Shown here: positions 1 to 64,000 of the stretch, one piece after another
Layout: each line of letters begins with the position of its first letter
How positions within the stretch are numbered: the stretch's first letter is position 1
Source: Candidatus Omnitrophota bacterium
GTDB lineage: Bacteria > Omnitrophota > Gorgyraeia > B26-G9
Reading direction: 5' to 3'
Assembly: GCA_018817165.1 (NCBI GenBank)
Contig: JAHITY010000114.1
Coordinates: 17,721-81,720 of the forward strand
Length of the DNA: 64,000 nucleotides
The notes under the pieces: model-generated
The model's database searches: none
Seen by the model: only the letters and a program-made list of their open reading frames with translations
Told to the model about the DNA's origin: nothing
Made by a program: the position numbers and the translations under genes

Positions 1-45
1 CAAAATAAAAATCCAAGTTCTTTTCCGGATATTGAACTTAGAACT

Positions 46-2238
46 TTGACAGCTTATACAGACAATACTTATCCGCAGATCCAGAATACTGACAAAAAAA
101 TCAATGGTCGAATTTTTCAAATGCGCAGATTGAAAATTGATAGATTCCAGCCAGGAGTGTATGATTATTTTAACCTGGAGATTAATTTAAGACAAAATCA
201 GCAATCGCAAACCAATGCGGTTCAAGAGTACAAAACAAAGGTACCTTTAAAGTTTATCAAAGAGCAGGTTAGCAATAAGGGGCTGCTTGCGGTAATTAAG
301 AAAATCATTTCATATCTTAATCCCCGAAAACTCAGAGAATATTATTCAGATATAATCGGAGTTATTGATGGAAGCATGGCTTATAAAGGACCGTTTTGCG
401 CGCAAGTAGACCTTACTAATGATTGTAATAATGACTGCATTGGCTGCTGGTGCAATTCACCTTTATTAAAAGATAAGCAGATTAGTGAGCAGGTAAAACA
501 GCAGACATTGCCTTTAGAAGTGGTTAAAAAAACGATAAATCAACTTAAGAGTCTGGGCACAAAGGAGATATATTTTGCCGGAGGCGGAGAGCCGTTTATG
601 CATCCGCATATTATGGAAATTCTGAACCATGTTAAAGCGCTTGGTTTGCGTTGTTATATTAATACAAATTTTACTTTGGTAACTGAAGACATGGTAAAAC
701 AGCTGGTGGATATTGGTGTAGACAATCTAGTTGTCAGTATTTGGGCTGGAACAGCGAAAACATATCATCAAACTCATCCCAATAAATCTGAAGCAATGTT
801 TTATCAGCTAAAAGGAGTGCTTAAATTACTTAATTCGCTTAAGCATAAAAAACCACAGGTAAATGTTTATAATGTGATCTCAAATCTGAATTATAAAGAA
901 CCTGAGCAAATGGTTGATTTTGCTTTAGAATCTGGCTGTGATTCCCTGGAATTTACAGTTATTGATACAATTCCTGATGCGACAGATGCTTTGATGCTCA
1001 GTGATCAACAGAGAAAAGTAGTAATCGAAGCTTGTAATAAAATTAAACAGCGTTTGGAAACAGGGGATTTAAAAAATAAGATTGAGGTTTTACAGTTTGA
1101 GCAGTTTATCCGTCGGGTTGATAATTCTGATGCTAAAATCGCCCAATATGATAATGATATTTTAAACCAAATGCCTTGTTATATGGGCTGGCTGTTTGCC
1201 CGGATTTTGGCTGATGGCAATGTTAATTTTTGTCTAAAAGCGCATCGGATTCCTGTGGGCAATATTTATGCTCATGATTTTCTTCATATCTGGAATAACC
1301 GCAAACAGCAGGAATTTAGAAAGCGTGCAATGTCTGTGCCTAAAAAAGATGTATTTTTCTCCTTTATTGGCAATGACCCGGATGTAAAAGTCGGTTGTTT
1401 TAAAGGTTGTGACGATCTTGCGCGTAATATACATATGCACAAAAAGATCCAATCTTTAACGCGTTTGGAGTATAAATTATTAAGAGTAATTTTATACTGG
1501 ATAAAATTGAAAAATTATTTTAAAGGAAAAAACTTTTCTCAGGCAATAAAAAATAAAATTGTTCAAAGGAAAATACTTGATAAGAAAATCATCAGACAAG
1601 GGAAACTTAAGGCAGTTTATCAGTCTGAGGGCATAAAGCTATATTGGGCTGAGCAGGAGATTACCCAGAGCATTGGCTTGAATACATCAGTGTGTATCTT
1701 TGGGCTATGGTATGACTCGTCTAAAGCAAAGTGGGAAGTGTCTAAACACAATGATCATGAATTAGAACTGAAAAGTACTTGGAATAATATTCCGATTTCT
1801 CAAGTATGGAAAATTAAACTTAATAGCGATTGTTTACTCCAATGGGATATTGCTTTGATAGTTGATTCTAAAATAGAGATAGAGCAGACAAAATCAAGCA
1901 TTATGATTTCACCGCTTTATAAAAAATGGCAAATCAATAAAGAGTCTGGCAAATTCCCCAGTTCAATGAATTGGCAGCAGGCAGAGATCAATAGTACTGA
2001 CGCAAAACAAATTAAAGTTATGTCTGTTAAAACAGGAAACACTGATTTGCCGGAATTATTTTTTGATTTTTCAGAAAACAGTGATCTTGAGTTGAGACCG
2101 CAGATTCAGAACGCGGATAAGCTGATAAATTCTCGGATTATATCAGCACAGAATATAGAAGCAGATAGTGGCAGAATTTTTCTGCCAGGAGATGTGAATA
2201 ATTTTTGTTTAAAACTAAACATAAAAGGTAGTAAATGA
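46..2238 (+). CDS. Large radical SAM/SPASM-domain protein with a ~250-aa Trp-rich C-terminal extension of unknown function. The reading frame is open to the window start, so the 5' end may be truncated.
   Basis: Cx3Cx2C motif CNNDCIGC followed by GGGEPFMHP (SAM-binding); C-terminal Cys-rich SPASM-like region (CYMGW...FCLKAH...VGCFKGCDD); the track start is a TTG; there is no in-frame stop between position 1 and 46; ATGA overlap with the next gene. Confidence 0.7.
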   Translation: MTAYTDNTYPQIQNTDKKINGRIFQMRRLKIDRFQPGVYDYFNLEINLRQNQQSQTNAVQEYKTKVPLKFIKEQVSNKGLLAVIKKIISYLNPRKLREYYSDIIGVIDGSMAYKGPFCAQVDLTNDCNNDCIGCWCNSPLLKDKQISEQVKQQTLPLEVVKKTINQLKSLGTKEIYFAGGGEPFMHPHIMEILNHVKALGLRCYINTNFTLVTEDMVKQLVDIGVDNLVVSIWAGTAKTYHQTHPNKSEAMFYQLKGVLKLLNSLKHKKPQVNVYNVISNLNYKEPEQMVDFALESGCDSLEFTVIDTIPDATDALMLSDQQRKVVIEACNKIKQRLETGDLKNKIEVLQFEQFIRRVDNSDAKIAQYDNDILNQMPCYMGWLFARILADGNVNFCLKAHRIPVGNIYAHDFLHIWNNRKQQEFRKRAMSVPKKDVFFSFIGNDPDVKVGCFKGCDDLARNIHMHKKIQSLTRLEYKLLRVILYWIKLKNYFKGKNFSQAIKNKIVQRKILDKKIIRQGKLKAVYQSEGIKLYWAEQEITQSIGLNTSVCIFGLWYDSSKAKWEVSKHNDHELELKSTWNNIPISQVWKIKLNSDCLLQWDIALIVDSKIEIEQTKSSIMISPLYKKWQINKESGKFPSSMNWQQAEINSTDAKQIKVMSVKTGNTDLPELFFDFSENSDLELRPQIQNADKLINSRIISAQNIEADSGRIFLPGDVNNFCLKLNIKGSK

Positions 2239-3869
2239 GTAAAGTAATTTTAGTTAATTGTCCTCCTTGGGGGGTGGTGATGCCGCCTTTGGGAATTGCT
2301 TATTTGTCAGCATACTTAAAATTAAAAGGTGTTCCGGTAGATATTTTTGATTTAAATCTTGATCTGTATGAGCAGGCTGATTCAGCCCAGCAGTTGTTTT
2401 GGCAATTGGATGAAATAAATCGGATAAAACCCTGTGATATTGCTGAAAATATTTTTAAAGCTTTTGGAAATCGGATTGATGAATTTATTCAGAGTTTATC
2501 TGGATATACGATTATTGGGTTTTCCACAAATAATCTGATCAGTGCTATTTTTGCTGGATTTTTGGCGAAAAAAATCAAAGCCAAATATAAGGATAAAACT
2601 ATAATCCTTGGCGGGCCGGGAATATATCATAGTTGGGATAGAAAGACAGTAGCCAAAGAGAATATAGATTTTTTTATTATTGGTGAAGGCGAAGAGGCTT
2701 TGCTTAAATTTTTAAATGAATTTGAGATCAATCGATCTCCTGATTATTTGTGTTCTAAAGTTCCTGGGCTGCTTTACGCGCAGGAATCGTCAAATGTGGT
2801 TTATCTGCCTTGGCAGCCAGTAAAAGATTTAAACAGTTTAGCTTTTCCTACCTTTGAGGAATTTGATTTAAGTAAATACAATAGTAATAGTAAATATCAT
2901 CCTTTGCCCATGCTGATCAGCCGCGGCTGCATTAATCAATGCAGTTATTGCATTGACTGGTATATTTGTTCTGGTTTTCGCATGCGACGACCAAAGCTGA
3001 TTATTGAGGAAATGAAGTATCTCAAACAAAAATATAATATAAGCCATATTGAGTTTAATGATTTGCTTTGTAACGGCAATTTATATGGTTTGCATAAACT
3101 TTGTCAACAAATGCAGCAGGAAAATTTGAACCTTACTTGGATAAGCTATGCGGCAATAAGAAAAAACATGACTCAGGAACTGCTTAATGATATGAAAAAG
3201 GCAGGATGTAATTCCCTGTGTTATGGTATAGAAAGCGGATCAGATGCGGTTCTTGGCAAAATGAACAAGCATTACAACTCTGCTGATGCTAAGCAAGTAA
3301 TTGAAAAAACATTTAAAGCGGAAATTCAAGTGAGCCTGAATATAATAGTTGGATTTCCCGGAGAAACCGAAGCTGATTTTAAGCAGACAATTGATTTTCT
3401 TAAATCCAATAGTAAATATATTTCTCAAGTAACTAATGTTTCTTCTTTTGTGCTTATGCCTGGTTCTGATGTGGGAATTTATCCACAACGCTTTGGAGTG
3501 AAATTTCTTGATCCGCTCGATCCTGGCAAATGGACTGATGCAAATTGGTTGACTCAGGCAGAACGCAATCAGCGGGTGGGACGGATATGTGACTTGCTCA
3601 AGGAATTAAAGATTAAAAATCTGATTGTAAATTATCAGGATAAAAATGCTAAGGTTTGTAATATTAAAAATGAAATTCCACAGCAAATAACTGATAAGTC
3701 AGATGGAATTATTGATTTATCAGATTTGAAATCAAGAGGGTTCAAAAGAAGAAATAAAATACTTAAATTTGCTGTGCTTGGGATATTGCTTATCGCAAGC
3801 ATTATTATTGATTTTTATTTAAATGTTTTAAAAAAACTGCGGGGCTCAATTATTTTCCCCGGAAACTGA
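2235..3869 (+). CDS. B12-binding domain radical SAM protein (class B) with a C-terminal TM helix.
   Basis: N-terminal Rossmann-like B12-binding pattern (VILVNCPPWG...PPLGIAYLSAYLKLKGVPVDIFD); radical SAM motif SRGCINQCSYC; hydrophobic C-terminal helix. Confidence 0.8.
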   Translation: MSKVILVNCPPWGVVMPPLGIAYLSAYLKLKGVPVDIFDLNLDLYEQADSAQQLFWQLDEINRIKPCDIAENIFKAFGNRIDEFIQSLSGYTIIGFSTNNLISAIFAGFLAKKIKAKYKDKTIILGGPGIYHSWDRKTVAKENIDFFIIGEGEEALLKFLNEFEINRSPDYLCSKVPGLLYAQESSNVVYLPWQPVKDLNSLAFPTFEEFDLSKYNSNSKYHPLPMLISRGCINQCSYCIDWYICSGFRMRRPKLIIEEMKYLKQKYNISHIEFNDLLCNGNLYGLHKLCQQMQQENLNLTWISYAAIRKNMTQELLNDMKKAGCNSLCYGIESGSDAVLGKMNKHYNSADAKQVIEKTFKAEIQVSLNIIVGFPGETEADFKQTIDFLKSNSKYISQVTNVSSFVLMPGSDVGIYPQRFGVKFLDPLDPGKWTDANWLTQAERNQRVGRICDLLKELKIKNLIVNYQDKNAKVCNIKNEIPQQITDKSDGIIDLSDLKSRGFKRRNKILKFAVLGILLIASIIIDFYLNVLKKLRGSIIFPGN

Positions 3870-3891
3870 TTAGAATGCAGTGTATAGCGAA

Positions 3892-4038
3892 TAGTAGGGC
3901 CACGGCGTGACGTGGCCGATACTAATACAGTTATCAAAAATTGTAGGGGCCGGGCTTGCCCCGGCCCGGAATAATGTACAATTATATAAATAGGTGAAAT
4001 TATTAATAAGCGGGCGCAGGCAAGCAGCGCCCCTACTA
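3892..4038. repeat. GC-rich three-hairpin element bounded by the terminal inverted repeats TAGTAGGG...CCCCTACTA. Copy 1 of a family also seen at 52340 and 63312.
   Basis: Hairpins ggccacg-gcgtga-cgtggcc, gggccggg-cttgc-cccggccc and gggcgc-aggcaagca-gcgccc; ends tagtaggg / cccctacta are reverse complements of each other. Confidence 0.6.
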
Positions 4039-4181
4039 TAAAGGGCAGGAATAATTATTTAGGCGGGTTTGAAGCCTGATTTTGATAGGACTGGCAAAAT
4101 CAGAGATTCATCCTCGGAGTCCCGCAGGATGCGGGACGAGAATGAGCCAAAATGATTGATTCCGGACCGCCTTCGATAAAG
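4034..4181 (+). ncRNA. Conserved ~148-bp structured element (copy A). It could be a cis-regulatory leader or small RNA, or a repeat element. A near-identical copy lies at 17740..17886.
   Basis: About 96% identical direct repeat. Internal stem-loops gattttg-N11-caaaatc and ctcggagtcccgca-gga-tgcgggacgag. Both copies lie ~130 bp upstream of a GT1 glycosyltransferase start. Confidence 0.45.
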
Positions 4182-4312
4182 GTTGCATCAGCAGGAAAAT
4201 TTGTGTCAGCGTAAAATTTATCGATCATCTTGAGTATTGAGTAGAGCGTTTAGAGTTTGGAAATAGTAATTAGAAATTAGTAATTTATTTTCTGTTTTAT
4301 AAAGGGATTTTT

Positions 4313-5458
4313 ATGAAGATACTGATGATTCATCCTCATGATCTTTTTTCAAGAAAAGAACCTTGGACAATTAGAATTAAGAAAATTGCCCAAGAGTTTA
4401 AGAAAAAAGGGCATGAAATTAAGATAATTTATTTCCCTTTGGAATATCATACTCATCGGGATGGGTTTTCGATTGATGGTATTGAATATATACCTTTAAG
4501 CCGCAAACTGGGTATGGCCAATTATTATAAAAATATTCGCTATGTTTGTGCACAGGGAAAATGGGCGGATATTATCCATTTTCAGAAGTGCTTTTTTTAT
4601 GCGGCTTTGCCGGCTTTGCTTGCCGGGTTTGTTAATAATAAACCGGTTCATTATGACTGGGATGACTGGGAAATAAAGATATTTTATTACGAGGCTAAAC
4701 AGCCGCGGCTAGTCGGCGGTTTTCTTTGGGCCTTAGAAAGATATATTCCTAACCTTTGCGATACAGTATCGGTTTCCAGTCTGCGCTTAAAGCAGGAGTG
4801 CATTAGCTATGGCTTGGATCCTAATAAGATCGCCATGGCTCCGGTTGGTGCAGATTTGAACTTATTTCATCCGGATATTTCGCCAATTCGAATTAGGGAA
4901 AAATATAATCTGCAGGGGCCAATCATTAGCTATTTGGGACAATTGCATGGCGGGCAATATGCCGAACAGTTTATTCGCGCGGCAAAGATAATCACAAATC
5001 AATTAAAAGGAATAACTTTTTTTATTATCGGTGGCGGTTATCGCTTAGATGAATTAAAAACCTTAGCACGGGATATGGATTTGGATAAGCAGATTATATT
5101 TACTGGAGCGATCAGTCATCAGGAAACTCCTTTATATTTAGCGGCAACTGATATCGCAGTGGCTTGTTTTGAAAATAATCAGATTACTCAATGTAAAAGT
5201 CCGCTTAAAATCGCCGAGTATTTGGCCAGTGGTAAGCCGATTGTTGCCAGCGATGTAGGAGAAGTCAAGCGAATGCTCGGCGGGGCGGGAATTCTCACTT
5301 TGCCTGGAGATTCCGAAGCTTTAGCCCAAGGAATAAAAAAACTTCTAGATGATGAGCCTTTGCGTAAAAGATTAGCAATAAAAGCCCGTCAAAGAGCAGA
5401 GGATTTATATAATTGGCAAACAACCGCAGATAATTTATTAAGGATTTATGCTGTTTAA
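4313..5458 (+). CDS. Glycosyltransferase family 1 (GT4-like, GT-B fold).
   Basis: C-terminal GT1 signature region (IAEYLASGKPIVASDVGEV...); size ~380 aa. Confidence 0.75.
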   Translation: MKILMIHPHDLFSRKEPWTIRIKKIAQEFKKKGHEIKIIYFPLEYHTHRDGFSIDGIEYIPLSRKLGMANYYKNIRYVCAQGKWADIIHFQKCFFYAALPALLAGFVNNKPVHYDWDDWEIKIFYYEAKQPRLVGGFLWALERYIPNLCDTVSVSSLRLKQECISYGLDPNKIAMAPVGADLNLFHPDISPIRIREKYNLQGPIISYLGQLHGGQYAEQFIRAAKIITNQLKGITFFIIGGGYRLDELKTLARDMDLDKQIIFTGAISHQETPLYLAATDIAVACFENNQITQCKSPLKIAEYLASGKPIVASDVGEVKRMLGGAGILTLPGDSEALAQGIKKLLDDEPLRKRLAIKARQRAEDLYNWQTTADNLLRIYAV

Positions 5459-5484
5459 CAGTAAAGAAATCAGGATGATTTAAT

Positions 5485-6435
5485 ATGGGAAAAATTTTTC
5501 AGTTGTCGATCATAATTCCGGTTTTCAATGAACAAGGCAATCTTAAGATTTTAAATCAGCAGATTAATCAAGTTATGAATAATCTTGAAGTTACTTATGA
5601 AGTAATTTTTATTGATGATGGCAGCACTGATAATAGTGTGCGGGAACTTGAGGAAATCGCAAAAGATGATGCGCATGTGCGCATAATAACTTTGCTGAGA
5701 AATTATGGACAAACCCAGGCTATTGCTGCTGGAGTGGATCATTCTTTGGCTGAACTGATTATAACCATGGATGCTGATTTGCAGAATGATCCTAAAGATA
5801 TTCCCAAATTGCTCGATAAAATCAAACAGGGATATGACGTCGTAAGTGGCTGGCGGATTAAGCGCAAAGATAATTTCTGGCAGAAAAAACTGCCTTCATT
5901 TCTGGCTAATTTTATCATTGCTAGATTAACCAAAGTTAAATTACATGATTTGGGATGCACATTAAAAGCATATAGAATTAGTGTTTTAAAAGACATTGAA
6001 TTTCAGGGAGAAATCCATCGGTTTTTACCTTTATGCGCTGCTATTCAGGGAGCGAAAATCGCAGAAGTTCCGGTTATACACCATAAAAGAAAACATGGAC
6101 ATTCAAAATACGGGTTTTCCCGTTTTTTTAAAGTTATACTTGATATGCTTACAATATTATTTACCTGGAAATTTATGATTAAGCCGATTCAGCTATTTGG
6201 CGGCATCGGAATTGCTTCTGTATTACTCTCAGTAATGATCGGATTATTTATTGTTTTGCGTAAAGTCTTATGGGCAGGTCAATGGGTCAGTCCGCTTATA
6301 TTTATATTTGCGATTCTTTTTGTAGTCGGTGTGCAGTTTATTTTAATTGGCATTTTGGCCGAGATTATTATCAGACTTTATTATGGTATGAGGGATCAGA
6401 CACGCTATAAGATTAGAAAAAAAAACAAGGAATAA
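5485..6435 (+). CDS. GT2 polyprenol-phosphate sugar synthase (GtrB/ArnC/Dpm1-like) with two C-terminal TM helices.
   Basis: LSIIIPVFNEQ...IFIDDGSTD GT2 motifs, DAD motif (TMDADLQND), C-terminal hydrophobic helices typical of GtrB-type enzymes. Confidence 0.75.
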   Translation: MGKIFQLSIIIPVFNEQGNLKILNQQINQVMNNLEVTYEVIFIDDGSTDNSVRELEEIAKDDAHVRIITLLRNYGQTQAIAAGVDHSLAELIITMDADLQNDPKDIPKLLDKIKQGYDVVSGWRIKRKDNFWQKKLPSFLANFIIARLTKVKLHDLGCTLKAYRISVLKDIEFQGEIHRFLPLCAAIQGAKIAEVPVIHHKRKHGHSKYGFSRFFKVILDMLTILFTWKFMIKPIQLFGGIGIASVLLSVMIGLFIVLRKVLWAGQWVSPLIFIFAILFVVGVQFILIGILAEIIIRLYYGMRDQTRYKIRKKNKE

Positions 6436-6440
6436 TTTAA

Positions 6441-8132
6441 ATGTATATATTGGGTGTGTGTGATAGTCAAGATGCGGGAGCCGTGATTATCAACAGTGAA
6501 TCAAATCAAATAACTGCAGTCAATGAAGAACGTTTGAGCCGGATAAAATTGCAGGGAGGTTTTCCTTATTTATCTATTATAGAAGTCTTGCGTTTGAAAA
6601 AAATAAAGCAGGAGCAGATTGATTTAGTAGCTATTGCTTCTGATATGACGCCTTGTTTTATCCTTAGATTATTTTCCAAATCCCATGCTCAGCTTAGAGA
6701 TAATAATAAACAATTCAGTTTTTTATTGTCAGTATATATTTTATATCAGGTTTTAGCCGAAAAACTTATTCTACCTAAGAAAATAGAGTCATTTCTAAGC
6801 CGTATGGTTTTAGGCTATAAATTGAGCAAGCTAGGGATTAATGCTAAAGTAATCACCGTTGATCATCACATTGCGCATGCTTATGCAGCATATGGTATTT
6901 GCGGATTTGATAATGCTTTAATCATTACTATTGATGGTTTGGGTGATGGAGTGTCTTTTAGTGTTAATATAGGTAAGGAGGGGATTATTAAGCCGGTTTT
7001 TAGACAAAGTGCCTTAAATGATATAACACTTTATTATTCCCGATTGACGGAGTTCCTTGGATTTAAGCCGATTCAAGATGAGGGCAAGGTTATGGGTTTA
7101 GCAGCTTATTGCGGGAAATATTCCGCTTTGGATCAAGCAGCAAAGCTTTTGCGAGTAAGCAATGGAAGATTTAAACTAAAAAATCCTTTTGTAAGAAATA
7201 AAAAGATATTTAAGCAGCTAAAAACAATAAGTAAGCAGGAAGTTGCGGCATCTTTTCAAAAACATGCCGAAGATTGTATTGAGCAGATTATTGCTTATTG
7301 GGTTAAGAAAACAAATATCTCAAAAGTAGTGCTTGGCGGCGGGTTCTTTGCCAATATAAAGGTTAATCAGAAAATAGCTAATATTAAGCAAGTTGATAAA
7401 ATATATGTTTGTCCTCATATGGGAGACGGCGGATTAGCCTTGGGTGCTGCATTTTTTGCAAAAAAACAAAAACCATTTAAAGCAAAAGATGTATTTTTCG
7501 GGTCTGAATACACAAATAAGCAGATAAGTGAAGTGCTTGAATCGCAGAAAATTGAATATCAAATAAGTAATTCAATACACAATGAAATTGCTGAATTATT
7601 AAGCAGAGGGAAGATTATTGCCAGATTTAACAAAGCTATGGAATTTGGACCGAGAGCTCTTGGTAATCGTTCGATTATTGCTGCTGCAGTAGATAATAGT
7701 ATTCAGAATTCTTTAAATATTAAACTGGGTAGAGATGATTTTATGCCTTTTGGCCCGAGTATTCTCAGTGAATATAAAGCTAAATGTTGTGAGCAGACTG
7801 ATAAAGCAGCCTATGCAGGGGAATTTATGAATATTAGTTTTAAAGCTACTGATTATTTTAAAAAAAAATGTCCCGGGGCTGTGCATAAAGATGGGACAAC
7901 ACGGCCTCAATTTGTTTCAATGAATTCTAATAATGATTTTTATAATATTCTAAATGAATATAGAAAAATAACAAATATCCCAGCATTATTAAATACTAGT
8001 TTTAATATACACGAAGAGCCTATTGTTTGTAGCCCTAAAGATGCGATAAGAAGTTTTCAGAAAAGCAGAATAGATTACTTGGCAATAGGGGATTTTTTAA
8101 TAAAGAGGAGGGATGATGAAGAAAAACAATAA
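6441..8132 (+). CDS. NodU/CmcH-family carbamoyltransferase.
   Basis: N-terminal ILGV...DAGAVII...NEERLSRIK and VDHHIAHAYAAYGICGFD motifs matching the TobZ/NodU carbamoyltransferase family; ~560 aa. Confidence 0.75.
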   Translation: MYILGVCDSQDAGAVIINSESNQITAVNEERLSRIKLQGGFPYLSIIEVLRLKKIKQEQIDLVAIASDMTPCFILRLFSKSHAQLRDNNKQFSFLLSVYILYQVLAEKLILPKKIESFLSRMVLGYKLSKLGINAKVITVDHHIAHAYAAYGICGFDNALIITIDGLGDGVSFSVNIGKEGIIKPVFRQSALNDITLYYSRLTEFLGFKPIQDEGKVMGLAAYCGKYSALDQAAKLLRVSNGRFKLKNPFVRNKKIFKQLKTISKQEVAASFQKHAEDCIEQIIAYWVKKTNISKVVLGGGFFANIKVNQKIANIKQVDKIYVCPHMGDGGLALGAAFFAKKQKPFKAKDVFFGSEYTNKQISEVLESQKIEYQISNSIHNEIAELLSRGKIIARFNKAMEFGPRALGNRSIIAAAVDNSIQNSLNIKLGRDDFMPFGPSILSEYKAKCCEQTDKAAYAGEFMNISFKATDYFKKKCPGAVHKDGTTRPQFVSMNSNNDFYNILNEYRKITNIPALLNTSFNIHEEPIVCSPKDAIRSFQKSRIDYLAIGDFLIKRRDDEEKQ

Positions 8133-8889
8133 ACTTTTAAGAATTATCCAATGGTTTTTTGAAGAGGATGTAAGTGAAGAATCGGTTAGCAATGATGATA
8201 CTATTGAAATAGGATTGATTCAGATAGTCTTAATTATCCTGATAACTGCAATATTTTCAGTCTGGATATTTTTTGAGCCGATAAAGGGATTCTTCAATCG
8301 TCCTCAGCTTTCAACCAGTGAATATATTGAAAAGCATATTGAGAAGAATTATTTTATTATTAAAAATCCGCTGAAAAATAGCGATTTTAGCCAAGGACTA
8401 GAACACTGGGCAAGCTCTGACTGCGGCTTGCTTTTTCCTGATTCAAAAAGCGTTGCTAGTATTGATAAGCATGATTATCATTCTGCTCCTAGCAGTCTAA
8501 AAATAAAATGTATTTCTCCGGCAAACCGATATCATTACTCAAAAAATGAGAAAAATAAGGTATTAGATAATCCTTATAGCTTTAAGCAAACAGAATGCTG
8601 GATGGGGATTCTGCCGGGAAGAGAGATAAATGCTAGTATTTGGTATAAAGGAGATATTGTAAAATTTACAATAAATTATATTAATAAATCAGGGGAATGG
8701 AATAATTTAGACAGTGTTTTTGGCTCAGTTACAAACCAATGGTCACAGCTTAAGATAAATAAAAAAGTTCCTTTAGATGCAAGAGCAATAATGATTGAAA
8801 TCACTGTAAATAAGGCTGAGAACAGCCCCTTACCGGTAGTGTGGATAGATGACATTAACTTAAAAACTGCCAATTTTGAAGAAAAATAA
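8113..8889 (+). CDS. N-terminally membrane-anchored protein with a CBM4/9-like (carbohydrate-binding-module-like) domain. Paralog of 22363..23139.
   Basis: Single N-terminal TM helix; NSDFSQGLEHW start pattern resembling CBM_4_9 domains; clear paralogy with 22363..23139 (HSAP.SL+I+...WYKG...DFTI...). Confidence 0.4.
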   Translation: MMKKNNKLLRIIQWFFEEDVSEESVSNDDTIEIGLIQIVLIILITAIFSVWIFFEPIKGFFNRPQLSTSEYIEKHIEKNYFIIKNPLKNSDFSQGLEHWASSDCGLLFPDSKSVASIDKHDYHSAPSSLKIKCISPANRYHYSKNEKNKVLDNPYSFKQTECWMGILPGREINASIWYKGDIVKFTINYINKSGEWNNLDSVFGSVTNQWSQLKINKKVPLDARAIMIEITVNKAENSPLPVVWIDDINLKTANFEEK

Positions 8890-10517
8890 TGAATTTAAAA
8901 AAAATAAAATATATATCTTTAGGTTTATTTGCTTGTTTAGTTATTTTTCATATTGCAAACAATCTCTTTTTTTTAGCAAGAAATCCTTTGCCTGAGGGAA
9001 AGGATAGTTATGCTCATATAACCGCGTTTTCTAATTTTAAACAGATTATAGAAAACATTCAAAATAATCCTTTTTTTAGAAGTGAAAAAAGTTTGGTTTA
9101 CAATCTTGTATTTGTAGTTATTGATTACCCGCCATTGTTTTACATGAGTGCTTATTTGATAAATCTTCTATTAGGAAGCTTTCTGCTCAATGCTGTTTTA
9201 TTGACCAATACTTTTTATATGATTATTTTACTGCTCAGTGTTTATTTTATTGCCAATAGAATAAACCCAATAGCTGCTATTATTAGTGCTTTTGTATGTA
9301 GTATGTATCCTATTGTGTTTATAGCGTCTCGTCATTTCAGCCTTGAACTTGCTATTGCATCGATTGCGGCTTTAAGTGTTTTATTATTAATTAAAACAGA
9401 TTGTTTTTTAGATAGAAAAAACTCATTTTATTTAGGGGTTTGTTTAGGGTTAGGAATGCTTATAAAGCAGACATTTATAATTTATGTAGGCGGACCTTTA
9501 ATTTTCTATGTTTGGACAAGCTTAATTGCCGAACAACCAGTTTCGGCTAAGAATAAGAAAAAAGTTAATATAACTCTTTGTTTGCTGATAGGGGTTCTTA
9601 TTAGTTTAATATTTTACTATAATAAGGCAGTTTATTTTAATATTTTAAACAGAGCTGGGTTTATTGGTGCAGTAAATAGTGCTAATTTATTTTCTTTAGA
9701 GCATATTACGTATTATTTTCGTATATTGCCTCAGACTATTGGTTATTTTTTCTTATTGGTTCTGGTTGGTTGTTTATTTTATTTAAGAAATATAAAAGCT
9801 GAAATTAGAACAGTTTTAGGTTTATGGTTATTAGTTCCGCTTGTTTTTTTCACATTCGTGAAACTTAAATATGGTGAATATACAATTGCTTATTTACCGG
9901 CATTGAGTTTAATCAGCGGAATAGTAATATCACAGATAAGTAAAAAGACTATCCGTGTTTTAGTAATTGCTAGTATGATCTTGATAGGGGGCCTTAATTA
10001 TTATTTACTTTCTTTTAATATTGTTAGCAATTTTTATTCGACGTATTATTTACCTGTTCCTGATGTTGAATTAGCTTATTCAGAAACTACAATTAAAACA
10101 CCAGATAAACTTTTAGAAGATATTGCCTTTAGTAATTCAAAAATTGGAATTTTTTATGATACAGATCCTAATACTTTAATTTTTCCATCATATTTCATTA
10201 GGTCTGTGGGTATTAATCCTAAAAAAAACGCACAAATAGTTGAGTTTTATTTTTCTCCGGACATATTTTTTCATGTTTTGGATGACTTTGATATAATGTT
10301 TTTTATTACGCACTCCGAAGAATCATGGATAACAGAACAAAGCTTTAATCAGTTAATCTGTGAAATAAATGATAAACAAATGAATCTATTGCAAATTAAA
10401 CAGGCTGATATAATAAGGCTTATTAATTTTGTTGGTAAGTTTGCAAAACCCGATATGATAATTTTTGACAAGCCAAATAAGCAGGAAAAAATATATATTT
10501 ACAAAAGGAATAAATAA
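8889..10517 (+). CDS. Multi-pass membrane protein, GT-C superfamily glycosyltransferase-like (ArnT/PMT-like).
   Basis: At least 10 predicted hydrophobic helices in the N-terminal two thirds and a soluble C-terminal domain; start codon overlaps the stop of 8113..8889. Confidence 0.5.
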   Translation: MNLKKIKYISLGLFACLVIFHIANNLFFLARNPLPEGKDSYAHITAFSNFKQIIENIQNNPFFRSEKSLVYNLVFVVIDYPPLFYMSAYLINLLLGSFLLNAVLLTNTFYMIILLLSVYFIANRINPIAAIISAFVCSMYPIVFIASRHFSLELAIASIAALSVLLLIKTDCFLDRKNSFYLGVCLGLGMLIKQTFIIYVGGPLIFYVWTSLIAEQPVSAKNKKKVNITLCLLIGVLISLIFYYNKAVYFNILNRAGFIGAVNSANLFSLEHITYYFRILPQTIGYFFLLVLVGCLFYLRNIKAEIRTVLGLWLLVPLVFFTFVKLKYGEYTIAYLPALSLISGIVISQISKKTIRVLVIASMILIGGLNYYLLSFNIVSNFYSTYYLPVPDVELAYSETTIKTPDKLLEDIAFSNSKIGIFYDTDPNTLIFPSYFIRSVGINPKKNAQIVEFYFSPDIFFHVLDDFDIMFFITHSEESWITEQSFNQLICEINDKQMNLLQIKQADIIRLINFVGKFAKPDMIIFDKPNKQEKIYIYKRNK

Positions 10518-11579
10518 ATGCTGCGCAGTATGTGTTCACAATTAAATAATTTAATTTCTTTTCGTAAACTTTTTTCCTTTAGACAAGTTATGTCTGGGGT
10601 GAGATATTTTCCGGCTACAGTAAATTTTTTGATAACTAATAAGTGTAATCTAAATTGTAGTATTTGCTCTGCTCATGGAATGCTTGATAATAGCCAGCAG
10701 CTCTCGGCTAAGGAGATTGTGGGATTTATTAAAAAAATTTCCAGATATAAACCAGCTATTTTTTTTGGGGGAGGAGAGCCTTTTATTCGGAAAGATATTT
10801 TTGAAATTCTTGCTGCAACTAAAAAAAATGGTTTAAAGTACGGCATTGTTACAAATGGAACAATGCTTGATGAGCATAATATAAAAAGATTATTTGATTT
10901 TGCGCCTGAAATAATAATTTTCTCAGTACATGGCGATGAGATAAGTCATGATGCTAAAACAGGGAAAAAGGGGGCATTTGTAGCTTTATATAAAGCAATT
11001 AAACTTGCAGTTAAACATAAAAAGAAAACAGATATACTGCTTAATGCAGTTATAACTCAAGATAATTATTTAGATCTGGAAAAAATAGTAGTGCTGGGAA
11101 AAGAATTGGGTGTAAATAGGGTAAGGTTTGAGAATCTTATTTTTCTTTCTGAGCTGGAATATGCGCAACATTTAGCAGGGTGTGTAGGTGTTTTAAAAGA
11201 AAAACAAGCTGAAATGACTACTTATATTAAAGATATCAATTGTCCAAAAATTGGTCCTGATATGCAAAAAGAGGTTTTACGTTTAAAACAAAAGTATGGT
11301 AGTTTTGTGATATTTAAGCCTTATATGACTGATCATGAACGATCAAGATGGTTTGAACAGGGGTTTAAGTTTAATCGAAAGTGTATGTTTGTTAGGCATT
11401 CAGTATTTATAAGACCAAATGGAGATATTATTCCTTGTCAGTTTTTTTCTAATTATAAATTAGGCAATATTAAAACAGATGATCTTTCTCGTGTTTGGCA
11501 GGAGGAGAAGCGCAAAAAATTCACTAAAATCTTAAACAAGGAAATTTTACCTGGATGCATGAGGTGTTGTAAATTATGA
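10518..11579 (+). CDS. Radical SAM/SPASM-domain protein.
   Basis: TNKCNLNCSICSAHG (Cx3Cx2C), GGGEPFIRKD, C-terminal Cys-rich SPASM/twitch region (CPKIG...CMFVRH...IPCQFF...LPGCMRCC). Confidence 0.75.
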   Translation: MLRSMCSQLNNLISFRKLFSFRQVMSGVRYFPATVNFLITNKCNLNCSICSAHGMLDNSQQLSAKEIVGFIKKISRYKPAIFFGGGEPFIRKDIFEILAATKKNGLKYGIVTNGTMLDEHNIKRLFDFAPEIIIFSVHGDEISHDAKTGKKGAFVALYKAIKLAVKHKKKTDILLNAVITQDNYLDLEKIVVLGKELGVNRVRFENLIFLSELEYAQHLAGCVGVLKEKQAEMTTYIKDINCPKIGPDMQKEVLRLKQKYGSFVIFKPYMTDHERSRWFEQGFKFNRKCMFVRHSVFIRPNGDIIPCQFFSNYKLGNIKTDDLSRVWQEEKRKKFTKILNKEILPGCMRCCKL

Positions 11580-12133
11580 GAATTATTTTAGACAAATGTT
11601 ATGATATTATAAAGAAGTTTGCATTAAAAAATATTAAACTAAAAGATGATTCATACGTTTTAGATATAGGATGCGGTTTAAAGGGTAATTTCTGGGGATT
11701 TAAGCCAAAAGCTTATTTTGGTTTGGATAATAATCCTAAAATCACAGAAAAAAACACTAAAAATAATAATGGAAATTATAAATTATATGATGTTTGTCAA
11801 GGTTTGCCGTTTGCCAATAAGTCATTTGATTATGTTATTTCTGTAAGTTTTTTTCATCATCTTAGCGATGAGCAGGCAAAGCAGCTTATTATTCAGATCA
11901 AAAGGACATTAAAAGCAAATGGCAGAGCGATTATGGTTGATGGAGTTTTTCCACAATCAAAATCGAATATTATTGGATACTTATTAAGATTTTTTGATAG
12001 GGGCAGGTATGTGCGTAAGGCTAGTGACTTTGAGGCATTGTTTGTAGATGAATTTAATATTGAAGAAAAATATGGTTTTACTGAGAAAATTTTTGCTTAT
12101 ACTGCTTTACTGCTGAGGCCTAAAAATGATTAA
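11576..12133 (+). CDS. Class I SAM-dependent methyltransferase (small).
   Basis: Motif I VLDIGCGLKGNF and acidic motif II region GLDNNPK; 185 aa; ATGA overlap with the upstream gene. Confidence 0.55.
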   Translation: MRIILDKCYDIIKKFALKNIKLKDDSYVLDIGCGLKGNFWGFKPKAYFGLDNNPKITEKNTKNNNGNYKLYDVCQGLPFANKSFDYVISVSFFHHLSDEQAKQLIIQIKRTLKANGRAIMVDGVFPQSKSNIIGYLLRFFDRGRYVRKASDFEALFVDEFNIEEKYGFTEKIFAYTALLLRPKND

Positions 12134-13532
12134 ATATAATTCAAAATATCTTAACCAGAATCAAATAATCAAATTTATTTTTTATGCTATATTATTTTTA
12201 GGCACTTTTATTCGCTTATTTGTTCTTCTTAATTCAGACAATTTTCATGGTATTGCTGCGGGAAAAGTTGTTTGTGCTCAGAGTTTAATTAAACATCCTA
12301 ATTATCTTGAATCCTGGATTATTCCGGCGCATGGCCCCATACATCTTTATCTTATTGCTTTTGTTTGTAAACTGTTTAATGACCCTATTTTTGCTCCGCG
12401 ATTAATTAGTTTGTTTGCCGGAGTGGGTTTTATTGTGGTTTACTATAATTTTATTAAAAATGCTTTTGATCAGAAAATTGCATTGCTCAGCAGCTTTATG
12501 ATTGCATTTTTTCCTTTGCATATTGTTCATAGTGTACTCTCAACAGCTGAGGCTAGTTTTTTATTCTTGCTCTGCTGTGGACTTTTTTTTATGGAACAGT
12601 ATTTAACTAATCAAAAAGATAGATATCTAATTTATTCCGCTATATTCATTAGTATGGCTAGTATGTGTAGGTTTGAAGGAGGGCTTTTTATATTATTTGT
12701 AAGTTTATTCCTGATTAAACAGTATAAAAAAATATTTATGTTTATTGGTATTGCCTCAATATTACCTTTATTGTGGATGTTTTTTAATTATCAATATTCC
12801 GGAAGTTTTTTGCTCTTTCTTTCGGCGAGTGATTCGATTGTGCACACTGAATTTGAATACCTTCGCAGTTTAGGAGAGAATATTACATTTTTTAGAAAAT
12901 TATTTTATTGGCCAAGTCAATTATTAGCTTATTTCGGATGGCCCATATTTTTAATCGGTTTGTTTGGTTTGATGAAAATTGGATATAAAAAGAATAAAAG
13001 AATATTGTTTCTATTTTTAATGATAATTATTTTTTTTATGTTTAAAACACTGAAGGAGGAATTAGCCATGCAGCCGCGTTACGGGCTTAGTTTAGCGATT
13101 CTTTTTATTCCTTTTTTTTCTTTGGCTTTTGTGGAGATATTAAGAAAAGTAAATTCCAAAAGAAGAGCAGTGGTTTTATTAATTTTGATAATTTATGTTT
13201 TGCTAAGAGGAACTTATTTGACCGCTGTATGTATTCCGAAGACTCCGGATTGGCTGGTTTATACCGGGGCGTTCTTGCATGATAATCTTGAAGGTGATAA
13301 TGCTGTTTATATTGATTCCGAAGAGGATAATTATAAAGATCCTTTAAAATTAGAAATAAATACAGATATTGATAGGTTTATTGGTAAAAACCATTTTTTT
13401 CGGCATCTGGAATTGATGGACCCTTTGGGGCGAAAACGTTTGAAATATGTAGTTTTAATATCTAAAAGAAAAATGCAAAATCTAAAACAAGTGTTTAAGG
13501 CAGGGGACTGTAAAGTATATGAAGTTGAATAA
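12126..13532 (+). CDS. GT-C family membrane glycosyltransferase-like protein (ArnT/PMT-like). Tandem paralog of 13519..15036.
   Basis: Polytopic membrane protein; conserved blocks shared with 13519 (PAHGPIHLYLIA / PVHPPGHILFVI; ASMCRFEGG / ASMCRYEGL; MQPRYGLSL / LQPRYGITL). Confidence 0.55.
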   Translation: MIKYNSKYLNQNQIIKFIFYAILFLGTFIRLFVLLNSDNFHGIAAGKVVCAQSLIKHPNYLESWIIPAHGPIHLYLIAFVCKLFNDPIFAPRLISLFAGVGFIVVYYNFIKNAFDQKIALLSSFMIAFFPLHIVHSVLSTAEASFLFLLCCGLFFMEQYLTNQKDRYLIYSAIFISMASMCRFEGGLFILFVSLFLIKQYKKIFMFIGIASILPLLWMFFNYQYSGSFLLFLSASDSIVHTEFEYLRSLGENITFFRKLFYWPSQLLAYFGWPIFLIGLFGLMKIGYKKNKRILFLFLMIIIFFMFKTLKEELAMQPRYGLSLAILFIPFFSLAFVEILRKVNSKRRAVVLLILIIYVLLRGTYLTAVCIPKTPDWLVYTGAFLHDNLEGDNAVYIDSEEDNYKDPLKLEINTDIDRFIGKNHFFRHLELMDPLGRKRLKYVVLISKRKMQNLKQVFKAGDCKVYEVE

Positions 13533-15036
13533 TAATTCAGATCAGACATTAAATTCAATATTATCTAAGCATAAGGAATATTTATTAGTCGGATTAATTT
13601 TATTATTGGCTTTTATTATTCGTATGGGGATTTTGCTTCATACTGTTGATTTCCATGGGATATCAAATGGGAGGATACTGGAAGCGCAAATGATTTTAAA
13701 TGACCCTTTAAATCTTAAATTATGGGTGCCAGTACATCCGCCGGGTCATATCCTGTTTGTCATAATCGGGATAAAACTATTTGGGTCTTTTTTTGCCATT
13801 TCTAGAATTATCAGTCTTGGCTTTGGAATGATGACAATATTAATTTCTTATTTATATTTAAAACAAGTGTTTAATAAGCAAATCGCACTTTTTTCTATTT
13901 TAGCTATTAGCTTATATTCAGCGCATATTGTATATAGTATTATCGGGACATCAGAGACAATGTTCCATTTCTTTTTATTCCTTAGTCTTTATCTTTATGA
14001 ACAGTTCAAACGGAAAAGTAATTTATCTTTATTGTATCTGTTTGGTCTGAGTGTTGGGTTTGCCAGTATGTGTCGTTACGAGGGATTGCTGCTTATTCCA
14101 TTTTATCTTTTTTTTCTGAGAAAGAGCAAGATAAATATAATGGGCTTTATATCTTTTGCTTTATTATTTCCGTTGGCCTGGATGTTAGTAAATTATTTAG
14201 CTTTTGGTAGTCCTATCGAATTCTTAGCAAGTAATAACTTTATAGTGCCTCAGCAGATTAATTGGATCAGAGACAATGGATTTAATATAGATTTTATTTA
14301 TAAGTTTTTATTTTGGCCAAAGGCGATGATTTCCACATTAGGAATAGCTGTTTTTGTTTTTGGTTGGCTAGGACTTATTTATGCTCAATTAAATCGCCAG
14401 GCCAATGTCTTGGGAGGTTTGTTTATAGTATTATTTGCAATTTTCGTGATTAATACTTTGAGAGAAATGCTTTATTTGCAACCGCGTTATGGGATAACCT
14501 TAGGGCTTATGCTGATACCGTTTAGTGTATATTGTTTTATGAAAGTAATTGAGAAAATCGATTCGAGAATTCCCCGATGGACTGTATTAATTCTATTGTG
14601 GACAATGATTATCCCTATTGGAAGTCAAGTTTTAGGAAGTTCATTGTTTGCTCCGGAATTCGCTAAAAATACAGCTTTTTATTTGAAAGAAAATCGAAAT
14701 TTGGGATCAAATATTATGATCGACCATTGTGGAGATGAAAAGTTTAGAGAACCGATAAAGGTTTTAAGTAGAATTGATCCGATCTATTTTAGCTTAATGC
14801 CTGTAATGATAGATGAGAATAATGATTATGTAATTGATCAAGAAAAGTTTTTTAAAATGATTGAAAACAATAATATAGAAACATTAGTGTATTCACCTTA
14901 TGGTGATTTAGCTGGTATTTTAAAACTAAATATTGAAAATATTCCACAGCAAAGACGGAATTTTTTATTTACACTTAAACATAAAAATGCACCGTATTAT
15001 ATTTATGATATTAAGAAAGTTAAAAATGATAAATAA
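13519..15036 (+). CDS. GT-C family membrane glycosyltransferase-like protein. Tandem paralog of 12126..13532.
   Basis: See 12126..13532; 14-nt overlap with the upstream gene. Confidence 0.55.
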   Translation: MKLNNNSDQTLNSILSKHKEYLLVGLILLLAFIIRMGILLHTVDFHGISNGRILEAQMILNDPLNLKLWVPVHPPGHILFVIIGIKLFGSFFAISRIISLGFGMMTILISYLYLKQVFNKQIALFSILAISLYSAHIVYSIIGTSETMFHFFLFLSLYLYEQFKRKSNLSLLYLFGLSVGFASMCRYEGLLLIPFYLFFLRKSKINIMGFISFALLFPLAWMLVNYLAFGSPIEFLASNNFIVPQQINWIRDNGFNIDFIYKFLFWPKAMISTLGIAVFVFGWLGLIYAQLNRQANVLGGLFIVLFAIFVINTLREMLYLQPRYGITLGLMLIPFSVYCFMKVIEKIDSRIPRWTVLILLWTMIIPIGSQVLGSSLFAPEFAKNTAFYLKENRNLGSNIMIDHCGDEKFREPIKVLSRIDPIYFSLMPVMIDENNDYVIDQEKFFKMIENNNIETLVYSPYGDLAGILKLNIENIPQQRRNFLFTLKHKNAPYYIYDIKKVKNDK

Positions 15037-16276
15037 AATCTGCAGGGGAACGATTAATTTTACAAGCCCAATGATGATAAATTTCCTGGGGAATTTGGCT
15101 ATAAGCCGTAAGGCAGGTAATGGTCTAATTTTGGATTTTCAAAATCAGTTTGCCGACTATATTAATATTGATCATGCTATTGCTGTTTCTTGTGCAAAGA
15201 CAGCATTGAGTTTGGCATTGCAGGCTTTAGGAGCTAAAGCTGATGATCAGATTATTGTGCCTAGTTATACAGTGACAGAGGTAATTGATGTTATTATAGC
15301 TCAAGGGCTTAAGCCTGTTTTTATTGATATAAGTTTGTGCGATGGTAATATGATTCCTGAATTAATTGAACAAGAAATTACTAAAAGCACAAAATTTATT
15401 TTAATGACACATATGCATGGCAATCCATGTGATATAGATTCTATAATTATGCTGGCTGATAAGCATGGTATTGCGGTGATTGAAGATGCTGCTCAGGCAT
15501 GCGGGGCAGAGTATAAAGATAAAAAAATAGGCTGCTTTGGTAAGATTGCTTATTTTAGCTTTAATATGTTTAAAAATATTAATACATTAGGCGGATCAAT
15601 GCTGGTTACTAATGATTTAAAACTTGCTGATGAAATAAAAAAAATAAGCAGTCACTTTAAGCCAATTTCTAAAATAGAACTGATGAAAAGATTTTTTAAG
15701 GCAATGATCCTTGCTTCTGTTACAAAACCGCCTATATTTCCTTTATTGGTTTATCCTGTTTTAAAATTAATGGGAGTACAGAAGCATAAAAGTATAGATA
15801 AAAAGCTCAAAGTTAAATTATTGAGCAGAAGTAAATTAAAAAAAATTGATAGATTGTTTTCACCAGCACAAGCAGGATTAGGTTTATTACAGCTTAAAAA
15901 ATTGGATAAATTAAATCAGGATAAAATTAATAATGCATTGGTTTTAAATGAAAAGTTATCAACAGTCAAAGATATTGTAATCTGTAAATCTCAAACAGGG
16001 ATTAAGTGTATTTATTTAAACTATGTAATTATGGTTAAAAACCGCCAAGGTCTGATTGATTTCTTATTTGATAAGGGAATAGATATAAGCCCCGGATTTG
16101 TGCAGGCATGCGCTTATATTAGAGAATTTGAACCATTTGCCGCTGATTGTCCGAATAGTTTGGCTCTTGAGCAGGGTAATCTATATTTGCCTATATATCA
16201 TCCACTAAACAGTAAACATATGATTAAAATCGCAGCATTAATCGGGAAATATTATGAGCCGAAAACTAGAACTTAA
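15026..16276 (+). CDS. DegT/DnrJ/EryC1/StrS-family PLP-dependent sugar aminotransferase. Start moved to the ATG at 15026.
   Basis: DHAIAVSCAKTALSLAL..DDQIIVPSYTV...GIAVIEDAAQACGAEY...FSFNMFKNINTLGGSMLVTN (Lys-containing PLP region). The ATG at 15026 overlaps the upstream stop (ATGATAA arrangement), and the 14933 start in the track would overlap the upstream gene by ~100 nt. Confidence 0.75.
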   Translation: MINKICRGTINFTSPMMINFLGNLAISRKAGNGLILDFQNQFADYINIDHAIAVSCAKTALSLALQALGAKADDQIIVPSYTVTEVIDVIIAQGLKPVFIDISLCDGNMIPELIEQEITKSTKFILMTHMHGNPCDIDSIIMLADKHGIAVIEDAAQACGAEYKDKKIGCFGKIAYFSFNMFKNINTLGGSMLVTNDLKLADEIKKISSHFKPISKIELMKRFFKAMILASVTKPPIFPLLVYPVLKLMGVQKHKSIDKKLKVKLLSRSKLKKIDRLFSPAQAGLGLLQLKKLDKLNQDKINNALVLNEKLSTVKDIVICKSQTGIKCIYLNYVIMVKNRQGLIDFLFDKGIDISPGFVQACAYIREFEPFAADCPNSLALEQGNLYLPIYHPLNSKHMIKIAALIGKYYEPKTRT

Positions 16277-17678
16277 TCCTATTTACAGTATTTTATTAAA
16301 GAATCATTTAATTGTCGCAATATGTTTATTTATTGATGCTTTTTTAATAAGGTTTGCCTTTTTAATAAGTTCAGATAATATCTTTGGGCAGGCACCGATG
16401 CTGAATATTATGACTTCTTTGCATGTTTTAACTGATCAGGCTTTGCTTAATAATGTATATTATCAGCAGTTGCCATTTTTCTTGTATAGTATCGCTGGGG
16501 CAGTGAAATTAGGCTCTGAACAGATTCTAAGCCCCAGATTTTTAGTTGCCCTTATTTCTAGTCTTTCATTGATTCCTTATTATTATTTAGTAAAAAAAGT
16601 ATTTAATAGTAAAATTGCATTGTTTTCCGGATTGCTTTTATATAGTTATTATATGCATATTATTGTAAGCATTATTAGTATGCCTGATGCCATATGTATT
16701 GGTTTTTTATTTTTTTGTTTATGGATGTTATTTATTGATAAATATCTTATATCGGCAATATTCTGTCTGATTGCCTGCGGTTATAGTTATCTAGGATGGA
16801 TACTAGTTCCAGTTTTATTTTCATCTATTTTTTTAAAGAAACATAAAACTCTAAAACAAAATCTTTTTAATGGGATTTTATTTTTGAGCATAGCTTGTTT
16901 ATTGCCATTGATATGGACTCAGGTAATTGAGAACAATTATGGGCAAGCCTGGTTATGGTATAAGAATTTTCATAATCCTGATAGTGTGTATACTTTTTTA
17001 TTTCTAGCAGGAAGAAGTATGCAGGGAATATTAAGCGATTTATTTTTAAAGCCAGGATCAATAATATTTTGTCTTAGCTTTATTGGAGTGATTTTTGCTC
17101 CAAATAAAAAAGAGCGATATCCCTATATTTTTTGCATAACTGCAACAATATTAATCCTCAGTGTGCATGTTTTTCGCAAAGAGATATTGATTGTAGACCA
17201 GGGAATCTTATTTATTTGGGCATTGCTTATTCCTTATTTAATTTTTGGTTTATTCTTTGTTTTAAGAAAGTTAAGATTAAACCATAAAGTATACGGATTG
17301 ATTATAGTAAGTATTATATGTAGTGTTTCATTAGTAACTGGATTTTTTCAAAGACCAAAGATTCCTCAATCAGTCACGGAAGTAAGCTGGTGGCTTCAGG
17401 AAAATGCAGATGCTAATTCTTTGATTTATCTCCAAAAACAAGATAAAGGTTATCATAGCGCGATTGTTATGCAAAGCAAATTGCCGCAGAAAAATTTTAG
17501 TTTTTTGGAAGATAATAATTTGCAGAATATTGCGCATATGGATAAAAAACAGTATCTTATACTCCCGGTATCAGAGGTGGAATATATGGATTTAGAGCAA
17601 TGGGAGAGTAAAGATAAGCTTAAAGAATATTTAATATTTATGAAAAATAAAGAAGGCAGCAGGACACAAAGACACTAG
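16254..17678 (+). CDS. Polytopic membrane protein, probable GT-C-like glycosyltransferase.
   Basis: More than 10 hydrophobic helices, loosely similar in architecture to the 12126/13519 proteins; last gene of the operon. Confidence 0.4.
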   Translation: MSRKLELNPIYSILLKNHLIVAICLFIDAFLIRFAFLISSDNIFGQAPMLNIMTSLHVLTDQALLNNVYYQQLPFFLYSIAGAVKLGSEQILSPRFLVALISSLSLIPYYYLVKKVFNSKIALFSGLLLYSYYMHIIVSIISMPDAICIGFLFFCLWMLFIDKYLISAIFCLIACGYSYLGWILVPVLFSSIFLKKHKTLKQNLFNGILFLSIACLLPLIWTQVIENNYGQAWLWYKNFHNPDSVYTFLFLAGRSMQGILSDLFLKPGSIIFCLSFIGVIFAPNKKERYPYIFCITATILILSVHVFRKEILIVDQGILFIWALLIPYLIFGLFFVLRKLRLNHKVYGLIIVSIICSVSLVTGFFQRPKIPQSVTEVSWWLQENADANSLIYLQKQDKGYHSAIVMQSKLPQKNFSFLEDNNLQNIAHMDKKQYLILPVSEVEYMDLEQWESKDKLKEYLIFMKNKEGSRTQRH

Positions 17679-17739
17679 GGCTCAAGGATGAAAAGACGAA
17701 AAAGTAGCGGACACAAGGTTGCAAGCTAAAAGCGATAAA

Positions 17740-17886
17740 CTATAAAGGGCAGGAATAATTATTTAGGCGGGTTTGAAGCCTGATTTTGGTAGGACTGGCA
17801 AAATCAGAGATTCATCCTCGGAGTCCCGCACGATGCGGGACGAGAATGAGCCAAAATGATTGATTCCTGACAGCCTTCGATAAAGT
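17740..17886 (+). ncRNA. Copy B of the conserved ~148-bp structured element (see 4034..4181).
   Basis: Near-identical to 4034..4181; located 129 bp upstream of the GT1 gene at 18015. Confidence 0.45.
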
Positions 17887-18014
17887 GGTTATCAAAACTA
17901 AAACAGTTTGTAAAATTAATAAAGTTGAAAGTTTATAAAGTTTACAGGAATTAGGAATTAGAAAAAGGTAGAAACTAAACGCTAATCGCTATACGCTAAA
18001 AGCTGAACTATAAT

Positions 18015-19106
18015 ATGAAAATAATATTTATTACTCGAGAAAGTAAAGAAATGCCAGCAGTGAGAGTTCGCTGTTACGGGTTTGCCCGGTATCTAAATAA
18101 AGCAGGGATTGAAACAGAGATATTTTCTTTTGCGGATAATTTAGGGGCAAAAAGCGGTAAAGAAGAAGGGCAAATGTCTAGACTAGATAAACTTTTATAT
18201 AACTTAAAGGCGTTTAAATATCTTAAATCAAAAGATACTGTTTTAGTTTTACAGCGTTGTAATTATCACTCGCTTGCGCCGTTATTACTAAACTTGCTAT
18301 TTAAAAGAAAGCTTATTTTGGATTTAGATGATTGGGAAGCAAGGGAAAATATAGAATATCATTTTAATAAAATTCCTAAATCCATAGCATATGTGGCAAT
18401 GAGTTTTATTGCCAGGAGGAGTTGTTTGTGTATTGGCGCAAGCAAATTTTTAGTAAATTTTTTATCCCGGTATAATAAGAATTCAATTTATCTGCCCACA
18501 GGAGTGGATACAGAGATATTTAAGCCCAAAAAGCTGATGATTGAAAAAACTGACCTTGTTTTGTCCTGGATTGGGACTATCCATCGCCGGGATAATGTGG
18601 AAAATCTATGTTTTTTAATTGATTGTTTTATGATTCTAAGCCAGAAAAACTCGGGGATTAAATTGGAAATTATCGGTGCGGGGATTTATGATCAGGAAGT
18701 AAAACAATACATTGCCCAAGTAAACAGCAATTTGATTAAAATCAATGGGTGGATAGCGCCAGAACAAATTCCTGGATATCTTGATAATATAGATATTGGG
18801 GTTATGCCTTTGACTCAAAATACTAAATTCAACCTAGCGAAAAGTCCTACGCGGATGTTTGAGTATATGTCCATGGAAAAACCTTTTATTGCCAGTTGTT
18901 TGGGAGAGGCGCAAAGGGTTATTATCGATGGCCAAAATGGAATGTTGGCAATAACCCAGGATGATTTTGTTGAAAAATTGCAAATTCTGATCAAAGATAA
19001 GAAACTTAGACAGACTATGGGTAAAAAAGCGAGAAAAACAGTATTGGAAAAATACTCTTTGGAAAAAATCTCAAATGATTTGTTAACCTCAGTTAGGGGA
19101 ATATGA
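18015..19106 (+). CDS. Glycosyltransferase family 1.
   Basis: C-terminal GT1 region (FEYMSMEKPFIASCLGEAQRVIIDGQNGML); ~360 aa. Confidence 0.7.
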   Translation: MKIIFITRESKEMPAVRVRCYGFARYLNKAGIETEIFSFADNLGAKSGKEEGQMSRLDKLLYNLKAFKYLKSKDTVLVLQRCNYHSLAPLLLNLLFKRKLILDLDDWEARENIEYHFNKIPKSIAYVAMSFIARRSCLCIGASKFLVNFLSRYNKNSIYLPTGVDTEIFKPKKLMIEKTDLVLSWIGTIHRRDNVENLCFLIDCFMILSQKNSGIKLEIIGAGIYDQEVKQYIAQVNSNLIKINGWIAPEQIPGYLDNIDIGVMPLTQNTKFNLAKSPTRMFEYMSMEKPFIASCLGEAQRVIIDGQNGMLAITQDDFVEKLQILIKDKKLRQTMGKKARKTVLEKYSLEKISNDLLTSVRGI

Positions 19107-20569
19107 AAGTAGTTATTGCTAATTCAATTGGAATTGATAAAAACGGACATTATATAATTCATTCACCAAGCCGATGGTCTGAAGGCGTTAAAGAGAAATC
19201 GCACTGGTTTGCTTATTATCCTTGGGAACTTGCCTATCTGTCTAGTTTACTCAAAAGAGAAACTAATCATGAAGTAAAGCTTATTGATGGATGTTTGATG
19301 AAGCTTAATAAAAAAGATTACTCTGCGTTGATCAAAAATCTAAATCCGGATATTTTGATAATCGAAAGCGCTACGCGAATGATTGATGAAAATTTAGAGT
19401 TGGCTCTAGAGATTAAAAAATCATGCTTAAGTCGAGTTATTTTTGTTGGGCAGCATGCAAGTGCTTTTCCCCAGCAGCTTATTGACCAGGGGGTGGATAA
19501 TGTCTGTATTGGTGAATATGAGTTCACGGTTCTTGAATTGATTCAGAACTCTGATCAAGCACAGATATTAGGGCTTTATCCTAATAAGCGAAGAGACTTA
19601 CTTGAGATAAATTCCTTGCCTTGGCCAGAAGATGATGATGTCAGTCGGATAGATTATGCATGCCCCGGAGAACCCAGTTCTGAATTTAAGGAAATTCAAA
19701 TGTACGCGTCTCGCGGTTGTCCGGGTTCATGTAATTTCTGTGTAGCCAGGCATGTTTATTATAATTGTTCGAATTGGCGTAAGCGTAATATTGATGATAT
19801 TGTTAAAGAGATCGCCTATCTGAAAGAAAAATATCCGCAAATGGAGGGAGTTTTCTTTGATGAAGAAGTGCACAATGGCAATCGGGAATTTATTTTAGAA
19901 TTAAGCAAGGGGATTATAGCCGCCGGGCTGAATAATTTGCATTATGAGGCAATGTGTGATGTGCGCTTCTTAGATGAACAAGTGCTGCGGGCAATGAAAA
20001 ATGCCGGATATTATAAAATAAGAATTGGGATCGAGACGGCAAGTGAAAAAGTTATGCAGGCGATAAATAAGCCAATGGATTTAAACCATATTCAGAATAT
20101 ATTATTAACCGCTAAGAAGATCTGCTTAACCACATACGGAACATTTACTTTTGGCGCTTTTGGCTCGGATTATTCTGAAGATATTAAAACCATTAGGTTT
20201 ATGGAAACATTGATAAAACAGGATCTTTTAGATGGATTACAGCTTTCTATTTGTACTCCTCAGCCGGGAACCCCTTTTTATCAAACAGCCAAAGAGAATA
20301 ATTTATTGCGTGCGCAATCTGATTTTTCTGATTATGATGGGGGTAATTTTGCCATGGTAAGCTATCCAAACTACAATCATAAGCAAATAGAAAATATTAA
20401 ACAGCAAGCTTTGCTTGTCCGTGATCATTTATATCTGATGAAGAAAATTAGAGAACATAATCTTTTAAAATGGACACTAGCAATTCTCAGGCGTTACGGA
20501 TTGTGGGGATTTATTAGAAAAGCCTTTAGAAGATTTTTATTGGAAATAAAATTTTTAAACTTAAAATGA
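19103..20569 (+). CDS. B12-binding domain radical SAM protein.
   Basis: N-terminal B12-binding-like region (YPWELAYLSSLLKRETNHEVKLIDG); SRGCPGSCNFC radical SAM motif; ATGA overlap with the upstream GT1 gene. Confidence 0.8.
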   Translation: MKVVIANSIGIDKNGHYIIHSPSRWSEGVKEKSHWFAYYPWELAYLSSLLKRETNHEVKLIDGCLMKLNKKDYSALIKNLNPDILIIESATRMIDENLELALEIKKSCLSRVIFVGQHASAFPQQLIDQGVDNVCIGEYEFTVLELIQNSDQAQILGLYPNKRRDLLEINSLPWPEDDDVSRIDYACPGEPSSEFKEIQMYASRGCPGSCNFCVARHVYYNCSNWRKRNIDDIVKEIAYLKEKYPQMEGVFFDEEVHNGNREFILELSKGIIAAGLNNLHYEAMCDVRFLDEQVLRAMKNAGYYKIRIGIETASEKVMQAINKPMDLNHIQNILLTAKKICLTTYGTFTFGAFGSDYSEDIKTIRFMETLIKQDLLDGLQLSICTPQPGTPFYQTAKENNLLRAQSDFSDYDGGNFAMVSYPNYNHKQIENIKQQALLVRDHLYLMKKIREHNLLKWTLAILRRYGLWGFIRKAFRRFLLEIKFLNLK

Positions 20570-20761
20570 CACAAAAGCAGCGGATAGCGTATAGCGATTA
20601 GCGGTTAGGGAAAGTGTGATATCCTGAAATAGGTTGACAGAAAACAGAAGGATGAGAGACGATCGCTGCGCTAGGACGATAGAGAAAAAACGGAAACATT
20701 TTTTAATAGCTAATGAAGTAATATTGTACAGTTATTTCTTGTTGTGATTTAGGGATTATTT

Positions 20762-22273
20762 ATGAATTTTTTAAAAAAACATTACATATTTATCAGTTTA
20801 ATCGGGATTTTTCTATTATATATAATTACAGATATTATTATTCTGAATGTTAAAGGAGATTTTCTTCTTTATCAGGAAGCTATAAAAATGGGTGTTTGTT
20901 CTCATTTTTATGAAATATTATCTCAAAGACAATTTTCCCCTTCACCTTACATATATCCGCCTATTTATTTCCTTGTATCGAGTTTTTTATGTGTTATTGC
21001 TGGGCGGTTTAGCTATATAACTTGTGTTTACGCGAATTTTATATATTTAGCCATTTTTTTGAGTTCCTTTTTTCTTTTGGCGAGAAAAATTATAAAAAAT
21101 AATAGTGTGGCATTGCTGGCTGTGTATATATTGTTTATTTTTAATTACGATATCTCGATTTATTCAAGATATTATTCGATGGAGTTTGCCGTAGGAGCAT
21201 TTGTTTGCTTGAGTTTATACTTTTTAATATGCACGGATAATTTTACTAACTTCAAGCGCAGTTTTTTATTTGGGCTTGCTTTTGGGCTAAGCATGTTGAT
21301 TAAGTGGACAGCGTTTATTTATATTTTACCGCCTCTATTGGTTTATATTTGGAATGCACTGGCGGCAGCTCGATCTTCTAAATCAGGATTTAAAACTGTA
21401 TTAATCAATATTGTTGTTTCCTTTTGTATATTCTTAGCTTTGTTTTTATATTGGGTATTGACTTCCCTTGACTTGAATAGGATGTATAACCTTTATTGTA
21501 TTGCAATTACAAAGGAAGCTCAAATATCGGGATTATCTACATATATTGCAGTTTCTTTTACTGCTCTTATGGAATACATTCTTTTTACTAAATTCTTTTT
21601 GCAGGGCAGGTACTTAATTGATTTTTTAAAGGGCAGATTTAGATTTAAAAAATTTCTAATATTTTGGTTATTAGGTCCAATACTTATTTTGTCTTTTGCT
21701 GCTGGAATAACTCGCTCGCGTTATATGATCCCAGTCTTACCGGCACTAGCTTTAATGAGTGCATTGGCTTTTAATAATATCAAGGAGCAAAGGGCGAAGA
21801 GAAATGCTCTTTATTATTTTTTGATTGGAGGCGCATTAATGTTCACGCTAACTTCTTTTTGGGGGAACTATGCTGACGCTGAATATAATCAAAAAGTTCA
21901 TTCAATAAAAGATATGCTTAAAACTATGGAAGATAAGGTGGTAGCCAAAGAAAAAATCCATGTTCTTTACCTGTATACCGATTCTTCACCTAACTTTGAT
22001 TATTTGGTAAAATTGTTCAAGTATTTTTTGGCGCATAATAATTTTAGTAATAGCGAACTTACGATTTCACCTGATGAATTTCTCAGTATAAATATTGATA
22101 GAGCAATAGCGCAGTCAGAATATATACTAATTGTTGATAAAGATCCGCGGGAATTGTTAAAAAAAATCAGCCAATATAATTTAACTTTAGTCTCCAGCAT
22201 AAAGTTAAAAAATGATAATATTGTGGCGATTTTACTGGAGAATCCTTTAGTCGGAGGCGCTAAGATAGACTAA
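20762..22273 (+). CDS. GT-C family polytopic membrane glycosyltransferase-like protein.
   Basis: Many hydrophobic helices over the first ~360 aa, then a soluble C-terminal domain; same gene-neighbourhood logic as 8889..10517 (next to a CBM-like anchor protein). Confidence 0.5.
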   Translation: MNFLKKHYIFISLIGIFLLYIITDIIILNVKGDFLLYQEAIKMGVCSHFYEILSQRQFSPSPYIYPPIYFLVSSFLCVIAGRFSYITCVYANFIYLAIFLSSFFLLARKIIKNNSVALLAVYILFIFNYDISIYSRYYSMEFAVGAFVCLSLYFLICTDNFTNFKRSFLFGLAFGLSMLIKWTAFIYILPPLLVYIWNALAAARSSKSGFKTVLINIVVSFCIFLALFLYWVLTSLDLNRMYNLYCIAITKEAQISGLSTYIAVSFTALMEYILFTKFFLQGRYLIDFLKGRFRFKKFLIFWLLGPILILSFAAGITRSRYMIPVLPALALMSALAFNNIKEQRAKRNALYYFLIGGALMFTLTSFWGNYADAEYNQKVHSIKDMLKTMEDKVVAKEKIHVLYLYTDSSPNFDYLVKLFKYFLAHNNFSNSELTISPDEFLSINIDRAIAQSEYILIVDKDPRELLKKISQYNLTLVSSIKLKNDNIVAILLENPLVGGAKID

Positions 22274-22362
22274 AAATCAATTAACTGCTTTTAGCATAAT
22301 TAGGAATAGTCAGACTTTATAAGCGCAGGCTTAAGCTTAGAATAAAAATTTAGGGGTAGGGA

Positions 22363-23139
22363 ATGAAAAAGATTAGTGCTAAAAAAATCCTAAAGCTGTT
22401 TTTTGAGGAAGAAAAACCTCAGGATAGTAAAGAAACCAGTAATGAAACAAATGAAGTGAAAATTTTGCACTGGCTATTGATTATCGCGATTAGTATATTT
22501 ACTTTGTTTTGGATTATTTATTGTTTTTTTGCTGTTTTTTTAAAATCACCGATATATAATAGCCAAAGTGGTATTAACTCTAAAATCGAGAGAGTTGATT
22601 GGTCAAAGGGTAATGTTTTAAAAAATGGCGATTTTTCTGAAAAATTAAGACATTGGGTTACTTCCGATGGCGGGCAGACATTTAAAGATTCAAAAAGTAA
22701 AGTAAGTCTAGAGGAAGATGATGTTCATTCAGCCCCATATAGTCTGAGGATTAGATCACTCTATCCGACTAATCGATTGCATTATACTAAAAATATGGAG
22801 CAGTATATTATTGGTAATCCTTATGATTTTAAAGAAACCGAACATTGGCTCGGGGTCGAGCCTAGTTCAAAAATCGAGGCATCTTGTTGGTATAAAGGTA
22901 GCGTGATTGACTTTACAATCATTGGTTTGGCTCAAAAAGGCGAATGGATAAATCTGGCAAAAATATCCGGAGAGAGAACTCGGATATGGAAACAATTAAA
23001 AATAGACATAGATATACCGGAAAAAGTAAGAGCTATTTCTGTATTGTTTGTAATTAACCGCGCGCAGGGAAGTCCTTTGCCGGATGTTTTAATCGATGAT
23101 GTAGCGGTATCGATTGTATCTTCGAAAGAGTACATTTAA
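22363..23139 (+). CDS. Membrane-anchored CBM4/9-like domain protein. Paralog of 8113..8889.
   Basis: N-terminal TM helix, NGDFSEKLRHW motif, and conserved blocks shared with 8113..8889. Confidence 0.4.
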   Translation: MKKISAKKILKLFFEEEKPQDSKETSNETNEVKILHWLLIIAISIFTLFWIIYCFFAVFLKSPIYNSQSGINSKIERVDWSKGNVLKNGDFSEKLRHWVTSDGGQTFKDSKSKVSLEEDDVHSAPYSLRIRSLYPTNRLHYTKNMEQYIIGNPYDFKETEHWLGVEPSSKIEASCWYKGSVIDFTIIGLAQKGEWINLAKISGERTRIWKQLKIDIDIPEKVRAISVLFVINRAQGSPLPDVLIDDVAVSIVSSKEYI

Positions 23140-23205
23140 GATTTATTAACAATCAAATAACCTAAATAAATTGTAAATTTCAAGGAAAGATAAAGAGAGG
23201 AACTA

Positions 23206-24708
23206 ATGAAACTGGCTTTAGTTTTTAATCCTTTTAAATATAAGGTGCATGAAGAGAATGTGCGTATTGGTCAGAAATATTTCGGTTTATTTCCTCCTTT
23301 GAGCTTGGCTTGGGTAGCGGCAATAGCTGAGCAAGCAGGACATGAAGTGATTATCATTGATGCCAGGACATTGCAGTTGTCACAGCAAGAGACTCTGCGC
23401 TTATTGCAAATATTTAAACCCGATATTATGGGTTTTATGATGACTACGTATATGTTTCCTGATACCTTAGAATGGATAAAATTCCTTAAAAAACAGATAA
23501 ATGTGCCTGTAATGGTAGGCGGTTATAATTTGCGGGTTTATCCTGAAGAATCAATTTCTCATCTGGAAATTGATTTTGGGATTATTGAACATGCTTACTA
23601 TACAGTGCCTGCACTGTTAAAAGAAATACAGAACAAAACCAATAATTTTGCCAATGTTCCCGGGCTGGTTTACAAAAAAGACGGGAAAATAATTAAAACT
23701 GATCATCCGCAAGCTATTGATTTTGATTTGTTTCCCAAACCGGCAAGACATTTATTGCCAAATGAGTTGTATGCTGAGTTCCCCACTGAAAGGCGGAATT
23801 TTAGCGTAATGGTTACCTCTTTGGGCTGTCCATTTAAATGTAACTTTTGTGAAGCTGGAAAGAGCCCGTTTAATCCTCGTTCGGCAGAAAATGTTGTTCA
23901 GGAGATAGAGGAGTGTTATGATAAATATGGGATAAAGGAAATAGATATTTTCGACTATGAGTTTACCGGCAATCGAAAACGAGTGCTCGATATCTGCGCT
24001 TTATTAAAACAAAAAAATATTGATATTATCTGGGCCTGTCGTTCCCGGATCGATACGGTTGACCCTGAACTTCTGGCGATTATGTATAAAACAGGTTGCC
24101 GGAGAATATATTTCGGCATAGAGTCTGGTTCACAGGAAATTTTAGATATTGTCAATAAGAAGCAGACACTGGCTCAAGTTGTGGAGACAATCAGCTGGTG
24201 CAAGAAAATCGGAATAAAAACTTTAGGGTTTTTTTTGATCGGCGCGCCGAATGATACGGAAGAGACAATTAAAGAAACAGTTAAATTCGCTAAGAGTTTG
24301 GATCTGGACTATGTGCAGTTTTCTAAGTGTCTGGCAAAACCGCTGACCTCTCTTTGGCAAGAGCTTGTGGCTAAGACCAAAAAGGATTATTGGAAAGATT
24401 GGATATTGGGCAAAGAAGTTGACCGTCAGCTAGAGCGGCCTTGGACGAGTTTAACCAATGAACAGATTGATAAATTAGCTAAACAGGCTTACTTGTCGTA
24501 TTATGTTAGACCGAAATTCCTAATAAAGGCTTTACTTGAATTAAAGTCTTTTAAAGAATTTAAACGTAAGCTGTTCGCTCTGTTTGAAATGATATTTACC
24601 CAGGAAGATCGATCAAAAGACGATAAAAAATTCTATGCTTTTAATGAAAATAGCCGAAATGATATTGCTAAAGCGCGAAAAAAACTGGAAGATTCTTTGA
24701 CTAGCTAG
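23206..24708 (+). CDS. B12-binding domain radical SAM protein.
   Basis: FPPLSLAWVAAIAEQAGHEVIIID (B12-binding-like); TSLGCPFKCNFC. Confidence 0.8.
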   Translation: MKLALVFNPFKYKVHEENVRIGQKYFGLFPPLSLAWVAAIAEQAGHEVIIIDARTLQLSQQETLRLLQIFKPDIMGFMMTTYMFPDTLEWIKFLKKQINVPVMVGGYNLRVYPEESISHLEIDFGIIEHAYYTVPALLKEIQNKTNNFANVPGLVYKKDGKIIKTDHPQAIDFDLFPKPARHLLPNELYAEFPTERRNFSVMVTSLGCPFKCNFCEAGKSPFNPRSAENVVQEIEECYDKYGIKEIDIFDYEFTGNRKRVLDICALLKQKNIDIIWACRSRIDTVDPELLAIMYKTGCRRIYFGIESGSQEILDIVNKKQTLAQVVETISWCKKIGIKTLGFFLIGAPNDTEETIKETVKFAKSLDLDYVQFSKCLAKPLTSLWQELVAKTKKDYWKDWILGKEVDRQLERPWTSLTNEQIDKLAKQAYLSYYVRPKFLIKALLELKSFKEFKRKLFALFEMIFTQEDRSKDDKKFYAFNENSRNDIAKARKKLEDSLTS

Positions 24709-24746
24709 GAGAGAGAGAGGCTTTAGCCCTTAACCAGAAATAAAAT

Positions 24747-25742
24747 ATGAGATTAAAAGAAAAAATATATATTGGATTAATGATTGCCAAGGCAAAACTG
24801 CTGAAACAGAGTATCCCGGTTATTGTCGGGTGGGCACTGACCTATCAATGCAATAAGCAATGTAAATATTGTCTTTTGCCAATCAAGAAAACTGTTGAAC
24901 TCAATACTGCAGAAGTGAAGTTATTAATTGATAATTTCAAAAGACTCGGCACGAAAATGCTGATTTTTACTGGCGGAGAACCGTTTTTACGGAAAGATAT
25001 AATTGAAATAATTAATTATGCTAAACAAAAAAGAATGATTGTTTATGTAAATTCAAACGGATCTAGAATTAGAGATTTTATCGGACAATTAGGTTTAGTC
25101 GACTGCTTGAATATTAGTTTGGAAGGCAATAAACAGACGCATAATGCGATCCGCGGGACAGGTAGTTTTGAGCAGGTAATGGAAAGCGCTGAACTTGCTA
25201 AGCAACATAAAATAAAGTTAAGATTTACAACTACGCTCAATAAGCTTAATCTTGAAAATATAGATTATATCTTAGATTCGGGTGCAAATCTGCAAGCTAA
25301 AGTTAAATTTCAAATACTTACTGATTATTGTCTGGGATCAGTTGAAAAGAATCCGCTTTTGCCGGAAAATCATAAATTAATTAAAGTTATAAAACAACTT
25401 TGCGAATACAAAAAAAAGGGTAAGTATAAAAATATAATCGCCAATCCATTGCCGGCTTTAAAATATTTTCGTTCCTTACCAAAATTACCTCTGATGGCTT
25501 GTGCTTCTGGGAAAATTACTTTTCGAGTTACTCCTGATGGTTTTTTAATTACTTGCGGAGAATCCGGAATAGCGGCAAATCATTTTAGGATTGCCCTGAA
25601 AAATAAAACTTATGAGCAAGTAAAACAAATTTTAGAAAAAATAAAATTTTCGAAACAAAGATGTAGTTGTGGCTGCGCAGACAGAGTCGAAGCATCAATG
25701 CTGTGGAATTTAAACCCTGGGGCTGTTTTGAATAGGCTATAA
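24747..25742 (+). CDS. Radical SAM/SPASM-domain protein (~330 aa). Paralog of 28347..29351 and 46114..47106.
   Basis: LTYQCNKQCKYC, FTGGEPFLRKD, C-terminal CASGKITFRVTPDG...CGES...CSCGC. Confidence 0.75.
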   Translation: MRLKEKIYIGLMIAKAKLLKQSIPVIVGWALTYQCNKQCKYCLLPIKKTVELNTAEVKLLIDNFKRLGTKMLIFTGGEPFLRKDIIEIINYAKQKRMIVYVNSNGSRIRDFIGQLGLVDCLNISLEGNKQTHNAIRGTGSFEQVMESAELAKQHKIKLRFTTTLNKLNLENIDYILDSGANLQAKVKFQILTDYCLGSVEKNPLLPENHKLIKVIKQLCEYKKKGKYKNIIANPLPALKYFRSLPKLPLMACASGKITFRVTPDGFLITCGESGIAANHFRIALKNKTYEQVKQILEKIKFSKQRCSCGCADRVEASMLWNLNPGAVLNRL

Positions 25743-25772
25743 TTTAATTAATACCTAATTTAAGGATAATCA

Positions 25773-26669
25773 ATGCGTTTAAGCGTAATTATCGTTACCT
25801 GGAATTCCCAAAGATTTATTAATGATTGTCTGGAATCAGTATTTTCGCAGCAAATAGATGATATGGAGATAATTGTTATTGATAATGGATCATCAGACAA
25901 TACATTACAAATATTAGAAGGTTTTACTAATCGGATAATTTTGATTAAGAATCAAACCAATACTGGATTTTGCTTGGCGAATAATCAAGCGATTCTAAAA
26001 GCGCAAGGAAAGTATATTTTTACCTTAAATAGCGATGTAATTTTGGGAAAAGGATATTTGAAAAGTTTAATTGGTTGCCTTGAAACTAATAAGCAGATTG
26101 GTATGGTTCAGGGCAAGTTGCTACGATTTGATCGAAAGACAATAGATGGGCTTGGCTTGCGCTTATCTTTGCTGATGCGTTTGTATAATATTCAAGAAAA
26201 TAAGGCTGATAGTAATAAATTTGATAAGCCAAGAGAGATCTTTGGGCCCTGTGCCGCGGCTGCTGTTTATAAAAAAGAACTACTTGCTCAAATTCGTTAT
26301 CAGGATGAGTTTTTTGATGAAAAGTTTTTCTTTTTAGTCGAAGATTTTGATTTAGCCTGGCGAGCGCGGATTCGCGGATGGAAGGCAATGTATGTGCCGG
26401 ATGCGATTGCCTATCATTACCGGGAGAGTTCAGCCTATATTAATAAATTCAAACAATATCTTTCTTTTCGCAATCGATACTTTATGCTGATTAAAAACGC
26501 TGATTGGCGGCATGTTTTTATGCTGATAAGTGGTTTATTTATTTACGAATTACCCCGATTTATATACATGTTGCTATTTAATAAAAATACGATTAAGGCT
26601 CTTAAAGAAATACATGATTATTTGCCGGAACTAAGAAAAAAACGCTATAAACCAGACGGATTTTCATGA
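25773..26669 (+). CDS. GT2 family glycosyltransferase (WbbL/rhamnosyltransferase-like).
   Basis: LSVIIVTWNS...IIVIDNGSSDNT, ED(F)DL(A)WR motif; paralogous to 49675..50655. Confidence 0.7.
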   Translation: MRLSVIIVTWNSQRFINDCLESVFSQQIDDMEIIVIDNGSSDNTLQILEGFTNRIILIKNQTNTGFCLANNQAILKAQGKYIFTLNSDVILGKGYLKSLIGCLETNKQIGMVQGKLLRFDRKTIDGLGLRLSLLMRLYNIQENKADSNKFDKPREIFGPCAAAAVYKKELLAQIRYQDEFFDEKFFFLVEDFDLAWRARIRGWKAMYVPDAIAYHYRESSAYINKFKQYLSFRNRYFMLIKNADWRHVFMLISGLFIYELPRFIYMLLFNKNTIKALKEIHDYLPELRKKRYKPDGFS

Positions 26670-27775
26670 AAAAAATTACCCGCAGAGAGTTTATTAAAAA
26701 TAGCATAAGCTGGGGCGCAGTAGTGGCGGCGCAGTCTCTTTTTCCTGAATATATTTATGCTAAAGAAAAAATAATTACTCCAAGCATCGTCGGTGTAATT
26801 AAGGATAATGATATTAGAAAAGCAACGGAACAAGCTTTGGCGATAATTGGCGGAATTGGAAAAGTTGTTAAGCCAGGGCAAATGGTTTTTATTAAACCAA
26901 ATTATATTGCCGGAGGCTTGATGGGTCATGATCCGGTTACCGCTGGTGAAATTCCGCATCCGGAAGTTGTTGCTTCCGTTGCCCGCGAGTGTGTTAATGC
27001 CGGCGCGAAACATGTGATTATTGGGGAATGGTTTGAGCGGCCGCTTAATATTATCTGGCAGGGTAAAAAGAATGTTGAAGGTGCTCAAGTAAAAAAGTTA
27101 ATTGAGCGTATCAATAAAAAATACGGAGATAAGGTTTCTCTGGTTAATTTGCGCGAATATACAAAATCATTTATTTATGTTCCATCTCAAAGCAAGCTTG
27201 ATTGGCTGGCAATCCCGGATATTGTTAAAAAAGCGGATGTGGTTATATCCATAGCAGTGCTTAAGACTCATCATTGGCCGATGGCAGTTACCTTTGGAAT
27301 GAAAAATTTTATGGGAATCATGCCTTCTGTTATCTATGGAGAGCCGAGAGCTAAATTGCATGATGCCGGAATAAATCAGGTGATTGTCGATATTAATAAA
27401 GGAATAAAGCCGGCCCTGACGGTTATTAGCGGTGCTTATGGAATGGAAGGTGAAGGAGTGGTTAGATCATTTGGCGGTAAATCAGTGGATTTAATCCAAA
27501 GAATCAATGGTTGCCTGGTTATTGCTGGGTATGATCCAGTAGCTACTGATGCGACAGCAACTCGTTTAATAACCAAAGGTTGGATGCCTCAGCCCAAAGA
27601 TAATGATTTGGGTGTTCCTTGGTATATAAAACACTTACGCCTTGCTCATCAGCAGGGACTTGGGCAATTGAGACAGTCCCGGATAGAACTCCGCGGAGAG
27701 AAACTAAGCGATCTGGCAATGTCATGGCAAATGCCGATGAATAATGCATATCCGGAGTTGCCAAACTATGTTTAA
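26666..27775 (+). CDS. Tat-signal exported protein, DUF362-like domain.
   Basis: N-terminal twin-arginine motif TRREFIK followed by a hydrophobic stretch and AxA-like site; the rest resembles DUF362-type proteins (uncertain). Confidence 0.4.
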   Translation: MKKITRREFIKNSISWGAVVAAQSLFPEYIYAKEKIITPSIVGVIKDNDIRKATEQALAIIGGIGKVVKPGQMVFIKPNYIAGGLMGHDPVTAGEIPHPEVVASVARECVNAGAKHVIIGEWFERPLNIIWQGKKNVEGAQVKKLIERINKKYGDKVSLVNLREYTKSFIYVPSQSKLDWLAIPDIVKKADVVISIAVLKTHHWPMAVTFGMKNFMGIMPSVIYGEPRAKLHDAGINQVIVDINKGIKPALTVISGAYGMEGEGVVRSFGGKSVDLIQRINGCLVIAGYDPVATDATATRLITKGWMPQPKDNDLGVPWYIKHLRLAHQQGLGQLRQSRIELRGEKLSDLAMSWQMPMNNAYPELPNYV

Positions 27776-28331
27776 AAGAATTTTTAAAATTATAATAATT
27801 TGCGGCTTTGTTTTGGTACTTTTCAGCGGTAAAGCGTTAAAGGCAGAACAGGACTCTTATAATTTTCCGGTTGAAAATTGTAGCGGAAACTGGGACAAAC
27901 AGACAATAGAAGGAAAAAAAGTAATATCTACAAACGTTTCAGGCAAGATTGCGCAAATAGATCTAATAGTGCCTGAAGATGGGTATTATCAATTATATAT
28001 CAGTCTTTACCATTGCTGGCAAGAGTTTACTCCCTTTGTTTTTTTTAAAGCCAAGGATATCAAGGGAAAGCGATTTGAGGCAAATGTTTTTTCTGAGCCA
28101 AGGTGGTATCTTGATCCAGGCCAGGGACGTTGGGAATATCGCTGTATTAGTGGCAATCCTTATTGGCAGCTATCCAAGGGAATATTAAGTGTTAAATTTT
28201 GGATTGGTTCTCGTTTGTCTTGCTGGGAAGATGATAATCAAACTTCGGTTGAATCGTTTATTGCAATAGATTGTTTTATTTTGAAAAAAATTAACCAAGA
28301 AACAATGTCTCAAGATCATGTAACTCAATGA
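27768..28331 (+). CDS. Secreted hypothetical protein (signal peptide). Start moved to the ATG at 27768.
   Basis: MFKRIFKIIIICGFVLVLFSGKALKA signal-like N-terminus; 8-nt overlap with the upstream gene; Trp/Cys-containing mature domain with no recognisable family. Confidence 0.4.
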   Translation: MFKRIFKIIIICGFVLVLFSGKALKAEQDSYNFPVENCSGNWDKQTIEGKKVISTNVSGKIAQIDLIVPEDGYYQLYISLYHCWQEFTPFVFFKAKDIKGKRFEANVFSEPRWYLDPGQGRWEYRCISGNPYWQLSKGILSVKFWIGSRLSCWEDDNQTSVESFIAIDCFILKKINQETMSQDHVTQ

Positions 28332-28346
28332 AGAAGGATATGAATA

Positions 28347-29351
28347 ATGCTGAATCCTATTGTGAAAAGTACCCAAAAGGCAGACATTTTCTTTAATATT
28401 TTAGGTGCTAGAATTTTTAATAATTTCAGGCCAATTTTTGTAAATTGGCCATTAACTTATAAATGCAACTACAGATGTCCTTATTGTAAAATTTACGAAA
28501 ATCAAAGGTCCGAGCTTTCCTGTGATGATATAAAGTTGAGAATAGCTAAATTAGTAAAGTTGGGACTAAAGTGGATTATTTTTACGGGAGGAGAGCCTTT
28601 TCTTAGAAATGATTTGCCTGAGATAATTGCTGCCGCTAAAAAACATAATTTGTTTGTTTGTGTTAATTCTAACGGATCTTTTTCTCCGGAGATGCTTGGA
28701 AAATGTGGCAATATAGATCTGTTGAACCTAAGCCTGGATGGATTGGAAGAAATTCACGATAAGATACGCGGAAGAGGTGCTTTTAATCATATGCTGTCTG
28801 CTCTTGAGTCCGCGAAATTATTAAAAATCAAGGTGAAAATCACAACAACTATTCATAGAATTAATATGAATAAAATAGAAAGCATTTTGTCTTTCTGTAT
28901 AAAAAACAATATTATGCTTTCTTTTCAAATGCTTAACAGGAATTGTCTGGGGAGCAAGGAGGTAAATAATCTTTCTCTGTCAAATGCTGAATATAAACAG
29001 GCAATCAAAAATATTATTCTACTTAAAAAGTCTAAGAAATATTCTAAAGCTATATCACATTCACTAAGCTCTTTAAAATTTTTAGCCCAACGCGCTGATT
29101 TAAGTAAATTGCAATGTGCTTCTGGAAAAATTGCTTTTAGAGTTACTCCTGAGGGCAAGATGTATGCTTGTAATCATCACTCCTTTTTAAATGATAAAGA
29201 AAGTAATGGAGTAATTGATCTAAAAGAAGATTTAAAATCCATTAGACTTAAAATTAAACAATTAAGCAAATTGGATTTATCGAATTGTCATTGCTCCTGC
29301 ATGAATAGAATAAGACTTAATTTGTTATGGAATTATGGATTTGGATTTTAA
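28347..29351 (+). CDS. Radical SAM/SPASM-domain protein. Paralog of 24747 and 46114.
   Basis: LTYKCNYRCPYC, FTGGEPFLRND, CASGKIAFRVTPEG...CNHH...CHCSC. Confidence 0.75.
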   Translation: MLNPIVKSTQKADIFFNILGARIFNNFRPIFVNWPLTYKCNYRCPYCKIYENQRSELSCDDIKLRIAKLVKLGLKWIIFTGGEPFLRNDLPEIIAAAKKHNLFVCVNSNGSFSPEMLGKCGNIDLLNLSLDGLEEIHDKIRGRGAFNHMLSALESAKLLKIKVKITTTIHRINMNKIESILSFCIKNNIMLSFQMLNRNCLGSKEVNNLSLSNAEYKQAIKNIILLKKSKKYSKAISHSLSSLKFLAQRADLSKLQCASGKIAFRVTPEGKMYACNHHSFLNDKESNGVIDLKEDLKSIRLKIKQLSKLDLSNCHCSCMNRIRLNLLWNYGFGF

Positions 29352-29398
29352 AAGGATATTATAATAAAGTAAGAATAAAAGGTAGAATATAAAGAATA

Positions 29399-30922
29399 AT
29401 GCGAAAAACTAAAATAAAGCTGGCTATAATAGTTTTAATTGGATTCATGCTCCGTGTTTATAAGCTTGCTGATTTAAGCCTATGGATCAATGAAGCGAAA
29501 GTTGTTTGTTTTGCAAAAAAAGACTTGTTGTCTGTTTTTCAATTCACAGATTTTTATAGGCCAGTTTATCTTCTGTTATCAAGGATTTGGCTGAATGTTT
29601 TTGGGATGGATGAATTCTTCGTTCGGTTGCTTCCAGCTGTGTTAGGCTCTCTTTCAATTATTTTAATGTATAGAATTGGAAGGATGCTATGGGACAGAAA
29701 AACCGGATTAGTAGCTGCTTATATTTTATGCTTATCTGTTTTTCATGTTTATTTTTCTCGTCAAGGAAAAGGTGTTTCTTCTCTTTTGGTTTTTTTGTGT
29801 TTAATATCCTTCCTGTTAATGCTAAAAATACATACTAAAAAAAAGACAAAGTATTATTTCTATATTTTCTTTACTAATATTTTAATTTTATGCTCTCACC
29901 CCGTGGGGATTTTTTATGTTTTTACAGAAAAAATTTGCCATCTATTTTTAAATAATAGAAAGGTAGATATTAAATGGAATATTCTATTAATTGCTATAGG
30001 ATGTGTTTTGTTTCCCTGGTTTTATTATGTGGGATTATTTACTCCTGATAAATTTAGTGTTAATTTTCTTCCTGTTTCATTGCTTGATATAGCTAAATTT
30101 TTTGAGGTTTTTAGTTGCGGCGGACGACAGTTAGTACATGGTGGGGAAGGGTATAAACTGTCTTATGCGAGAATGATTATGCCATGGGTGCTTACATCTA
30201 TTTACTTTTCTATTTTTGTTTCAGAGCTGTTTTGTAATAAAAATAAGATAAAGAATGTATTGTTGGTATGGTTGCTGTTGCCTTTAATCTTAATTTTAAC
30301 ATATTCTTATTTTATTCAGCCGATTTATTGGCCGAGATATGTAATCTATTCATTGCCGGCGTTTTATTTGCTTTTGGCTCATTTTATAGCGGGCTTTCGT
30401 AAAGGTTGTGTCATTATTTTAGTTGCGGTTTCCTTTCTATCGATCGGTTCATTAAATAATATTTACAATCCTCAATTTAAAGAAGGTTTTAAAGAGGCAA
30501 CTTATTTTCTAAAAGATAAGTTGAAAAATAATGATATTGTTGTTTTTGCTCCGGCTGAAATGATGGCGGGTATTTTTTATTATCTAAAAAATGACGACTT
30601 GGATATTATGGGTAGAATAGATGATGATAAAGGAATGTTGTTTGATAAAAAATGGGAAACTGATTTTATATTTGAAAATAATAGATTTATTTGTTTGCAG
30701 TTTGATGATATTGCGCGATTTTCAGAGGATTTTAGTTTTGAAAAATATAATTTTGCCGGGGCCCCAGCTGATGGTATCTGGGTTTTTTATGCTCCTGATT
30801 GGGCATTGAATGAAAATTCTAAATGGTTGATTGAGCACTTAGAAGAAAATTATGAGCCTATTTTTAATGAGTTTTTTAAACGTCAAAATTTGTTTTTAAA
30901 ATATTACAGAGTTAATAAATAA
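29399..30922 (+). CDS. ArnT/PMT-like GT-C glycosyltransferase (GT39/GT83-like). A polyprenyl-phosphate-sugar donor is expected.
   Basis: N-terminal region LSLWINE...FYRPVYLLL...FG.DEFFVRLLPAVLGSLSIILMYRIGRMLWDRKTGLVAAYILCLSVFHVYFS matches the characteristic ArnT/PMT N-terminal loop and helix pattern; polytopic. Confidence 0.65.
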   Translation: MRKTKIKLAIIVLIGFMLRVYKLADLSLWINEAKVVCFAKKDLLSVFQFTDFYRPVYLLLSRIWLNVFGMDEFFVRLLPAVLGSLSIILMYRIGRMLWDRKTGLVAAYILCLSVFHVYFSRQGKGVSSLLVFLCLISFLLMLKIHTKKKTKYYFYIFFTNILILCSHPVGIFYVFTEKICHLFLNNRKVDIKWNILLIAIGCVLFPWFYYVGLFTPDKFSVNFLPVSLLDIAKFFEVFSCGGRQLVHGGEGYKLSYARMIMPWVLTSIYFSIFVSELFCNKNKIKNVLLVWLLLPLILILTYSYFIQPIYWPRYVIYSLPAFYLLLAHFIAGFRKGCVIILVAVSFLSIGSLNNIYNPQFKEGFKEATYFLKDKLKNNDIVVFAPAEMMAGIFYYLKNDDLDIMGRIDDDKGMLFDKKWETDFIFENNRFICLQFDDIARFSEDFSFEKYNFAGAPADGIWVFYAPDWALNENSKWLIEHLEENYEPIFNEFFKRQNLFLKYYRVNK

Positions 30923-30939
30923 TATTTAAGGAAAAAGTC

Positions 30940-32829
30940 ATGTGTGGAATTTGTGGTAAATTTTTTTATTCAACGGATAAGCGGGTCAACGAAAAAACTA
31001 TTTATGATATTTGTCAAAGTTTGTATAGAAGAGGCCCTGATGATGAAATCATTAAGGTTTATCGAAATGTTGGATTAGGGATGCGGCGACTTTCGATTGT
31101 AGATGGAGAAAGACAATTATGCTTGAGAAATGAAGATGCTACTATTTTTCTTGTATTTAATGGGGAAATATATAATTCTAAGGATTTTATAAATACCTTG
31201 ATTAGTAAGGGACATAAATTTAATTTTAATAATGATGTTGAGTGTATAATCCATTTATATGAAGAATTTGGGCTTGATTTTATTAGTAAACTAAATGGAA
31301 TGTTTTCTTTAGCTTTATTTGATAGTAGCTTGAATAGACTTATACTTGTTAGGGATAGAATTGGGATTAAACCATTGTATTATAGCGAGATTAATGGGGG
31401 GATTGTGTTTTCTTCGACTCTAAAGTCGTTATTATTAAATAACGAAATATCTAAGGAGTTAGATATTAGAGCATGCAATCATTATTTTTCGTATAATTAT
31501 TTTCCGCTTGAATATACTCCGATTTCTTCAATAAGAAAGCTTTTACCTGGACATTTTTTGGTTTGTGATAATAATGGCTTAAAGATTGAAAAGTTTTGGG
31601 AATTTAGGTATAAAAATAAAGACAGTAAAAAGAAAACTTTGGATGATTATAGCAATGAATTTAAAGTATTATTTAATGAAGTTATGGCAACACAGATTAA
31701 TGCTGATCATTCACCAGGAATATTTTTAAGCGGAGGCCTGGACTCATCGACAATAGCATATTTTCTTTCTAAACAAGGTAAAAATATTAAATCATTTAGT
31801 CTTGGGTTTGCGGAAGAATCTTTTGATGAACGAGAGTATTCAAGGAATATTGCTAATAGGTTTCAGTTTGATTATTATGAGATGGTCGTTAATGAAAATT
31901 TAAATAAACTGGTTGATGATTTTTCAGAAAGTTTGGATATTCCTGTGGGGGAACCTTCGTTTATTAATATGCTTTCTATTTCAGCTTTTTCTGCAAAGCA
32001 TGTAAAGACTGTTTTTTCTGGTGATGGTGCTGATGAATTGTTTGGAGGATATAGCCAGTATTTTGCTGATTCGATGATGCATAATTTTAACTTAGTCCCT
32101 AGTTTTTTAAAAAAAATGATTGTTGATCGTATAATCAATAATTCATCGTTATCTTATTCCTGGATGAATAGAAAGTCTAAGTTTGAGGCCGTCTTAAATG
32201 CTCTTGAAAGAAAGGAAACTATTCCGCACTATATTTTTAGAGAAAATTTCAGTATTGATGATAAATCAGATTTATATTCTAATGTTTTTTACAGCCAAAT
32301 GAAACAAAAAAATCATCTTAATGATCCGTATCTGGTTTTCAAAAAAAAGTATTCGGAGGCAAATACAAATAATTATCTGGAACAAGCCATGTATTTTGAT
32401 ACTACGATTTGTTTACCGGATGGTATGTTGCAAAGGGTCGATATGGCTAGTATGTATCATTCATTAGAAGTGAGAGTTCCGTTTTTGGATAATCGGATTA
32501 TTAATTTTGCTCAATCACTGCCACTTAGTTTAAAGATACGTAATTTGAAGGGCAAGTGTATATTAAAAAACGTGATGTCAGATTCTCTCTCGAAGCACAT
32601 GATTAATCGACGTAAGCATGGTTTTAGTGTGCCAATTGGAAAGTGGTTGAAGGATGAACTGGCAATATTCGCTAAAGATATTGTTAATTCGAAAAATTTA
32701 AGGGGATATGATCTTTTAAATAAGCAATATGTAGTTAATCTTTTGGATGTTCATTTGAAAGGGAAAGTAGATAATGGCAGGAAATTATGGAATATATTAG
32801 TATTTCTATTGTGGTTAGATAATATATAA
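30940..32829 (+). CDS. Asparagine synthase (glutamine-hydrolysing)-family amidotransferase.
   Basis: N-terminal MCGICG nucleophile; PP-loop SGGLDSS; ~630 aa. In glycan clusters, WbpS-like homologs amidate uronic acids. Confidence 0.8.
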   Translation: MCGICGKFFYSTDKRVNEKTIYDICQSLYRRGPDDEIIKVYRNVGLGMRRLSIVDGERQLCLRNEDATIFLVFNGEIYNSKDFINTLISKGHKFNFNNDVECIIHLYEEFGLDFISKLNGMFSLALFDSSLNRLILVRDRIGIKPLYYSEINGGIVFSSTLKSLLLNNEISKELDIRACNHYFSYNYFPLEYTPISSIRKLLPGHFLVCDNNGLKIEKFWEFRYKNKDSKKKTLDDYSNEFKVLFNEVMATQINADHSPGIFLSGGLDSSTIAYFLSKQGKNIKSFSLGFAEESFDEREYSRNIANRFQFDYYEMVVNENLNKLVDDFSESLDIPVGEPSFINMLSISAFSAKHVKTVFSGDGADELFGGYSQYFADSMMHNFNLVPSFLKKMIVDRIINNSSLSYSWMNRKSKFEAVLNALERKETIPHYIFRENFSIDDKSDLYSNVFYSQMKQKNHLNDPYLVFKKKYSEANTNNYLEQAMYFDTTICLPDGMLQRVDMASMYHSLEVRVPFLDNRIINFAQSLPLSLKIRNLKGKCILKNVMSDSLSKHMINRRKHGFSVPIGKWLKDELAIFAKDIVNSKNLRGYDLLNKQYVVNLLDVHLKGKVDNGRKLWNILVFLLWLDNI

Positions 32830-32852
32830 AGCAATTAATCGAAAAATTTATT

Positions 32853-33848
32853 TTAATTCAGTAATTTATTTTTTAGAAGGAAGTAGTTTATTTTTTTAGC
32901 TGCAATTTGATGCGCTATTTCATTAGGATGATGGTCCGTTGGGTTAACCCATAATTGCCGGTCTTTATATGAACGATATAAGGGGGAAAGATCAATAAAG
33001 GCGATATTCTCTTTTTCGCAAAATTGTTTAAGCTTGCTATGAATTGTTTGAAATGGATAATTGTCTAGTTTGTAGAGTAGAGGAAATAAAACAATCATTA
33101 ATCTGCTATTCTTTGCTTCGATTTTTTTATTTAAACTTTTTAGTTTTTCAAAGTTCTTTTTCTCATTTTCGCCCTCAAAGGAATTTATATAAGTAGAAAT
33201 AGTATTTTTAGTTAATTGCTGCTCTTCCTGGAAATTTAAAAAAGCGTTAATTATTGAGGAATATTTTCTAATCTTCCAGTATTTGTATCCGCCATTATTG
33301 AAATCGATCAGGTTATTGCCATGAATTTGGTCTTGGTCGTCCGCCATAAAGTCGTTAAGAGTGAATCCATAAATAACAAGATTAAATGAATTTTTTGATG
33401 ATTCTATATCATATGTTTTTACAATATCGTTTAGATTATCGCCTCTTTTGGCACAGTTTTTTATGTCAGCATCAATATTATTATCTTGTAAAAGCTGTTT
33501 TAATATTTCTAAATAAATGTCTTTATATTTTACTCCTTGCCCATACATAAAAGAATCTCCCAGCCCGAGGATAGCTTTGGTGGTGGAATTCTTACTTGAT
33601 ATATTTTTTTTAGGAGAGATACGATATCCTTCTGGCGAATTATTATAATTTAAGCCATAAATTATAGAATTATTGATAGTTTTGATAGGGATATGATAGT
33701 TTCTGGGATTTGTAAAGTATTCGGTGCTGTTATTGTTAAACATATAATAGGGGGTAGAGTAAATATGTAATAATATTTCAGCACAGATTATGCTAATAAT
33801 GCTGGACAATCCTAATAATATTAGTTTTTTCTTGATGGAATTTGACAT
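32853..33848 (-). CDS. Membrane-anchored SGNH/GDSL-family hydrolase (possible sugar O-acyl esterase or acyltransferase).
   Basis: N-terminal TM helix; GLGDSFMYG (GDS block I); C-terminal DHHPNEIAH (DxxH block V). Confidence 0.55.
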   Translation of the reverse strand: MSNSIKKKLILLGLSSIISIICAEILLHIYSTPYYMFNNNSTEYFTNPRNYHIPIKTINNSIIYGLNYNNSPEGYRISPKKNISSKNSTTKAILGLGDSFMYGQGVKYKDIYLEILKQLLQDNNIDADIKNCAKRGDNLNDIVKTYDIESSKNSFNLVIYGFTLNDFMADDQDQIHGNNLIDFNNGGYKYWKIRKYSSIINAFLNFQEEQQLTKNTISTYINSFEGENEKKNFEKLKSLNKKIEAKNSRLMIVLFPLLYKLDNYPFQTIHSKLKQFCEKENIAFIDLSPLYRSYKDRQLWVNPTDHHPNEIAHQIAAKKINYFLLKNKLLN

Positions 33849-34027
33849 AAATTACTTATAAATTAATTGTATTTGTATAAAAAAAACATAAAAATGAAGA
33901 TATTTAAAGCGTTGCTTTGGGTATATAATTGTGTTAAAATTAATTTCAAGTCTTATGTTTTTAATATTATAGGTTCGATTGAGAATATTGTAAAGTAATT
34001 AATTTAGGAAGTACTAACAAGAATATT

Positions 34028-35395
34028 TTGAAAGAAACCAAACTTTATCTTATAGATCCTTTTGGGTCATCTAATAAATTTCTTCCGCATCGTCATTTTT
34101 TAAGAGATTGGAGTGGTTCTTATAACACTGCTGATATAGTGTTCCCACCCTTAGATCTGATGTATTTGTCCTCATATCTCAAAAAAAATGGCTATCAAAC
34201 TGAAATAATTGAGGCAAGCAACAAACATCTTTCCCCAAATAAGGTTGTCGAGATTTTAATTAAAGCGCAGCCGAATTTTGTTTTGATCCCCAGTACTTAT
34301 TTCAGTATTGAAGATGATAAGGCCTTGGCTAAAATCATTAAAAAAAACGTAGCGAAGGCTAAAATTATATTTTCCGGCCCATTGGTTACCTATGATCCCG
34401 CAGTGGTTTTAGATGAAGATATTGCTGATTTTGTTGCTTTGGGAGAATTAGAATCAGCCGTGATTAATATCGTAGAACAGAGAAATTATGATAATGTTGC
34501 TTTTAAAAAAGACGGCGAAATAATAAGAGGGGATCGTGTTCTGATCGATATTGATACGCTTCCTATCCCTGATAGAGAATCAATAGATAATGATTCATAC
34601 CGATATGCTGTATTTAATAAGCGAAATCCTGTAACAGCAATGACTATAAGCAGAGGGTGTCCGCACAGTAAATGCTTATTTTGTCCATCAGGACTGTTTA
34701 CTTTAGGTGAAATAAGGTATCGGCCAAAACAAGAAATCTTTAAAGAATTAGAAGAGTTGAAAGATAAATATAATATTGGGGAAATATTTTTTAGGGATCA
34801 AGCCTTTACAGCTAATAGAGATCTTGTGGTTGAAATTTGTAACTATATGTTAAAAAATGGTTTTGATATTTTATGGAGAGCGACCACTCGAGTTGATTTA
34901 GTTGATAAAGAATTGCTGTTATTGATGAAAAAGGCTGGCTGTTATCAAATATCTTTTGGATTTGAGACAAATTTGCAGGAAGTTTTGGATGCTAATAAAA
35001 AGGGAATTACTGTGGAACAGTCAAAATCCGCCGCAAAATGGGCTAAAGAAGCAGGGATGGAAATCCTAGGACTTTTTATGACCGGAATGGATAAAGATAA
35101 TGTGAATAATTCCAGAAATCTTTATGAGTTTATGTTGGAGCTAGATGTGGATTATGTGAGTGTTAATAATTGCTTGCTTTTTCCCGGGGCAAGCCTTTAT
35201 AAAGAACATAGTGAAAAATCAAAAATCATTCCTTATCAAGAAGTCAAAAGTAAAGCCGGATTTTCTCCGGAAGTAAGATTTTATATGAGACCGAGCTATT
35301 TATTCAGACAGCTAAAAAAAATCAGAACAATCTCAGATATGAGGTTCATGCTTAAAGCAGGTTTTAATATCTTAATGTCAGGTTTTAGAAAATAG
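34028..35395 (+). CDS. B12-binding domain radical SAM protein. The start codon is uncertain (TTG in the track).
   Basis: B12-binding-like N-terminus (VFPPLDLMYLSSYLKKNGYQTEIIEA); Cys cluster SRGCPHSKCLFC (Cx4Cx2C spacing, atypical). Confidence 0.7.
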   Translation: MKETKLYLIDPFGSSNKFLPHRHFLRDWSGSYNTADIVFPPLDLMYLSSYLKKNGYQTEIIEASNKHLSPNKVVEILIKAQPNFVLIPSTYFSIEDDKALAKIIKKNVAKAKIIFSGPLVTYDPAVVLDEDIADFVALGELESAVINIVEQRNYDNVAFKKDGEIIRGDRVLIDIDTLPIPDRESIDNDSYRYAVFNKRNPVTAMTISRGCPHSKCLFCPSGLFTLGEIRYRPKQEIFKELEELKDKYNIGEIFFRDQAFTANRDLVVEICNYMLKNGFDILWRATTRVDLVDKELLLLMKKAGCYQISFGFETNLQEVLDANKKGITVEQSKSAAKWAKEAGMEILGLFMTGMDKDNVNNSRNLYEFMLELDVDYVSVNNCLLFPGASLYKEHSEKSKIIPYQEVKSKAGFSPEVRFYMRPSYLFRQLKKIRTISDMRFMLKAGFNILMSGFRK

Positions 35396-35449
35396 ATATT
35401 AAAAAAGTTTTATGGATCGCTTGTATGCTAAAAATGGGAGTAGAATAAG

Positions 35450-37048
35450 TTGAAAAAATTAGAACAAATCGATTGTCTGCTGATACATACCCCCAAACTC
35501 AATAATTTCTATAGTTTATATGGAAATTTTATGTTTGTCATGTATATAAGCTATGGATTATTTTCTCTATCTTCTTTTTTAAACAAAAATGGTATTAGTT
35601 CCAGGATACTTCATTTAGGGGTAGAGTATATAAAAGAAGGAAAAATAGATTTAAATAAATATATTCCCAAGAATAAACATATAATTGTTGGTTTGTCCCT
35701 GCATTGGAATCACCAGTCTTATGACGTGATTGAAGTAGCCCGAAAAATAAAATCAATAAATAAAAATGTTTATATTGTTTTGGGAGGTATGACTGCGAGT
35801 ATTTTTGATGTTGAGATATTAGAAGAATTTCCTTTTGTTGATGGAATTATTCGCGGTGACGGGGAAGTGCCATTACTTAAGCTTTTTGACTTTAAAAATC
35901 AATCGGATAAAAACCTAGTGCCGAATTTGACATGGCGCAAAGATAATGAAATTATCAGGAATTCATTGGATTATGTCTCGACAAGTGATGACTTAAATAA
36001 ATATGATTTTGCGGCAATAGATAATTTGATTGATTATGATGTGTATAGAGACCGGATTTTACACATTTTCCATTGCAAAGATATTCCTTTTTTTATGGCA
36101 AAAAATCTTATTGGAAAAGACTATATGTTTTTTCCTCTGCTGGTAGTCAAGGGTTGTACTGCTGAATGCTCTTATTGCGGGGGGAGCTACTCTTCTCAAT
36201 TAAAAATCAGCGGAAGGAAACATATAATTTATCAATCCCCGGAAAAAGTTTTAGAGGCTATAAAGAAGCTGAAAACTTTTGGATTTAATGGAGTTTATAT
36301 AATTTTTGATCCTGTATACGGGCAGCATGATTATTTTTATGAACTTTTTGCCTTTATTTCCAAAAACAAACTTAAAATAGCCTGCGGGTTTACATTGCAT
36401 AGTTTGCCGGAAAATGAATTTTTAAAATTATTTAAAGATACTTTTTGTTCAGAAAAGGGATCTTTTCTAGAAATAACAATAGAGTCTCATGATGAAATCG
36501 TACGGAAGAAAAATAAAAGTTTTTTTTATAGCAATGATGAGTTCTTTGACTTTTTAAGTAGATGCGATAGCTATAATATTCCTTTAAAAGTCTTTTTAAG
36601 CATTGGCATGCCCTTTCAAAATCATAACGAAGAATATTCTAAAGCAAATAATGCGTTTGAAAGAAAAATTAAAAGCTTTAAAAATGCTATAAAAGTCAGC
36701 TATTCTGTTGTTGATATAGATCCGTATTCTCCTGCTTATCTGAATCCGGAAAAGTTTAATCTGGAATTGAAAAAAAATAAATTCACGGATTATTATGCCC
36801 ATCACAAAATATCACATAAGCGCAATTTTCCGGCTGCTGGGTTTTCAGATATAACGCAGATAGTTTTAGGGGATGGGTTTTGTTTTAATGAAGAAAAACT
36901 TATTGATATAAAATGTGAATATTCTTGTCAATTAAATATTTTGTTAAGAAGGATGCATATTAGGCTGCCTTCATTTATTTATAAGAAGATTTGTAAAATT
37001 ATTAGTTTTTTTTGGAGATTTTCTAAGAAAATAGAGGTAAAAATTTGA
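35450..37048 (+). CDS. B12-binding domain radical SAM protein (TTG start).
   Basis: VVKGCTAECSYCGG motif; N-terminal B12-binding-like fold pattern; TTG preceded by GGGAG-like Shine-Dalgarno. Confidence 0.75.
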   Translation: MKKLEQIDCLLIHTPKLNNFYSLYGNFMFVMYISYGLFSLSSFLNKNGISSRILHLGVEYIKEGKIDLNKYIPKNKHIIVGLSLHWNHQSYDVIEVARKIKSINKNVYIVLGGMTASIFDVEILEEFPFVDGIIRGDGEVPLLKLFDFKNQSDKNLVPNLTWRKDNEIIRNSLDYVSTSDDLNKYDFAAIDNLIDYDVYRDRILHIFHCKDIPFFMAKNLIGKDYMFFPLLVVKGCTAECSYCGGSYSSQLKISGRKHIIYQSPEKVLEAIKKLKTFGFNGVYIIFDPVYGQHDYFYELFAFISKNKLKIACGFTLHSLPENEFLKLFKDTFCSEKGSFLEITIESHDEIVRKKNKSFFYSNDEFFDFLSRCDSYNIPLKVFLSIGMPFQNHNEEYSKANNAFERKIKSFKNAIKVSYSVVDIDPYSPAYLNPEKFNLELKKNKFTDYYAHHKISHKRNFPAAGFSDITQIVLGDGFCFNEEKLIDIKCEYSCQLNILLRRMHIRLPSFIYKKICKIISFFWRFSKKIEVKI

Positions 37049-38469
37049 AGGTATTGCTTATTAATCCTGGAATGGACTTAAATAAATTTGGTGGCTTTAA
37101 AAGGTTTATGCAGCCTATGCCTCCGATTGGTTTGGCTTATCTTGCAGGAGTTTTAAAAGAGAATCAGATAGAATTTAAGGTTATTGATGATTTTGCTGAG
37201 AATAGTGGAATCAAAGGTATATGCGAAGCTGTTAAAAACTATTCACCCACAGTGGTAGGTATTTCTTGTTTGACTCCTTCAGCTGATTATGTATTAAGTA
37301 TCGCTCAGAGCATAAAAAGTATCAATAAACAAATAAAAGTTTTAGCGGGGAATCTGCATGCATCTATTTTTGCCGAAGAATTTCTTAAGACCGGCTATGT
37401 GGATATTGTCTTTCACGGAGAATCAGAATATTCTTTTCTTTCAGTAGTAAAATCTATCAGTAATAATGGTGATTTAAGCCAAATCAAGGCTATTTCCTTT
37501 AGAGACAATGATAAAATTAATCATAATTTTGAAAATAAGTTTTTGACTGATTTGGATGCTTTGCCTTATCCTGACTGGGAAAGTTTTCCGATTGATAAGT
37601 ATGGGTTTTTGCCATTTATGGATATTAATAAACCTGCGCTTAGTGTGTTGGCTTCAAGAGGATGTCCGTTTAGCTGTTCATATTGTTCTTTGGTGTATAA
37701 TAATGTTCCATTTAGGAGTAGAGATCATGAAAGGGTAGTTGATGAAATCGAGTTTTTGATAAACAGATATAATGTCAAACAAATTGGATTTGTTGATCCC
37801 ATTTTCCCTTGTAATAAAGAGTATGGGGTAAAATTTTGTCAGAGTATGATAAAAAGAAAGTTGAACAAAAAAATAGTTTGGATCAGCGAGACGCGTATTG
37901 ATTGTGTTGATATGGAGCTTTTAGAATTAATGAGGGAATCTGGCTGCCGTAGATTATTGTTTGGAATCGAAACAGCTAATTTAGATGTAATGGGACAAAT
38001 AAATAAGAATATTCCGCTTGAAAAAATAAGAAAAAATATTTCTTTGGTTAGAAAGGCAGGAATACAAAGCACAGGGCTTTTTATGATTGGGTTTCCGTCT
38101 GAAACAAAAAAAGATATTATGAATACTATAGATTTTGCCAATAAATTAGAACTTGATTTCGCGAAATTTGCGATAACCACGCCTTTCCCCGGGAGCAGAT
38201 TGTTTGTGGATTTTTTCAAAAATAATAAACTCAGGAAAGATTGGGAAAATTATATCACTTATAATCCAGATCCAAGTAAATTAGTTTCAGTGAATGAGAA
38301 ATTAACGGCTCAGGAGTTGATTGATTTGCAAAGAATAGCGCATAGGAAATTTTATTTTAGGATTAAAATGATATTTTGGCATCTTTTTGTGATTAGGACA
38401 GTTAAGTTAAAGGATATGTTTTTTGGTATTGGAAGCTTGTTTTTTCACGGAAAATTTAATAAAAAATAG
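37045..38469 (+). CDS. B12-binding domain radical SAM protein (TTG start).
   Basis: LKVLLINPG...PPIGLAYLAGVLKENQIEFKVIDD; ASRGCPFSCSYC; AGAGG Shine-Dalgarno 8 nt upstream of the TTG; 4-nt overlap with the upstream gene. Confidence 0.8.
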   Translation: MKVLLINPGMDLNKFGGFKRFMQPMPPIGLAYLAGVLKENQIEFKVIDDFAENSGIKGICEAVKNYSPTVVGISCLTPSADYVLSIAQSIKSINKQIKVLAGNLHASIFAEEFLKTGYVDIVFHGESEYSFLSVVKSISNNGDLSQIKAISFRDNDKINHNFENKFLTDLDALPYPDWESFPIDKYGFLPFMDINKPALSVLASRGCPFSCSYCSLVYNNVPFRSRDHERVVDEIEFLINRYNVKQIGFVDPIFPCNKEYGVKFCQSMIKRKLNKKIVWISETRIDCVDMELLELMRESGCRRLLFGIETANLDVMGQINKNIPLEKIRKNISLVRKAGIQSTGLFMIGFPSETKKDIMNTIDFANKLELDFAKFAITTPFPGSRLFVDFFKNNKLRKDWENYITYNPDPSKLVSVNEKLTAQELIDLQRIAHRKFYFRIKMIFWHLFVIRTVKLKDMFFGIGSLFFHGKFNKK

Positions 38470-38477
38470 GTTTATTA

Positions 38478-39514
38478 TGAATAAAAAAGTATTGATTGCC
38501 GGAGGTGCGGGATTTTTAGGTTGCAGAGTGAGTGAGTATTTACTGCAAAATGGATTTGATATAAAAATCATAGATAATACACAGGAGAACGTGTCCATTC
38601 CTGATAGTGTTGAGTTTGTTCGGGGGGATATTAGAGATTATGATTTTTTACAGCAGGAGCTTTTGGGTATAGATTATGTTATTAATGCTATAGGCATACA
38701 ACCGTTTTCTGATTCAAAAGATATCTATTCTGTTAATGTTGAAGGGACGAGAAGTCTGCTTAAAGCATCAAAAGAGCATAGCGTGAAGCGGTTCGTGCAT
38801 ATTTCTTCATCGGCGGTTTATGGGATTCCTGAATTTTCACTTTTGAGTGAAGAGTATCCTTTTAAAGGGAAGGGGGCTCACTGTGAAAGTAAAATATTAG
38901 CTGAACAGAATTGTGAAAGCTTTCGTAAACAAGGGATGGTTGTAACTATTTTTCGGGCACCGCCGCTTATTGGACCAGGAAGGTTGGGAATATTCAGTGT
39001 TTTTTTTAATTGGGTAGAAGAAAAGCGCGCTATACCTTTGATAGGAAGGGGAAATAATAAGATACAATTTTTGGGTGTTGATGATTTATGTGATGCGATA
39101 CTCAAAGCTTTGATGTCTTCGGAAGAGAAGGTCAATGATACTTTTAATATTGGAGCAGAAGATTTTAACTCAATAAAGGATGATTTAACTGCTTTTATTA
39201 AAGGTGAAAATTCTTATGCTAAAATAATAAGTTTTCCTTCGGGCTTCATTAAGTTTATATTGATTGTATTTGAGAAATTAAAAATATCTCCTTTTTATAA
39301 GGGGGTTTATGAAATATTTGATAAAGATATTTCCTTGTCTGTTAAGAAAATCAATAAGCAATTATCCTGGAGAGCAAAACAAAGTAATGTCGATGCCTTG
39401 AGAAGCGGATATAAATGGTATTTAAAGAATAAAGACTTACCAGAATATTTAAAGAATACAAATAGAGGCTATATGAGACAGGGGATTTTAGGAATCGTCA
39501 GAAGATTATTTTAA
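38478..39514 (+). CDS. NAD(P)-dependent epimerase/dehydratase (SDR family). Start moved to the ATG at 38478.
   Basis: VLIAGGAGFLG Rossmann motif near the N-terminus; extended-SDR length (~345 aa). Confidence 0.65.
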
Positions 39515-40957
39515 TAATTTTCTTATATATATTTTTAAAAGAAGAAAAATTATTCTAAATTGCTGTATTATTATTGAATAAGTGAACTTGGATTTAAGCA
39601 TTTTTAAAATATATGCTGGTCTTAGGTAAAATGCATGCATTGTTTTTTTTGACCAGCTGGTTAATTCTTCGTATGATAAATCAGTTTCTTGTGGTTTCCA
39701 CATGTGTGCAGGTATATCTTTACCTAAATAAGATTCTAGCCAAAGATCTCTTCCGGTATTTAGTTTTATATTCTCAGCCATATATGTTTCAGGTAAAGCA
39801 AGTACTACATTGAATTGAGCGAAATGCAAAGGTATTTCCTTGGCGAAATTAATAGTGTCTTCAATAGTCTTAGAAGTTTCTCCCTTGTTCCCAATCATGA
39901 AAAATCCAAGAGTAAGAAGTCCTTTTTTTTCAGTCAGGGTGACAGCTGTTCTTATTTGCTCTAATGTTATTTTTCGGTTTAAATTATTGAGGATTGTTTG
40001 ATTTCCTGATTCAATGCCATAGTGTATGCTAATACACCCTGCTTCGACGAGCTTGTCAATTATCTCTTCATCAACTAAATCAACGCGTGTGCGGATGACC
40101 CATTTTACTTTAAGACGTTTTTTTATGATAAGATTACATAAATCTATGGTTTTTTTTCTATCGATAGTAAATGTCGAATCAAGGAATGCAATTTCTTTGA
40201 TCTTATATTTATTTTGACACTCTTCCATCTCGAGTACTATTTTTTCATTGCTGCTTGATTGATATTTAATTGTTTTATCAATACAATATGTGCAAGAATA
40301 TGGACAACCAATGCTTGCAGTCATGGTTGTGAATTTATCATGTAATGTTAATGCACTATTATAAATATTATTGTCAATAAGTTCTCTTGCTGGCATCGGT
40401 AATAGGTTAAAGTCAAATTGATTCTCATCTTCGGTTTTTACTGTTTTCCCGTCGGAGGTCCTGTATATTATTCCTTTTATATTGTTTGTGGCTTGATTTC
40501 TGGCTATTTTATCAATTAATTCAGTGCTGGCTGTAAATCCTTTTCCGGTTAAAGCATAATCAATATGTTTATTGAGAATTGTTTGTTCAGGGTAAAGCCG
40601 CGGGAAATGACCGCGAGCTATTAGCTTGCAGTTAAGATTATCCTTAAGTATTTTGAGTGATTTAAACTCATTTTGAGGGTTAAATATGTTTATAGTAGAA
40701 AATAGTATGTCAGGCTGAAATTTCTTGCATAGTTTTAGTATTTTTTCGACTGTTAACCCTGCTAATTCACCATCAAGAAGCAAAATATCATGGCCCTGTT
40801 TTTTAAACAAGCTGGCCTGGTAAAGAAGACCGAGCGGGGGGTAACGCACAAACCATTCACAATAAAGGTGTGCCCCCAAGTATCCTCCAGGACTAGTGAT
40901 CCGTGAGGCACTTGATTGATTATATGCTATTGGCAATCTTAGTAAAATAATTCTCAT
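39506..40957 (-). CDS. B12-binding domain radical SAM protein (minus strand).
   Basis: YPPLGLLYQASLFKKQGHDILLLDGE; ASIGCPYSCTYC; 3' end overlaps the convergent gene by 9 nt. Confidence 0.8.
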   Translation of the reverse strand: MRIILLRLPIAYNQSSASRITSPGGYLGAHLYCEWFVRYPPLGLLYQASLFKKQGHDILLLDGELAGLTVEKILKLCKKFQPDILFSTINIFNPQNEFKSLKILKDNLNCKLIARGHFPRLYPEQTILNKHIDYALTGKGFTASTELIDKIARNQATNNIKGIIYRTSDGKTVKTEDENQFDFNLLPMPARELIDNNIYNSALTLHDKFTTMTASIGCPYSCTYCIDKTIKYQSSSNEKIVLEMEECQNKYKIKEIAFLDSTFTIDRKKTIDLCNLIIKKRLKVKWVIRTRVDLVDEEIIDKLVEAGCISIHYGIESGNQTILNNLNRKITLEQIRTAVTLTEKKGLLTLGFFMIGNKGETSKTIEDTINFAKEIPLHFAQFNVVLALPETYMAENIKLNTGRDLWLESYLGKDIPAHMWKPQETDLSYEELTSWSKKTMHAFYLRPAYILKMLKSKFTYSIIIQQFRIIFLLLKIYIRKLLK

Positions 40958-41250
40958 AGTTTAATAGGATACAAAATTCTATTTTAAAATACAAGCTTTT
41001 ATAAAATATATGTTACATTATCTAAAATAATAGACATCTAATAATCCGAGAAATATCTATGTTATACACAAGCATTGTGGTATACTTTTTTGAGAATAGC
41101 CTGAAAGTATTAAAGGTATGGCCAATTTAAGAGAAAATACACGCTCTTCCGCATATATTTTTCATAGAATAAGCTCCTTTCTTTATGAGCCTATTCTAAC
41201 TTAAATCATCCTTTTTGTTAATGGGAGTAGTATAAATTTGAATGTAAATA

Positions 41251-42090
41251 ATGTTTAAAAATAAACAAATATTTATTATTATTTCATTAGTTTTTTTAAT
41301 TTTCAGCGTAAATAGTTTTGCTGCAGAAGTTGAAAAATATGATTGTTTTACTCTTCTGCCTTGGGCTGTTGGACAATTTGTTGAGTATCAAATTATAGGT
41401 ATTGAAAATGGGGGAGTAGAAGATCGATATAAAGTCAGTGTGATCGGGGAAGAAACAGTTGATAATGAAACATTTTTTTGGATCAGATTTGAGATTATAA
41501 AAAATAGACAGCTTCAAATTGCTTTTAAAGCATTGGTATTACCATTAAGTGAAACAGAATTCGCAAGAAACCCAGAAATTTATCTTTCGCAATGGCTGAT
41601 GTGGCTTTTGAGTCATTCTAAACAGTTGATTTTGGAATTGCCAAATAATCAGTTATTTAAAGTTGACAGTAAAGAGTTCTTTAAAAAAGCTGATGAGTTT
41701 TTGGGTGATTCCTTCTTTAATGAAATTTCGTATGAGAAAAGCGAAGTGGATTATTCCAAGTTAACCTATGATGATTCCAAGGTGAATATCTGTGTGTTAG
41801 CGGGAGTATTTGATTGTTTTCGTTTTCTAGTTAGAACTACGCCTCAGGATAGTTTTGATGATGAAGGGATAGATTTATGGCGATCTGAAAAGGTTCCTTT
41901 TTTAGGCATAGTAAAAATGGAATTTTCTATTGTTGGTTATAAAGAAAAGAATCGAATGCGGGAGATTAAGCGCGCTGCTAGTAATGATTGGTTAGCTAAA
42001 ATCTACAATCATTTTTTTAGTCAGCGGATTCCGTATCGAGAACGGAAAGATATTCATATAATGGAATTGGTTGATTTCAAGTCTAATTAG
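41251..42090 (+). CDS. Secreted hypothetical protein.
   Basis: Signal-peptide-like N-terminus MFKNKQIFIIISLVFLIFSVNSFAAE; no recognisable domain. Confidence 0.4.
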   Translation: MFKNKQIFIIISLVFLIFSVNSFAAEVEKYDCFTLLPWAVGQFVEYQIIGIENGGVEDRYKVSVIGEETVDNETFFWIRFEIIKNRQLQIAFKALVLPLSETEFARNPEIYLSQWLMWLLSHSKQLILELPNNQLFKVDSKEFFKKADEFLGDSFFNEISYEKSEVDYSKLTYDDSKVNICVLAGVFDCFRFLVRTTPQDSFDDEGIDLWRSEKVPFLGIVKMEFSIVGYKEKNRMREIKRAASNDWLAKIYNHFFSQRIPYRERKDIHIMELVDFKSN

Positions 42091-42094
42091 GTAT

Positions 42095-43921
42095 ATGTTC
42101 ATGATTAAAAAACAGCATTGTGCGAATAGTATTTCAATATTCCTGTTATTAGTTGCTCTTATTACAATTTACAACCTCCCTTTATTGCTCAATTTGGATA
42201 AAGCCTTTTTTCCCGTTCAGAAAAACTATATTAATACTACTTATTTTACATATTTTTTTGCTTATTTCTATCACTATTCTATTACACTGTCACATCATTT
42301 TCCTTTTTGGTGTTCTTTTTACGAGGGGGGGTCCCCTTGGATTAGTCATCCTGCAGACATAAGTTTAAATCCGTTTTCTTTGGTATTGTTGGTATTTGGA
42401 GTTATTAAAGGCTTAAATTTAGCAAGCTATCTTTTTTCTGTTATAGGCGCGGGGTCAATGTATGTTTTAATGAGGAAGGTCTTTAGGTTACCGAAATTTG
42501 GAGCAGTTTACTCTGCTATTGTGTTTTCGATGAGCGGATTTTTTGCATATATGCAAGCTAATGGTTATCTTTATGCTAGAGATACATTGCTGTTGCCATT
42601 ATTAATGATATCTTTTTTGAAGTCTAGGAATGACAAAAGGTTTATTTTTGTTTCTGCTTATTTTTTAGCATTTCTATTTATGCAATCTTGTTTGTATTTT
42701 CCAGTAATAGTTTTATTTCTTTTTTTTATTGTAATGTCTGACTCTTTTATGATTAATAAAAAAACTATATGTTTTGATAAAAAATATTTCATTGTTTTTG
42801 GGGTAACGATAACTCTGGCTCTTTTATATTCTATGCCAAAACTTTTACCGCTATTAAATGACTTAAATATTCAAACTGTGGCTGAAAAATTTGATTATAC
42901 CATGAGGATAAGCCAGGCTAATACATTCCCTTTATTATTGAAACATATTTTGAAGCCGGTAGATTCTAGTGCCGGAACAATGTTTATGGGGGTTTTGCCC
43001 TTGTTTTTATGTACGGTTTCAATAGTAATACTATTTAGCCGATTAAAAAAGTGGATTTTTGTGTTAGCTGTTTTTATTTGGCTTTCTTTGGGGCCTAACG
43101 CTATTATTGACTTACATTATATATTTTGGCATCTGCCAATTTTTAAGTCAATTAGGGAAATATCAAAATATTATGCTTTAATTTTAGTTTTTCTTATAAG
43201 TTTAATCAGCGGACACTTTTTTATCATTTTAAAAAATAATGCATCTTCAAAAAAATATCATATTATTTCTCTAGTAATAATTGTTCTCACATATCTAAAT
43301 TTGTGTTGGGCAAATGCGGGGTATTTTAATGTTTATAAACAAAAAATCACGGATAAATTCTCCCTTAAGAATGTTACTTATGTTAAGGCTATGAATATGC
43401 ATCTTGCCGATGATAGTTCTATACTGCCATTAAGATTAGCATTATTTTTTAAGGGGTACGGCATTGTTGGGGCTAAAGTGTGGGATCCGTATTTAGATTT
43501 CTCTTCAAATATAATCCCGGAATATTTTGTTTTAACACAGTATGCTTTTTTATCTCCCAGTACTAAGGCTATTTTTATTAAAAACCCTGGATATAAAGGT
43601 GAAGTATGGTTTTTAGATGATGCGAATATCGTAAAAGCATATTCAAATTATCAATCAAAGATTGAGGTTCAAGTTGTTGTTAATAAACCGGGGGGAATGT
43701 TTATTAATCAAAGTTATTCGCATAGGTGGAGTGTAAATGAGGGGGAGATTTTCAATAGAGATAATAGACTTTTTATAGTCCTTGATCGGGTGGGACAATA
43801 TAAAATAGTGTTAAGGTATATTCCTATATATTTTTATGCGGGATTGTTTATTTGTTTTGTCTCAGTTTTTGGTTCTATATTTATTTTTTTTAAGATATCT
43901 AAACGAAAAGTTAGCGCGTAA
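42095..43921 (+). CDS. Polytopic membrane protein, YfhO/GT-C-like (putative glycosyltransferase or glycan polymerase). Start moved to the ATG at 42095.
   Basis: More than 12 hydrophobic helices; N-terminal pattern FPFWCSFYEGGSPWISHP resembling the YfhO-family loop; C-terminal soluble domain and a final TM helix. Confidence 0.4.
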   Translation: MFMIKKQHCANSISIFLLLVALITIYNLPLLLNLDKAFFPVQKNYINTTYFTYFFAYFYHYSITLSHHFPFWCSFYEGGSPWISHPADISLNPFSLVLLVFGVIKGLNLASYLFSVIGAGSMYVLMRKVFRLPKFGAVYSAIVFSMSGFFAYMQANGYLYARDTLLLPLLMISFLKSRNDKRFIFVSAYFLAFLFMQSCLYFPVIVLFLFFIVMSDSFMINKKTICFDKKYFIVFGVTITLALLYSMPKLLPLLNDLNIQTVAEKFDYTMRISQANTFPLLLKHILKPVDSSAGTMFMGVLPLFLCTVSIVILFSRLKKWIFVLAVFIWLSLGPNAIIDLHYIFWHLPIFKSIREISKYYALILVFLISLISGHFFIILKNNASSKKYHIISLVIIVLTYLNLCWANAGYFNVYKQKITDKFSLKNVTYVKAMNMHLADDSSILPLRLALFFKGYGIVGAKVWDPYLDFSSNIIPEYFVLTQYAFLSPSTKAIFIKNPGYKGEVWFLDDANIVKAYSNYQSKIEVQVVVNKPGGMFINQSYSHRWSVNEGEIFNRDNRLFIVLDRVGQYKIVLRYIPIYFYAGLFICFVSVFGSIFIFFKISKRKVSA

Positions 43922-44236
43922 ATTGTTAGTTTTTGTAAAATCTTATTAAATTTAAAAAAATGAAAGCAGTCGGTTTAAGTTTGGTGTAAAGAAAAATCCT
44001 GAGTAAATGTGAAATAATTGGGATGAGCATAGTATAAAAAAGAATAAGGGTATAGGGGGAAATATACTATTGACAACTTATATTTTTTTGCTGTAGATTT
44101 CTAAAGAATAGGATTGTGGCTGTCCATCCGGTTAAATGAATGTATAATGGTCTTAAAGAAATAGACAACTTTTTAATTATGAACGAATTATGGGAGTAAA
44201 AATTTTTTTCTTGAAGTAATAAAGTTAAGGTAAATT

Positions 44237-45508
44237 ATGAAAATAATGCTAATCCAGCCAGATAGAAGGCGGCATAGATCTTTTTTGGAGCAACCTCTTG
44301 CCATAGCGATTTTAGCTGCATTAACCCCTAAAGATATTGAAGTGGAATTTTATGATGAGGGTTTGGAAAAAATTCCTTATTATAGGAAAACAGATTTAGT
44401 TGCTATAACGGTAAATATTTTTACTGCTAAAAAAGCTTACGAAATTTCCCGCGAATTTAAAAAGTATAATGTGCCGGTGGTTTTAGGAGGGATTCATCCG
44501 TCATTGGTTCCAGAAGAAGCAATTCAGTATTGTGATTCTGTGGCTATTGGAGAAGCTGAGGAAATATGGTTAAAGATAATTGGCGATCTTAAAATTAATA
44601 AGTTGAAAAGGTTCTATGTCAGTTCAGGCCGTGCAGAATTAGATGGGATTTTACCTATGAGAGATATTTTTAAAGGTAAAAAGTATTTACCATATCATTT
44701 GGTGGAATTTGGAAGAGGATGCCGGCATAGTTGTAGTTTTTGTGCAGTAAGTTCTTTTTATAAAAGCACCTATACTCATAGGTCGATAAAAGATTTAATT
44801 CGTGAGATTAAAGGACTTGAGCGGGGAAAATTATTCTGTTTTGTAGATGATAATATAGCTATGGATTCGGAAGTTACCAAGAATATGCTTAGGGAACTTT
44901 GTAAACTGAACGTAAAATGGATGGGGCAGGCTAGTACGAAAATTATTTACGATAAGGAGCTGCTAGATTTAATGGCGAAAAGTGGTTGTCTTTGGTTGCA
45001 TATTGGGTTTGAAGCGATAGATAATCAAACACTTAAGAGGTACAATAAACATCATAATTTAGGGGTAGATTATGGTGAATTAGTGAACCAACTTAGGGAA
45101 AGAGGCATTTCTGTGCACGGAACATTTATTTTTGATTGGAAACATTCTGATCAATTGATTTTTTCTAGAACACTTGAGTTCGCTTTGAAATATAAACTTT
45201 TTTATGCAGGGTTTAATTTGTATTCTCCTATTCCTGGGACTCCATTGTATAAGGAATTGTTATTGAATGGAGAGATTTGTTCGGAGCCGTGGTGGTTGAT
45301 TGGTAATCGTGAATTCGTAAATAAAATGGTGGGGATGGAAAGAATTAAACAAGAATGTACTAATATTTCTATGAAGTTTTACAAGGTGACATCAATACTT
45401 AGAAGAGTTGAGTTTAAAGCTAATTTTCGGAGTTGTTTTAAGGCTCTATTTTTTCTCTTTATAAATTTTATAAAGAAAATTGGTTGTGCCAAAAAGAAAA
45501 ATATTTAA
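44237..45508 (+). CDS. B12-binding domain radical SAM protein.
   Basis: MKIMLIQPD...LAIAILAALTP...VEFYDE; FGRGCRHSCSFC. Confidence 0.75.
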   Translation: MKIMLIQPDRRRHRSFLEQPLAIAILAALTPKDIEVEFYDEGLEKIPYYRKTDLVAITVNIFTAKKAYEISREFKKYNVPVVLGGIHPSLVPEEAIQYCDSVAIGEAEEIWLKIIGDLKINKLKRFYVSSGRAELDGILPMRDIFKGKKYLPYHLVEFGRGCRHSCSFCAVSSFYKSTYTHRSIKDLIREIKGLERGKLFCFVDDNIAMDSEVTKNMLRELCKLNVKWMGQASTKIIYDKELLDLMAKSGCLWLHIGFEAIDNQTLKRYNKHHNLGVDYGELVNQLRERGISVHGTFIFDWKHSDQLIFSRTLEFALKYKLFYAGFNLYSPIPGTPLYKELLLNGEICSEPWWLIGNREFVNKMVGMERIKQECTNISMKFYKVTSILRRVEFKANFRSCFKALFFLFINFIKKIGCAKKKNI

Positions 45509-45799
45509 TTATAATTACCAGAGAATACAGAGGAATAATATGAATAGACTATTGGTAAAATTCCTCGCAGTATTGAATATTTTAATGTCTTTAGGCTTCG
45601 GGGTTTAGGCTTTGCTTTGCGTGGTACTGGTCTCCAATTTATCATAATTATATAAATTTATTTTGCTTATAAATCAGCACTAATTATTGTGATTTTCAAT
45701 ATATAAAGTTTAAAAATATAGTTATTTGGAAATATATTGGCAAATACATAACAAAAGGAGCACTGCAAAAAGAAGCTATTCTCATGCTATGGTTGCGGA

Positions 45800-46057
45800 A
45801 AAGCGTATGAAATCGGCTAGTATGCATTGCAGGAATTAAGCAAGTGAAATCAGATGGACTGGTAAAAGAGATAATTATTGTATATGATAATTCTGAAGAT
45901 AATCTAAAATCTATCTTTCGGGATATTAATTCTTTGGATATAATAAAACTATATCATTTTTATAATTAAGGAAATGCTTCGGTTATTAAAACTAGTTTAG
46001 AGAAATCTCCCTGTGATATTGTCTTGATTCAAGATGGGGATATTGAACCCAACTAGT
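45800..46057 (+). pseudogene. Truncated, stop-interrupted remnant of a GT2 (Dpm1-like) glycosyltransferase gene homologous to 48983..49678.
   Basis: Nucleotide-level similarity to 49040..49270 (e.g. gatataataaaRctatatcat; attcaagatggggat). The translation VKEIIIVYDNSEDN...DIIKLYHFYN*GNASVIKT...VLIQDGD carries an in-frame stop and ends abruptly. Confidence 0.55.
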
Positions 46058-46113
46058 ATTATGCTTATTAGCTATATGTTTTAGGTTTTTAATATAAAAG
46101 GAAACGATTCATT

Positions 46114-47106
46114 ATGAGGATAAAAGATAAGATTTATTGTGCTTATTCTATTTTAAAATCTAGGATTTTGAATGTTAGAATTCCTTTGGCTGTGCGTTGG
46201 CAATTGACAAATAAATGCACCTTGCGTTGTAAGTATTGCAATATCTATGATAAGGGGGGTAGCGAATTAGGCTTAAGTCAGGTAAAGGATGTTTTATGTC
46301 AGTTGAAAGGTTTGGGAACAAAACGCATATCTTTTAGTGGTGGGGATGTTTTGTTAAGAGACGATTTTTCTGAAATACTAGACTGCTGTATCGATTATGG
46401 TATTTATCCGGAGTTAAATTGTAACGGTGTTTTATTTTACGACAAAGCGCATAAGCTAAAAAAACTGGATTTTGTTAAGTTTAGTTTGGATGGACCGAAG
46501 CAGGTGCATGATTCTTTGAGAGGGGATGGGTCATTTGATAAGGTTATGAAATCTGTTGAGGCTTGCTTGAAAAACAAAATAAAATTTGGATTTGCGATGA
46601 CATTAACAAAATTCAATATTAATGATTTAGATTTCTTGCTGCAGACCGCTAAAAAATATGAGACTATTGTTGCTTTTCAGCCAGTTAAATCAATGCATAA
46701 AGGCATTGAAGGAATTGATGAATTTTTAGGTTCTGAAGAAGTTTTTAGAAAGGCGTTAAAGAAGCTTATCCTAGAAAAAGGAAGAGGATGTGAAAATATA
46801 CGTAATTCGATGAGGGAGTTGAAATATATTTATGATTGGCCGAATTTAAAAGAGATGAAATGCTATGCTGGGCAGATTTTTTGTATAATTGGCCCTGATG
46901 GAGATGTCTATCCTTGTGATCGGGTTGATGGTTTTATGAATAACACCATTTTGCCAAATTGTCAAAAACTGGGGATAGAAGAGGCGATAAGGCAGTTGCC
47001 TGAATTTTATTGTAAAGGGTGCGGGTTTTGCGGGGCATTAGAATTAAATCATTTAATGAATTTTAAATTCGGTGTGCTTAAGTCAATAAAAAGGATAATA
47101 TCTTGA
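46114..47106 (+). CDS. Radical SAM/SPASM-domain protein. Paralog of 24747 and 28347.
   Basis: QLTNKCTLRCKYC; FSGGDVLLRDD; C-terminal CYAGQIFCIIGPDGDVYPCD...CKGCGFCG. Confidence 0.75.
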   Translation: MRIKDKIYCAYSILKSRILNVRIPLAVRWQLTNKCTLRCKYCNIYDKGGSELGLSQVKDVLCQLKGLGTKRISFSGGDVLLRDDFSEILDCCIDYGIYPELNCNGVLFYDKAHKLKKLDFVKFSLDGPKQVHDSLRGDGSFDKVMKSVEACLKNKIKFGFAMTLTKFNINDLDFLLQTAKKYETIVAFQPVKSMHKGIEGIDEFLGSEEVFRKALKKLILEKGRGCENIRNSMRELKYIYDWPNLKEMKCYAGQIFCIIGPDGDVYPCDRVDGFMNNTILPNCQKLGIEEAIRQLPEFYCKGCGFCGALELNHLMNFKFGVLKSIKRIIS

Positions 47107-47390
47107 TTTTGTTAGTTAGCCACCAGGAATGTTTTCCCCAGTAGTCAAGGATTTTTTAAGTTAAAGCTGTTTTTATATATAGTACAATATAAATAGGGAA
47201 GAAATTAATGTTCAAAATAAAAATATTAAATGCTCTATGCTTATTTTGTTTCTTTAGGTTTAGGTTTTCTGGGAACTGGCCGCCAATTACGAGTGTCCAT
47301 AATAAATTTCCTTTCAGATAAAAAGTTGTTTGATATTAATAAATTATGACTGTTTTTCAACTGAATGTCAAGTAGTTTTTGGAGTTAAAT

Positions 47391-48926
47391 ATGCGAAAAA
47401 TGAAAGTTTTACTTGTAAGGTCGCCGAGATATTATTGGCCGTTTATAAATGAATATGATAACTTTTTGCTGCCGCAATCGCTTCCTTGCCTTGCTGCGGC
47501 TCTGCGTGCCAGTGGTATATCGGTAAAAGTTATTGATTGCATGCCGATGAAAATGGGATGGAAAAGTTTAGAAAATCAGATAAAAATTGAAAAACCGGAT
47601 GTTGTTGGTGTCGGTGATAGCGAATCAATGTATTCTAATGAGGCAGTCCGGGTTCTTAAAATCGCCAGGATGCTTAATCCGCAGGTAGTTACGGTTGCCG
47701 GCGGGGCTCATTTTTCTAATTTAGCCCATGAGTCTCTCAAGGAATTTCCGATAGATTTTATTGTCAAAGGGGAAGGCGAGATAACATTTGTTGAATTAGT
47801 TAAGGAAATTTCCAAATTAAATCCAGACTTTAATAGTGTAAATGGGATTCTGTTTCGCCAGGAAGATGTAATTATTGAAACCGCTCCGCGGAAACTAATC
47901 GAAAATTTAGACGATTTACCCTTACCTGCCTATGATTTAATGCCTATGGATCAGTATGGCCGAGCAAAATATCTTTTTTCCCCAGGAGGGATAACAATCC
48001 ATCATAGTCGAGGCTGTATAAGCAATTGTGATTTTTGTGTGTGGTGGGTTCAAATGGCAGAAAAAACAATAGAAAATGGAGAAGTTAAATTAACCCCCCG
48101 TTGGAGAACAAAAAGTGTTGAGAGAACTATCGAAGAAATCGAATTATTATATTATACCTATAAAAAGAAATTTTTTATTTTTGTTGATGATTCTTGGAAC
48201 ATTGATCCTGATTGGAGTAATCGATTTGCCGAAGCAATTTTAGAGAAAAAAATGAAAATTAACTGGTTCGCTTTTTTGCGGGCAGATTGCATAATCAGAG
48301 ATGAGAAACTGGGAGTTATGGAAAAATTAGTTCGTTCAGGATTAAGGCATATCTCTGTTGGTGGAGAAAGAGCCGAAGATGATGAACTGAATGAAATTGG
48401 CAAAAAATGCTATAAGATCGATATGGTAAAAGAAGCCTTGGATATTTTTCGAAAAAAGTATCCGCAGGTTTTTACACAGGTAACTTTTATTGTTGGGGTT
48501 AGGAATGAAACTAAAAAAACGATGATGAATCAGCTGGCTTATGCTAAATCGCTTAAGGTAGATTATCCCGCTTTTCACCCAATCACTCCTGTGCCGGGAA
48601 CAAAGCTTTGGGATCAAGCCAAAGCCGAAGGCTGGTTGGAAATCACAGATTTTTCATATTATGATTGGTCAACACCGGTAATGGCTTCAAAAGATTTATC
48701 TCGGGACCAGATTGATGATTTATTGTATACTATCAATAAATCATATGCTTCATTTTGGTGGTTATTAAAGGGTTTGTGTAGTTTATATCCGCATAAACGG
48801 AATATGTATATTTGGTGGGTTTTAGTTGTTTTTAAAATGTTTTGGGATTCGCTGAAATCTTGGGTAAATCCGTTTAAGTTTAAAGAGTATATTAGAATTG
48901 TTAAACCTAAATGGTATGATGATTGA
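47391..48926 (+). CDS. B12-binding domain radical SAM protein. Start moved to the ATG at 47391.
   Basis: MRKMKVLLVRSP...LPCLAAALRASGISVKVIDC; HSRGCISNCDFC. Confidence 0.8.
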   Translation: MRKMKVLLVRSPRYYWPFINEYDNFLLPQSLPCLAAALRASGISVKVIDCMPMKMGWKSLENQIKIEKPDVVGVGDSESMYSNEAVRVLKIARMLNPQVVTVAGGAHFSNLAHESLKEFPIDFIVKGEGEITFVELVKEISKLNPDFNSVNGILFRQEDVIIETAPRKLIENLDDLPLPAYDLMPMDQYGRAKYLFSPGGITIHHSRGCISNCDFCVWWVQMAEKTIENGEVKLTPRWRTKSVERTIEEIELLYYTYKKKFFIFVDDSWNIDPDWSNRFAEAILEKKMKINWFAFLRADCIIRDEKLGVMEKLVRSGLRHISVGGERAEDDELNEIGKKCYKIDMVKEALDIFRKKYPQVFTQVTFIVGVRNETKKTMMNQLAYAKSLKVDYPAFHPITPVPGTKLWDQAKAEGWLEITDFSYYDWSTPVMASKDLSRDQIDDLLYTINKSYASFWWLLKGLCSLYPHKRNMYIWWVLVVFKMFWDSLKSWVNPFKFKEYIRIVKPKWYDD

Positions 48927-48982
48927 TATTTGAGTAGTATTAGCCTATCTAATTTGGTTTTTAAGGGGAATTTGTTTGAATT

Positions 48983-49678
48983 ATGAAGTTATCAATAATT
49001 ATTCCAGTTTACAATGAACAAGATACGCTTAAGGAATTGTTAGCGAAAATTCAAAGAGTTCAATTGAATGGAGTGCTTAAAGAAATAATCATAGTGGATG
49101 ATAGTTCAAATGATAGGAGTAAATCTATATTTGATAATCTCAAATCTTCAGATATAATAAAGCTATATCATAAGCATAATCAAGGCAAGGCCGCGGCGAT
49201 CAAAACTGGTCTGGTGCGGGCCAGCGGAGATTTAATCCTGATCCAGGATGGGGATCTTGAATATGATCCAAGTGATTATCCGGCTTTGCTCGAGCCGATT
49301 TTGAGCAATCAAGCGGATGTTGTTTATGGTTCGCGATTTTTAACCGGAAAGAACAAAGCATATTTTCCCTATTTAGTCGCAAATAAATTTTTGGTTTGGT
49401 TGACTAATATTTTATATGGAAGCTGTTTAACTGATATGGAAACCTGCTATAAGCTTTTTAGAAAAGAAATACTCGTAAATCTGAAGATTAAAGCCAAAGG
49501 GTTTGAGTTTGAACCTGAAGTGACAGCAAAATTACTTCTGCGGAAAGTTCAAATTATGGAAGTGCCGATTTCTTATGTTCCGCGTTCCAAAAAAATGGGA
49601 AAAAAAATAGGTTTTTTTGACGGTCTTATGTCGATTTATATATTGATTAAATATAAATTGGCAAGGGAGGCAAAATGA
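48983..49678 (+). CDS. GT2 glycosyltransferase, Dpm1/polyprenol-phosphate hexosyltransferase-like (soluble, 231 aa).
   Basis: LSIIIPVYNEQDTLKELL...IIVDDSSNDRS...LIQDGDLEYDP motifs. Confidence 0.7.
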   Translation: MKLSIIIPVYNEQDTLKELLAKIQRVQLNGVLKEIIIVDDSSNDRSKSIFDNLKSSDIIKLYHKHNQGKAAAIKTGLVRASGDLILIQDGDLEYDPSDYPALLEPILSNQADVVYGSRFLTGKNKAYFPYLVANKFLVWLTNILYGSCLTDMETCYKLFRKEILVNLKIKAKGFEFEPEVTAKLLLRKVQIMEVPISYVPRSKKMGKKIGFFDGLMSIYILIKYKLAREAK

Positions 49679-50655
49679 TTCAGAGGGTATGCGCGCTGAT
49701 TACTACTACCGAGAAAAATAAAAAACAATTAGAGAATTTGGTAAGTTCGCTTTGTCATCAGACTGAGCAGATTGAAAAGGTTGTTATTATTTATGATGGC
49801 GCGCATCGGCCGGACAGACAGTCTTTTGAGGATTGTCCGGTTCAGATTAACTGGGTTGATAATAATGAAAACAAATCTCTGACTCTTTTGCAGAATCAGA
49901 CAATTAGTTTTATTGATGAAGATTTTGTTTTACAGTTAAATGATGATGTTATTTTAACTGATAACTTTACCGCGGAATTATTGCAAGCAATGAATCAGGA
50001 TAACTCTATCGGCATGGTTTGCGGTAAATTATTAAGGATGGATAAGTCTACAATCGATACTGCCGGGCAACTCCTAGGTAAAAAACGTACTCCGGTGGAA
50101 CGCGGATATGGAAAGCCTGATGCCGGACAATTTGATCAGGAATGTTTTGTTTTTGGTTCATGCGGCGCAGCTGTATTATTAAGAAAAACTATGTTGGAAG
50201 ATTGCGCTATAGCGGAAAATGAATATTTTGATAATGATTATAATATGTTTTATGAGGATTTCGATCTTTCCTGGAGAGCGGCAAATCTTGGCTGGAAAGC
50301 TTTTTATAATCCGCGGGCATTAGCTTTTCATGAACGCGGCGCAACGGCTAAAGAAAAACGTCCGGTTTTTGAATTTTTGCGGGCGTATAATTTTGCTTGG
50401 CTGAGTGCTAAATTAAAAAGTGATTTAATGAAGAATCGATATATGACAATCATAAAAAATGAGAGTTTTAAGGGGTTTATTTTAAACGCTCCTTTCATTT
50501 TAATTTATGAAGCCAAGCTTTTTCTTTACTGTTTAATTTTTGAACCAAAAGTAATTGTAAATATATTTTTTAGTTTCCCGGTTATAATTAAAGCTTTTAA
50601 AAAAAGAGCAAAGTTAAACAAGAAAATAAAAGCTATGAAAAAGCTAAGTAAATAA
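49675..50655 (+). CDS. GT2 family glycosyltransferase (paralog of 25773..26669).
   Basis: FGSCGAAVLLRK...YNMFYEDFDLSWRAANLGWKAFY parallels the FGPCAAAAVYKK...EDFDLAWRARIRGWKAMY block of 25773. Confidence 0.65.
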   Translation: MIQRVCALITTTEKNKKQLENLVSSLCHQTEQIEKVVIIYDGAHRPDRQSFEDCPVQINWVDNNENKSLTLLQNQTISFIDEDFVLQLNDDVILTDNFTAELLQAMNQDNSIGMVCGKLLRMDKSTIDTAGQLLGKKRTPVERGYGKPDAGQFDQECFVFGSCGAAVLLRKTMLEDCAIAENEYFDNDYNMFYEDFDLSWRAANLGWKAFYNPRALAFHERGATAKEKRPVFEFLRAYNFAWLSAKLKSDLMKNRYMTIIKNESFKGFILNAPFILIYEAKLFLYCLIFEPKVIVNIFFSFPVIIKAFKKRAKLNKKIKAMKKLSK

Positions 50656-50668
50656 TGAAAGCAAATAA

Positions 50669-52342
50669 ATGAGTTACCTGATAATTTTCATGTTAGCGAT
50701 AAGAGCTTTTATCTGTGAGAAAACTTGGCCAACTGCGGGAATTTTTTTTGATATTTGTTTTTGTTTGTGTTTTTTACTCTATATTCTAATTGATCCTAAG
50801 CTGAGAGTAAGCAGGAAATACTTTATTTATCCGCTCATTTACTCTGGCCTTTTGCTCCTGAATACATTTTTTTCAGTAAATTCCTATAATAGTCAAAATG
50901 AAATAGTTAAATTATGGGTATACATGCTCATATTTTATTTTGTTTATTGGCAGAATCAAAAAAACCGCAGACTGCTTATAGGTTCAATATGCGCCATAAG
51001 TCTGTTTATAAGCTTGCGGGCAATTTATCAGTATGCTTTCGGACTAGAATATATTAAGCAGCATTATGCATATGCCCAGATTGTTGAGCAAGGGTTTTAT
51101 GCTTTAGAAATGCTCAAACAAAAAAGAGTTGTTTCCTGGTTTTTGTCCCCAAATCTGCTTGCTGGATATTTGGTGATGATCGCCCCTTTAGCGGGAGCGT
51201 ATGGGTTTGAGAGTTTTAAACAACAAAAAATAAACCAGAGTATATTTTTCACGCTTATTTTTATTTGCTCAGCCGTGGGTTTATATTTTACGGGTTCTTG
51301 GGGTGCTTATCTGGGGTTCGCGATAGCGATGCTATTTATTATATTAAATCCTTTGGGCAATAAAACTGCTTTAATTGAAAGTCGAAAAAAGAATAATAAG
51401 TTGATCCTCGGCGGAGTTTTTTTTCTGCTTATTTTAGCCGCTTTATTCAGCCAAAGAGCCAAATATTTTATTGACCTAGCAAATCCTCAGAACTCTTTGG
51501 TGCAGCGTTTGTATTATTCGCAGGCTGCCGTTAAGATGATAAAGGAAAATCCTTTGACCGGTATTGGCTTGGGTAATTTTGGACTTGTTTATCCTCAATT
51601 CAAGCAAATAAACGCCAATGAAACAATTTACGCGCATAATATTTTTCTGCAATTATGGGCGGAGCTGGGAACGATAATTTTTATTTGTTTTATATTTTTT
51701 GCGATCTATCTATTATCCCGTTTTTTAAAAAAATTAAGACAACAGCGGGAAGTTGGTTTGATCGCGGCCAGCCTTGCTTTTTTGGTTTATAATTTTTTTG
51801 ACTATAGTCTAATGATCACTCAAAGCGGTTATGTTTTTTTTATTGTCATTGCTTGTTTATTTAAACCGCAGGAGGATTCTTACCCAGAAAAAAATAATCG
51901 ATTTACCCCAGATAATTTTTTAAATAAAACAAGTTTTATTGTAATCTGCGGAGTAATGATTATGTTTTTAACTGCGGAGTATTGCTCTCTAAGATCATTA
52001 GATAAAGCTGATCAATTTTTAAAACAAGGGCAAACAGACAAAGCTTTGGTCCTGGCAAACACAGCTTTGAAATTTAGAGTAAATAATGACCAGATATATT
52101 ATTTTATCGCAGTATGTTATCAGCAAAAAGCAGGTAAATTATTTTCTCCTACAGCAGCTGCTTATTATTGCCAAGCAATACGCTTAAATCCAAAATATGC
52201 TTTTTATTATGCCTATCTTGGGGATTATTATTTTTCGCATAAACTTTATCCGCAGGCAAAAAAAGCTTATCAGCAGGCAATAAAACATTATCCGCATAAT
52301 AAAAAATTCAAAGAAATCTATAGCCAGATACAAGGTCAATAG
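50669..52342 (+). CDS. O-antigen ligase/polymerase (Wzy_C/WaaL-like) polytopic membrane protein fused to C-terminal TPR repeats.
   Basis: IYAHNIFLQLWAELGTIIF matches the Wzy_C HN..L....E.G motif within a multi-TM region; C-terminal AYYCQAIRLNPKYAFYYAYLGDYYFSHKLYPQAKKAYQQAIKHYP is TPR-like. Confidence 0.6.
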   Translation: MSYLIIFMLAIRAFICEKTWPTAGIFFDICFCLCFLLYILIDPKLRVSRKYFIYPLIYSGLLLLNTFFSVNSYNSQNEIVKLWVYMLIFYFVYWQNQKNRRLLIGSICAISLFISLRAIYQYAFGLEYIKQHYAYAQIVEQGFYALEMLKQKRVVSWFLSPNLLAGYLVMIAPLAGAYGFESFKQQKINQSIFFTLIFICSAVGLYFTGSWGAYLGFAIAMLFIILNPLGNKTALIESRKKNNKLILGGVFFLLILAALFSQRAKYFIDLANPQNSLVQRLYYSQAAVKMIKENPLTGIGLGNFGLVYPQFKQINANETIYAHNIFLQLWAELGTIIFICFIFFAIYLLSRFLKKLRQQREVGLIAASLAFLVYNFFDYSLMITQSGYVFFIVIACLFKPQEDSYPEKNNRFTPDNFLNKTSFIVICGVMIMFLTAEYCSLRSLDKADQFLKQGQTDKALVLANTALKFRVNNDQIYYFIAVCYQQKAGKLFSPTAAAYYCQAIRLNPKYAFYYAYLGDYYFSHKLYPQAKKAYQQAIKHYPHNKKFKEIYSQIQGQ

Positions 52343-52451
52343 TAGGGGCCGATGGCTGTCGGCCCGTGACAATACCGCGCGAAATTAAAATATAAAATAA
52401 AATTTGTATAATTTTTAAACTATAACGGGCGGCCAGCCAGCCGCCCCTACT
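52340..52451. repeat. Hairpin element with terminal inverted repeats TAGTAGGGG...CCCCTACT (copy 2). Its 3' hairpin plus T-run probably also acts as an intrinsic terminator.
   Basis: 5' hairpin ggccga-tggctg-tcggcc; 3' hairpin gggcggc-cagcca-gccgccc followed by cTACTTTTATTTTCTGCTTTTTTT; the TAG stop of the upstream gene lies inside the TIR. Confidence 0.55.
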
Positions 52452-52468
52452 TTTATTTTCTGCTTTTT
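52420..52468 (+). terminator. Rho-independent terminator candidate downstream of the glycan island.
   Basis: GC-rich 7-bp stem (gggcggc/gccgccc) with a 6-nt loop, followed by a T-rich tract. Confidence 0.5.
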
Positions 52469-52707
52469 TTAATCGCAATACGCAATACTCAATACGCAAT
52501 ACGTTTTTTGCTTTTACCCTTTTCCTAATCGCTAACCGTTATCCGCTGCTTTTTACCCCATACACTATCTTGTAGTCATGCACGACTTAACCCCCTGTAA
52601 ATAGTATAATTAAATATTTTTTAAAAAAGTTATGTTTTTTAGTTGACAGACCGTGAAAAATAAAGTATATTTAGTTATGTGGAGAAAAGTGGGGGGAAGT
52701 GGGGTCT

Positions 52708-53148
52708 ATGTTCTACGGTGAATTTGAACATTCATTAGACAAAAAAAACAGAGTTATTATTCCTGCTAAGTTTCGAGAGGCAGTTAGAAATAGCTTTGGC
52801 GAGAAATTTTTTATTACTCGCGGTCTTGATGGATGTTTGTTTGTTTTTACCGAGGATGAATGGAAACGCCAGGAGCAGAAATTTAAGGCTTTATCATTTA
52901 CCAAAGCTGAAGCAAGAAGATTTAATCGTTTATTCTTTTCCGGAGCTAGTGAAATTACCTGCGATACCCAAGGAAGGGTTTTGATTCCGCAATATCTCAA
53001 AGAATTTGCCCAGATTGACAAGGATGTTTTAATTATTGGTGTTGCTAACAGAATAGAAATCTGGAGCAAACACAGCTGGAAGGAATTTTATGATAACACT
53101 AGAGAGACCTTTGAAGAGACTGCAGAAAAACTCATGGGTCTGGAGTGA
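52708..53148 (+). CDS. mraZ: Transcriptional regulator MraZ.
   Basis: MFYGEFEHSLDKKNRVIIPAKFRE and the second DxxxR-type repeat (CDTQGRVLIPQYL); first gene of the dcw cluster. Confidence 0.9.
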   Translation: MFYGEFEHSLDKKNRVIIPAKFREAVRNSFGEKFFITRGLDGCLFVFTEDEWKRQEQKFKALSFTKAEARRFNRLFFSGASEITCDTQGRVLIPQYLKEFAQIDKDVLIIGVANRIEIWSKHSWKEFYDNTRETFEETAEKLMGLE

Positions 53149-53170
53149 ACATAAACAAGAAGAAAAACAG

Positions 53171-54058
53171 ATGAGCCAACACGTTCCTGTGATGCTTAAT
53201 GAGGTTTTATCGTACTTGAAACTTTCGCCAGGGAAGGTGATCGTAGATTGTACTTTGGGGGAAGCAGGGCACAGTGAAGGCATATTGAGAAAGATAACGC
53301 CTGGCGGTCAGCTGATCGGCATAGATCAGGATGATGATGCCTTAAGTCTTAGCCGTCGGCGTCTTTCTTGTTTTGATGGATCTTTTACTCTTTTAAATAA
53401 AAATTTTCAAGGTATCAAGGATGTAATACAAAACCTTGGGTTAAACGCCATGGATGGCGTCCTTTTTGACCTTGGAGTTTCTAACCTGCAATTTACTGAC
53501 CCGGAACGCGGTTTTAGTTTTCAATTTGATGGACCGCTGAACATGCGCATGGATAAAAAAGCCCAGATAACGGCTTTTGATCTGATAAATAATCTTTCTG
53601 AAGAAGAATTGGCGAATTTGATTTTCAAGTTTGGTGAGGAAAGACTTAGCCGGAGGATCGCGCATCGGATTATCAGTCATCGCAATAAAAAAGTAATTAA
53701 TACAACTCAGGAATTAGCGGAGATCGTGGTGGAAGCGTTTCCGATAAAACAAAGATATAAAAAAATCCATCCCGCGACCAGAACTTTTATGGCTTTAAGA
53801 ATCGCGGTTAATCGTGAATTAGAAGTTCTCCAATCAGCGCTTACTGATGCGATTGATTTACTCAGTCCCGGAGGAAGAATATGTGTAATATCATTTCATT
53901 CTTTAGAGGACAGAATTGTTAAGCATGAATTTAGATCGCAGGCAAAAAATGGAGTTTTAAAAATAATTACCAAAAGACCTTTGGTGGCCTCAGAGCAGGA
54001 ATTAGCGGAAAATCGAAAAAGTCGTAGTGCCAAGTTACGGGTAGCTGAAAAAATTTAG
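53171..54058 (+). CDS. rsmH: 16S rRNA (cytosine1402-N4)-methyltransferase RsmH (MraW).
   Basis: HVPVMLNEVL...DCTLGEAGHS...FDLGVSNLQ...ISFHSLEDRIVK motifs; position after mraZ. Confidence 0.9.
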   Translation: MSQHVPVMLNEVLSYLKLSPGKVIVDCTLGEAGHSEGILRKITPGGQLIGIDQDDDALSLSRRRLSCFDGSFTLLNKNFQGIKDVIQNLGLNAMDGVLFDLGVSNLQFTDPERGFSFQFDGPLNMRMDKKAQITAFDLINNLSEEELANLIFKFGEERLSRRIAHRIISHRNKKVINTTQELAEIVVEAFPIKQRYKKIHPATRTFMALRIAVNRELEVLQSALTDAIDLLSPGGRICVISFHSLEDRIVKHEFRSQAKNGVLKIITKRPLVASEQELAENRKSRSAKLRVAEKI

Positions 54059-54085
54059 TTGTTTTTCCATAAAAGGGATTTGCTA

Positions 54086-54460
54086 ATGAGATTGAAAAAT
54101 ATCATAATATGTTTAGTTATAACTACCTCTATTTGCTTGGCTTATGTTAGACAACAAGTTGAAATAGTTAAATTGAGTTATGTTCTGCGGGATAAAGAAA
54201 AATGTTTAAATCAGCTGGTTGACCATAATAAAACTTTATTATACAATAATATGAGTCTGAAATCACCGCAGTATTTGGCAAGCATGCTTGAACAGAATAA
54301 AATGGTTTTAAGTTTTCCTGAACCAGCGGCCGTGGCAAAAGTCAGGGTAATCCGTAAGGCTCAGCAGCAATTTGCAAAAACACCGGGATTGAGTTGGAAA
54401 ACTAATCTTTTTGATGTTCTTGTTCCTAAAGCACAAGCCGCTTCAGATAAAAGAGAATAG
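54086..54460 (+). CDS. ftsL: Cell division protein FtsL (small bitopic membrane protein).
   Basis: Single TM helix then a predicted coiled-coil region; sits in the conserved position between rsmH and ftsI. The start was moved to the ATG at 54086, which has an AAAGGGA Shine-Dalgarno. Confidence 0.6.
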   Translation: MRLKNIIICLVITTSICLAYVRQQVEIVKLSYVLRDKEKCLNQLVDHNKTLLYNNMSLKSPQYLASMLEQNKMVLSFPEPAAVAKVRVIRKAQQQFAKTPGLSWKTNLFDVLVPKAQAASDKRE

Positions 54461-54524
54461 TTTTTTCTGCTTAATAGTTTAAACTTTAATTTAACATTCA
54501 TCAAAGAAGGATCAATCAACTAAC

Positions 54525-56246
54525 GTGCACAAGCGGCAGGAAAAGCTTCGTTTTGCAGTAGTATTTTTCGCTTATCTTTTTATTCTGCTGATTATTTTTT
54601 TTCGATTGCTTTATATTCAGGTATTGAATTATGATGATTATATTAAGCTTGCTGATTCTCAGCATAATCTCACTTTAAAACTTTCTCCGCAAAGAGGCTC
54701 GATCCTTGACCGCAATTTAAAAACATTTGCTATGAGCTTAAAAGTATCTTCTGTTTATGCCGTTCCTCGGGTAATAAAGAATAAATCAGAAGTTGCCGCG
54801 AAACTTTCCAAAATCTTAGATATCGATTACAATAATCTATTAGAAAAATTAAATCGTGATAAAGCTTTTGTCTGGGTTAAACGCCGAATCGATGATTCTT
54901 TGGCTGAGCGCTTAACACAGGAACCTATTCCCGGGGTTTCGCTGCTTACTGAAAATAAAAGATATTATCCGAATAATGGCTTGGCAGCTCATGTTGTTGG
55001 TTTTGCCGGCATTGATGAACAGGGCTTGTCCGGCGTGGAATTGATTTATGACAAGTATTTAAAAGGGCAGTTCGGAACAAGGTCCATGCTTCGCGATGCG
55101 AAGCAGCGGATGATGCCGGCTTTTGAATTTGAATATATTCCGGAGATAAATGGTTACAATATTGTTTTAACGATTGATCAGGTTATCCAGCATATTGCCG
55201 AACAGGCACTCGACGCGGGGTTTGCCAAAAGTAAAGCAGTCGGCGCATCGGTTATTGTCATGAATCCGGAAAATGGGGAAATTTACGCTTTGGTAAATCG
55301 TCCGGGTTATGATCTGAATGCTTTTGGCAATGCTGATCCTGAGGCCAAGCGTAATCGGGCGGTTAGTGATTATTTTGAGCCAGGCTCGACTTTTAAAATA
55401 ATTACCGCCAGCGCGGCGATAGAAGAAAAAGTTGTGGCTTTGGATGAGGTATTTTTTTGTGAAAACGGCGAGTATAAAATATCCCGCCATATTTTGCATG
55501 ATCATAAACCGCATGGAAATCTCAGTTTTGTGGAAGTTATTGAAAAATCCAGCAATATCGGTACAGTAAAAGTCGCCCAGAAATTAGGCGAAAAATTATT
55601 ATATGAATATATTAAAAGATTTGGTTTTGGCGAAAAAACAAATATTGATTCACCGGGAGAAGTCGCTGGTTTTTTTCGGCCGCTTAAACAATGGTCGAAA
55701 CTTTCTATTTCCGCCTTGCCGATTGGTCATGAAATTGGGGTAACCGTAATTCAGATGGCCCGGGCAATGGCGGTTATTGCTAATGGCGGTTATCAGGTCA
55801 ATCCGCATTTAGTTGATAAAATCATTGATAAGAATAATGAAATTATAAAAGACATTGAGTTTGAACCGCAACCGCGGATTATCAGTGAGCAGACTGCAGC
55901 AACAATGCGCGGTATTTTGAAGGGCGTTGTCGATAATGGCACGGGTAAAAGCGCGCAAGTTAAAGGATACTCCACCGCGGGAAAAACCGGTACTGCTCAA
56001 AAAGTAATCCCCGGAGAGGGATATTCGCATAGTAAATTTATTGCTTCATTTATCGGGTTTGCTCCGGTTGATAAACCAAAAGTAGTGATTGCGGTTGTTT
56101 TTGATGAGCCCAGACCGTTTTATTATGGCGGTACTGTCTGTGCTCCGATATTTAAGAACATTGCGGAAAAAGTATTAAAATATTTAGATGTGCCCATGGA
56201 AGAAGGCTTAGAAAATAGAAGTAGTGTTGTAACTGATAAAGACTAG
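54525..56246 (+). CDS. ftsI: Peptidoglycan D,D-transpeptidase FtsI (class B PBP).
   Basis: N-terminal TM anchor; SxxK (GSTFK), SxN (KSSN) and KTG (KTGTAQK) motifs; GTG start. Confidence 0.9.
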   Translation: MHKRQEKLRFAVVFFAYLFILLIIFFRLLYIQVLNYDDYIKLADSQHNLTLKLSPQRGSILDRNLKTFAMSLKVSSVYAVPRVIKNKSEVAAKLSKILDIDYNNLLEKLNRDKAFVWVKRRIDDSLAERLTQEPIPGVSLLTENKRYYPNNGLAAHVVGFAGIDEQGLSGVELIYDKYLKGQFGTRSMLRDAKQRMMPAFEFEYIPEINGYNIVLTIDQVIQHIAEQALDAGFAKSKAVGASVIVMNPENGEIYALVNRPGYDLNAFGNADPEAKRNRAVSDYFEPGSTFKIITASAAIEEKVVALDEVFFCENGEYKISRHILHDHKPHGNLSFVEVIEKSSNIGTVKVAQKLGEKLLYEYIKRFGFGEKTNIDSPGEVAGFFRPLKQWSKLSISALPIGHEIGVTVIQMARAMAVIANGGYQVNPHLVDKIIDKNNEIIKDIEFEPQPRIISEQTAATMRGILKGVVDNGTGKSAQVKGYSTAGKTGTAQKVIPGEGYSHSKFIASFIGFAPVDKPKVVIAVVFDEPRPFYYGGTVCAPIFKNIAEKVLKYLDVPMEEGLENRSSVVTDKD

Positions 56247-56286
56247 CTGAAAACTGAATACAGAGACCGGAAAAACAGCGGGCAAA

Positions 56287-56407
56287 GGTTTAACGGTAAC
56301 GAAGCCCGTATCGGTAACGTAGAACGGTTAGGGTGAAAATAATAAATTTAAAGACGACAGCCCTTACCGTAAGACGAAACGGGCATCGTAACCCTGACCG
56401 TAACCTT
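56287..56407 (+). repeat. Intergenic ~120-bp repeat D1 (direct repeat partner at 57995..58118).
   Basis: Shared blocks agcgggYaaaggt...cccgtatcggtaaYgt...cgaaacgggcatcgtaacc...taacctt in both copies. Confidence 0.6.
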
Positions 56408-56444
56408 GTGACATTGTGTCATTGTAATATAATGGAGGAGTATT

Positions 56445-57923
56445 GTGCAGGCATTTCAAGCTTTAAAAATACTAGGCAAAGATCCGGCTGATTATCAGTT
56501 TGCTGATTTTAGATTAAGAGGATTAAGTCTTGATTCAAGAACTGTGGCACCGGATTACTGTTTTGTTGCCATAAAAGGGGCTAAGAGTGATGGAACCAGC
56601 TTTATTCAGGCAGCGCTCGATAAAGGCGCGCGGCTTATTGTTCATGAAAAAAACACTAAACCGTTTAATTTCAGCTCAGCGGATTCCGCGATATTTGTCG
56701 AAGTGGACAATTCCAGAATAAGCGCGGGAAAACTGGCTGTGGAATATTTCGGAAACCCCGGGGATAAATTAAATTCAATCGGAATCACCGGGACTAATGG
56801 CAAGACCACAATATCTTATTTAATTGAGCATATTTTAAGAACTAATGGAATTAACTCTGGGATAATCGGGACAATTCAGTATAAAATATCCGATCATATC
56901 GTTCCGGCTGTAAATACAACTCCCGACGCGATGAAGATTCAGCATTTACTGCATCATATGGTTGAGCATAATTTAACGCATAATATTATGGAAGTTTCCT
57001 CGCATGCCCTGGATCAACACAGGGTAGAGGGAATAAAATTTAAAACCGCGATTTTTACTAATCTGACGCATGATCATTTAGATTATCATAAATCAAAAGA
57101 AAAGTATTTTGCGGCCAAAGCAACTTTATTTTCCGGTTTAGCAAACGATTCAACTGCGATTATAAACAGTGATGATCCTTATGCGGAAAAATTAAAGCAG
57201 CTGACAAACGCTAAGGTGCTCAGCTATGCGATTAATCACGAAAATGCGACGCTTAGAGCAAAAAATATAGCTTTAGGTATTGATAAGACAAACTTTGTTC
57301 TGGTTTGGGATAAGGCTGAATATAATATCCAGACAAACTTGATCGGCAGATATAATGTATATAATGTCCTGGCAGCAATTGCCGCGGCCATAATCGAGGG
57401 AATACCAATTGATAAAATAAGAGAATCAGTGAAAACTGTTGAGCAGGTCAGAGGCAGACTTGAGCGGATTAGGCATAATCAGGGGTTTGAGGTATTTATT
57501 GATTATGCGCATACTGATGATGCATTACAAAATGTATTAAGCACATTAGCCGAACTGAAGCCTAATCAGCTGATTACGGTTTTTGGCTGCGGTGGCGATC
57601 GCGATAAAAAAAAGCGTAGTTTAATGGGTAATATCGCAAGTAAGCTTTCTGATTTTGTTATTCTTACTAATGATAATCCCCGCGGCGAAGATCCTCAGGA
57701 GATAATCGAGCAAATTAAAAGCGGATTTGTTGGAGAGTTTAAAGCATATGAAATCATTCCGCAGCGGGATAAAGCAATTCAAAGAGCTTGCGGTTTGGCT
57801 GGGAAAAGAGATTTTGTGCTGATTGCCGGCAAGGGCCATGAAACATATCAGGTGTTTAAGGATAAAACAATTAAGTTTGATGATAAGCAAATTGCTCTGA
57901 AGTTCTTGACAGAAAATGGTTAA
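56445..57923 (+). CDS. murE: UDP-N-acetylmuramoyl-L-alanyl-D-glutamate--2,6-diaminopimelate ligase MurE.
   Basis: GITGTNGKTT P-loop; DNPRGEDP (the DNPR motif indicates meso-DAP specificity); GTG start with GGAGG Shine-Dalgarno. Confidence 0.9.
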   Translation: MQAFQALKILGKDPADYQFADFRLRGLSLDSRTVAPDYCFVAIKGAKSDGTSFIQAALDKGARLIVHEKNTKPFNFSSADSAIFVEVDNSRISAGKLAVEYFGNPGDKLNSIGITGTNGKTTISYLIEHILRTNGINSGIIGTIQYKISDHIVPAVNTTPDAMKIQHLLHHMVEHNLTHNIMEVSSHALDQHRVEGIKFKTAIFTNLTHDHLDYHKSKEKYFAAKATLFSGLANDSTAIINSDDPYAEKLKQLTNAKVLSYAINHENATLRAKNIALGIDKTNFVLVWDKAEYNIQTNLIGRYNVYNVLAAIAAAIIEGIPIDKIRESVKTVEQVRGRLERIRHNQGFEVFIDYAHTDDALQNVLSTLAELKPNQLITVFGCGGDRDKKKRSLMGNIASKLSDFVILTNDNPRGEDPQEIIEQIKSGFVGEFKAYEIIPQRDKAIQRACGLAGKRDFVLIAGKGHETYQVFKDKTIKFDDKQIALKFLTENG

Positions 57924-57994
57924 TAGTTTATGTTTTCAGTATTGCGTCGCGTGTCGTGCGTATTGAGTATAGAAAAAACAGAAGACAGAAAAAG

Positions 57995-58118
57995 AGCGGG
58001 TAAAGGTAAATGGTAATGAACCCCGTATCGGTAATGTTTAACGGTTACGGTTAAAAATTTTAAGCCGATAGACTTTACCCCCAAACGAAACGGGCATCGT
58101 AACCTTAACCATAACCTT
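57995..58118 (+). repeat. Intergenic repeat D2 (direct repeat of D1), itself flanked by ~35-bp imperfect inverted repeats (57935..57970 and 58125..58160).
   Basis: See D1. The flanking motifs agtattgcgtcgcgtgtcgtgcgtattgagtat and caatacgcacgacgtgatactcaatact are partial reverse complements of each other. Confidence 0.55.
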
Positions 58119-58171
58119 TTAGAGTAGCAATACGCACGACGTGATACTCAATACTAAATAGGGATTAATTA

Positions 58172-59563
58172 ATGTTTACAATTCAAGAAATAATCGATAT
58201 TTGCAAAGGGATTCTGATAAACCAGAATGCCGATAATAGTGTGATTGTTCAGGGTGTATCAATTGATTCTCGGACGATAAAAACTAATGATCTGTTTATC
58301 GCGGTTCGCGGGGATAATTTTGATGGACATGATTATCTTGTTTGTGCAATAGAAAAAGGCGCGGCCGCAGTTATTGTTGAAAGTCTCTGGGCTGAAAAAA
58401 ATGAGGATATTTTAAGCAAACTAAACAGTCCGATCATTGCCGTGGAAAACACAATTGCGGCTTTAGCTTATCTGGCCAAGCAGCATCGAAAAAAGTTTTC
58501 TCTTCCAGTTATTGCGGTAACTGGATCGAATGGAAAAACAACGACAAAAGAAATGATTGCCTGTGTCTTAGAGGCGAAATATAAGGTATTAAAAAGTAAA
58601 GCTTCATTTAATAATCATATTGGTGTGCCGCTTACTTTGCTTGAACTTGATTCAAGTCATCAGGTTGCGGTGATTGAAATCGGGATGAATCATAAAGGTG
58701 AAATTAGAGGCCTGGCCGCGATTGCTTGTCCGGATATCGCAGTGATTACTAATGCGGCAAACGCGCATCTTGAGTTTTTTAACAGCATTTCTGATATAAT
58801 AGAGGCAAAATGCGAATTGCTTGAGTCGCTGTCAACCAAGAGCTTCGCGATTATAAATGCGGATTGTAAGCCGTTGTATGCCAGAGCTCATGATTTTTGC
58901 ATTGACCTTAGGGGGTTTGGGATAAAAAGTGTGTGTGCTTATCAAGGATCAAATATTGTTACTCATTCCGATGGAATCGCGTTTACGGTTAATGGAAAAT
59001 ATACTTTCCGGCTGAATGTTTTAGGCGAACATAATGTTTATAATGCCTTAGCGGCAATCGCGATTGCTCAGAATTTTGAGATTGATTACAATCAGATTAG
59101 AGAACAATTGGCGAAATTTAAACCAGTATCCCTGCGCATGCAGATAATCAAGTTTCCGGGCGCGGATATTATTGCCGATTGTTATAATGCCAATCCTGAT
59201 TCTACAATGGCGGCAATAAATACTTTGCGAGCAATCCAATCAAAAGCCAAAAAAATATTTGTTTTTGGCGATATGCTGGAATTAGGTAAATTTAGCAATC
59301 AAGCGCATCAGCAAATTGGAAAACTAGTCGCGGAAAGTTCAATATCTAAACTTATTACTGTTGGCGAAAAGTCTCAATTAGCAGCTGTGGGCGCGACAGA
59401 GCAGGGGATGAATAAACAAGATGTTTATCAGTGCCAGAACGTTGAACAGGCAGCCGCTGTTTTGAAAAAAATAATAAGTCAGGATGATGTTATCTTGCTC
59501 AAAGGATCAAGAGGCATGCATCTTGAAAAAATAATTGATTTTTTAAACAATAAGAAGAAATAA
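58172..59563 (+). CDS. murF: UDP-N-acetylmuramoyl-tripeptide--D-alanyl-D-alanine ligase MurF.
   Basis: VTGSNGKTTTKEM P-loop; Mur ligase architecture; gene order. Confidence 0.9.
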   Translation: MFTIQEIIDICKGILINQNADNSVIVQGVSIDSRTIKTNDLFIAVRGDNFDGHDYLVCAIEKGAAAVIVESLWAEKNEDILSKLNSPIIAVENTIAALAYLAKQHRKKFSLPVIAVTGSNGKTTTKEMIACVLEAKYKVLKSKASFNNHIGVPLTLLELDSSHQVAVIEIGMNHKGEIRGLAAIACPDIAVITNAANAHLEFFNSISDIIEAKCELLESLSTKSFAIINADCKPLYARAHDFCIDLRGFGIKSVCAYQGSNIVTHSDGIAFTVNGKYTFRLNVLGEHNVYNALAAIAIAQNFEIDYNQIREQLAKFKPVSLRMQIIKFPGADIIADCYNANPDSTMAAINTLRAIQSKAKKIFVFGDMLELGKFSNQAHQQIGKLVAESSISKLITVGEKSQLAAVGATEQGMNKQDVYQCQNVEQAAAVLKKIISQDDVILLKGSRGMHLEKIIDFLNNKKK

Positions 59564-59573
59564 GGGATATTTT

Positions 59574-60665
59574 ATGTTTTATCATTTTCTATATGCTTTA
59601 AAAGATGTGTTTTTTGGGTTCAATGTATTTAAGTATATAACATTTCGGATTGTTGCTTGCGCGATCACTGCATTTGTTCTTAGCATTTTTCTTGGCAAAA
59701 CCGTTATTAAAATGCTTAAAAAACTTAATGTCGGGGAATCAGTCCGTAAAACCAAGGACACGGCCTCATTGTATGAACATCATAAGAATAAAGAAGGCAC
59801 TCCGACCATGGGCGGAGTATTGATTATTTCAGTTATTGTTTTATCGGTTTTATTGTGGGCGGATTTATCGAATAAATATATTTGGCTGGCTTTATTGTCA
59901 ACTGTTTGGCTGGCAATAGTTGGATTTATTGACGACTACATAAAGCTTACCAGGAAAAAATCTCGGGGGCTGACTGCAGCTGTAAAGCTCGTCGGACAAA
60001 TGGTTTTGGGAATAATCATTGGAATATTATTGTATTATGATCCCAATGTGGGAGATAGATTAGATGTGCCTTTTTTTAAGAATCTAATTGTTCATCTTGG
60101 CGTTTTTTATGTATTCTTTTCTGCTTTGGTAATAATTGGAACTTCCAATGCGGTAAACCTTACCGATGGTTTAGATGGATTAGCCATTGGATGCGTTTTA
60201 ATAGTTGCTCTTACTTATTGCGGAATGAGTTATGTTACCGGACATTATGTGATCAGCAATTATCTTCAGATTATTTTTATGCCTCATGCCGGAGAATTAG
60301 CTGTGTTTTGCGCGGCGATTTTTGGCGCTGGATTGGGCTTCCTTTGGTTTAATTGTCATCCTGCAACTGTTTTTATGGGGGATACCGGATCTTTGGCTTT
60401 GGGCGGTGCTTTAGGAACAGTAGCAATATTGATCAAAAAAGAATTACTTTTGGTGATTGTCGGGGGTATCTTTGTTGCAGAAGCTTTATCAGTAATTATT
60501 CAGGTTGTATCTTTTAAAACACGTAAAAAAAGAGTTTTTCGGATGGCTCCATTGCATCATCATTATCAGTTAAAAGGCTGGCATGAGGCAAAAATAATAT
60601 TTCGTTTTTTAATTGTGGCGATTATCTTGGCGCTATTTAGTTTATCGACTTTGAAACTGAGGTAA
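59574..60665 (+). CDS. mraY: Phospho-N-acetylmuramoyl-pentapeptide transferase MraY.
   Basis: NAVNLTDGLDGLA and HHHYQL motifs; 10 TM helices. Confidence 0.9.
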   Translation: MFYHFLYALKDVFFGFNVFKYITFRIVACAITAFVLSIFLGKTVIKMLKKLNVGESVRKTKDTASLYEHHKNKEGTPTMGGVLIISVIVLSVLLWADLSNKYIWLALLSTVWLAIVGFIDDYIKLTRKKSRGLTAAVKLVGQMVLGIIIGILLYYDPNVGDRLDVPFFKNLIVHLGVFYVFFSALVIIGTSNAVNLTDGLDGLAIGCVLIVALTYCGMSYVTGHYVISNYLQIIFMPHAGELAVFCAAIFGAGLGFLWFNCHPATVFMGDTGSLALGGALGTVAILIKKELLLVIVGGIFVAEALSVIIQVVSFKTRKKRVFRMAPLHHHYQLKGWHEAKIIFRFLIVAIILALFSLSTLKLR

Positions 60666-60834
60666 ACTTATGGCTGATAGTCAATAGTCAATGGAAGGCA
60701 AAAATTCTCTTTTAGCGGCGCTTTCGAACGTAATTTTGACAGGGATGTCAAAATAGAGAGAACGCGCGGCTGAGACTGCACGATGCAGGCTCAGGCTTAG
60801 CGAAAAGATGTGTTTTTGCCTTGGATAAAGGCAA

Positions 60835-62226
60835 ATGTATACTATGAATAGAAACATTAAAAATAAAAAAATCGTGATTGTCGGCCTTAGCCGCTCGGGA
60901 TATGCCGCGGCTATTTTGGCGCTCAAGCAAAAAGCGATAGTTTATGTCAGTGAAAATTCTGACAATAAAACTTTACGGGAAAAAGCGAAAATTCTGATTA
61001 AAAAAAATGCTTTTGTGGAATTGGGTGGCCATAATTCAGAGTTTTTTAAAGACGCTGATTTTTTTATTACCAGCCCGGGAGTAAAAAATAATGCATTGCC
61101 GATTGTTTGGGCAAAGCAAAATAAAATAAAGATATACAGTGAAATAGAATTTGCTTCCTGGTTTTGTCCTGCTCCGATTATCGCGATAACTGGTAGCAAT
61201 GGCAAAACAACAGTGACTACTTTGCTGGGAAAGGTGCTTAAACAGGCTGGGAAAAAAGTTGTGGTTTGCGGAAATATCGGCAATCCCTTTAGCGGAGAAT
61301 TTCTTAAATTTAAAAAAGCTGATTTCATTGTTTTGGAAGTCAGTTCTTTTCAGCTGGAATATATTCAATGGCTTAAACCTAAGCTGAGCATTATTTTAAA
61401 TATCACTCAAAATCATTTTGATCATCATCACGATATGGCGGATTATGCCCAGGCTAAAGCCAGAATTCTCTTAAATCAGGATAAAACAGATTATACAGTT
61501 TTAAATGCTCAGGATAATCTTTTGCGTAAAATAGCGAAAAAAACAAACGCAAAGGTTTTGTTCTTTTCAAGGAATAAGAAAATCCCTCAGCTTGCGGATC
61601 AAGATATTAATTGTTACCTGGATAAAGAAAAGTTTATTATTCGGATCGGGAAAAATAGTAAATTTGCTTTTGCATTGAATGATCTTAAAATTAAAGGTGA
61701 GCATAATCAAGAAAATGTGATGGCGGTGAGTTTGGCGGCAAAGGCTCTGGGAATAAACAATCAAGCGATTGCTGCTGTCTTGAGTAGATTTAAAGGGCTT
61801 GAGCATCGCTGTGAAAAAGTCGCGTCCATCAAGGGTATTTGTTTTGTTAATGATTCTAAATCAACCACAGTAGACGCGACGGATAAAGCCTTGTCTGTAT
61901 TTTTAGATAAATCAGTAATCCTGATCTGCGGCGGCAGGGATAAAGGCAGCAACTTTTCTGTATTAGAAAAAAAGATCAAACAAAAGGTTTTTTGCGTGAT
62001 TGCGATTGGTGAGGCTAAACCCATATTGATTTCTGCTTTTTCTCCGTATACTCAAGTCATAACCGCTGATTCTTTGAAACAAGCAGTGCAAATCGCTTTT
62101 AAACAAGCAAAATCCGGACAAAGTGTATTGCTTTCACCGATGTGTGCAAGCTTTGATATGTTTGACAATTTTGAGCATCGAGGGCAAGTTTTTAAACAAA
62201 TAGTACAAGGAATGATAAAAAAGTGA
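60835..62226 (+). CDS. murD: UDP-N-acetylmuramoylalanine--D-glutamate ligase MurD.
   Basis: ITGSNGKTTV P-loop; N-terminal Rossmann GLSRSG; gene order. Confidence 0.85.
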   Translation: MYTMNRNIKNKKIVIVGLSRSGYAAAILALKQKAIVYVSENSDNKTLREKAKILIKKNAFVELGGHNSEFFKDADFFITSPGVKNNALPIVWAKQNKIKIYSEIEFASWFCPAPIIAITGSNGKTTVTTLLGKVLKQAGKKVVVCGNIGNPFSGEFLKFKKADFIVLEVSSFQLEYIQWLKPKLSIILNITQNHFDHHHDMADYAQAKARILLNQDKTDYTVLNAQDNLLRKIAKKTNAKVLFFSRNKKIPQLADQDINCYLDKEKFIIRIGKNSKFAFALNDLKIKGEHNQENVMAVSLAAKALGINNQAIAAVLSRFKGLEHRCEKVASIKGICFVNDSKSTTVDATDKALSVFLDKSVILICGGRDKGSNFSVLEKKIKQKVFCVIAIGEAKPILISAFSPYTQVITADSLKQAVQIAFKQAKSGQSVLLSPMCASFDMFDNFEHRGQVFKQIVQGMIKK

Positions 62227-63317
62227 ACTTAAAACAATTAAGAATAAATTTAGCAGCAATAACCCTGATTCTCGTGTGTGTGGGAATTGTGATGATTTAT
62301 AGTGCTAGCGCGATTTATGCCCATGAGAATCTGGGTGATAGTGCCTATTTTCTCAAGCGTCATTTACTCTATGTTTTAATTGGATTCCTTGGTTGTTTGC
62401 TAGTTATGAGTATTGATTACCGCTTTTTTAAAAAAGCCGCAAAACCTTTGATCATAATTTCCTTTGGCTTGCTGCTATTGGTCCTTATTCCTGGTATTGG
62501 GAAAGAGGTGGGAGGTGCGCGCCGCTGGTTTCGTTTTTTTGGCATAAGCTTTCAACCTTCAGAGTTTGCTAAATTTGCGATGATTGTTTACACTGCCGAA
62601 TTTTTAAGCCGCAAGAAATCAATGGTTACTTCTTTTTTTAAGGGTTTTCTTCCTGTTTTCATGGTTCTGGGCGCGATGTGCCTATTAGTCATTGTCCAAC
62701 CTGATTTAGGAACTGTTTTAGCAATGAGCAGCATTTGTTTTATTATGTTTTTTGTTGGCGGCGTACGTTTGGCGCATATAATTTCTTTTGTGCTTTTATC
62801 TTTGCCAGGTTTGTATTTTTTGGTATTTAGTGTGCCGTATCGACGGAGAAGAATTCTTGCTTTTATTGATCCTTGGGCTGATCCGCAAGGCAATGGATTT
62901 CAAATAATTCAATCATTGGTTGCTTTAGGTTCAGGAGGGGTTAATGGCGTGGGCTTAGGTCAAGGTAAGCAAAAACTATTATATTTGCCGGCAGCCTATA
63001 CGGACTTTATTTTTTCAATTATCGGCGAGGAGCTGGGGTTTATTGGCACTGCTTCCATTGTTATTTTATTTGCTTTGTTTTTAATCCAAGCCACAAAAAT
63101 ATGCTTAAAAGCCAGTGATTCATTTGGTCAGTATTTATCTTTTGGCCTTATTTCCTGTCTGGTTATTGAAGCAATTGTTAATATGGGAGTAGTTACCAGT
63201 CTTTTACCAACCAAGGGATTGCCGTTTCCTTTTATCAGCTATGGAGGCACATCCTTGGTTTTTAATATGGTTTATGTTGGCATAATCTTGAATGTCGGCA
63301 GGGTAAGGACTAAGTAG
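62223..63317 (+). CDS. ftsW: SEDS-family peptidoglycan glycosyltransferase FtsW.
   Basis: 10-TM SEDS pattern; GGARRWFRFFGISFQPSEFAKFA; GTG start overlapping the murD stop. Confidence 0.85.
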   Translation: MNLKQLRINLAAITLILVCVGIVMIYSASAIYAHENLGDSAYFLKRHLLYVLIGFLGCLLVMSIDYRFFKKAAKPLIIISFGLLLLVLIPGIGKEVGGARRWFRFFGISFQPSEFAKFAMIVYTAEFLSRKKSMVTSFFKGFLPVFMVLGAMCLLVIVQPDLGTVLAMSSICFIMFFVGGVRLAHIISFVLLSLPGLYFLVFSVPYRRRRILAFIDPWADPQGNGFQIIQSLVALGSGGVNGVGLGQGKQKLLYLPAAYTDFIFSIIGEELGFIGTASIVILFALFLIQATKICLKASDSFGQYLSFGLISCLVIEAIVNMGVVTSLLPTKGLPFPFISYGGTSLVFNMVYVGIILNVGRVRTK

Positions 63318-63451
63318 GGGCGGCTGGCTGGCCGCCCGGTATATTACGTTGAATTGAAATAATGTAATATGAATGATTGGTATGTCAATATATTGATTAA
63401 ATTTTATTTTTATATTATGATTAACGGGCCGATGGCCATCGGCCCCTACTA
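63312..63451. repeat. Hairpin element with terminal inverted repeats (copy 3), in inverted orientation relative to 52340..52451.
   Basis: 5' hairpin gggcggc-tggctg-gccgccc is the reverse complement of the 3' hairpin of copy 2. 3' hairpin gggccga-tggcca-tcggccc then CCCCTACTA. The ftsW TAG stop lies inside the left TIR. Confidence 0.55.
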
Positions 63452-63468
63452 TTGACCAGAAAGGTCTC

Positions 63469-64000
63469 ATGAAGATTTTGATTTGCGCTGCTGGATCTGG
63501 GGGGCATATTTACCCAGCGCTTAGCCTTGCCCAATCATTACAAGCCGCGGATAAAAATATTAAAATACTTTTTTTATCTAATAAAAAAGCCATTAGTAAG
63601 AATATTTTTGAAAAAATAGACTATAAAGTATTTACCGCGGACTTTATTTCTCCTTATACAGCTAAACAAACAAATCCGTTTAAATTCTTCTTGAAGAATT
63701 TGGGTTTTCTGCTAAAATTTAGTACAGAGGCTATAAAAGTATTTTTTTTAATTATCCAGATAAAGCCGGATGTGGTTATTGGTTTTGGCGGGATTATAAG
63801 TATTGCGGCGATTAGCTTTGCTCGATTGATCGGGATTCCCACGCTTATTCATGAACAAAATATAGTTCCTGGAATTGCGAATAAGCTGATAAGCGTTTAT
63901 GCTACAAAAGTAGCGGTTGGTTTTAAACAAAGCAGTAAATATTTTAAACGTGATTCGGTGTTTACCGGTAATCCGATTCGCCAGGATTTTGAAAAAATAG
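63469..64000 (+). CDS. murG: MurG, UDP-GlcNAc:undecaprenyl-PP-MurNAc-pentapeptide GlcNAc transferase (5' part; continues beyond the window).
   Basis: MKILICAAGSGGHIYPALSLAQSL (G-rich loop GGTGGHxxPA-like); no stop before the window end; position after ftsW. Confidence 0.8.
   Translation, partial: MKILICAAGSGGHIYPALSLAQSLQAADKNIKILFLSNKKAISKNIFEKIDYKVFTADFISPYTAKQTNPFKFFLKNLGFLLKFSTEAIKVFFLIIQIKPDVVIGFGGIISIAAISFARLIGIPTLIHEQNIVPGIANKLISVYATKVAVGFKQSSKYFKRDSVFTGNPIRQDFEKI

Follow-up and report, generated by a model that had tools for sequence, protein, structure and literature searches.

GT-C glycosyltransferases build cell-envelope glycans from lipid-linked donors, and how they recognize their acceptors is poorly understood; the known cases of acceptor recognition depend on carbohydrate-binding modules (CBMs) fused to very large enzymes. 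Such fused CBMs bind the acceptor polysaccharide (PMC11127046; PMC3044687; bioRxiv 10.1101/2019.12.22.885152), and mycobacterial GT-Cs commonly need protein partners (bioRxiv 10.64898/2026.07.15.738315). That a CBM may help a GT-C is already an established idea, and the advance described here is incremental: a family of small, membrane-anchored CBM-like proteins (S), encoded beside a GT-C (G) from which they are separate, with the S-G pair probably forming a two-subunit enzyme. Our literature searches turned up no report of a GT-C whose CBM partner is encoded by a gene of its own.

The pair was examined in a 64,000-nucleotide stretch of Candidatus Omnitrophota DNA (the window), in which an initial annotation had proposed that a GT-C gene and a gene for a CBM-like protein occur twice, in opposite gene order. 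All four open reading frames were recovered as proposed on the plus strand (Table 1), with S1 preceding G1 and G2 preceding S2. S1 and S2 share 40% identity across 249 residues (E 3e-66), and G1 and G2 share 26% across 447 residues (E 4e-28). The window has six PMT_2-type GT-C genes, and within this set G1 and G2 are reciprocal best matches. These results indicate that a whole S-G unit was duplicated and that the two copies then diverged. The stop codon of S1 overlaps the start codon of G1 (TAATG), through which the two genes appear to be translationally coupled, and a gap of 89 nt separates G2 from S2. S1 has an identical database entry of 257 aa, which thus starts at the second ATG (8116); a strong AGGAGG site lies upstream of both candidate ATGs (8113 and 8116).

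Table 1. Positions of the paired genes, their domains and motifs, and neighboring genes in the window.
Feature	Nucleotides	Strand	Residues or length	Basis or remark
ArnC/GtrB-like GT2	5485..6435	+		NF007986, PgfS match; synteny
NodU/CmcH-type carbamoyltransferase	6441..8132	+		Carbam_trans_N, Carbam_trans_C; NodU E 8.4e-32
S1, CBM-like membrane protein	8113..8889	+	258 aa	ORF, translation
S1 N-terminal tail				basic/amphipathic/acidic, KxxxWFFEE
S1 TM helix			about 35-61	
S1 juxtamembrane motif			71-81	YIEKHIEKNYF
S1 beta-sandwich	8377..8868		about 89-252	CBM4/9/16/22-like
G1, GT-C glycosyltransferase, S1 partner	8889..10517	+	542 aa	PMT_2, AF2, Foldseek
G1 TM core	8889..10013		1-375	
G1 first-loop motif				PEGKD39SYAH
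G1 C-terminal alpha/beta domain	10062..10508		about 392-540	
SPASM radical SAM gene	10518			after G1
G2, GT-C glycosyltransferase, S2 partner	20762..22273	+	503 aa	homology to G1
G2 first-loop motif				KGD33
S2, S1 paralogue, same architecture	22363..23139	+	258 aa	ORF, family alignment
S2 TM helix			about 38-56	hydrophobic segment
S2 beta-sandwich	22624..23115		about 88-251	
B12-binding radical SAM gene	23206			after S2

Both S proteins have the architecture that had been noted for them, with a single hydrophobic helix near the N-terminus followed by a domain that opens with N(S/G)DFS..L.HW (NSDFSQGLEHW in S1, NGDFSEKLRHW in S2). The beta-sandwich fold on which the initial annotation depended was confidently predicted for S1, with the AF2 model reaching a pLDDT of 83 over the whole chain and of more than 90 at residues 90-250. 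Foldseek comparison of this model with the PDB gave 199 matches at E<=1e-3, and the best 50 of these were mostly CBM16, CBM22, CBM4, CBM61 and CBM-like phage tailspike domains, with TM-scores on the target of up to 0.79; the CBM16 structure 2zey, for example, matched at E 7.7e-9 with a TM-score on the target of 0.78. As modeled, S is a CBM4/9/16/22-type beta-sandwich behind one TM helix.

Profile searches point in the same direction. The suggested search with PF02018 (CBM_4_9) succeeded for the relatives of S, among which it was the commonest Pfam match (8 of 45 family members at E<=1, best 3.4e-5), but S1 and S2 themselves fall below the threshold: at E<=0.01 S1 had no Pfam match, nor any NCBIfam match, and S2 had only a below-threshold match to CrtO and none to CBM_4_9. 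The best PDB match of the S family profile was CBM4-2 of laminarinase 16A (1GUI; E 0.0076), and a weak CBM_4_9 match in a distant homologue (P0069) overlaps the region matched to S. The sequences thereby appear to link S to CBM_4_9 in a weak but specific manner. With this family (CBM 4, 9, 16 and 22) S has in common the beta-jelly-roll fold, a DD end motif seen in the 1GUI alignment and, presumably, an N-x-D-F start followed by a tryptophan about ten residues later. CAZy defines a CBM as a contiguous module inside a carbohydrate-active enzyme, whereas S has its own open reading frame, start, stop and TM anchor.

An alignment of 13 family members showed N89, F92, H98 and W99 of the opening motif to be invariant, together with Y178 and a set of sandwich residues that includes several aromatic and basic ones (R139, Y142, K144, W163, W210 and R224). 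Invariants specific to the S family are P-A-N-R-Y-H-Y-S-K, W163, W210 and R224, to which a conserved juxtamembrane helix is added. In principle H98, R139, Y142, K144 and Y178 could form a catalytic set, and jelly-roll folds occur among polysaccharide lyases and GH16 enzymes, so that S might be a small enzyme, such as a lyase or hydrolase trimming the glycan, and not a binding module. We give this reading scarcely any credence: the best 50 of the 199 Foldseek matches include no PL7- or GH16-type catalytic domain, the enzymes among them align through an appended CBM or CBM-like domain, and the S domain, at ~165 residues, is of CBM size.

The signal-anchor architecture of S suggests an N-in, C-out topology with the sandwich in the periplasm. 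Two further observations are consistent with this orientation, namely S proteins in which a long pentapeptide-repeat N-terminal domain, without a signal peptide, stands ahead of the single TM helix, and distant homologues of the sandwich in secreted giant proteins with beta-helix and Big domains and a T9SS sorting tail. The charges flanking the TM helix of long-type S proteins are ambiguous, the N-flank being acidic. A candidate lipobox in short-type S proteins (a hydrophobic stretch followed by Y-C-K/R) was rejected, as the cysteine is replaced by phenylalanine in about half of the members.

Regarding the partner, G1 matched PMT_2 (PF13231) above the gathering cut-off (E 2.5e-7; 31.5 bits against 26.1), while G2 scored below it (E 0.0021, 18.7 bits) and owes its placement in the GT-C family to its homology with G1. 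The AF2 model of G1 (pLDDT 88, pTM 0.89) is polytopic, with about 11-13 TM helices as in solved GT-C structures, and its Foldseek matches were STT3, ArnT, PglB, ALG12, Pmt4, DPY19 and AftA. In the first extracytoplasmic loop after TM1, D39 of P-E-G-K-D-S-x-x-H is at least 90% conserved among 20 sequences and may be the catalytic residue; two short partners have the loop aspartate displaced by two or three residues. The short partners (327-365 aa) align only to G1 residues about 17-372 and consequently lack a soluble domain. G1 and G2 already carry a C-terminal alpha/beta domain, so for them S is not needed merely to supply a soluble domain.

The NCBIfam search gave no name for G1 or G2, and in NCBI G1 is named [quoted passage not shown]. 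PMT enzymes attach sugars to Ser/Thr residues in exported proteins, and this name, together with the PMT_2 match, might be taken to mean that S serves as the acceptor, being a membrane glycoprotein that its neighbor O-glycosylates. Such a role is very improbable, given that the linker between TM helix and sandwich is not rich in Ser/Thr/Pro and that it is difficult to see why a dedicated enzyme-substrate gene pair would be present in up to three copies per genome.

Our strongest result is the pairing itself. Among the informative non-redundant S-domain genes, 20 of 21 adjoin a same-strand GT-C gene, often overlapping it, and the best match of these GT-Cs within the window was G1 or G2, so that the co-occurrence anticipated in the initial annotation was borne out; the pair is a conserved module and not a coincidence of this window. 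S precedes G in 17 of the 20 pairs and follows it in three, and the two are separate genes in every one; PMT_2 was absent from all ten S relatives of the representative search that were scanned against Pfam. The stand-alone proteins of the S family fall into about 50 representative clusters, with named members coming nearly all from uncultivated Omnitrophota. A locus search with the 13-sequence alignment covered three genome loci and four metagenome loci. A G2 orthologue of 73% identity followed by an S2 orthologue was found in L011/L012, a contig of 0.57 GC keeps the pair with a pentapeptide-repeat S protein, and in one locus (L013) the S gene lies on a 1.8-kb contig without a GT-C. The pair also occurs away from the glycan island, including beside unrelated genes for HSP90, NfeD and guanylate cyclase, and at two loci (L008, L010) it has no other glycan genes nearby. 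Both of these are minimal pairs, with S at 98-847 and the GT-C at 828-1925 in L008, and with S at 3466-4191 and the GT-C at 4184-5245 in L010.

Additionally, S and G have co-diversified. Their distance matrices are correlated (r 0.72, Mantel p about 2e-4), and the paralogous pairs of one genome, of which there are up to three, fall into the same three classes for both proteins. The correspondence is imperfect because the membrane cores of G1 and G2 (24% identity) are more divergent than the sandwiches of S1 and S2 (46%). Only one GT-C clade has S, which is absent beside the window's remaining four GT-Cs, two of which lie at 12126..13532 and 29399..30922, and beside a distant GT-C encoded amid radical SAM genes (P0156). 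An independent periplasmic lectin, co-transcribed with the GT-C and retaining, handing over or anchoring a finished or intermediate glycan outside any complex, would agree with the CBM fold and with a place in a large glycan island. Persistence of the two-gene unit outside the island, S subtypes that follow GT-C subtypes and the restriction to a single GT-C clade all make this improbable.

Strict adjacency and co-diversification would fit equally well a structural or regulatory subunit that, like the accessory partners of mycobacterial GT-Cs or the OST accessory subunits, serves folding, stability, oligomerization or activation of the GT-C, the sandwich being used for protein-protein contacts. 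The motif YIExxIEKNYF, as well as WFFEE in long-type S proteins, is as conserved as the sandwich core, which suggests such contacts, and dependence of GT-Cs on partners has been reported (bioRxiv 10.64898/2026.07.15.738315). However, the nearest relatives of S by structure and by sequence are true carbohydrate-binding modules, and the invariant aromatic and basic residues of the sandwich are those expected of a sugar site. We consider a purely structural role unlikely, though it keeps a real share of our belief; structural and sugar-binding roles are not mutually exclusive.

The genes around the pairs suggest where the donor might come from. The GT2 gene of Table 1 encodes a protein matching both PgfS and the Und-P-Ara4FN transferase model NF007986 end-to-end, the latter at E 1.6e-68 but under the equivalog cut-off, and it probably functions as a polyprenyl-phosphate sugar synthase, which would supply the lipid-linked donor. 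The gene is conserved upstream of the S1-G1 pair, holding the same position in L001, L002 and L014. The carbamoyltransferase gene directly upstream of S1, whose start it overlaps, is by the synteny of the same three loci conserved only beside the S1-type pair. The glycan island as a whole is conserved, unusually rich in radical SAM genes and located next to a cell-division cluster. That a radical SAM gene follows each pair, as the initial annotation pointed out, is literally true, but the adjacency carries no information, since radical SAM enzymes account for about 15 of the 38 genes of the island and the pairs found elsewhere have no such neighbor; with P0156 surrounded by these genes and devoid of S, they were rejected as part of the module. 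Three unannotated exported or membrane proteins of the island, encoded at 27744..28331, 41251..42090 and 42071..43921, were compared with S and G as candidate hidden relatives and likewise rejected, with hhalign probabilities of <1%.

Returning to S as an acceptor-binding subunit, we propose, as an evenly balanced judgment, that S and the neighboring GT-C constitute a two-gene functional unit. The GT-C, of ArnT/PMT/STT3-like fold, would move a sugar from a polyprenyl-phosphate donor, made by the ArnC-like GT2 encoded nearby, to an acceptor at the periplasmic face of the inner membrane. S, anchored by its one N-terminal TM helix, would hold the CBM4/9-like sandwich in the periplasm beside the GT-C, where it may bind the acceptor (a glycan or the sugar portion of a glycoconjugate) and feed or position it at the active site. 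In minimal pairs S would be the sole soluble periplasmic domain of the enzyme, and each S would be matched to its own GT-C and probably to its own acceptor or step. The initial annotation had cast S as a subunit that presents or measures the acceptor; the presenting part fits the precedent of fused CBMs, while nothing favors a "ruler". We regard the acceptor-binding role as the most economical one, because known GT-Cs carry fused acceptor-binding CBMs.

More tentatively, the family may represent a two-subunit GT-C architecture in which a membrane-only core (about 330-365 aa) is obligatorily completed by a separate, TM-anchored CBM subunit that chooses the acceptor. If this were so, Omnitrophota and some other bacteria would owe the variety of a heavily modified surface glycan to the duplication and divergence of whole pairs, and the conserved cytoplasmic tail of S (WFFEE or the pentapeptide-repeat domain) might couple periplasmic transfer to cytoplasmic steps. 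Our proposal is the first functional hypothesis for the unannotated S family. The natural split also offers a small, tractable model, consisting of a GT-C core of roughly 350 aa and an anchored CBM of roughly 230 aa, for studies of GT-C acceptor recognition and for specificity engineering by subunit swaps; one locus (L016) adds a donor synthase, a minimal pair (S at 477-1175, GT-C at 1268-2251) being followed there by a 315-aa GT2 in a three-gene cassette.

Several known systems resemble the S-G pair in part. Three-component systems of the GtrA/GtrB/GtrC type likewise combine a synthase-like GT2 with a GT-C, but they also encode a small flippase, and none was recognized among the scanned island ORFs of at least 80 aa, where the GtrA, MATE and SMR families gave no match. 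BcsB of BcsA-BcsB is, as proposed for S, a single-TM periplasmic subunit whose carbohydrate-binding jelly-rolls guide the glycan for a membrane glycosyltransferase. BcsA, however, is a processive GT2 synthase that uses UDP-glucose from the cytoplasm, whereas the partner of S is a GT-C, and BcsB is much larger than S, is C-terminally anchored, contacts the nascent chain on emergence and has no sequence relation to S. Also comparable are the separate extracytoplasmic or membrane partners of mycobacterial GT-Cs, which include LpqW-MptB, LpqZ-AftA, FecB-AftB and the Pmt partners (bioRxiv 10.64898/2026.07.15.738315). The periplasmic partners named there (LpqW, LpqZ and FecB) are lipoproteins; S is a signal-anchored CBM4/9-like sandwich and nearly always adjoins its GT-C.

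Further counterparts are the mycobacterial EmbA/B/C and AftD and ORF12 of Citrobacter youngae (GT136), which are polytopic GT-Cs with a lipid-linked donor and a periplasmic beta-sandwich CBM, as we propose for S-G. In these enzymes the CBM is fused, whereas S has a gene and a TM anchor of its own, the gene lying on either side (N-terminal or C-terminal) of the GT-C gene, and its partners are of the G1 type, a PMT_2/GT39-like sequence family with minimal members of about 330-365 aa. By this analogy S would act in trans where EmbC, AftD and GT136 ORF12 rely on a fused CBM acting in cis, and the S-G pair is best read as a split version of these CBM-bearing GT-C enzymes.

An open reading frame check recovered all four genes of the duplicated module where the initial annotation had placed them, namely those of the small membrane-anchored, CBM-like proteins S1 and S2 (together S) and of the GT-C glycosyltransferases beside them, G1 and G2 (together G; see Table). 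S1 and S2, each of 258 aa, are paralogues sharing 40% identity (E 3e-66), and G1 and G2 are related at 26% identity across 447 residues (E 4e-28). All-against-all BLAST of the proteins of the surrounding glycan-biosynthesis island returned G1 and G2 as mutual best matches, with the second, third and fourth GT-Cs forming a separate group and the sixth standing apart. The opposite gene order was borne out, S1 preceding G1 but G2 preceding S2; the S1 stop overlaps the G1 start (TAATG), indicative of translational coupling, and the G2-S2 spacer is 89 nt. The motif quoted for S, N(S/G)DFS..L.HW, is present and is part of the invariant core of the S family. The duplication of the pair is confirmed, far beyond chance. 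It is literally true, as had been remarked, that radical SAM genes follow each pair, but this is uninformative since approximately 15 of the 38 island genes encode radical SAM enzymes.

The window is a segment of low-GC (0.29-0.39) bacterial chromosome, and its island of approximately 52 kb is located immediately upstream of the cell-division/wall (dcw) cluster (mraZ, rsmH, ftsI, murE, murF, mraY, murD, ftsW). Such a density of radical SAM enzymes is unusual for a glycan cluster. Synteny with three other Omnitrophota MAGs (L001, L002 and L014) covers the 5' part of the island, beginning at the radical SAM genes and reaching up to and including the fourth GT-C and GT4. Another pairing was observed in which the gene of a small exported protein (279 aa, with a signal peptide) runs into the start of that of a polytopic membrane protein (616 aa, about nine TM helices); neither product has a Pfam or NCBIfam family or, by hhalign, any relation to S or G1. 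Additionally, a Cys/Trp-rich protein of 195 aa, signal-like at its N-terminus and unassigned to any family, is encoded between a DUF362 gene and a radical SAM gene.

Table. Features of the island and of related loci (window coordinates unless a locus is named)
Feature	Coordinates	Strand	Description
Island	46..52342	nearly all +	glycan-biosynthesis genes
GT2	5485..6435		ArnC-like transferase
S1	8113..8889	+	CBM-like protein
S1 tail	8113..8220		N-terminal tail
G1	8889..10517	+	PMT_2-type GT-C, first of six
GT-C	start 12126		PMT_2-type, second
GT-C	start 13519		PMT_2-type, third
GT-C	start 16254		PMT_2-type, fourth
G2	20762..22273	+	PMT_2-type GT-C, fifth
S2	22363..23139	+	CBM-like protein
S2 tail	22363..22475		N-terminal tail
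Cys/Trp-rich protein	27744..28331
GT-C	start 29399		PMT_2-type, sixth
Small exported protein	41251..42090
Polytopic membrane protein	42071..43921
B12-binding radical SAM genes			about ten in island
Smaller radical SAM/SPASM genes			five in island
GT4 and GT2 transferases			in island
NodU-like carbamoyltransferase, methyltransferase, DegT aminotransferase, AsnB-like amidotransferase, epimerase			in island
Wzy_C/O-antigen-ligase-like protein			in island, with TPR repeats
Pentapeptide-repeat pair	L018:1403-4629 (also L019)		612-aa PMT_2 GT-C, then 449-aa pentapeptide-repeat/one-TM/S-like-sandwich protein
Two extra tandem pairs	L002:3716-7382		S 256 aa + GT-C 360 aa; S 233 aa + GT-C 363 aa

S belongs to no Pfam family at threshold and to no NCBIfam family, and it is rare, with 12 relatives in a word-indexed search of 5.8 billion proteins and, among 1.84 billion cluster representatives, 126 matches of the S profile at E<=1e-3 (35 at E<=1e-30). 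About 50 of the 126 share the S architecture as stand-alone proteins (208-271 aa). All named homologues come from Omnitrophota MAGs. An AlphaFold2 model of S1 built on a 13-sequence alignment (mean pLDDT 83; >90 over residues 90-250) agrees with the architecture originally suggested, predicting a ten-strand beta-sandwich preceded by three helices, a short N-terminal one (7-16), a single long TM helix (35-61) and another short one (68-75). Foldseek comparison of this model with the PDB gave 199 matches at E<=1e-3, the best being CBM16 (2zey; E 7.7e-9, TM-score 0.78 on target), with CBM22, CBM4, CBM61 and CBM-like domains of phage tailspikes as other top matches. CBM_4_9 (PF02018), the Pfam family proposed at the outset, is indeed the commonest match when 45 S-family members are scanned singly against Pfam (8 of 45, best 3.4e-5), but S itself falls below threshold. 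The best PDB match of the family profile is CBM4-2 of Thermotoga laminarinase 16A (1GUI, E 0.0076), and a weak CBM_4_9 match in P0069, a distant homologue, overlaps the region hit by the S profile. This sequence support for a CBM_4_9 relationship is faint but coherent, and together with the fold it places S in the CBM4/9/16/22 jelly-roll superfamily, as a divergent branch that carries no annotation. The same fold would suit a small jelly-roll enzyme, which, with a CBM as the closest structural match, we rank as the least probable identity for S. The family alignment carries the signature P-A-N-R-Y-H-Y-S-K, W163, W-Y-K-G, W210, R224-A and D246-D247; at residues 71-81 of S1 the juxtamembrane motif Y-I-E-x-x-I-E-K-N-Y-F is conserved to the same degree as the sandwich core.

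At the N-terminus, short-type S proteins have a basic stretch and then a hydrophobic segment resembling a signal anchor, and the long type (S1, S2) starts out basic at its very N-terminus, continues with an amphipathic K-x-x-x-W-F-F-E-E helix and then has an acidic run ahead of the TM helix. A subfamily of ~405-449 aa, represented by thirteen clusters in the profile search, consists of an N-terminal pentapeptide-repeat domain (~200 residues), a single TM helix and an S-like sandwich; since the repeat domain precedes the TM helix and has no signal peptide, the sandwich would lie opposite the cytoplasm. Giant secreted proteins that combine beta-helix and Big domains with a cleavable signal peptide or T9SS sorting tail contain distant sandwich homologues. 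Taken together, the signal-anchor-like N-termini, the pentapeptide-repeat fusions and the secreted homologues indicate that the S sandwich is most likely periplasmic, the side of GT-C action; under such an N-in topology the tail motif of the long type would be cytoplasmic. These tails (K-x-x-x-W/L-F-F-E-E plus acidic run) are absent from short-type S.

For S homologues taken from various family branches, the surrounding DNA was collected and every ORF of these loci was scored with the S profile and against the window's six GT-Cs. This yielded 22 non-redundant S-domain genes, the window's two included, of which 21, mostly from one phylum, were informative; the remaining gene (L015) was counted uninformative, its contig ending 90 nt past S. 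The co-occurrence held widely: a GT-C is directly adjacent on the same strand for 20 of the 21 genes, frequently with overlaps of a few bases, and in all 20 pairs the window GT-C that it matches best is G1, S2-type genes having G2 instead. For the other S gene (L013), the 1.8-kb contig carries no GT-C. S precedes G in 17 pairs and follows it in three: S2, the S2 orthologue in L011/L012, beside a GT-C sharing 73% identity with G2, and the pentapeptide-repeat protein of L018. In other Omnitrophota the pair sits within the same syntenic island, which runs GT4, ArnC-like GT2, carbamoyltransferase, S, G, SPASM radical SAM, methyltransferase, GT-C, GT-C, DegT, GT-C, GT4 and B12 radical SAM. In contexts unrelated to the island, the pair has HSP90 and rubrerythrin genes (L008) or NfeD and guanylate cyclase (L010) as neighbours, forms an S, GT-C, GT2 cassette (L016), or lies on a contig of GC 0.57 (L018). 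The L002 genome has three pairs, the two extra ones inserted between the island's GT4 and ArnC-like GT2, a position at which the window has none. S is missing beside the window's four remaining GT-Cs, and likewise beside a GT-C of L020 that is 28% identical to G1 and lies amid radical SAM genes; therefore S goes with one GT-C clade and not with GT-Cs or radical SAM genes generally. An independent lectin of the same pathway would share the CBM-like fold, and beside so constant a pairing we think it distinctly unlikely; that S is itself the glycoprotein substrate is more doubtful still.

In most of the extra pairs the partner GT-C is a bare membrane core of 327-365 aa, aligning to G1 residues about 17-372 and ending after the last TM helix without a soluble domain, such that S appears to be the sole globular periplasmic domain. 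Across 14 pairs the S-sandwich and G-membrane-core distance matrices are correlated (r 0.72, Mantel p about 2e-4), and both proteins split into three matching classes (G1-type, G2-type and short), into which paralogous pairs within one genome sort concordantly; the correspondence therefore does not come from species phylogeny alone. S and G diversify together, though imperfectly, since the S1/S2 sandwiches are 46% identical versus 24% for the G1/G2 membrane cores. The G1 core is closer to the short GT-Cs (25-29%) than to G2, and the G2 lineage may either be fast-evolving or have taken its S from an S1-type pair. Joint diversification would equally suit a non-lectin structural or regulatory subunit of the GT-C, the most serious rival, which is compatible with acceptor binding by S and, given the CBM-like fold, seems to us unlikely as the whole explanation.

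G1, identical to the NCBI entry 'MAG: glycosyltransferase family 39 protein [Candidatus Omnitrophica bacterium]', exceeds the PMT_2 threshold, and G2 falls below it. The G1 model is of high confidence (pLDDT 88, pTM 0.89) and predicts a GT-C fold, with about eleven TM helices, periplasmic helices following TM1 and a C-terminal alpha/beta domain (392-540), and Foldseek matches it to the oligosaccharyltransferase catalytic subunits STT3, PglB and AglB and to ArnT, ALG12/9/3, Pmt4, DPY19, AftA and EmbA/B. The first-loop motif P-E-G-K-D39-S-x-x-H is conserved in G1, with K-G-D33 as its counterpart in G2, and Y80-P-P, R148, E153, K193, N227 and W313 are invariant. The nearby GT2 matches ArnC (undecaprenyl-phosphate Ara4FN transferase) end-to-end (E 1.6e-68), and also PgfS, and is therefore a plausible candidate for making the lipid-linked donor.

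The analysis shows that the two pairs are paralogous, that S is predicted to have a CBM-like and G a GT-C fold, that their genes are adjacent and co-diversify, that a putative donor synthase is encoded nearby and that S1 and G1 are translationally coupled. In the best-supported reading, which we hold at about an even chance, S and the GT-C would form a two-subunit periplasmic glycosyltransferase. The ArnC-like GT2 would load a sugar onto polyprenyl phosphate and, after flipping of the loaded lipid (no flippase was recognised among the island ORFs scanned), the GT-C would move the sugar to an acceptor glycan that S, anchored next to it, would bind and position via its CBM-like sandwich. Within this reading, topology, S-G contact, sugar binding by S and the identity of donor and acceptor are inferred. 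The further suggestion that S acts as a ruler found no support of any kind.

That a CBM may aid a GT-C is an established principle: the CBM of ORF12 (GT136) binds unmodified O-antigen backbone (PMC11127046), EmbC CBM mutants have less abundant and shorter arabinan (PMC3044687), and mycobacterial GT-Cs depend almost universally on protein partners, according to a recent preprint (bioRxiv 10.64898/2026.07.15.738315). The fused CBMs of EmbC, AftD and GT136 ORF12 have the role proposed here for S; in contrast, the CBM is here a separate anchored polypeptide and so falls outside that architecture, and in the open-access literature we found no account of a GT-C whose CBM partner has a gene of its own. 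S shares the fold of CBM_4_9 but neither reaches the Pfam threshold nor qualifies as a 'module within an enzyme'. Relative to these systems, the novelty lies in the S family itself, in its strict gene pairing with the GT-C, in the splitting of CBM from enzyme and in the very small size of the GT-C cores.

What the first reader, a model, noticed from the sequence alone, without database searches (positions are those of the whole stretch)
24747..47106. Three paralogous ~330-aa radical SAM/SPASM proteins with no adjacent precursor-peptide genes
24747..25742, 28347..29351 and 46114..47106 share LTY(K/Q)CN..C.YC, FTGGEPFLR and C-terminal C.SGKI.FRVTP.G...C...C.C motifs. SPASM enzymes usually mature peptides or proteins (anSME, PqqE, MftC, sactisynthases). 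Here the flanking intergenic gaps are 30-50 bp and hold no obvious RiPP precursor. The neighbours are glycosyltransferases, a Tat-exported DUF362-like protein and a small secreted protein (27768..28331). So either a protein substrate in trans (anSME-like maturation of an exported enzyme) or a non-peptide glycan substrate is implied. A fourth SPASM protein (10518) and the giant one (46) raise the total to five.
Basis: partly seen in the sequence, partly recalled or inferred. Interest (0 to 1): 0.6.

Follow-up and report, generated by a model that had tools for sequence, protein, structure and literature searches.

The report
Sugar-tailoring Twitch radical SAM paralogs
Three related iron-sulfur "radical SAM" enzymes in a huge cell-surface sugar-polymer gene cluster of an Omnitrophota bacterium belong to a sizeable uncharacterised family that most likely modifies sugars, not peptides, and could be mislabelled as antibiotic-peptide machinery by genome-mining tools.

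Summary
The three ~330-aa paralogs are real (30-39% identity, E 1e-44 to 1e-69). They are not full SPASM enzymes. Like the other two "SPASM" proteins in the window, they carry CX9-15GX4C plus a C-terminal CxC/CxxC and lack CX2CX5CX3C. That is a Twitch domain, with one auxiliary cluster. No NCBIfam equivalog cut-off is reached. There is no RRE domain. Twenty family genes in 10 loci have no conserved adjacent small ORF. The window holds no sulfatase.

The "30-50 bp gaps" claim fails for the third paralog. Its gaps are 605 and 272 bp. The upstream one holds a decayed GT2 fragment, not a precursor.

The family is large: at least 150 50%-identity representatives with full-length hits. It occurs in Omnitrophota, Deltaproteobacteria, Pseudomonadota and Elusimicrobia MAGs. 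In 14 of the 15 loci examined it sits among glycan genes, and in 13 near a B12-radical SAM gene. Tandem paralogs are common.

Two recurrent fusions, in opposite orders, join it to DegT/DnrJ/EryC1 sugar aminotransferases. The upstream B12-rSAM type is fused to a GT2 elsewhere. The Tat-DUF362 and small secreted protein co-occur only in Omnitrophota and lack a Cys/Ser maturation motif.

Best reading: cytoplasmic sugar-tailoring Twitch enzymes, possibly BtrN-like dehydrogenases feeding transamination. The chemistry is unproven.

The parts
24747..25742 (+). Twitch radical SAM paralog 1 (331 aa)
   Evidence: Pfam Radical_SAM 82.5 bits, no SPASM hit. CX3CX2C at 35-42, CX12GX4C at 252-270, CSCGC at 306-310. 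AF2 model pLDDT 90 with a beta-hairpin 258-268 between C252 and C270, and helix 289-298 before C306/C308.
28347..29351 (+). Twitch radical SAM paralog 2 (334 aa)
   Evidence: 38.7% id to paralog 1. Radical_SAM 84.7 bits, no SPASM hit. Same Cys pattern. The position after DUF362 and the small secreted protein is conserved in L001 and L006.
46114..47106 (+). Twitch radical SAM paralog 3 (330 aa), the most divergent
   Evidence: 30-35% id to the other two. SPASM 20.7 bits, below GA 21.5. CX2CX2C tail. Orthologs: L006:8982-9965 (52%) and L017:8001-8996 (40%), each directly after a B12-rSAM gene.
23206..24708 (+). B12-binding radical SAM gene immediately upstream of paralog 1; recurrent partner
   Evidence: Pfam B12-binding plus Radical_SAM. 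Orthologs directly precede a family member in L003, L006, L008 and L017. In L017 this gene is fused to a GT2 domain (43% id over 467 aa).
25773..26669 (+). GT2 glycosyltransferase downstream of paralog 1
   Evidence: Pfam Glycos_transf_2 97 bits. Conserved next to the rSAM in L003 and L005, and before DUF362 in L001, L006 and L008.
26666..27775 (+). Tat-signal DUF362 protein (distant LarA-clan relative)
   Evidence: Pfam DUF362 102.5 bits. The TRREF[IL]K motif and 63-72% identity hold in four Omnitrophota orthologs. There is a single invariant Cys. DUF362 and DUF2088/LarA share Pfam clan CL0471 (PMC11770544). It is part of the Omnitrophota cassette only.
27744..28331 (+). Small signal-peptide protein (likely start 27768)
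   Evidence: No Pfam or NCBIfam hit. Four orthologs are 42-43% identical. Invariant residues are mostly aromatic (SEPRWY, GRWE). There is no invariant Cys.
29399..30922 (+). GT-C (PMT_2) membrane glycosyltransferase downstream of paralog 2
   Evidence: Pfam PMT_2 46.7 bits. Synteny is conserved in L001, L006 and L008.
14933..16276 (+). DegT/DnrJ/EryC1 sugar aminotransferase of the same cluster
   Evidence: Pfam 230.8 bits. It is 35.6% identical to the DegT half of the DegT-Twitch rSAM fusion in L019.
30940..32829 (+). AsnB-like glutamine amidotransferase
   Evidence: Pfam Asn_synthase 259 bits plus GATase_7. It recurs next to family members in L001, L006, L008 and L009.
44237..45508 (+). B12-binding radical SAM gene upstream of paralog 3
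   Evidence: Pfam Radical_SAM 57.6 bits, B12-binding 38.9 bits.
45826..46065 (+). Decayed GT2 gene fragment in the 605-bp gap upstream of paralog 3
   Evidence: blastx gives 52% identity to residues 20-101 of GT2 48983-49678, E 5e-20, with two in-frame stops.
47379..48926 (+). B12-binding radical SAM gene downstream of paralog 3
   Evidence: Pfam B12-binding 57.3 bits, Radical_SAM 41.4 bits.
10518..11579 (+). Fourth rSAM with a SPASM-Pfam hit but only a Twitch-like Cys set
   Evidence: SPASM 45.7 bits. CX9-15GX4C at 289-307 and CMRCC at 347-351, with no CX2CX5CX3C. 27-32% id to the three paralogs over the core only.
46..2238 (+). 730-aa rSAM with a Twitch-like domain and a ~270-aa C-terminal extension of unknown function
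   Evidence: Radical_SAM 65.7 bits, SPASM 36.6 bits. CX9-15GX4C at 378-396 and CX3C at 451-455, with no CX2CX5CX3C.

Best explanation
The three genes encode cytoplasmic radical SAM enzymes with a Twitch domain. Each should hold one SAM-cleaving [4Fe-4S] cluster plus one auxiliary cluster held by four conserved Cys. They belong to a sizeable, uncharacterised family.

They tailor carbohydrate intermediates of a cell-envelope glycan, either nucleotide-linked or polyprenyl-phosphate-linked sugars. That glycan is then assembled by GT2/GT4 enzymes and many periplasmic GT-C (PMT_2/YfhO) transferases.

They work as a module with a B12-binding radical SAM enzyme and a GT2, and often with a DegT-type PLP aminotransferase.

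The most likely chemistry is inferred, not shown. It is BtrN-like: the 5'-deoxyadenosyl radical abstracts H from a sugar carbinol carbon, the fully ligated auxiliary cluster takes the electron, and a keto-sugar results. DegT then aminates that keto-sugar, or it is further modified. The three paralogs would act at different positions or on different sugars.

Shown: paralogy, Twitch architecture, absence of RRE and precursors, glycan-cluster context in several phyla, and the DegT and GT2 fusions. Inferred: sugar substrate, dehydrogenase chemistry and cytoplasmic site of action.
For: Twitch architecture:
- CX9-15GX4C is present in 138 of 142 family members and CX2CX5CX3C in none. C252 and C270 are invariant; C306 and C308 are conserved in at least 90%.
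- The AF2 model (pLDDT 90) puts the Cys before and after a beta-hairpin and after helix alpha2'. This is how Twitch is defined for BtrN and SkfB (PMC6231123).
- Family members never carry a precomputed SPASM Pfam hit, whereas the next-best non-members do.

No peptide-recognition domain:
- The best PDB match, SkfB, aligns residues 104-396 only, after its RRE.
- No PqqD hit on any of the 39 cluster ORFs scanned against Pfam (46-52342).

No precursor:
- For 20 family genes in 10 loci the flanking gaps are mostly -59 to +53 bp, with no conserved small ORF.

Context:
- All six Omnitrophota loci share the synteny DegT / GT-C / GT4 / B12-rSAM / GT2 / ... / rSAM / GT-C / AsnB.
- Deltaproteobacterial, Elusimicrobial and other loci put family members beside GT2, Bac_transf, GT4, Glf, DegT, SDR, polysaccharide deacetylase, DUF2079/YfhO and B12-rSAM.

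Fusions (Rosetta-stone evidence):
- P0143 is Twitch-rSAM followed by DegT. P0148 is DegT followed by Twitch-rSAM.
- Each fusion is seen in several assemblies.
- Their rSAM halves are 31-36% identical to the window paralogs, 33-36% to paralogs 1 and 3.
- L019 also has an overlapping DegT/rSAM gene pair.
- The ortholog of B12-rSAM 23206 is fused to a GT2 in L017 and overlaps a family member.

Fold:
- Fold neighbours include the sugar and nucleotide enzymes BlsE, DesII, AbmM, viperin and MoaA at scores similar to the peptide enzymes.
Against: - No family member has been characterised, and no reaction is demonstrated.
- The closest solved relatives by sequence and fold are peptide-modifying enzymes. 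SkfB gives E 2e-32, followed by SuiB, CteB and PqqE.
- BtrN itself matches only weakly and over the N-terminal core (E 8e-7).
- DegT is not in every locus. It is absent within 8-10 kb in L010, L015, L016, L017 and L018.
- The window has three paralogs but one DegT, so dehydrogenation followed by transamination cannot explain all copies.
- L010 has three tandem paralogs with no glycan genes on a 10.5-kb contig.
It is not a statistical enrichment test.
Confidence: 0.62

Rival explanations
1. The enzymes modify the lipid part of a glycolipid, the polyprenyl carrier or a membrane lipid rather than the sugar. Possible chemistries are C-C coupling, saturation or cyclisation, as in Tes/GDGT-type or hopanoid rSAM enzymes.
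For: - Partnership with B12-rSAM proteins is typical of lipid-tailoring systems.
- The clusters are dominated by membrane GT-C enzymes that use polyprenyl-P-sugars.
- A conserved N-terminal helix (residues 3-19) could be membrane-associated.
- There is a weak N-terminal match to the GDGT/macrocyclic archaeol synthase 7tol (E 4e-13).
- L017 has an adjacent LPG_synthase_TM-methyltransferase gene.
Against: - The DegT fusions point to a keto- or amino-sugar, not a hydrocarbon.
- There is no similarity to Tes beyond the rSAM core.
- The loci contain no isoprenoid or lipid biosynthesis genes.
Confidence: 0.12
2. The enzymes are anSME-like maturases. They would modify a protein in trans before export: the Tat-exported DUF362 enzyme, the small secreted proteins or a GT-C partner.
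For: - In Omnitrophota the cassette GT2 / Tat-DUF362 / small secreted protein / rSAM is conserved.
- Tat export implies a pre-folded, possibly modified or cofactor-bearing protein.
- anSME is among the fold neighbours.
- The enzymes lack an RRE, as anSME does.
Against: - DUF362 and the small protein are absent from all nine loci outside the Omnitrophota synteny group.
- No anSME HMM assignment.
- anSME has a full SPASM domain with two auxiliary clusters, whereas these proteins have one.
- The secreted protein has no invariant Cys and reads S-E-P-R-W, not C/S-x-P-x-R.
- DUF362 has one invariant Cys with no FGly-type motif.
- The only 'Sulfatase'-Pfam neighbour read here (L016) lacks the C/S-x-P-x-R motif. 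A second one at the edge of L019 was not read.
Confidence: 0.08
3. The enzymes are RiPP maturases (sacti/ranthipeptide-like). Their precursor would be encoded elsewhere or be too short or divergent to recognise.
For: - The best sequence and structural matches are SkfB, SuiB, CteB and PqqE.
- A pair of short similar reading frames (NWRPVPRK[A/P]KPK) flanks paralog 3 on the minus strand, with synonymous differences.
Against: - No RRE domain or PqqD partner, and no leader peptidase or exporter in the window.
- No conserved small ORF beside 20 family genes.
- The NWRPVPRK frames occur only in this window. They are on the opposite strand and differ in position within their ORFs. The ortholog of paralog 3 in L006 has no gaps at all.
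- All RiPP equivalog HMMs score far below their cut-offs.
Confidence: 0.04
4. The enzymes are MoaA-like cofactor biosynthesis enzymes. They would make or insert a cofactor for the DUF362 (LarA-clan) protein or for another enzyme of the cluster.
For: - MoaA is a Twitch enzyme and appears among both HMM and fold hits.
- DUF362 belongs to the clan of the NPN-cofactor enzyme LarA.
Against: - MoaA HMM scores are 50-86 bits against cut-offs of 231-325.
- MoaA has a three-Cys auxiliary site with an open iron. This family conserves four Cys.
- The family occurs mostly without DUF362.
- No LarB/C/E or Moa partners are in the window.
Confidence: 0.04

Closest known systems
BtrN (butirosin 2-deoxy-scyllo-inosamine dehydrogenase), the founding Twitch radical SAM enzyme
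   Same: - Radical SAM core plus a Twitch domain with a fully Cys-ligated auxiliary cluster: one Cys before and one after a beta-hairpin, and two after helix alpha2'.
- No RRE.
- A carbohydrate-type substrate.
- It works with a DegT-family aminotransferase that aminates the ketone it produces (my own knowledge of the pathway).
   Different: - Sequence similarity is weak and limited to the N-terminal core (E 8e-7).
- BtrN is ~250 aa and acts in an aminoglycoside antibiotic pathway, not in envelope-glycan clusters with GT-C enzymes and B12-rSAM partners.
- Dehydrogenase activity is not shown for this family.
SkfB (sporulation killing factor sactisynthase, PDB 6efn)
   Same: - It is the best sequence match (E 2e-32) and the best Foldseek match, covering the rSAM core and the Twitch domain, including a C-terminal CxC motif.
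   Different: - SkfB has an N-terminal RRE and an adjacent precursor gene. Its Aux I site has an open coordination position (PMC6231123).
- The family here has no RRE and no precursor, conserves four Cys, and sits in glycan clusters.
DesI/DesII and BlsE: radical SAM enzymes acting on nucleotide- or nucleoside-linked sugars
   Same: - A rSAM enzyme paired with a DegT-family enzyme on a TDP-sugar (DesI/DesII; my own knowledge).
- BlsE matches over its whole length with similar size (TM 0.67/0.68).
   Different: - Identity is only 15-16% in the structural alignment.
- No shared diagnostic motifs were tested.
- Those enzymes belong to secondary-metabolite pathways.
anSME / SPASM maturases (AlbA, PqqE, MftC)
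   Same: - The same broad SPASM/Twitch subfamily of radical SAM enzymes.
- The CX9-15GX4C hairpin motif.
- anSME also lacks an RRE.
   Different: - The full seven-Cys SPASM motif and second auxiliary cluster are absent.
- HMM scores are far below the cut-offs.
- There is no sulfatase, PqqA/D or MftA/B partner.

Membership tests
Radical SAM superfamily (PF04055) | CX3CX2C cluster motif and a partial TIM-barrel core | tested here: met
   The motif is present in all three paralogs. Pfam gives 73-85 bits against GA 29.5. The AF2 model shows alternating beta/alpha core elements.
SPASM domain (PF13186 / seven-Cys motif) | CX9-15GX4C - gap - CX2CX5CX3C - gap - C, binding two auxiliary clusters | tested here: not met
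   The first half is present. CX2CX5CX3C is absent in all five window proteins and in 0 of 142 family members. Pfam SPASM gives no hit for two paralogs and 20.7 bits (below 21.5) for the third.
Twitch subclass (BtrN, MoaA, SkfB) | A truncated SPASM with one auxiliary cluster. The ligands are a Cys before and a Cys after a beta-hairpin, plus two Cys after helix alpha2'. | tested here: met
   C252 and C270 are invariant and flank the predicted hairpin 258-268. C306 and C308 are conserved in at least 90% of members and follow helix 289-298. The definition is taken from PMC6231123. Cluster binding itself cannot be tested here.
Anaerobic sulfatase-maturating enzyme (TIGR03942) | Score above the equivalog cut-off (349 bits) | tested here: not met
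   It is not among the best 25 NCBIfam hits for any of the three paralogs. All listed hits score 98 bits or less.
Anaerobic sulfatase-maturating enzyme (TIGR03942) | A sulfatase substrate with a C/S-x-P-x-R motif encoded nearby | tested here: not met
   No Sulfatase Pfam hit on any of the 39 window ORFs scanned (46-52342). The 'Sulfatase' neighbour in L016 lacks the motif. The rest of the genome was not available.
RiPP radical SAM maturases (sactisynthase, ranthipeptide, PqqE, MftC, streptide) | An RRE/PqqD-like peptide-binding domain, fused or stand-alone | tested here: not met
   Only ~25 residues precede the rSAM core. The SkfB alignment starts after its RRE. No PqqD Pfam hit in the window.
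RiPP radical SAM maturases (sactisynthase, ranthipeptide, PqqE, MftC, streptide) | An adjacent conserved precursor peptide gene | tested here: not met
   For 20 family genes in 10 loci the gaps are mostly under 55 bp, and no small ORF is conserved between loci.
RiPP radical SAM maturases (sactisynthase, ranthipeptide, PqqE, MftC, streptide) | Score above an NCBIfam equivalog cut-off | tested here: not met
   PqqE 66-90 against 381; MftC 83-90 against 265; SkfB 51-68 against 300; PapB 51-56 against 340.
BtrN-like radical SAM sugar dehydrogenases | A fully Cys-ligated Twitch cluster and functional coupling to a DegT-family aminotransferase | tested here: met
   Four conserved Twitch Cys. DegT fusions occur in both orders and are recurrent. 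There is an overlapping DegT/rSAM pair in L019 and an rSAM-DegT-rSAM arrangement in L013.
BtrN-like radical SAM sugar dehydrogenases | Homology to BtrN beyond the generic core, and alcohol-to-ketone activity | tested here: inconclusive
   BtrN matches only residues 27-115 of the profile, at E 8e-7. Activity cannot be tested with these tools.
MoaA (GTP 3',8-cyclase) | Score above the equivalog cut-off, and a three-Cys auxiliary site with an open iron | tested here: not met
   TIGR02666 scores 50-86 against 284. This family conserves four Cys.

The most novel reading that the evidence does not exclude
The B12-radical SAM + Twitch-radical SAM + GT2 set, with or without DegT, is a widespread and undescribed 'radical glycan-tailoring' module of anaerobic bacteria (Omnitrophota, Elusimicrobia, Deltaproteobacteria). 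The Twitch enzyme would be an NAD- and O2-independent dehydrogenase. It would install keto groups on nucleotide- or lipid-linked sugars of envelope glycans. Those keto groups would then be aminated by DegT or C-methylated by the B12 enzyme. The result would be a class of heavily modified cell-surface sugars not yet seen chemically.
Probability: 0.3. Interest if true: 0.65.

Novelty: new variant of a known kind. Interest (0 to 1): 0.45.

Why it matters
- Annotation. Genome-mining pipelines and many annotators treat 'radical SAM/SPASM' genes as RiPP markers. This family is a sizeable group that would be a false positive, and it should be annotated as Twitch-type glycan-tailoring candidates.
- Biology. 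It points to unusually radical-rich sugar chemistry in the envelopes of uncultured anaerobes. The window has 14 radical SAM genes in about 49 kb (46-48926), within a ~52-kb glycan cluster.
- Experimental handle. The natural DegT-rSAM fusion proteins supply both halves of a putative oxidise-then-aminate step in one polypeptide.
- Limit. The result is of moderate rather than high surprise, because radical SAM sugar-tailoring enzymes with Twitch domains are an established kind.

Tried and rejected
- Rfam on the whole window at gathering thresholds found nothing. A permissive search of 3860-4320 also found nothing.
- The short direct repeat flanking paralog 3 (45590-45640 and 47250-47290) was tested as a structured RNA on both strands. 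Folding z-scores were +0.5 to +1.1, so there is no structure. It has only two copies in the window. The minus-strand frames reading NWRPVPRK were considered as precursor candidates. They were rejected as unsupported because they are not conserved in any other locus.
- The first search for related loci attempt failed because the alignment was too diverse. The second returned only three genome loci.
- Literature searches for DUF362, for Omnitrophota plus radical SAM, and for Twitch plus polysaccharide found nothing describing this family.
- S-E-P-R-W in the secreted protein was considered as an FGly-type motif. It was rejected because it does not fit C/S-x-P-x-R.
- The L016 'Sulfatase' neighbour was considered as an anSME substrate. 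It was rejected because the motif is absent.

Full report
**Setting**

The window has ~33% G+C, and almost all genes lie on the + strand. Its 3' end carries mraZ-rsmH-ftsL-ftsI-murE-murF-mraY-murD-ftsW, so this is a bacterium. Homologs and syntenic contigs are labelled Candidatus Omnitrophica/Omnitrophota.

Positions 46-52342 form one very large glycan-assembly cluster. It contains:
- GT4 genes at 4313 and 18015.
- GT2 genes at 5485, 25773, 48983 and 49675.
- At least six PMT_2-type GT-C membrane transferases (8889, 12126, 13519, 16254, 29399, and probably 20762), plus a YfhO-like protein (42071).
- A carbamoyltransferase (6441) and a methyltransferase (11576).
- A DegT aminotransferase (14933) and an AsnB-like amidotransferase (30940).
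- An SGNH hydrolase (32853, minus strand) and an SDR epimerase/dehydratase (38423).
- A Wzy_C/O-antigen-ligase-like protein (50669).
- Fourteen radical SAM genes. Nine have B12-binding domains (2235, 19103, 23206, 34028, 35450, 37045, 39506 on the minus strand, 44237, 47379). Five are of the SPASM/Twitch kind (46, 10518, 24747, 28347, 46114).

**The observation**

The three ORFs exist at the stated coordinates and are clearly paralogous: 38.7% identity (E 3e-66), 34.8% (E 4e-48) and 29.8% (E 2e-45).

Paralog 3 is more divergent (LTNKCT..., FSGGDVLLR, CYAGQIFCIIGPDG...). The neighbours are as described.

The statement about intergenic gaps holds for the first two genes (38/30 bp and 15/47 bp). 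It does not hold for the third, which has 605 bp upstream and 272 bp downstream.
- The upstream gap contains a decayed copy of the GT2 gene 48983. It shows 52% identity over 82 codons, E 5e-20, with two in-frame stops.
- A ~45-nt element recurs in the downstream gap.

**SPASM or Twitch**

Pfam SPASM does not hit paralogs 1 and 2, and it is just below threshold for paralog 3. All five 'SPASM' proteins of the window carry CX9-15GX4C, and none has the second SPASM signature CX2CX5CX3C.

In an alignment of 142 diverse family members:
- The three SAM-cluster Cys and the two hairpin Cys are invariant.
- Two C-terminal Cys (consensus CxxCWC) are conserved in at least 90%.
- 138 of 142 have the hairpin motif, and 0 of 142 have the second motif.

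The AlphaFold2 model (pLDDT 90.1, pTM 0.89) places C252 and C270 on either side of a beta-hairpin. It places C306 and C308 after a helix. This is the arrangement that defines the Twitch domain in BtrN and SkfB (PMC6231123). These are therefore Twitch enzymes with one auxiliary cluster that has four available Cys ligands.

**Which known family?**

None. Every NCBIfam equivalog is far below its cut-off. The best score is 98 bits against cut-offs of 265-650.

By sequence the nearest solved structure is SkfB (E 2e-32). The alignment covers only its core and Twitch domain, not its N-terminal RRE.

Foldseek gives a mixed list at similar scores:
- Peptide enzymes: SkfB, SuiB, CteB, PqqE, anSME.
- Sugar or nucleotide enzymes: BlsE, DesII, AbmM, viperin, MoaA.

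The fold therefore does not decide the substrate class. The SkfB paper itself warns that sequence networks do not predict this.

**Size and spread of the family**

The word-indexed search suggested a tiny Omnitrophota family. A full HMM scan of 1.84 billion representatives tells a different story. It found at least 150 50%-identity representatives with end-to-end matches at E < 1e-86. Nearly all are 315-350 aa.

In the 5.8-billion-protein database, members score 209 bits or more and never carry a SPASM Pfam hit. The score then falls to under 195 bits for SPASM-positive 'mycofactocin-like' proteins. Named members come from Omnitrophota, Deltaproteobacteria, Pseudomonadota and Elusimicrobia MAGs.

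**Genomic context**

Among the Omnitrophota contigs (L001/L007, L003, L005, L006, L008) the order is conserved:

DegT - GT-C - GT4 - B12-rSAM - GT2 - Tat-DUF362 - ~190-aa secreted protein - Twitch rSAM(s) - GT-C - AsnB - ... - Twitch rSAM - ~280-aa protein - YfhO

Each contig has two to four family paralogs.

More distant members show these neighbours:

| Locus | Neighbours of the family member(s) |
|---|---|
| L009 | B12-rSAM, polysaccharide deacetylase, AsnB, DUF2079 |
| L011 | B12-rSAM, YfhO, SDR |
| L013 | DUF2079 / rSAM / DegT / rSAM / DUF2079 |
| L015 | Three tandem paralogs with three GT2, Bac_transf, GT4 and B12-rSAM |
| L016 | Three B12-rSAM and SGNH proteins |
| L017 | A GT2-rSAM fusion, and a B12-rSAM-GT2 fusion overlapping a family member |
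| L018 | B12-rSAM, UDP-galactopyranose mutase, GT2 |
| L019 | PMT_2, YfhO, DUF2079, DegT, and three paralogs including the fusion |

Only L010 (three tandem paralogs) lacks visible glycan genes on its short contig. DUF362 and the small secreted protein appear only in the Omnitrophota cassette.

**Fusions**

Three long proteins appeared among the best 150 representatives.
- P0143 is Twitch-rSAM followed by a DegT/DnrJ/EryC1 aminotransferase.
- P0148 has the opposite order, DegT followed by Twitch-rSAM.
- P0169 is two rSAM modules.

The rSAM halves of the DegT fusions are 31-36% identical to the window paralogs over most or all of the domain. That is close to the 30-39% range the paralogs show to each other. 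Each fusion occurs in two or three near-identical versions, on several contigs from different assemblies.

In L019 the DegT-rSAM fusion is followed by a separate DegT gene that overlaps another family member. The fusion's DegT half is 35.6% identical to the window's DegT 14933.

Independently, the B12-rSAM that precedes paralog 1 (23206) has a 43%-identical ortholog in L017. That ortholog is fused to a GT2 domain and overlaps a family member.

Together these fusions tie the family to PLP-dependent sugar amination and to glycosyl transfer.

**No peptide or protein substrate in sight**

- Twenty family genes in ten loci have flanking gaps mostly between -59 and +53 bp. No small ORF is shared between loci.
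- No RRE/PqqD, leader peptidase or peptide exporter is found among the 39 cluster ORFs scanned against Pfam.
- The small secreted protein has no invariant Cys. Its invariant residues are mainly aromatic, and its S-E-P-R-W does not fit C/S-x-P-x-R.
- The DUF362 protein is highly conserved (63-72%) and has an invariant Tat motif. It has only one invariant Cys and no maturation-type motif. It has no solved relative by sequence. It belongs to the same Pfam clan as LarA racemases (PMC11770544).
- The only 'Sulfatase'-Pfam neighbour read here (L016) lacks the formylglycine motif. A second one at the edge of L019 was not read.

**Mechanism proposed**

*Shown.* Cytoplasmic proteins (no signal peptide) with a SAM cluster motif and a four-Cys Twitch site. 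They are genetically coupled to DegT, B12-rSAM and GT2 genes in glycan clusters.

*Inferred.* They abstract a hydrogen atom from a sugar carbon of a nucleotide- or polyprenyl-phosphate-linked intermediate.

A fully ligated auxiliary cluster is the arrangement seen in the dehydrogenases BtrN and anSME, where it is thought to accept the electron from the substrate radical (and my own knowledge). The DegT coupling mirrors two precedents: BtrN followed by BtrR/BtrS-type transamination, and the DesI/DesII pairing (my own knowledge).

I therefore favour oxidation of a secondary alcohol to a ketone that is then aminated or otherwise modified. I hold the sugar-tailoring reading at about 0.6. The specific dehydrogenase chemistry I put at about 0.3, because many loci, and two of the three window paralogs, have no dedicated DegT.

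**Comparison and novelty**

The family works like known Twitch sugar enzymes, but it fails every membership test for a characterised family. Radical SAM tailoring of sugars is established for antibiotics (my own knowledge). Three things appear undescribed in the literature searched:
- A large Twitch family embedded in envelope-glycan clusters rich in GT-C enzymes.
- Its recurrent pairing with B12-rSAM genes.
- Its fusion to DegT.

I rate it a new variant of a known kind, of moderate interest. It also has practical value as a caution against calling such genes RiPP maturases.

Noticed in passing
window 4035-4181 and 17739-17885: A 147-nt intergenic direct repeat (97% identical). Each copy lies ~130 nt upstream of a GT4 glycosyltransferase gene (4313, 18015). 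It folds stably (-51 kcal/mol, z = -3.2, 0 of 200 shuffles as good). It has no Rfam match even at permissive thresholds, and none of the fetched related loci contains it. It could be an undescribed cis-regulatory RNA or a recent duplication.
   Followed up: partly
window 56285-56407 and 58002-58118: Two ~120-nt intergenic repeats (80-81% identical), rich in GGTAACG-like motifs. They lie just upstream of murE (56445) and murF (58172) in the dcw cluster. Their function is unknown.
   Followed up: no
window 45826-46065: A pseudogene remnant of a GT2 glycosyltransferase. It is 52% identical to residues 20-101 of gene 48983 and has two in-frame stops. It lies in the 605-bp gap upstream of the third rSAM, which indicates a past duplication and decay in this part of the cluster.
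   Followed up: yes
window 45590-45640 and 47250-47290: A short direct repeat (~45 nt, core GGNACTGGYCNCCAATT) flanks the third rSAM gene. On the minus strand both copies read NWRPVPRK(A/P)KPK with several synonymous differences. There is no predicted RNA structure, only two copies occur in the window, and it is not seen in other loci. Unexplained.
   Followed up: partly
window 2235-48926: Nine mutually divergent B12-binding radical SAM genes (~21-36% identity to each other) lie in the same cluster. With the five SPASM/Twitch-type genes this gives 14 radical SAM genes between 46 and 48926, about 49 kb. That is an unusually high density for a glycan locus.
   Followed up: partly
window 8113-8889, 22363-23139, 41251-42090, 27744-28331: Four small membrane-anchored or secreted proteins have no Pfam match. 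8113 and 22363 are paralogs (~37% id). Three abut or overlap a GT-C membrane transferase gene (8889, 20762, 42071). The fourth (27744) lies one gene upstream of GT-C 29399, separated from it by rSAM 28347. They may be periplasmic accessory or carbohydrate-binding subunits of the GT-C enzymes.
   Followed up: partly
L017:3692-5839 and 5836-8004; protein P0293: Natural fusions of GT2 glycosyltransferase domains with radical SAM domains: GT2-rSAM (715 aa), B12-rSAM-GT2 (722 aa) and GT2-SPASM rSAM (600 aa). They suggest that radical chemistry is physically coupled to glycosyl transfer in these lineages.
   Followed up: partly
L017:14639-16996 (runs off the locus): A called gene for a 16,218-residue protein lies a few genes downstream of the rSAM module, after two TPR proteins. 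It is consistent with the giant proteins reported for Omnitrophota (bioRxiv 10.64898/2026.06.07.730766).
   Followed up: no

Follow-up and report, generated by a model that had tools for sequence, protein, structure and literature searches.

Introduction

Class-B radical SAM (rSAM) enzymes are among the largest uncharacterised enzyme groups, and to our knowledge nearly all of those characterised so far belong to antibiotic, cofactor or lipid pathways. The protein of gene D, one of those described below, by itself matches 43,701 representative clusters. In apramycin biosynthesis the radical SAM 1,2-diol dehydratase AprD4 and the reductase AprD3 together carry out the C3'-deoxygenation of paromamine. 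BchE is the anaerobic Mg-protoporphyrin cyclase, and HpnJ, which acts on a lipid-bound amino sugar, is the enzyme of the hopanoid cyclitol-ether ring contraction at the glucosamine head group. AprD4 acts on an aminoglycoside sugar, with an NADPH-dependent reductase as its partner (PMC5461906).

Here we describe five genes (A–E) housed in a cell-surface sugar-polymer locus of roughly 52 kb in an uncultivated Candidatus Omnitrophota (MAG), analysed within a 64 kb stretch of DNA (the window). The locus shares GT1 and GT2 glycosyltransferases, DegT, AsnB-type and carbamoyltransferase enzymes, an SGNH hydrolase and a Wzy_C protein with O-antigen and capsule-type loci, but differs from them in its 14 rSAM genes and at least five GT-C (PMT_2) genes; furthermore, Pfam recognised no nucleotidyl-sugar synthase, Wzx, Wzz, ABC exporter or initiating phosphoglycosyl transferase in the window. 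We know of no characterised surface-polysaccharide locus with a comparable rSAM load. On balance, A–E are probably a radical-chemistry tailoring module within a locus for the biosynthesis of a cell-envelope glycoconjugate.

Organisation of the locus

The 14 rSAM genes lie within about 49 kb and comprise nine of the B12 type and five without a B12 domain (Pfam). The original prediction, of four B12-type rSAM genes with an SDR and five further B12-rSAM genes elsewhere (R1–R5), is confirmed by the radical SAM core model PF04055 together with the B12-binding model PF02310 (cut-off 32.1 bits), and by PF01370 for the SDR, with the caveat that the B12 score of D is below the cut-off; the five non-B12 rSAM genes were absent from that prediction. 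The features below were assigned with Pfam, supplemented by NCBIfam for R1, R2 and R4 and by alignment and tree for R3. Where a single coordinate is given, it marks the gene's position.

46–2238, plus strand, rSAM and SPASM protein (730 aa)
2235–3869, plus strand, R1, B12-domain radical SAM protein
4313 and 18015, plus strand, GT1 glycosyltransferases
5485 and 25773, plus strand, GT2 glycosyltransferases
6441, plus strand, carbamoyltransferase
8889, 12126, 13519, 16254 and 29399, plus strand, five PMT_2/GT-C membrane transferases (9–11 hydrophobic segments each)
10518–11579, plus strand, rSAM and SPASM protein
11576, plus strand, SAM methyltransferase
14933, plus strand, DegT aminotransferase
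19103–20569, plus strand, R2, B12-domain radical SAM protein
23206–24708, plus strand, R3, B12-domain radical SAM protein, closest paralog of D (34% identity)
24747–25742, plus strand, radical SAM protein without B12 domain
26666–27775, plus strand, DUF362 protein, candidate redox partner
28347–29351, plus strand, radical SAM protein without B12 domain
30940, plus strand, AsnB-type amidotransferase
32853–33848, minus strand, GDSL/SGNH hydrolase, divergent from A
34028–35395, plus strand, gene A, B12-domain radical SAM protein (455 aa, TTG start)
35450–37048, plus strand, gene B, B12-domain radical SAM protein (532 aa, TTG start)
37045–38469, plus strand, gene C, B12-domain radical SAM protein (474 aa, TTG start)
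38477–39514, plus strand, gene E, extended SDR, PF01370 Epimerase (345 aa from ATG)
39506–40957, minus strand, gene D (483 aa), radical SAM protein whose N-terminal B12-type domain is degenerate
44237–45508, plus strand, R4, B12-domain radical SAM protein (423 aa)
46114–47106, plus strand, radical SAM protein with a weak SPASM match
47391–48926 (start at 47379 or 47391), plus strand, R5, B12-domain radical SAM protein
48983–52342, plus strand, two GT2 and a Wzy_C/O-antigen-ligase-like membrane protein with TPR, at the locus end

Rich in GT-C, GT1 and GT2 glycosyltransferases, the locus has its glycan-assembly genes interleaved with rSAM genes across 4313–32829 on the plus strand, and the dcw cluster (52699–63317; Pfam) lies directly downstream. 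Nine B12-rSAM genes among the about 48 genes of the window are, by a rough estimate, far above chance, with about 0.5 expected if such genes make up about 1% of the genome's genes. Rfam gave no match over the whole window at the gathering threshold, and none in the 3870–4312 gap at E ≤ 1; promoter and terminator scans of 32.8–41.3 kb gave no signal above shuffled sequence. Two minus-strand mini-ORFs in the gaps at 43.9–47.4 kb share the string WRPVPRK, apparently a repeated DNA element.

Structure of the array

TTG starts had been proposed for the last two of the three tandem genes. They hold for B and C, which have upstream ribosome-binding sites (GGGAG and GAGGT, respectively) and homologues with agreeing N-termini: gene B aligns with its homologues upstream of an alternative ATG, and the homologues of gene C begin MKVLLINP. 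Gene A likewise starts with TTG, its first ATG coming no earlier than codon 45 and its orthologues aligning from residue 1. The overlapping junctions ascribed to these genes exist between B and C (4 nt, TTGA) but not between A and B, which are separated by 54 nt. For the SDR the two gene callers differ (345 aa versus 361 aa, the longer ORF being 38423–39514); the most likely start is the ATG at 38477 (MNKKVLIAGGAGFLG), 7 nt past the stop of C, so that E does not overlap C. At its other end E (ending at 39514) overlaps the minus-strand gene D (ending at 39506) by 9 nt, as predicted. The arrangement is best explained as a single plus-strand operon A-B-C-E on whose 3' end D converges.

Ancient paralogy

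In all-against-all comparison the nine B12-rSAM proteins share 20–34% pairwise identity and are therefore divergent paralogs, as had been proposed. In the tree, A, B, C, D and R5 each group with orthologues from other genomes and not with their own neighbours. With these identities and this tree, an origin of the array by recent tandem duplication is rejected, and judged by the same evidence the paralogs are ancient; their old, separate orthologue groups also fit the suggestion that the proteins serve different substrates or positions. For A, C, D and R5 there is a separate orthologous family each, and in other Omnitrophota the members of these families lie together. The family of gene C is large and conserved and that of gene D narrow, and the gene A family appears to be restricted to Omnitrophota, all members with a source name being Omnitrophota or Omnitrophica. 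Gene B is the most divergent of the array set, with homologues of 33–35% identity in two other loci (L023 and L088).

Domains, folds and the case for methylation

PF04055 scores above cut-off in A, B, C and D, and the class-B architecture attributed to the array is borne out by Pfam and by the AF2 models of C and D. B, C and D carry the canonical cluster motif CxxxCxxC of class I B12 rSAM enzymes; A differs in having a non-canonical Cx4Cx2C (CPHSKCLFC), which is kept in 60 of 60 members of its family. The B12-binding domain scores above the PF02310 cut-off in A (47.2 bits), B (38.4 bits) and C (68.8 bits) and below it in D (24.7 bits), R1 and R2. Both AF2 models (pLDDT 90.7 each) combine an rSAM barrel with a Rossmann fold at the N-terminus, as the original prediction expected: in both, five beta-strands alternate with helices, forming a Rossmann domain in C and a Rossmann-like domain in D.

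The nearest structure to these proteins is AprD4, which is the best PDB sequence match of A, C and D (E 1e-23 to 1e-30); the same search returned no match for B. AprD4 is also the best fold match of C (TM 0.74–0.77) and of D (0.72–0.77 for the two together, over the full length). C and D resemble it in their compact size (450–480 aa) and in joining a Rossmann-like N-terminal domain to an rSAM barrel, and they differ in identity (about 21%), in their scores against the AprD4 family NF033070 (102–136 bits for A, C and D against a cut-off of 500) and in setting, AprD4 belonging to an aminoglycoside cluster and the present genes to an envelope glycan locus. The class I B12 rSAM enzymes TokK, TsrM, OxsB, QCMT/MgmA and CysS have the same domain order and folds (Foldseek probability 1.0, TM 0.6–0.7) at 13–19% identity, but the present proteins lack the additional C-terminal domains that TokK, TsrM and OxsB have.

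None of the proteins attains a curated NCBIfam cut-off, so no reaction can be assigned from these families. The top partial matches are mostly to non-methylating families, with methylases (PhpK, QCMT-type) scoring slightly lower. BchE (TIGR02026, cut-off 481) and HpnJ (TIGR03471, cut-off 578) are the highest-scoring profiles for A, C, D and R2–R5 at 84–205 bits (205 and 173 for C, 164 and 135 for A, 143 and 155 for D), all below cut-off, as are the AprD4-family scores of D (136.1), C (103.2) and A (102.4). The best profile of gene B is TIGR04190 (Ta0216-type B12 rSAM; 201.2 bits against 500) and that of R1 a RiPP C-methyltransferase subfamily (136 bits against 282). The window holds no chlorophyll or hopanoid genes, and Pfam found neither squalene-hopene cyclase nor any other hpn gene among its about 48 ORFs; with these missing pathway genes and the sub-cut-off scores, membership in a hopanoid, chlorophyll or aminoglycoside cluster is rejected.

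These data bear on an unlikely alternative, that all four array proteins, or all nine paralogs, are cobalamin-dependent rSAM C-methyltransferases acting at different positions or sugars of one product. Most characterised class-B enzymes are methyltransferases (PMC12931638), and the class-B architecture, the PF02310 scores of A, B and C, the antiquity and distinctness of the paralogs and the partial matches to the PhpK, Sden_1168, QCMT-type and RiPP C-methyltransferase families agree with such a role. Against it stand the top partial matches of A, C, D and R2–R5 to the non-methylating BchE, HpnJ and AprD4, the AprD4-like sequence and fold (AprD4 being cobalamin-free), the low B12 scores of D, R1 and R2, and the unusual cluster motif of A. 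Clustering with non-methylating enzymes only, which had been named as an outcome contrary to the original prediction, is not what is seen: the proteins group clearly with neither methylases nor non-methylases. Class-B enzymes hold cobalamin base-off, with no protein ligand or consensus motif, and AprD4 and ArsL possess a related domain yet bind no cobalamin (PMC12931638). Cobalamin binding cannot be read from sequence, and the nearest structure is cobalamin-free. Methylation by these rSAM proteins is possible and unproven.

Conserved neighbourhoods and fusions

Two Omnitrophota loci (L002 and L007) carry an unbroken run of E, D (convergent), A, R5 and C orthologues, and in L092 those of A, R5 and C cluster again, beside PMT, GDSL and U32 genes. 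R5 orthologues normally adjoin C orthologues immediately, including in the GT-rich loci L087 and L088, and L087, L088, L091 and L092 again have GDSL proteins next to A, C and R5 orthologues. In some relatives rSAM domains are fused with one another or with glycosyltransferase domains: single polypeptides contain two B12-rSAM domains, DUF362, ferredoxin and one to three GT1 domains (P0275 and P0354), or rSAM-SPASM and four B12-rSAM domains (P0336). The P0354 and P0336 architectures are each seen in two assemblies and that of P0275 in a single ENA contig. Myxococcota/'Deltaproteobacteria' loci without neighbouring glycan genes have the R5-C pair as well, so the substrate of the pair need not be a glycan.

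This last occurrence, where the pair has no GT context and is sometimes joined by a UbiE-like methyltransferase, would also suit a reading that we hold to be improbable, in which the rSAM enzymes tailor membrane lipids by alkyl methylation, cyclisation or cross-linking (compare GrsA/B, Gmm, HpnP/R/J and 'ladderane-like' chemistry) and the glycosyltransferases build glycolipid head groups. Class-B rSAMs are known lipid-tailoring enzymes in archaea and hopanoid producers (PMC11214058), 'ladderane' BGC calls exist in Omnitrophota MAGs (PMC9902471), HpnJ is the first or second match for most of the paralogs, and E weakly matches HpnA. However, the 64 kb contain no isoprenoid, fatty-acid, squalene-hopene cyclase or ether-lipid genes, every score falls well short of the HpnJ, HpnR and ladderane cut-offs, and the fusion partners of the rSAM domains are GT1 glycosyltransferases, not lipid enzymes. 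Highly improbable is a locus that modifies a peptide or protein, by RiPP-like maturation or by radical modification and glycosylation of a surface protein: rSAM-SPASM genes do adjoin B12-rSAM genes as in RiPP clusters (46–2238 with R1, 46114 with R5), R1 best matches a RiPP family, protein O-mannosyltransferases belong to PMT_2 and related loci often have TPR fusions, but the gaps at 43.9–47.4 kb around R4, rSAM-SPASM and R5 hold no plausible precursor peptide (ORFs of at least 25 aa), Pfam found no leader peptidase, RRE or ABC exporter, and DegT, carbamoyltransferase and AsnB indicate a glycan.

The SDR and its pairing with gene D

The call of gene E as an NAD-dependent epimerase stands as to family, PF01370 scoring 129.8 bits against a cut-off of 20.9, with a GxxGxxG dinucleotide-binding motif (GGAGFLG, residues 9–15) and a retained SSSAVYG; 'Epimerase' is the Pfam label only, and His occupies the catalytic Tyr position (HxxxK in place of YxxxK; AHCESK). 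The same His is found in the D-linked E orthologues of L002 and L007, and Tyr is kept in 119 of the 120 other homologues. The convergent D-E pair is conserved in those two lineages only, and a metagenome scan with D for D-E adjacency yielded only three distant loci (32–37% identity), too few to judge by. By analogy with AprD3 and AprD4, E may be the redox partner of D.

Proposed role in glycan tailoring

The glycan reading of the tailoring module is favoured by its context of GT1, GT2, five PMT_2/GT-C, carbamoyltransferase, DegT, AsnB, GDSL and Wzy_C genes, by the sugar-acting AprD4 as closest structure, by the conserved synteny and by the fusions with GT1 domains. Counting against it are the lack of a recognised NDP-sugar synthase, Wzx/ABC exporter or initiating transferase, the missing catalytic Tyr of E and the restriction of D-E pairing to two lineages. 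We infer the substrate class, the use of cobalamin and each individual reaction by analogy, and model the mechanism on the precedents of class-B radical SAM enzymes and of AprD4/AprD3. All the rSAM proteins would bind a [4Fe-4S] cluster, A through its unusual Cx4Cx2C motif, and the cluster would reductively cleave SAM to a 5'-deoxyadenosyl radical, which would take H from a sugar, or from a lipid-linked sugar intermediate, at an unactivated C-H. In members whose Rossmann domain loads cobalamin, methyl transfer would follow and give C-methylation; in AprD4-like members without cobalamin, the substrate would instead be dehydrated, rearranged or epimerised. An NAD(P)-dependent redox step would come from the SDR E, most plausibly as a partner of D, as a nicotinamide-dependent partner does for AprD4. 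GT1 and GT2 enzymes would assemble the tailored sugars, which the GT-C (PMT_2) proteins and the Wzy_C-like protein would export or attach.

Implications

As a tentative extension of this role, Omnitrophota and some Elusimicrobiota may build a surface glycoconjugate whose sugars are extensively edited by rSAM enzymes under anoxia. Such a previously undescribed 'radical glycan-editing' pathway might comprise the R5-C cassette, the Cx4Cx2C family of gene A, and an AprD4/AprD3-like deoxygenation pair of D and a Tyr-to-His SDR; in some lineages all of it would be joined with glycosyltransferases and a DUF362-ferredoxin unit in single giant proteins. The R5-C pair, the Cx4Cx2C family, the D-E pair and the natural rSAM-GT fusions offer targets for heterologous expression. 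If true, a conserved rSAM module in envelope-glycan loci would imply new anaerobic sugar chemistry and unusual surface structures in Omnitrophota, an uncultivated and possibly host-dependent phylum.

Genomic setting

The array is part of a chromosomal locus for cell-envelope glycoconjugates that is exceptionally rich in radical SAM (rSAM) genes, a conclusion that follows from gene content, adjacency to the cell-division/wall (dcw) cluster and G+C content. According to Pfam, the rSAM genes are interspersed with genes for glycosyltransferases (two of GT1 and four of GT2) and for five PMT_2/GT-C membrane transferases. Others encode a DUF362 protein (26666), a GDSL hydrolase, a Wzy_C/O-antigen-ligase-like protein with TPR, a carbamoyltransferase, an AsnB-type amidotransferase, a DegT aminotransferase and a small SAM methyltransferase. 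Two membrane proteins without a Pfam match (20762-22273 and 42071-43921) have 9-10 hydrophobic segments and may be flippases or GT-C transferases that Pfam does not recognise. The dcw cluster (mraZ to ftsW, 52699-63317) follows directly at a G+C of 0.37-0.39, against 0.29-0.35 over most of the locus (1-52342; 0.38-0.39 in two 2-kb bins). All genes lie on the plus strand except the GDSL gene and gene D of the array, and GC skew is strongly positive along the whole window. A JGI contig (127 kb), an ENA contig (217 kb) and the Logan assembly of SRR6514274 encode proteins identical to those of the window, and the best species-level genome matches of protein C are Omnitrophota (49-57% identity).

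The intergenic DNA holds several repeats. Two 97% identical copies of a 147-nt repeat (4035-4181 and 17739-17885) lie upstream of both GT1 genes (4313, 18015); the repeat is predicted to adopt a stable multi-stem fold (MFE -49 kcal/mol, z -3.6). Nothing in Rfam matches it, the relatives' loci retrieved contain no copy, and it may be either a repeat element or a cis-regulatory RNA. GC-rich hairpin repeats (e.g., GTAGGGGCCG...CGGCCCC) occur at 3890-4030, 52334-52452, 63312-63457, 56285-56407 and 58002-58118. They include inverted copies on both sides of the dcw block and a repeat, 80% identical, that follows ftsI and murE, and they resemble REP elements or terminators. Two minus-strand small ORFs (45505-45645 and 47241-47360) both encode the peptide 'WRPVPRK.KPKP' and are probably repeated intergenic DNA downstream of R4 and the rSAM-SPASM gene rather than a gene pair.

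Gene structure of the array

The ORF table and Pfam place all five predicted genes where the original prediction had them:

Genes of the array
A: 34028-35395, plus strand, 455 aa, B12-binding and Radical_SAM
B: 35450-37048, plus strand, 532 aa, B12-binding and Radical_SAM
C: 37045-38469, plus strand, 474 aa, B12-binding and Radical_SAM
E: 38423/38477-39514, plus strand, 363/345 aa, extended SDR (PF01370)
D: 39506-40957, minus strand, 483 aa, Radical_SAM and a sub-threshold B12-binding match

E and D are likewise found to overlap by 9 nt at their 3' ends. TTG starts had been proposed for B and C alone; they are supported by ribosome-binding sites (GGGAG, GAGGT) and the N-termini of homologues, but A also starts with TTG, its first ATG not occurring before codon 45 and its orthologues being alignable from the first residues. 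Overlapping junctions along the tandem genes reduce to one, between B and C (TTGA, 4 nt). Public gene callers differ on the start of E, which is most likely the ATG at 38477 (MNKKVLIAGGAGFLG), 7 nt past the stop of C.

Both domains were found by Pfam in each of the five further B12-rSAM genes, R1 to R5 (2235, 19103, 23206, 44237 and 47391-48926), the B12 match of R1 and R2 lying below cut-off. Five rSAM genes without a B12 domain, three of them with SPASM, had not been listed before and bring the total to 14 rSAM genes within ~49 kb:

Non-B12 rSAM genes (Pfam)
46-2238
10518-11579
24747-25742
28347-29351
46114-47106

Families and folds of the B12-rSAM proteins

The superfamily is a known one, but these members of it are uncharacterised. 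BchE and HpnJ are the top NCBIfam models for A, C, D and R2-R5 (84-205 bits; cut-offs 481 and 578), with AprD4, PhpK, ApyD and QCMT-type models scoring slightly below, while B is closest to the uncharacterised TIGR04190 (201 against 500) and R1 to a RiPP C-methyltransferase subfamily (136 against 282). By sequence, the first match of A, C and D among solved structures is AprD4 (6FD2) and the second QCMT (9CCB), with further matches to TokK and CysS for C, TsrM for D, and Elp3 and weakly OxsB for A; B has no match in this search. The AF2 models of C and D are confident (pLDDT 90.7 each, pTM 0.90). In both, a five-stranded Rossmann-like domain at the N-terminus precedes a radical SAM barrel, and the C-terminus is helical; class I B12-rSAMs share this architecture (PMC12931638). 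In Foldseek the best match of both is AprD4 (TM 0.72-0.77), ahead of TsrM, QCMT/MgmA, OxsB, CysS and TokK. The Rossmann fold, whose absence would have counted against the B12-rSAM claim, is thus present in these models; the proteins do not group clearly with methylating or with non-methylating enzymes, and their cobalamin use and methyl transfer are putative.

The nine proteins share 20-34% pairwise identity, D and R3 (23206) being closest at 34%, and in a neighbour-joining tree A, B, C, D and R5 each group with orthologues from other genomes and not with one another; they are divergent paralogs, as predicted, and not recent duplicates. Apart from small corrections the observation holds, and the earlier interpretation is supported in part, for its fold and its ancient, distinct paralogs; no protein of the nine scores as high as the curated cut-off of an NCBIfam model.

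The families differ in breadth. Family C is large and well conserved (1,931 matches at E<=1e-10 among the candidates scored; full-length identity of 42-57% in Omnitrophota, Elusimicrobiota, Myxococcota and 'Deltaproteobacteria'). Family A has a sharp boundary, with ~60 clusters at 42-56% identity before scores fall from 435 to 295 bits, and is apparently restricted to Omnitrophota, to which all its named members belong. Family D is narrow, its 50%-identity representatives comprising one at 60% and the next at 35%.

The cluster motif of A is Cx4Cx2C (CPHSKCLFC, codons 211-219) instead of the canonical CxxxCxxC; this spacing (CPH[SG]xCxFC) is kept in 60/60 family A members, whereas family C is canonical in 120/120. 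Elp3 has a similar spacing, and A matches it weakly in both PDB and NCBIfam. In E, a histidine occupies the catalytic Tyr position of YxxxK (AHCESK, ~residues 134-139), a change common to E and the D-linked orthologues of two relatives' loci (L002 and L007); the Tyr is retained in 119 of 120 other homologues, from many phyla at 40-44% identity. Without the catalytic Tyr, 'epimerase' is therefore only a family label.

A conserved module

Three Omnitrophota contigs (L002, L003 and L007) carry orthologues, marked by primes, in the order E' (43-44%), D' (55-56%, convergent), A' (52-53%), R5' (67-68%) and C' (56-57%), and L002 and L003 have an extra A copy (49%) after C'. The array of the window is thus a rearranged form of a conserved module, in which B takes the usual slot of R5 and R5 lies 10 kb downstream. 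A further locus (L092) groups R5', C' and two copies of A' with PMT, GDSL and two Peptidase_U32 genes. R5' and C' are the sole consistently conserved neighbours, directly adjacent in about a third of ~55 related loci across four phyla; this two-gene cassette is seen in L002, L004, L005, L007, L008, L016, L020, L021, L023, L029, L052, L087, L088 and L092, and in Omnitrophota, Elusimicrobiota, Myxococcota and 'Deltaproteobacteria'. Beside the pair, four loci encode a UbiE-like methyltransferase and four others U32 proteins (UbiU/V-like).

Metagenomic relatives of D include giant fusion proteins, with two B12-type rSAM units in P0275 and P0354:

Fusion proteins among D relatives
P0275: 2,633 aa; B12-binding, rSAM, rSAM, DUF362, ferredoxin, three GT1/GT4, TPR
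P0354: 1,826 aa; as P0275 but with one GT1
P0336: 2,279 aa; rSAM-SPASM, then four B12-rSAM units

For P0354 and P0336 a different assembly supplies a second member (P0391 and P0392, respectively); P0275 occurs on a single contig only. In these proteins class-B rSAM domains are functionally linked to glycosyltransferases, to each other and to DUF362/ferredoxin, which is a plausible electron donor; the window, too, has a DUF362 gene (26666).

Proposed function

With moderate confidence, we favour the reading that A-B-C-E plus D form a module for the radical tailoring of intermediates, either sugars or lipid-linked sugars, on the way to an envelope glycoconjugate. Each rSAM enzyme would form a 5'-deoxyadenosyl radical, with which cobalamin-loaded members would carry out C-methylation and cobalamin-free members dehydration, rearrangement or epimerisation. 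In class I B12-rSAMs cobalamin is held base-off, with neither a ligand from the protein nor a consensus motif, and AprD4, despite a related domain, does not bind it (PMC12931638). That all nine proteins are methyltransferases seems unlikely. AprD4, a dehydratase, pairs with the NADPH-dependent reductase AprD3 (PMC5461906), a partnership that the conserved convergent D-E pair may recall, by analogy only. Glycan context is absent near R5'-C' in the Myxococcota/'Deltaproteobacteria' loci checked (L005/L006), so that a glycan can be proposed as the substrate only with some reserve. Tailoring of membrane lipids by the rSAM enzymes is a doubtful alternative. Modification of a peptide or protein is highly improbable, as no precursor peptide was found among ORFs in the gaps at 43.9-47.4 kb. 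Sugar tailoring remains our preferred reading, and the array is a conserved, previously undescribed glycan-linked module.
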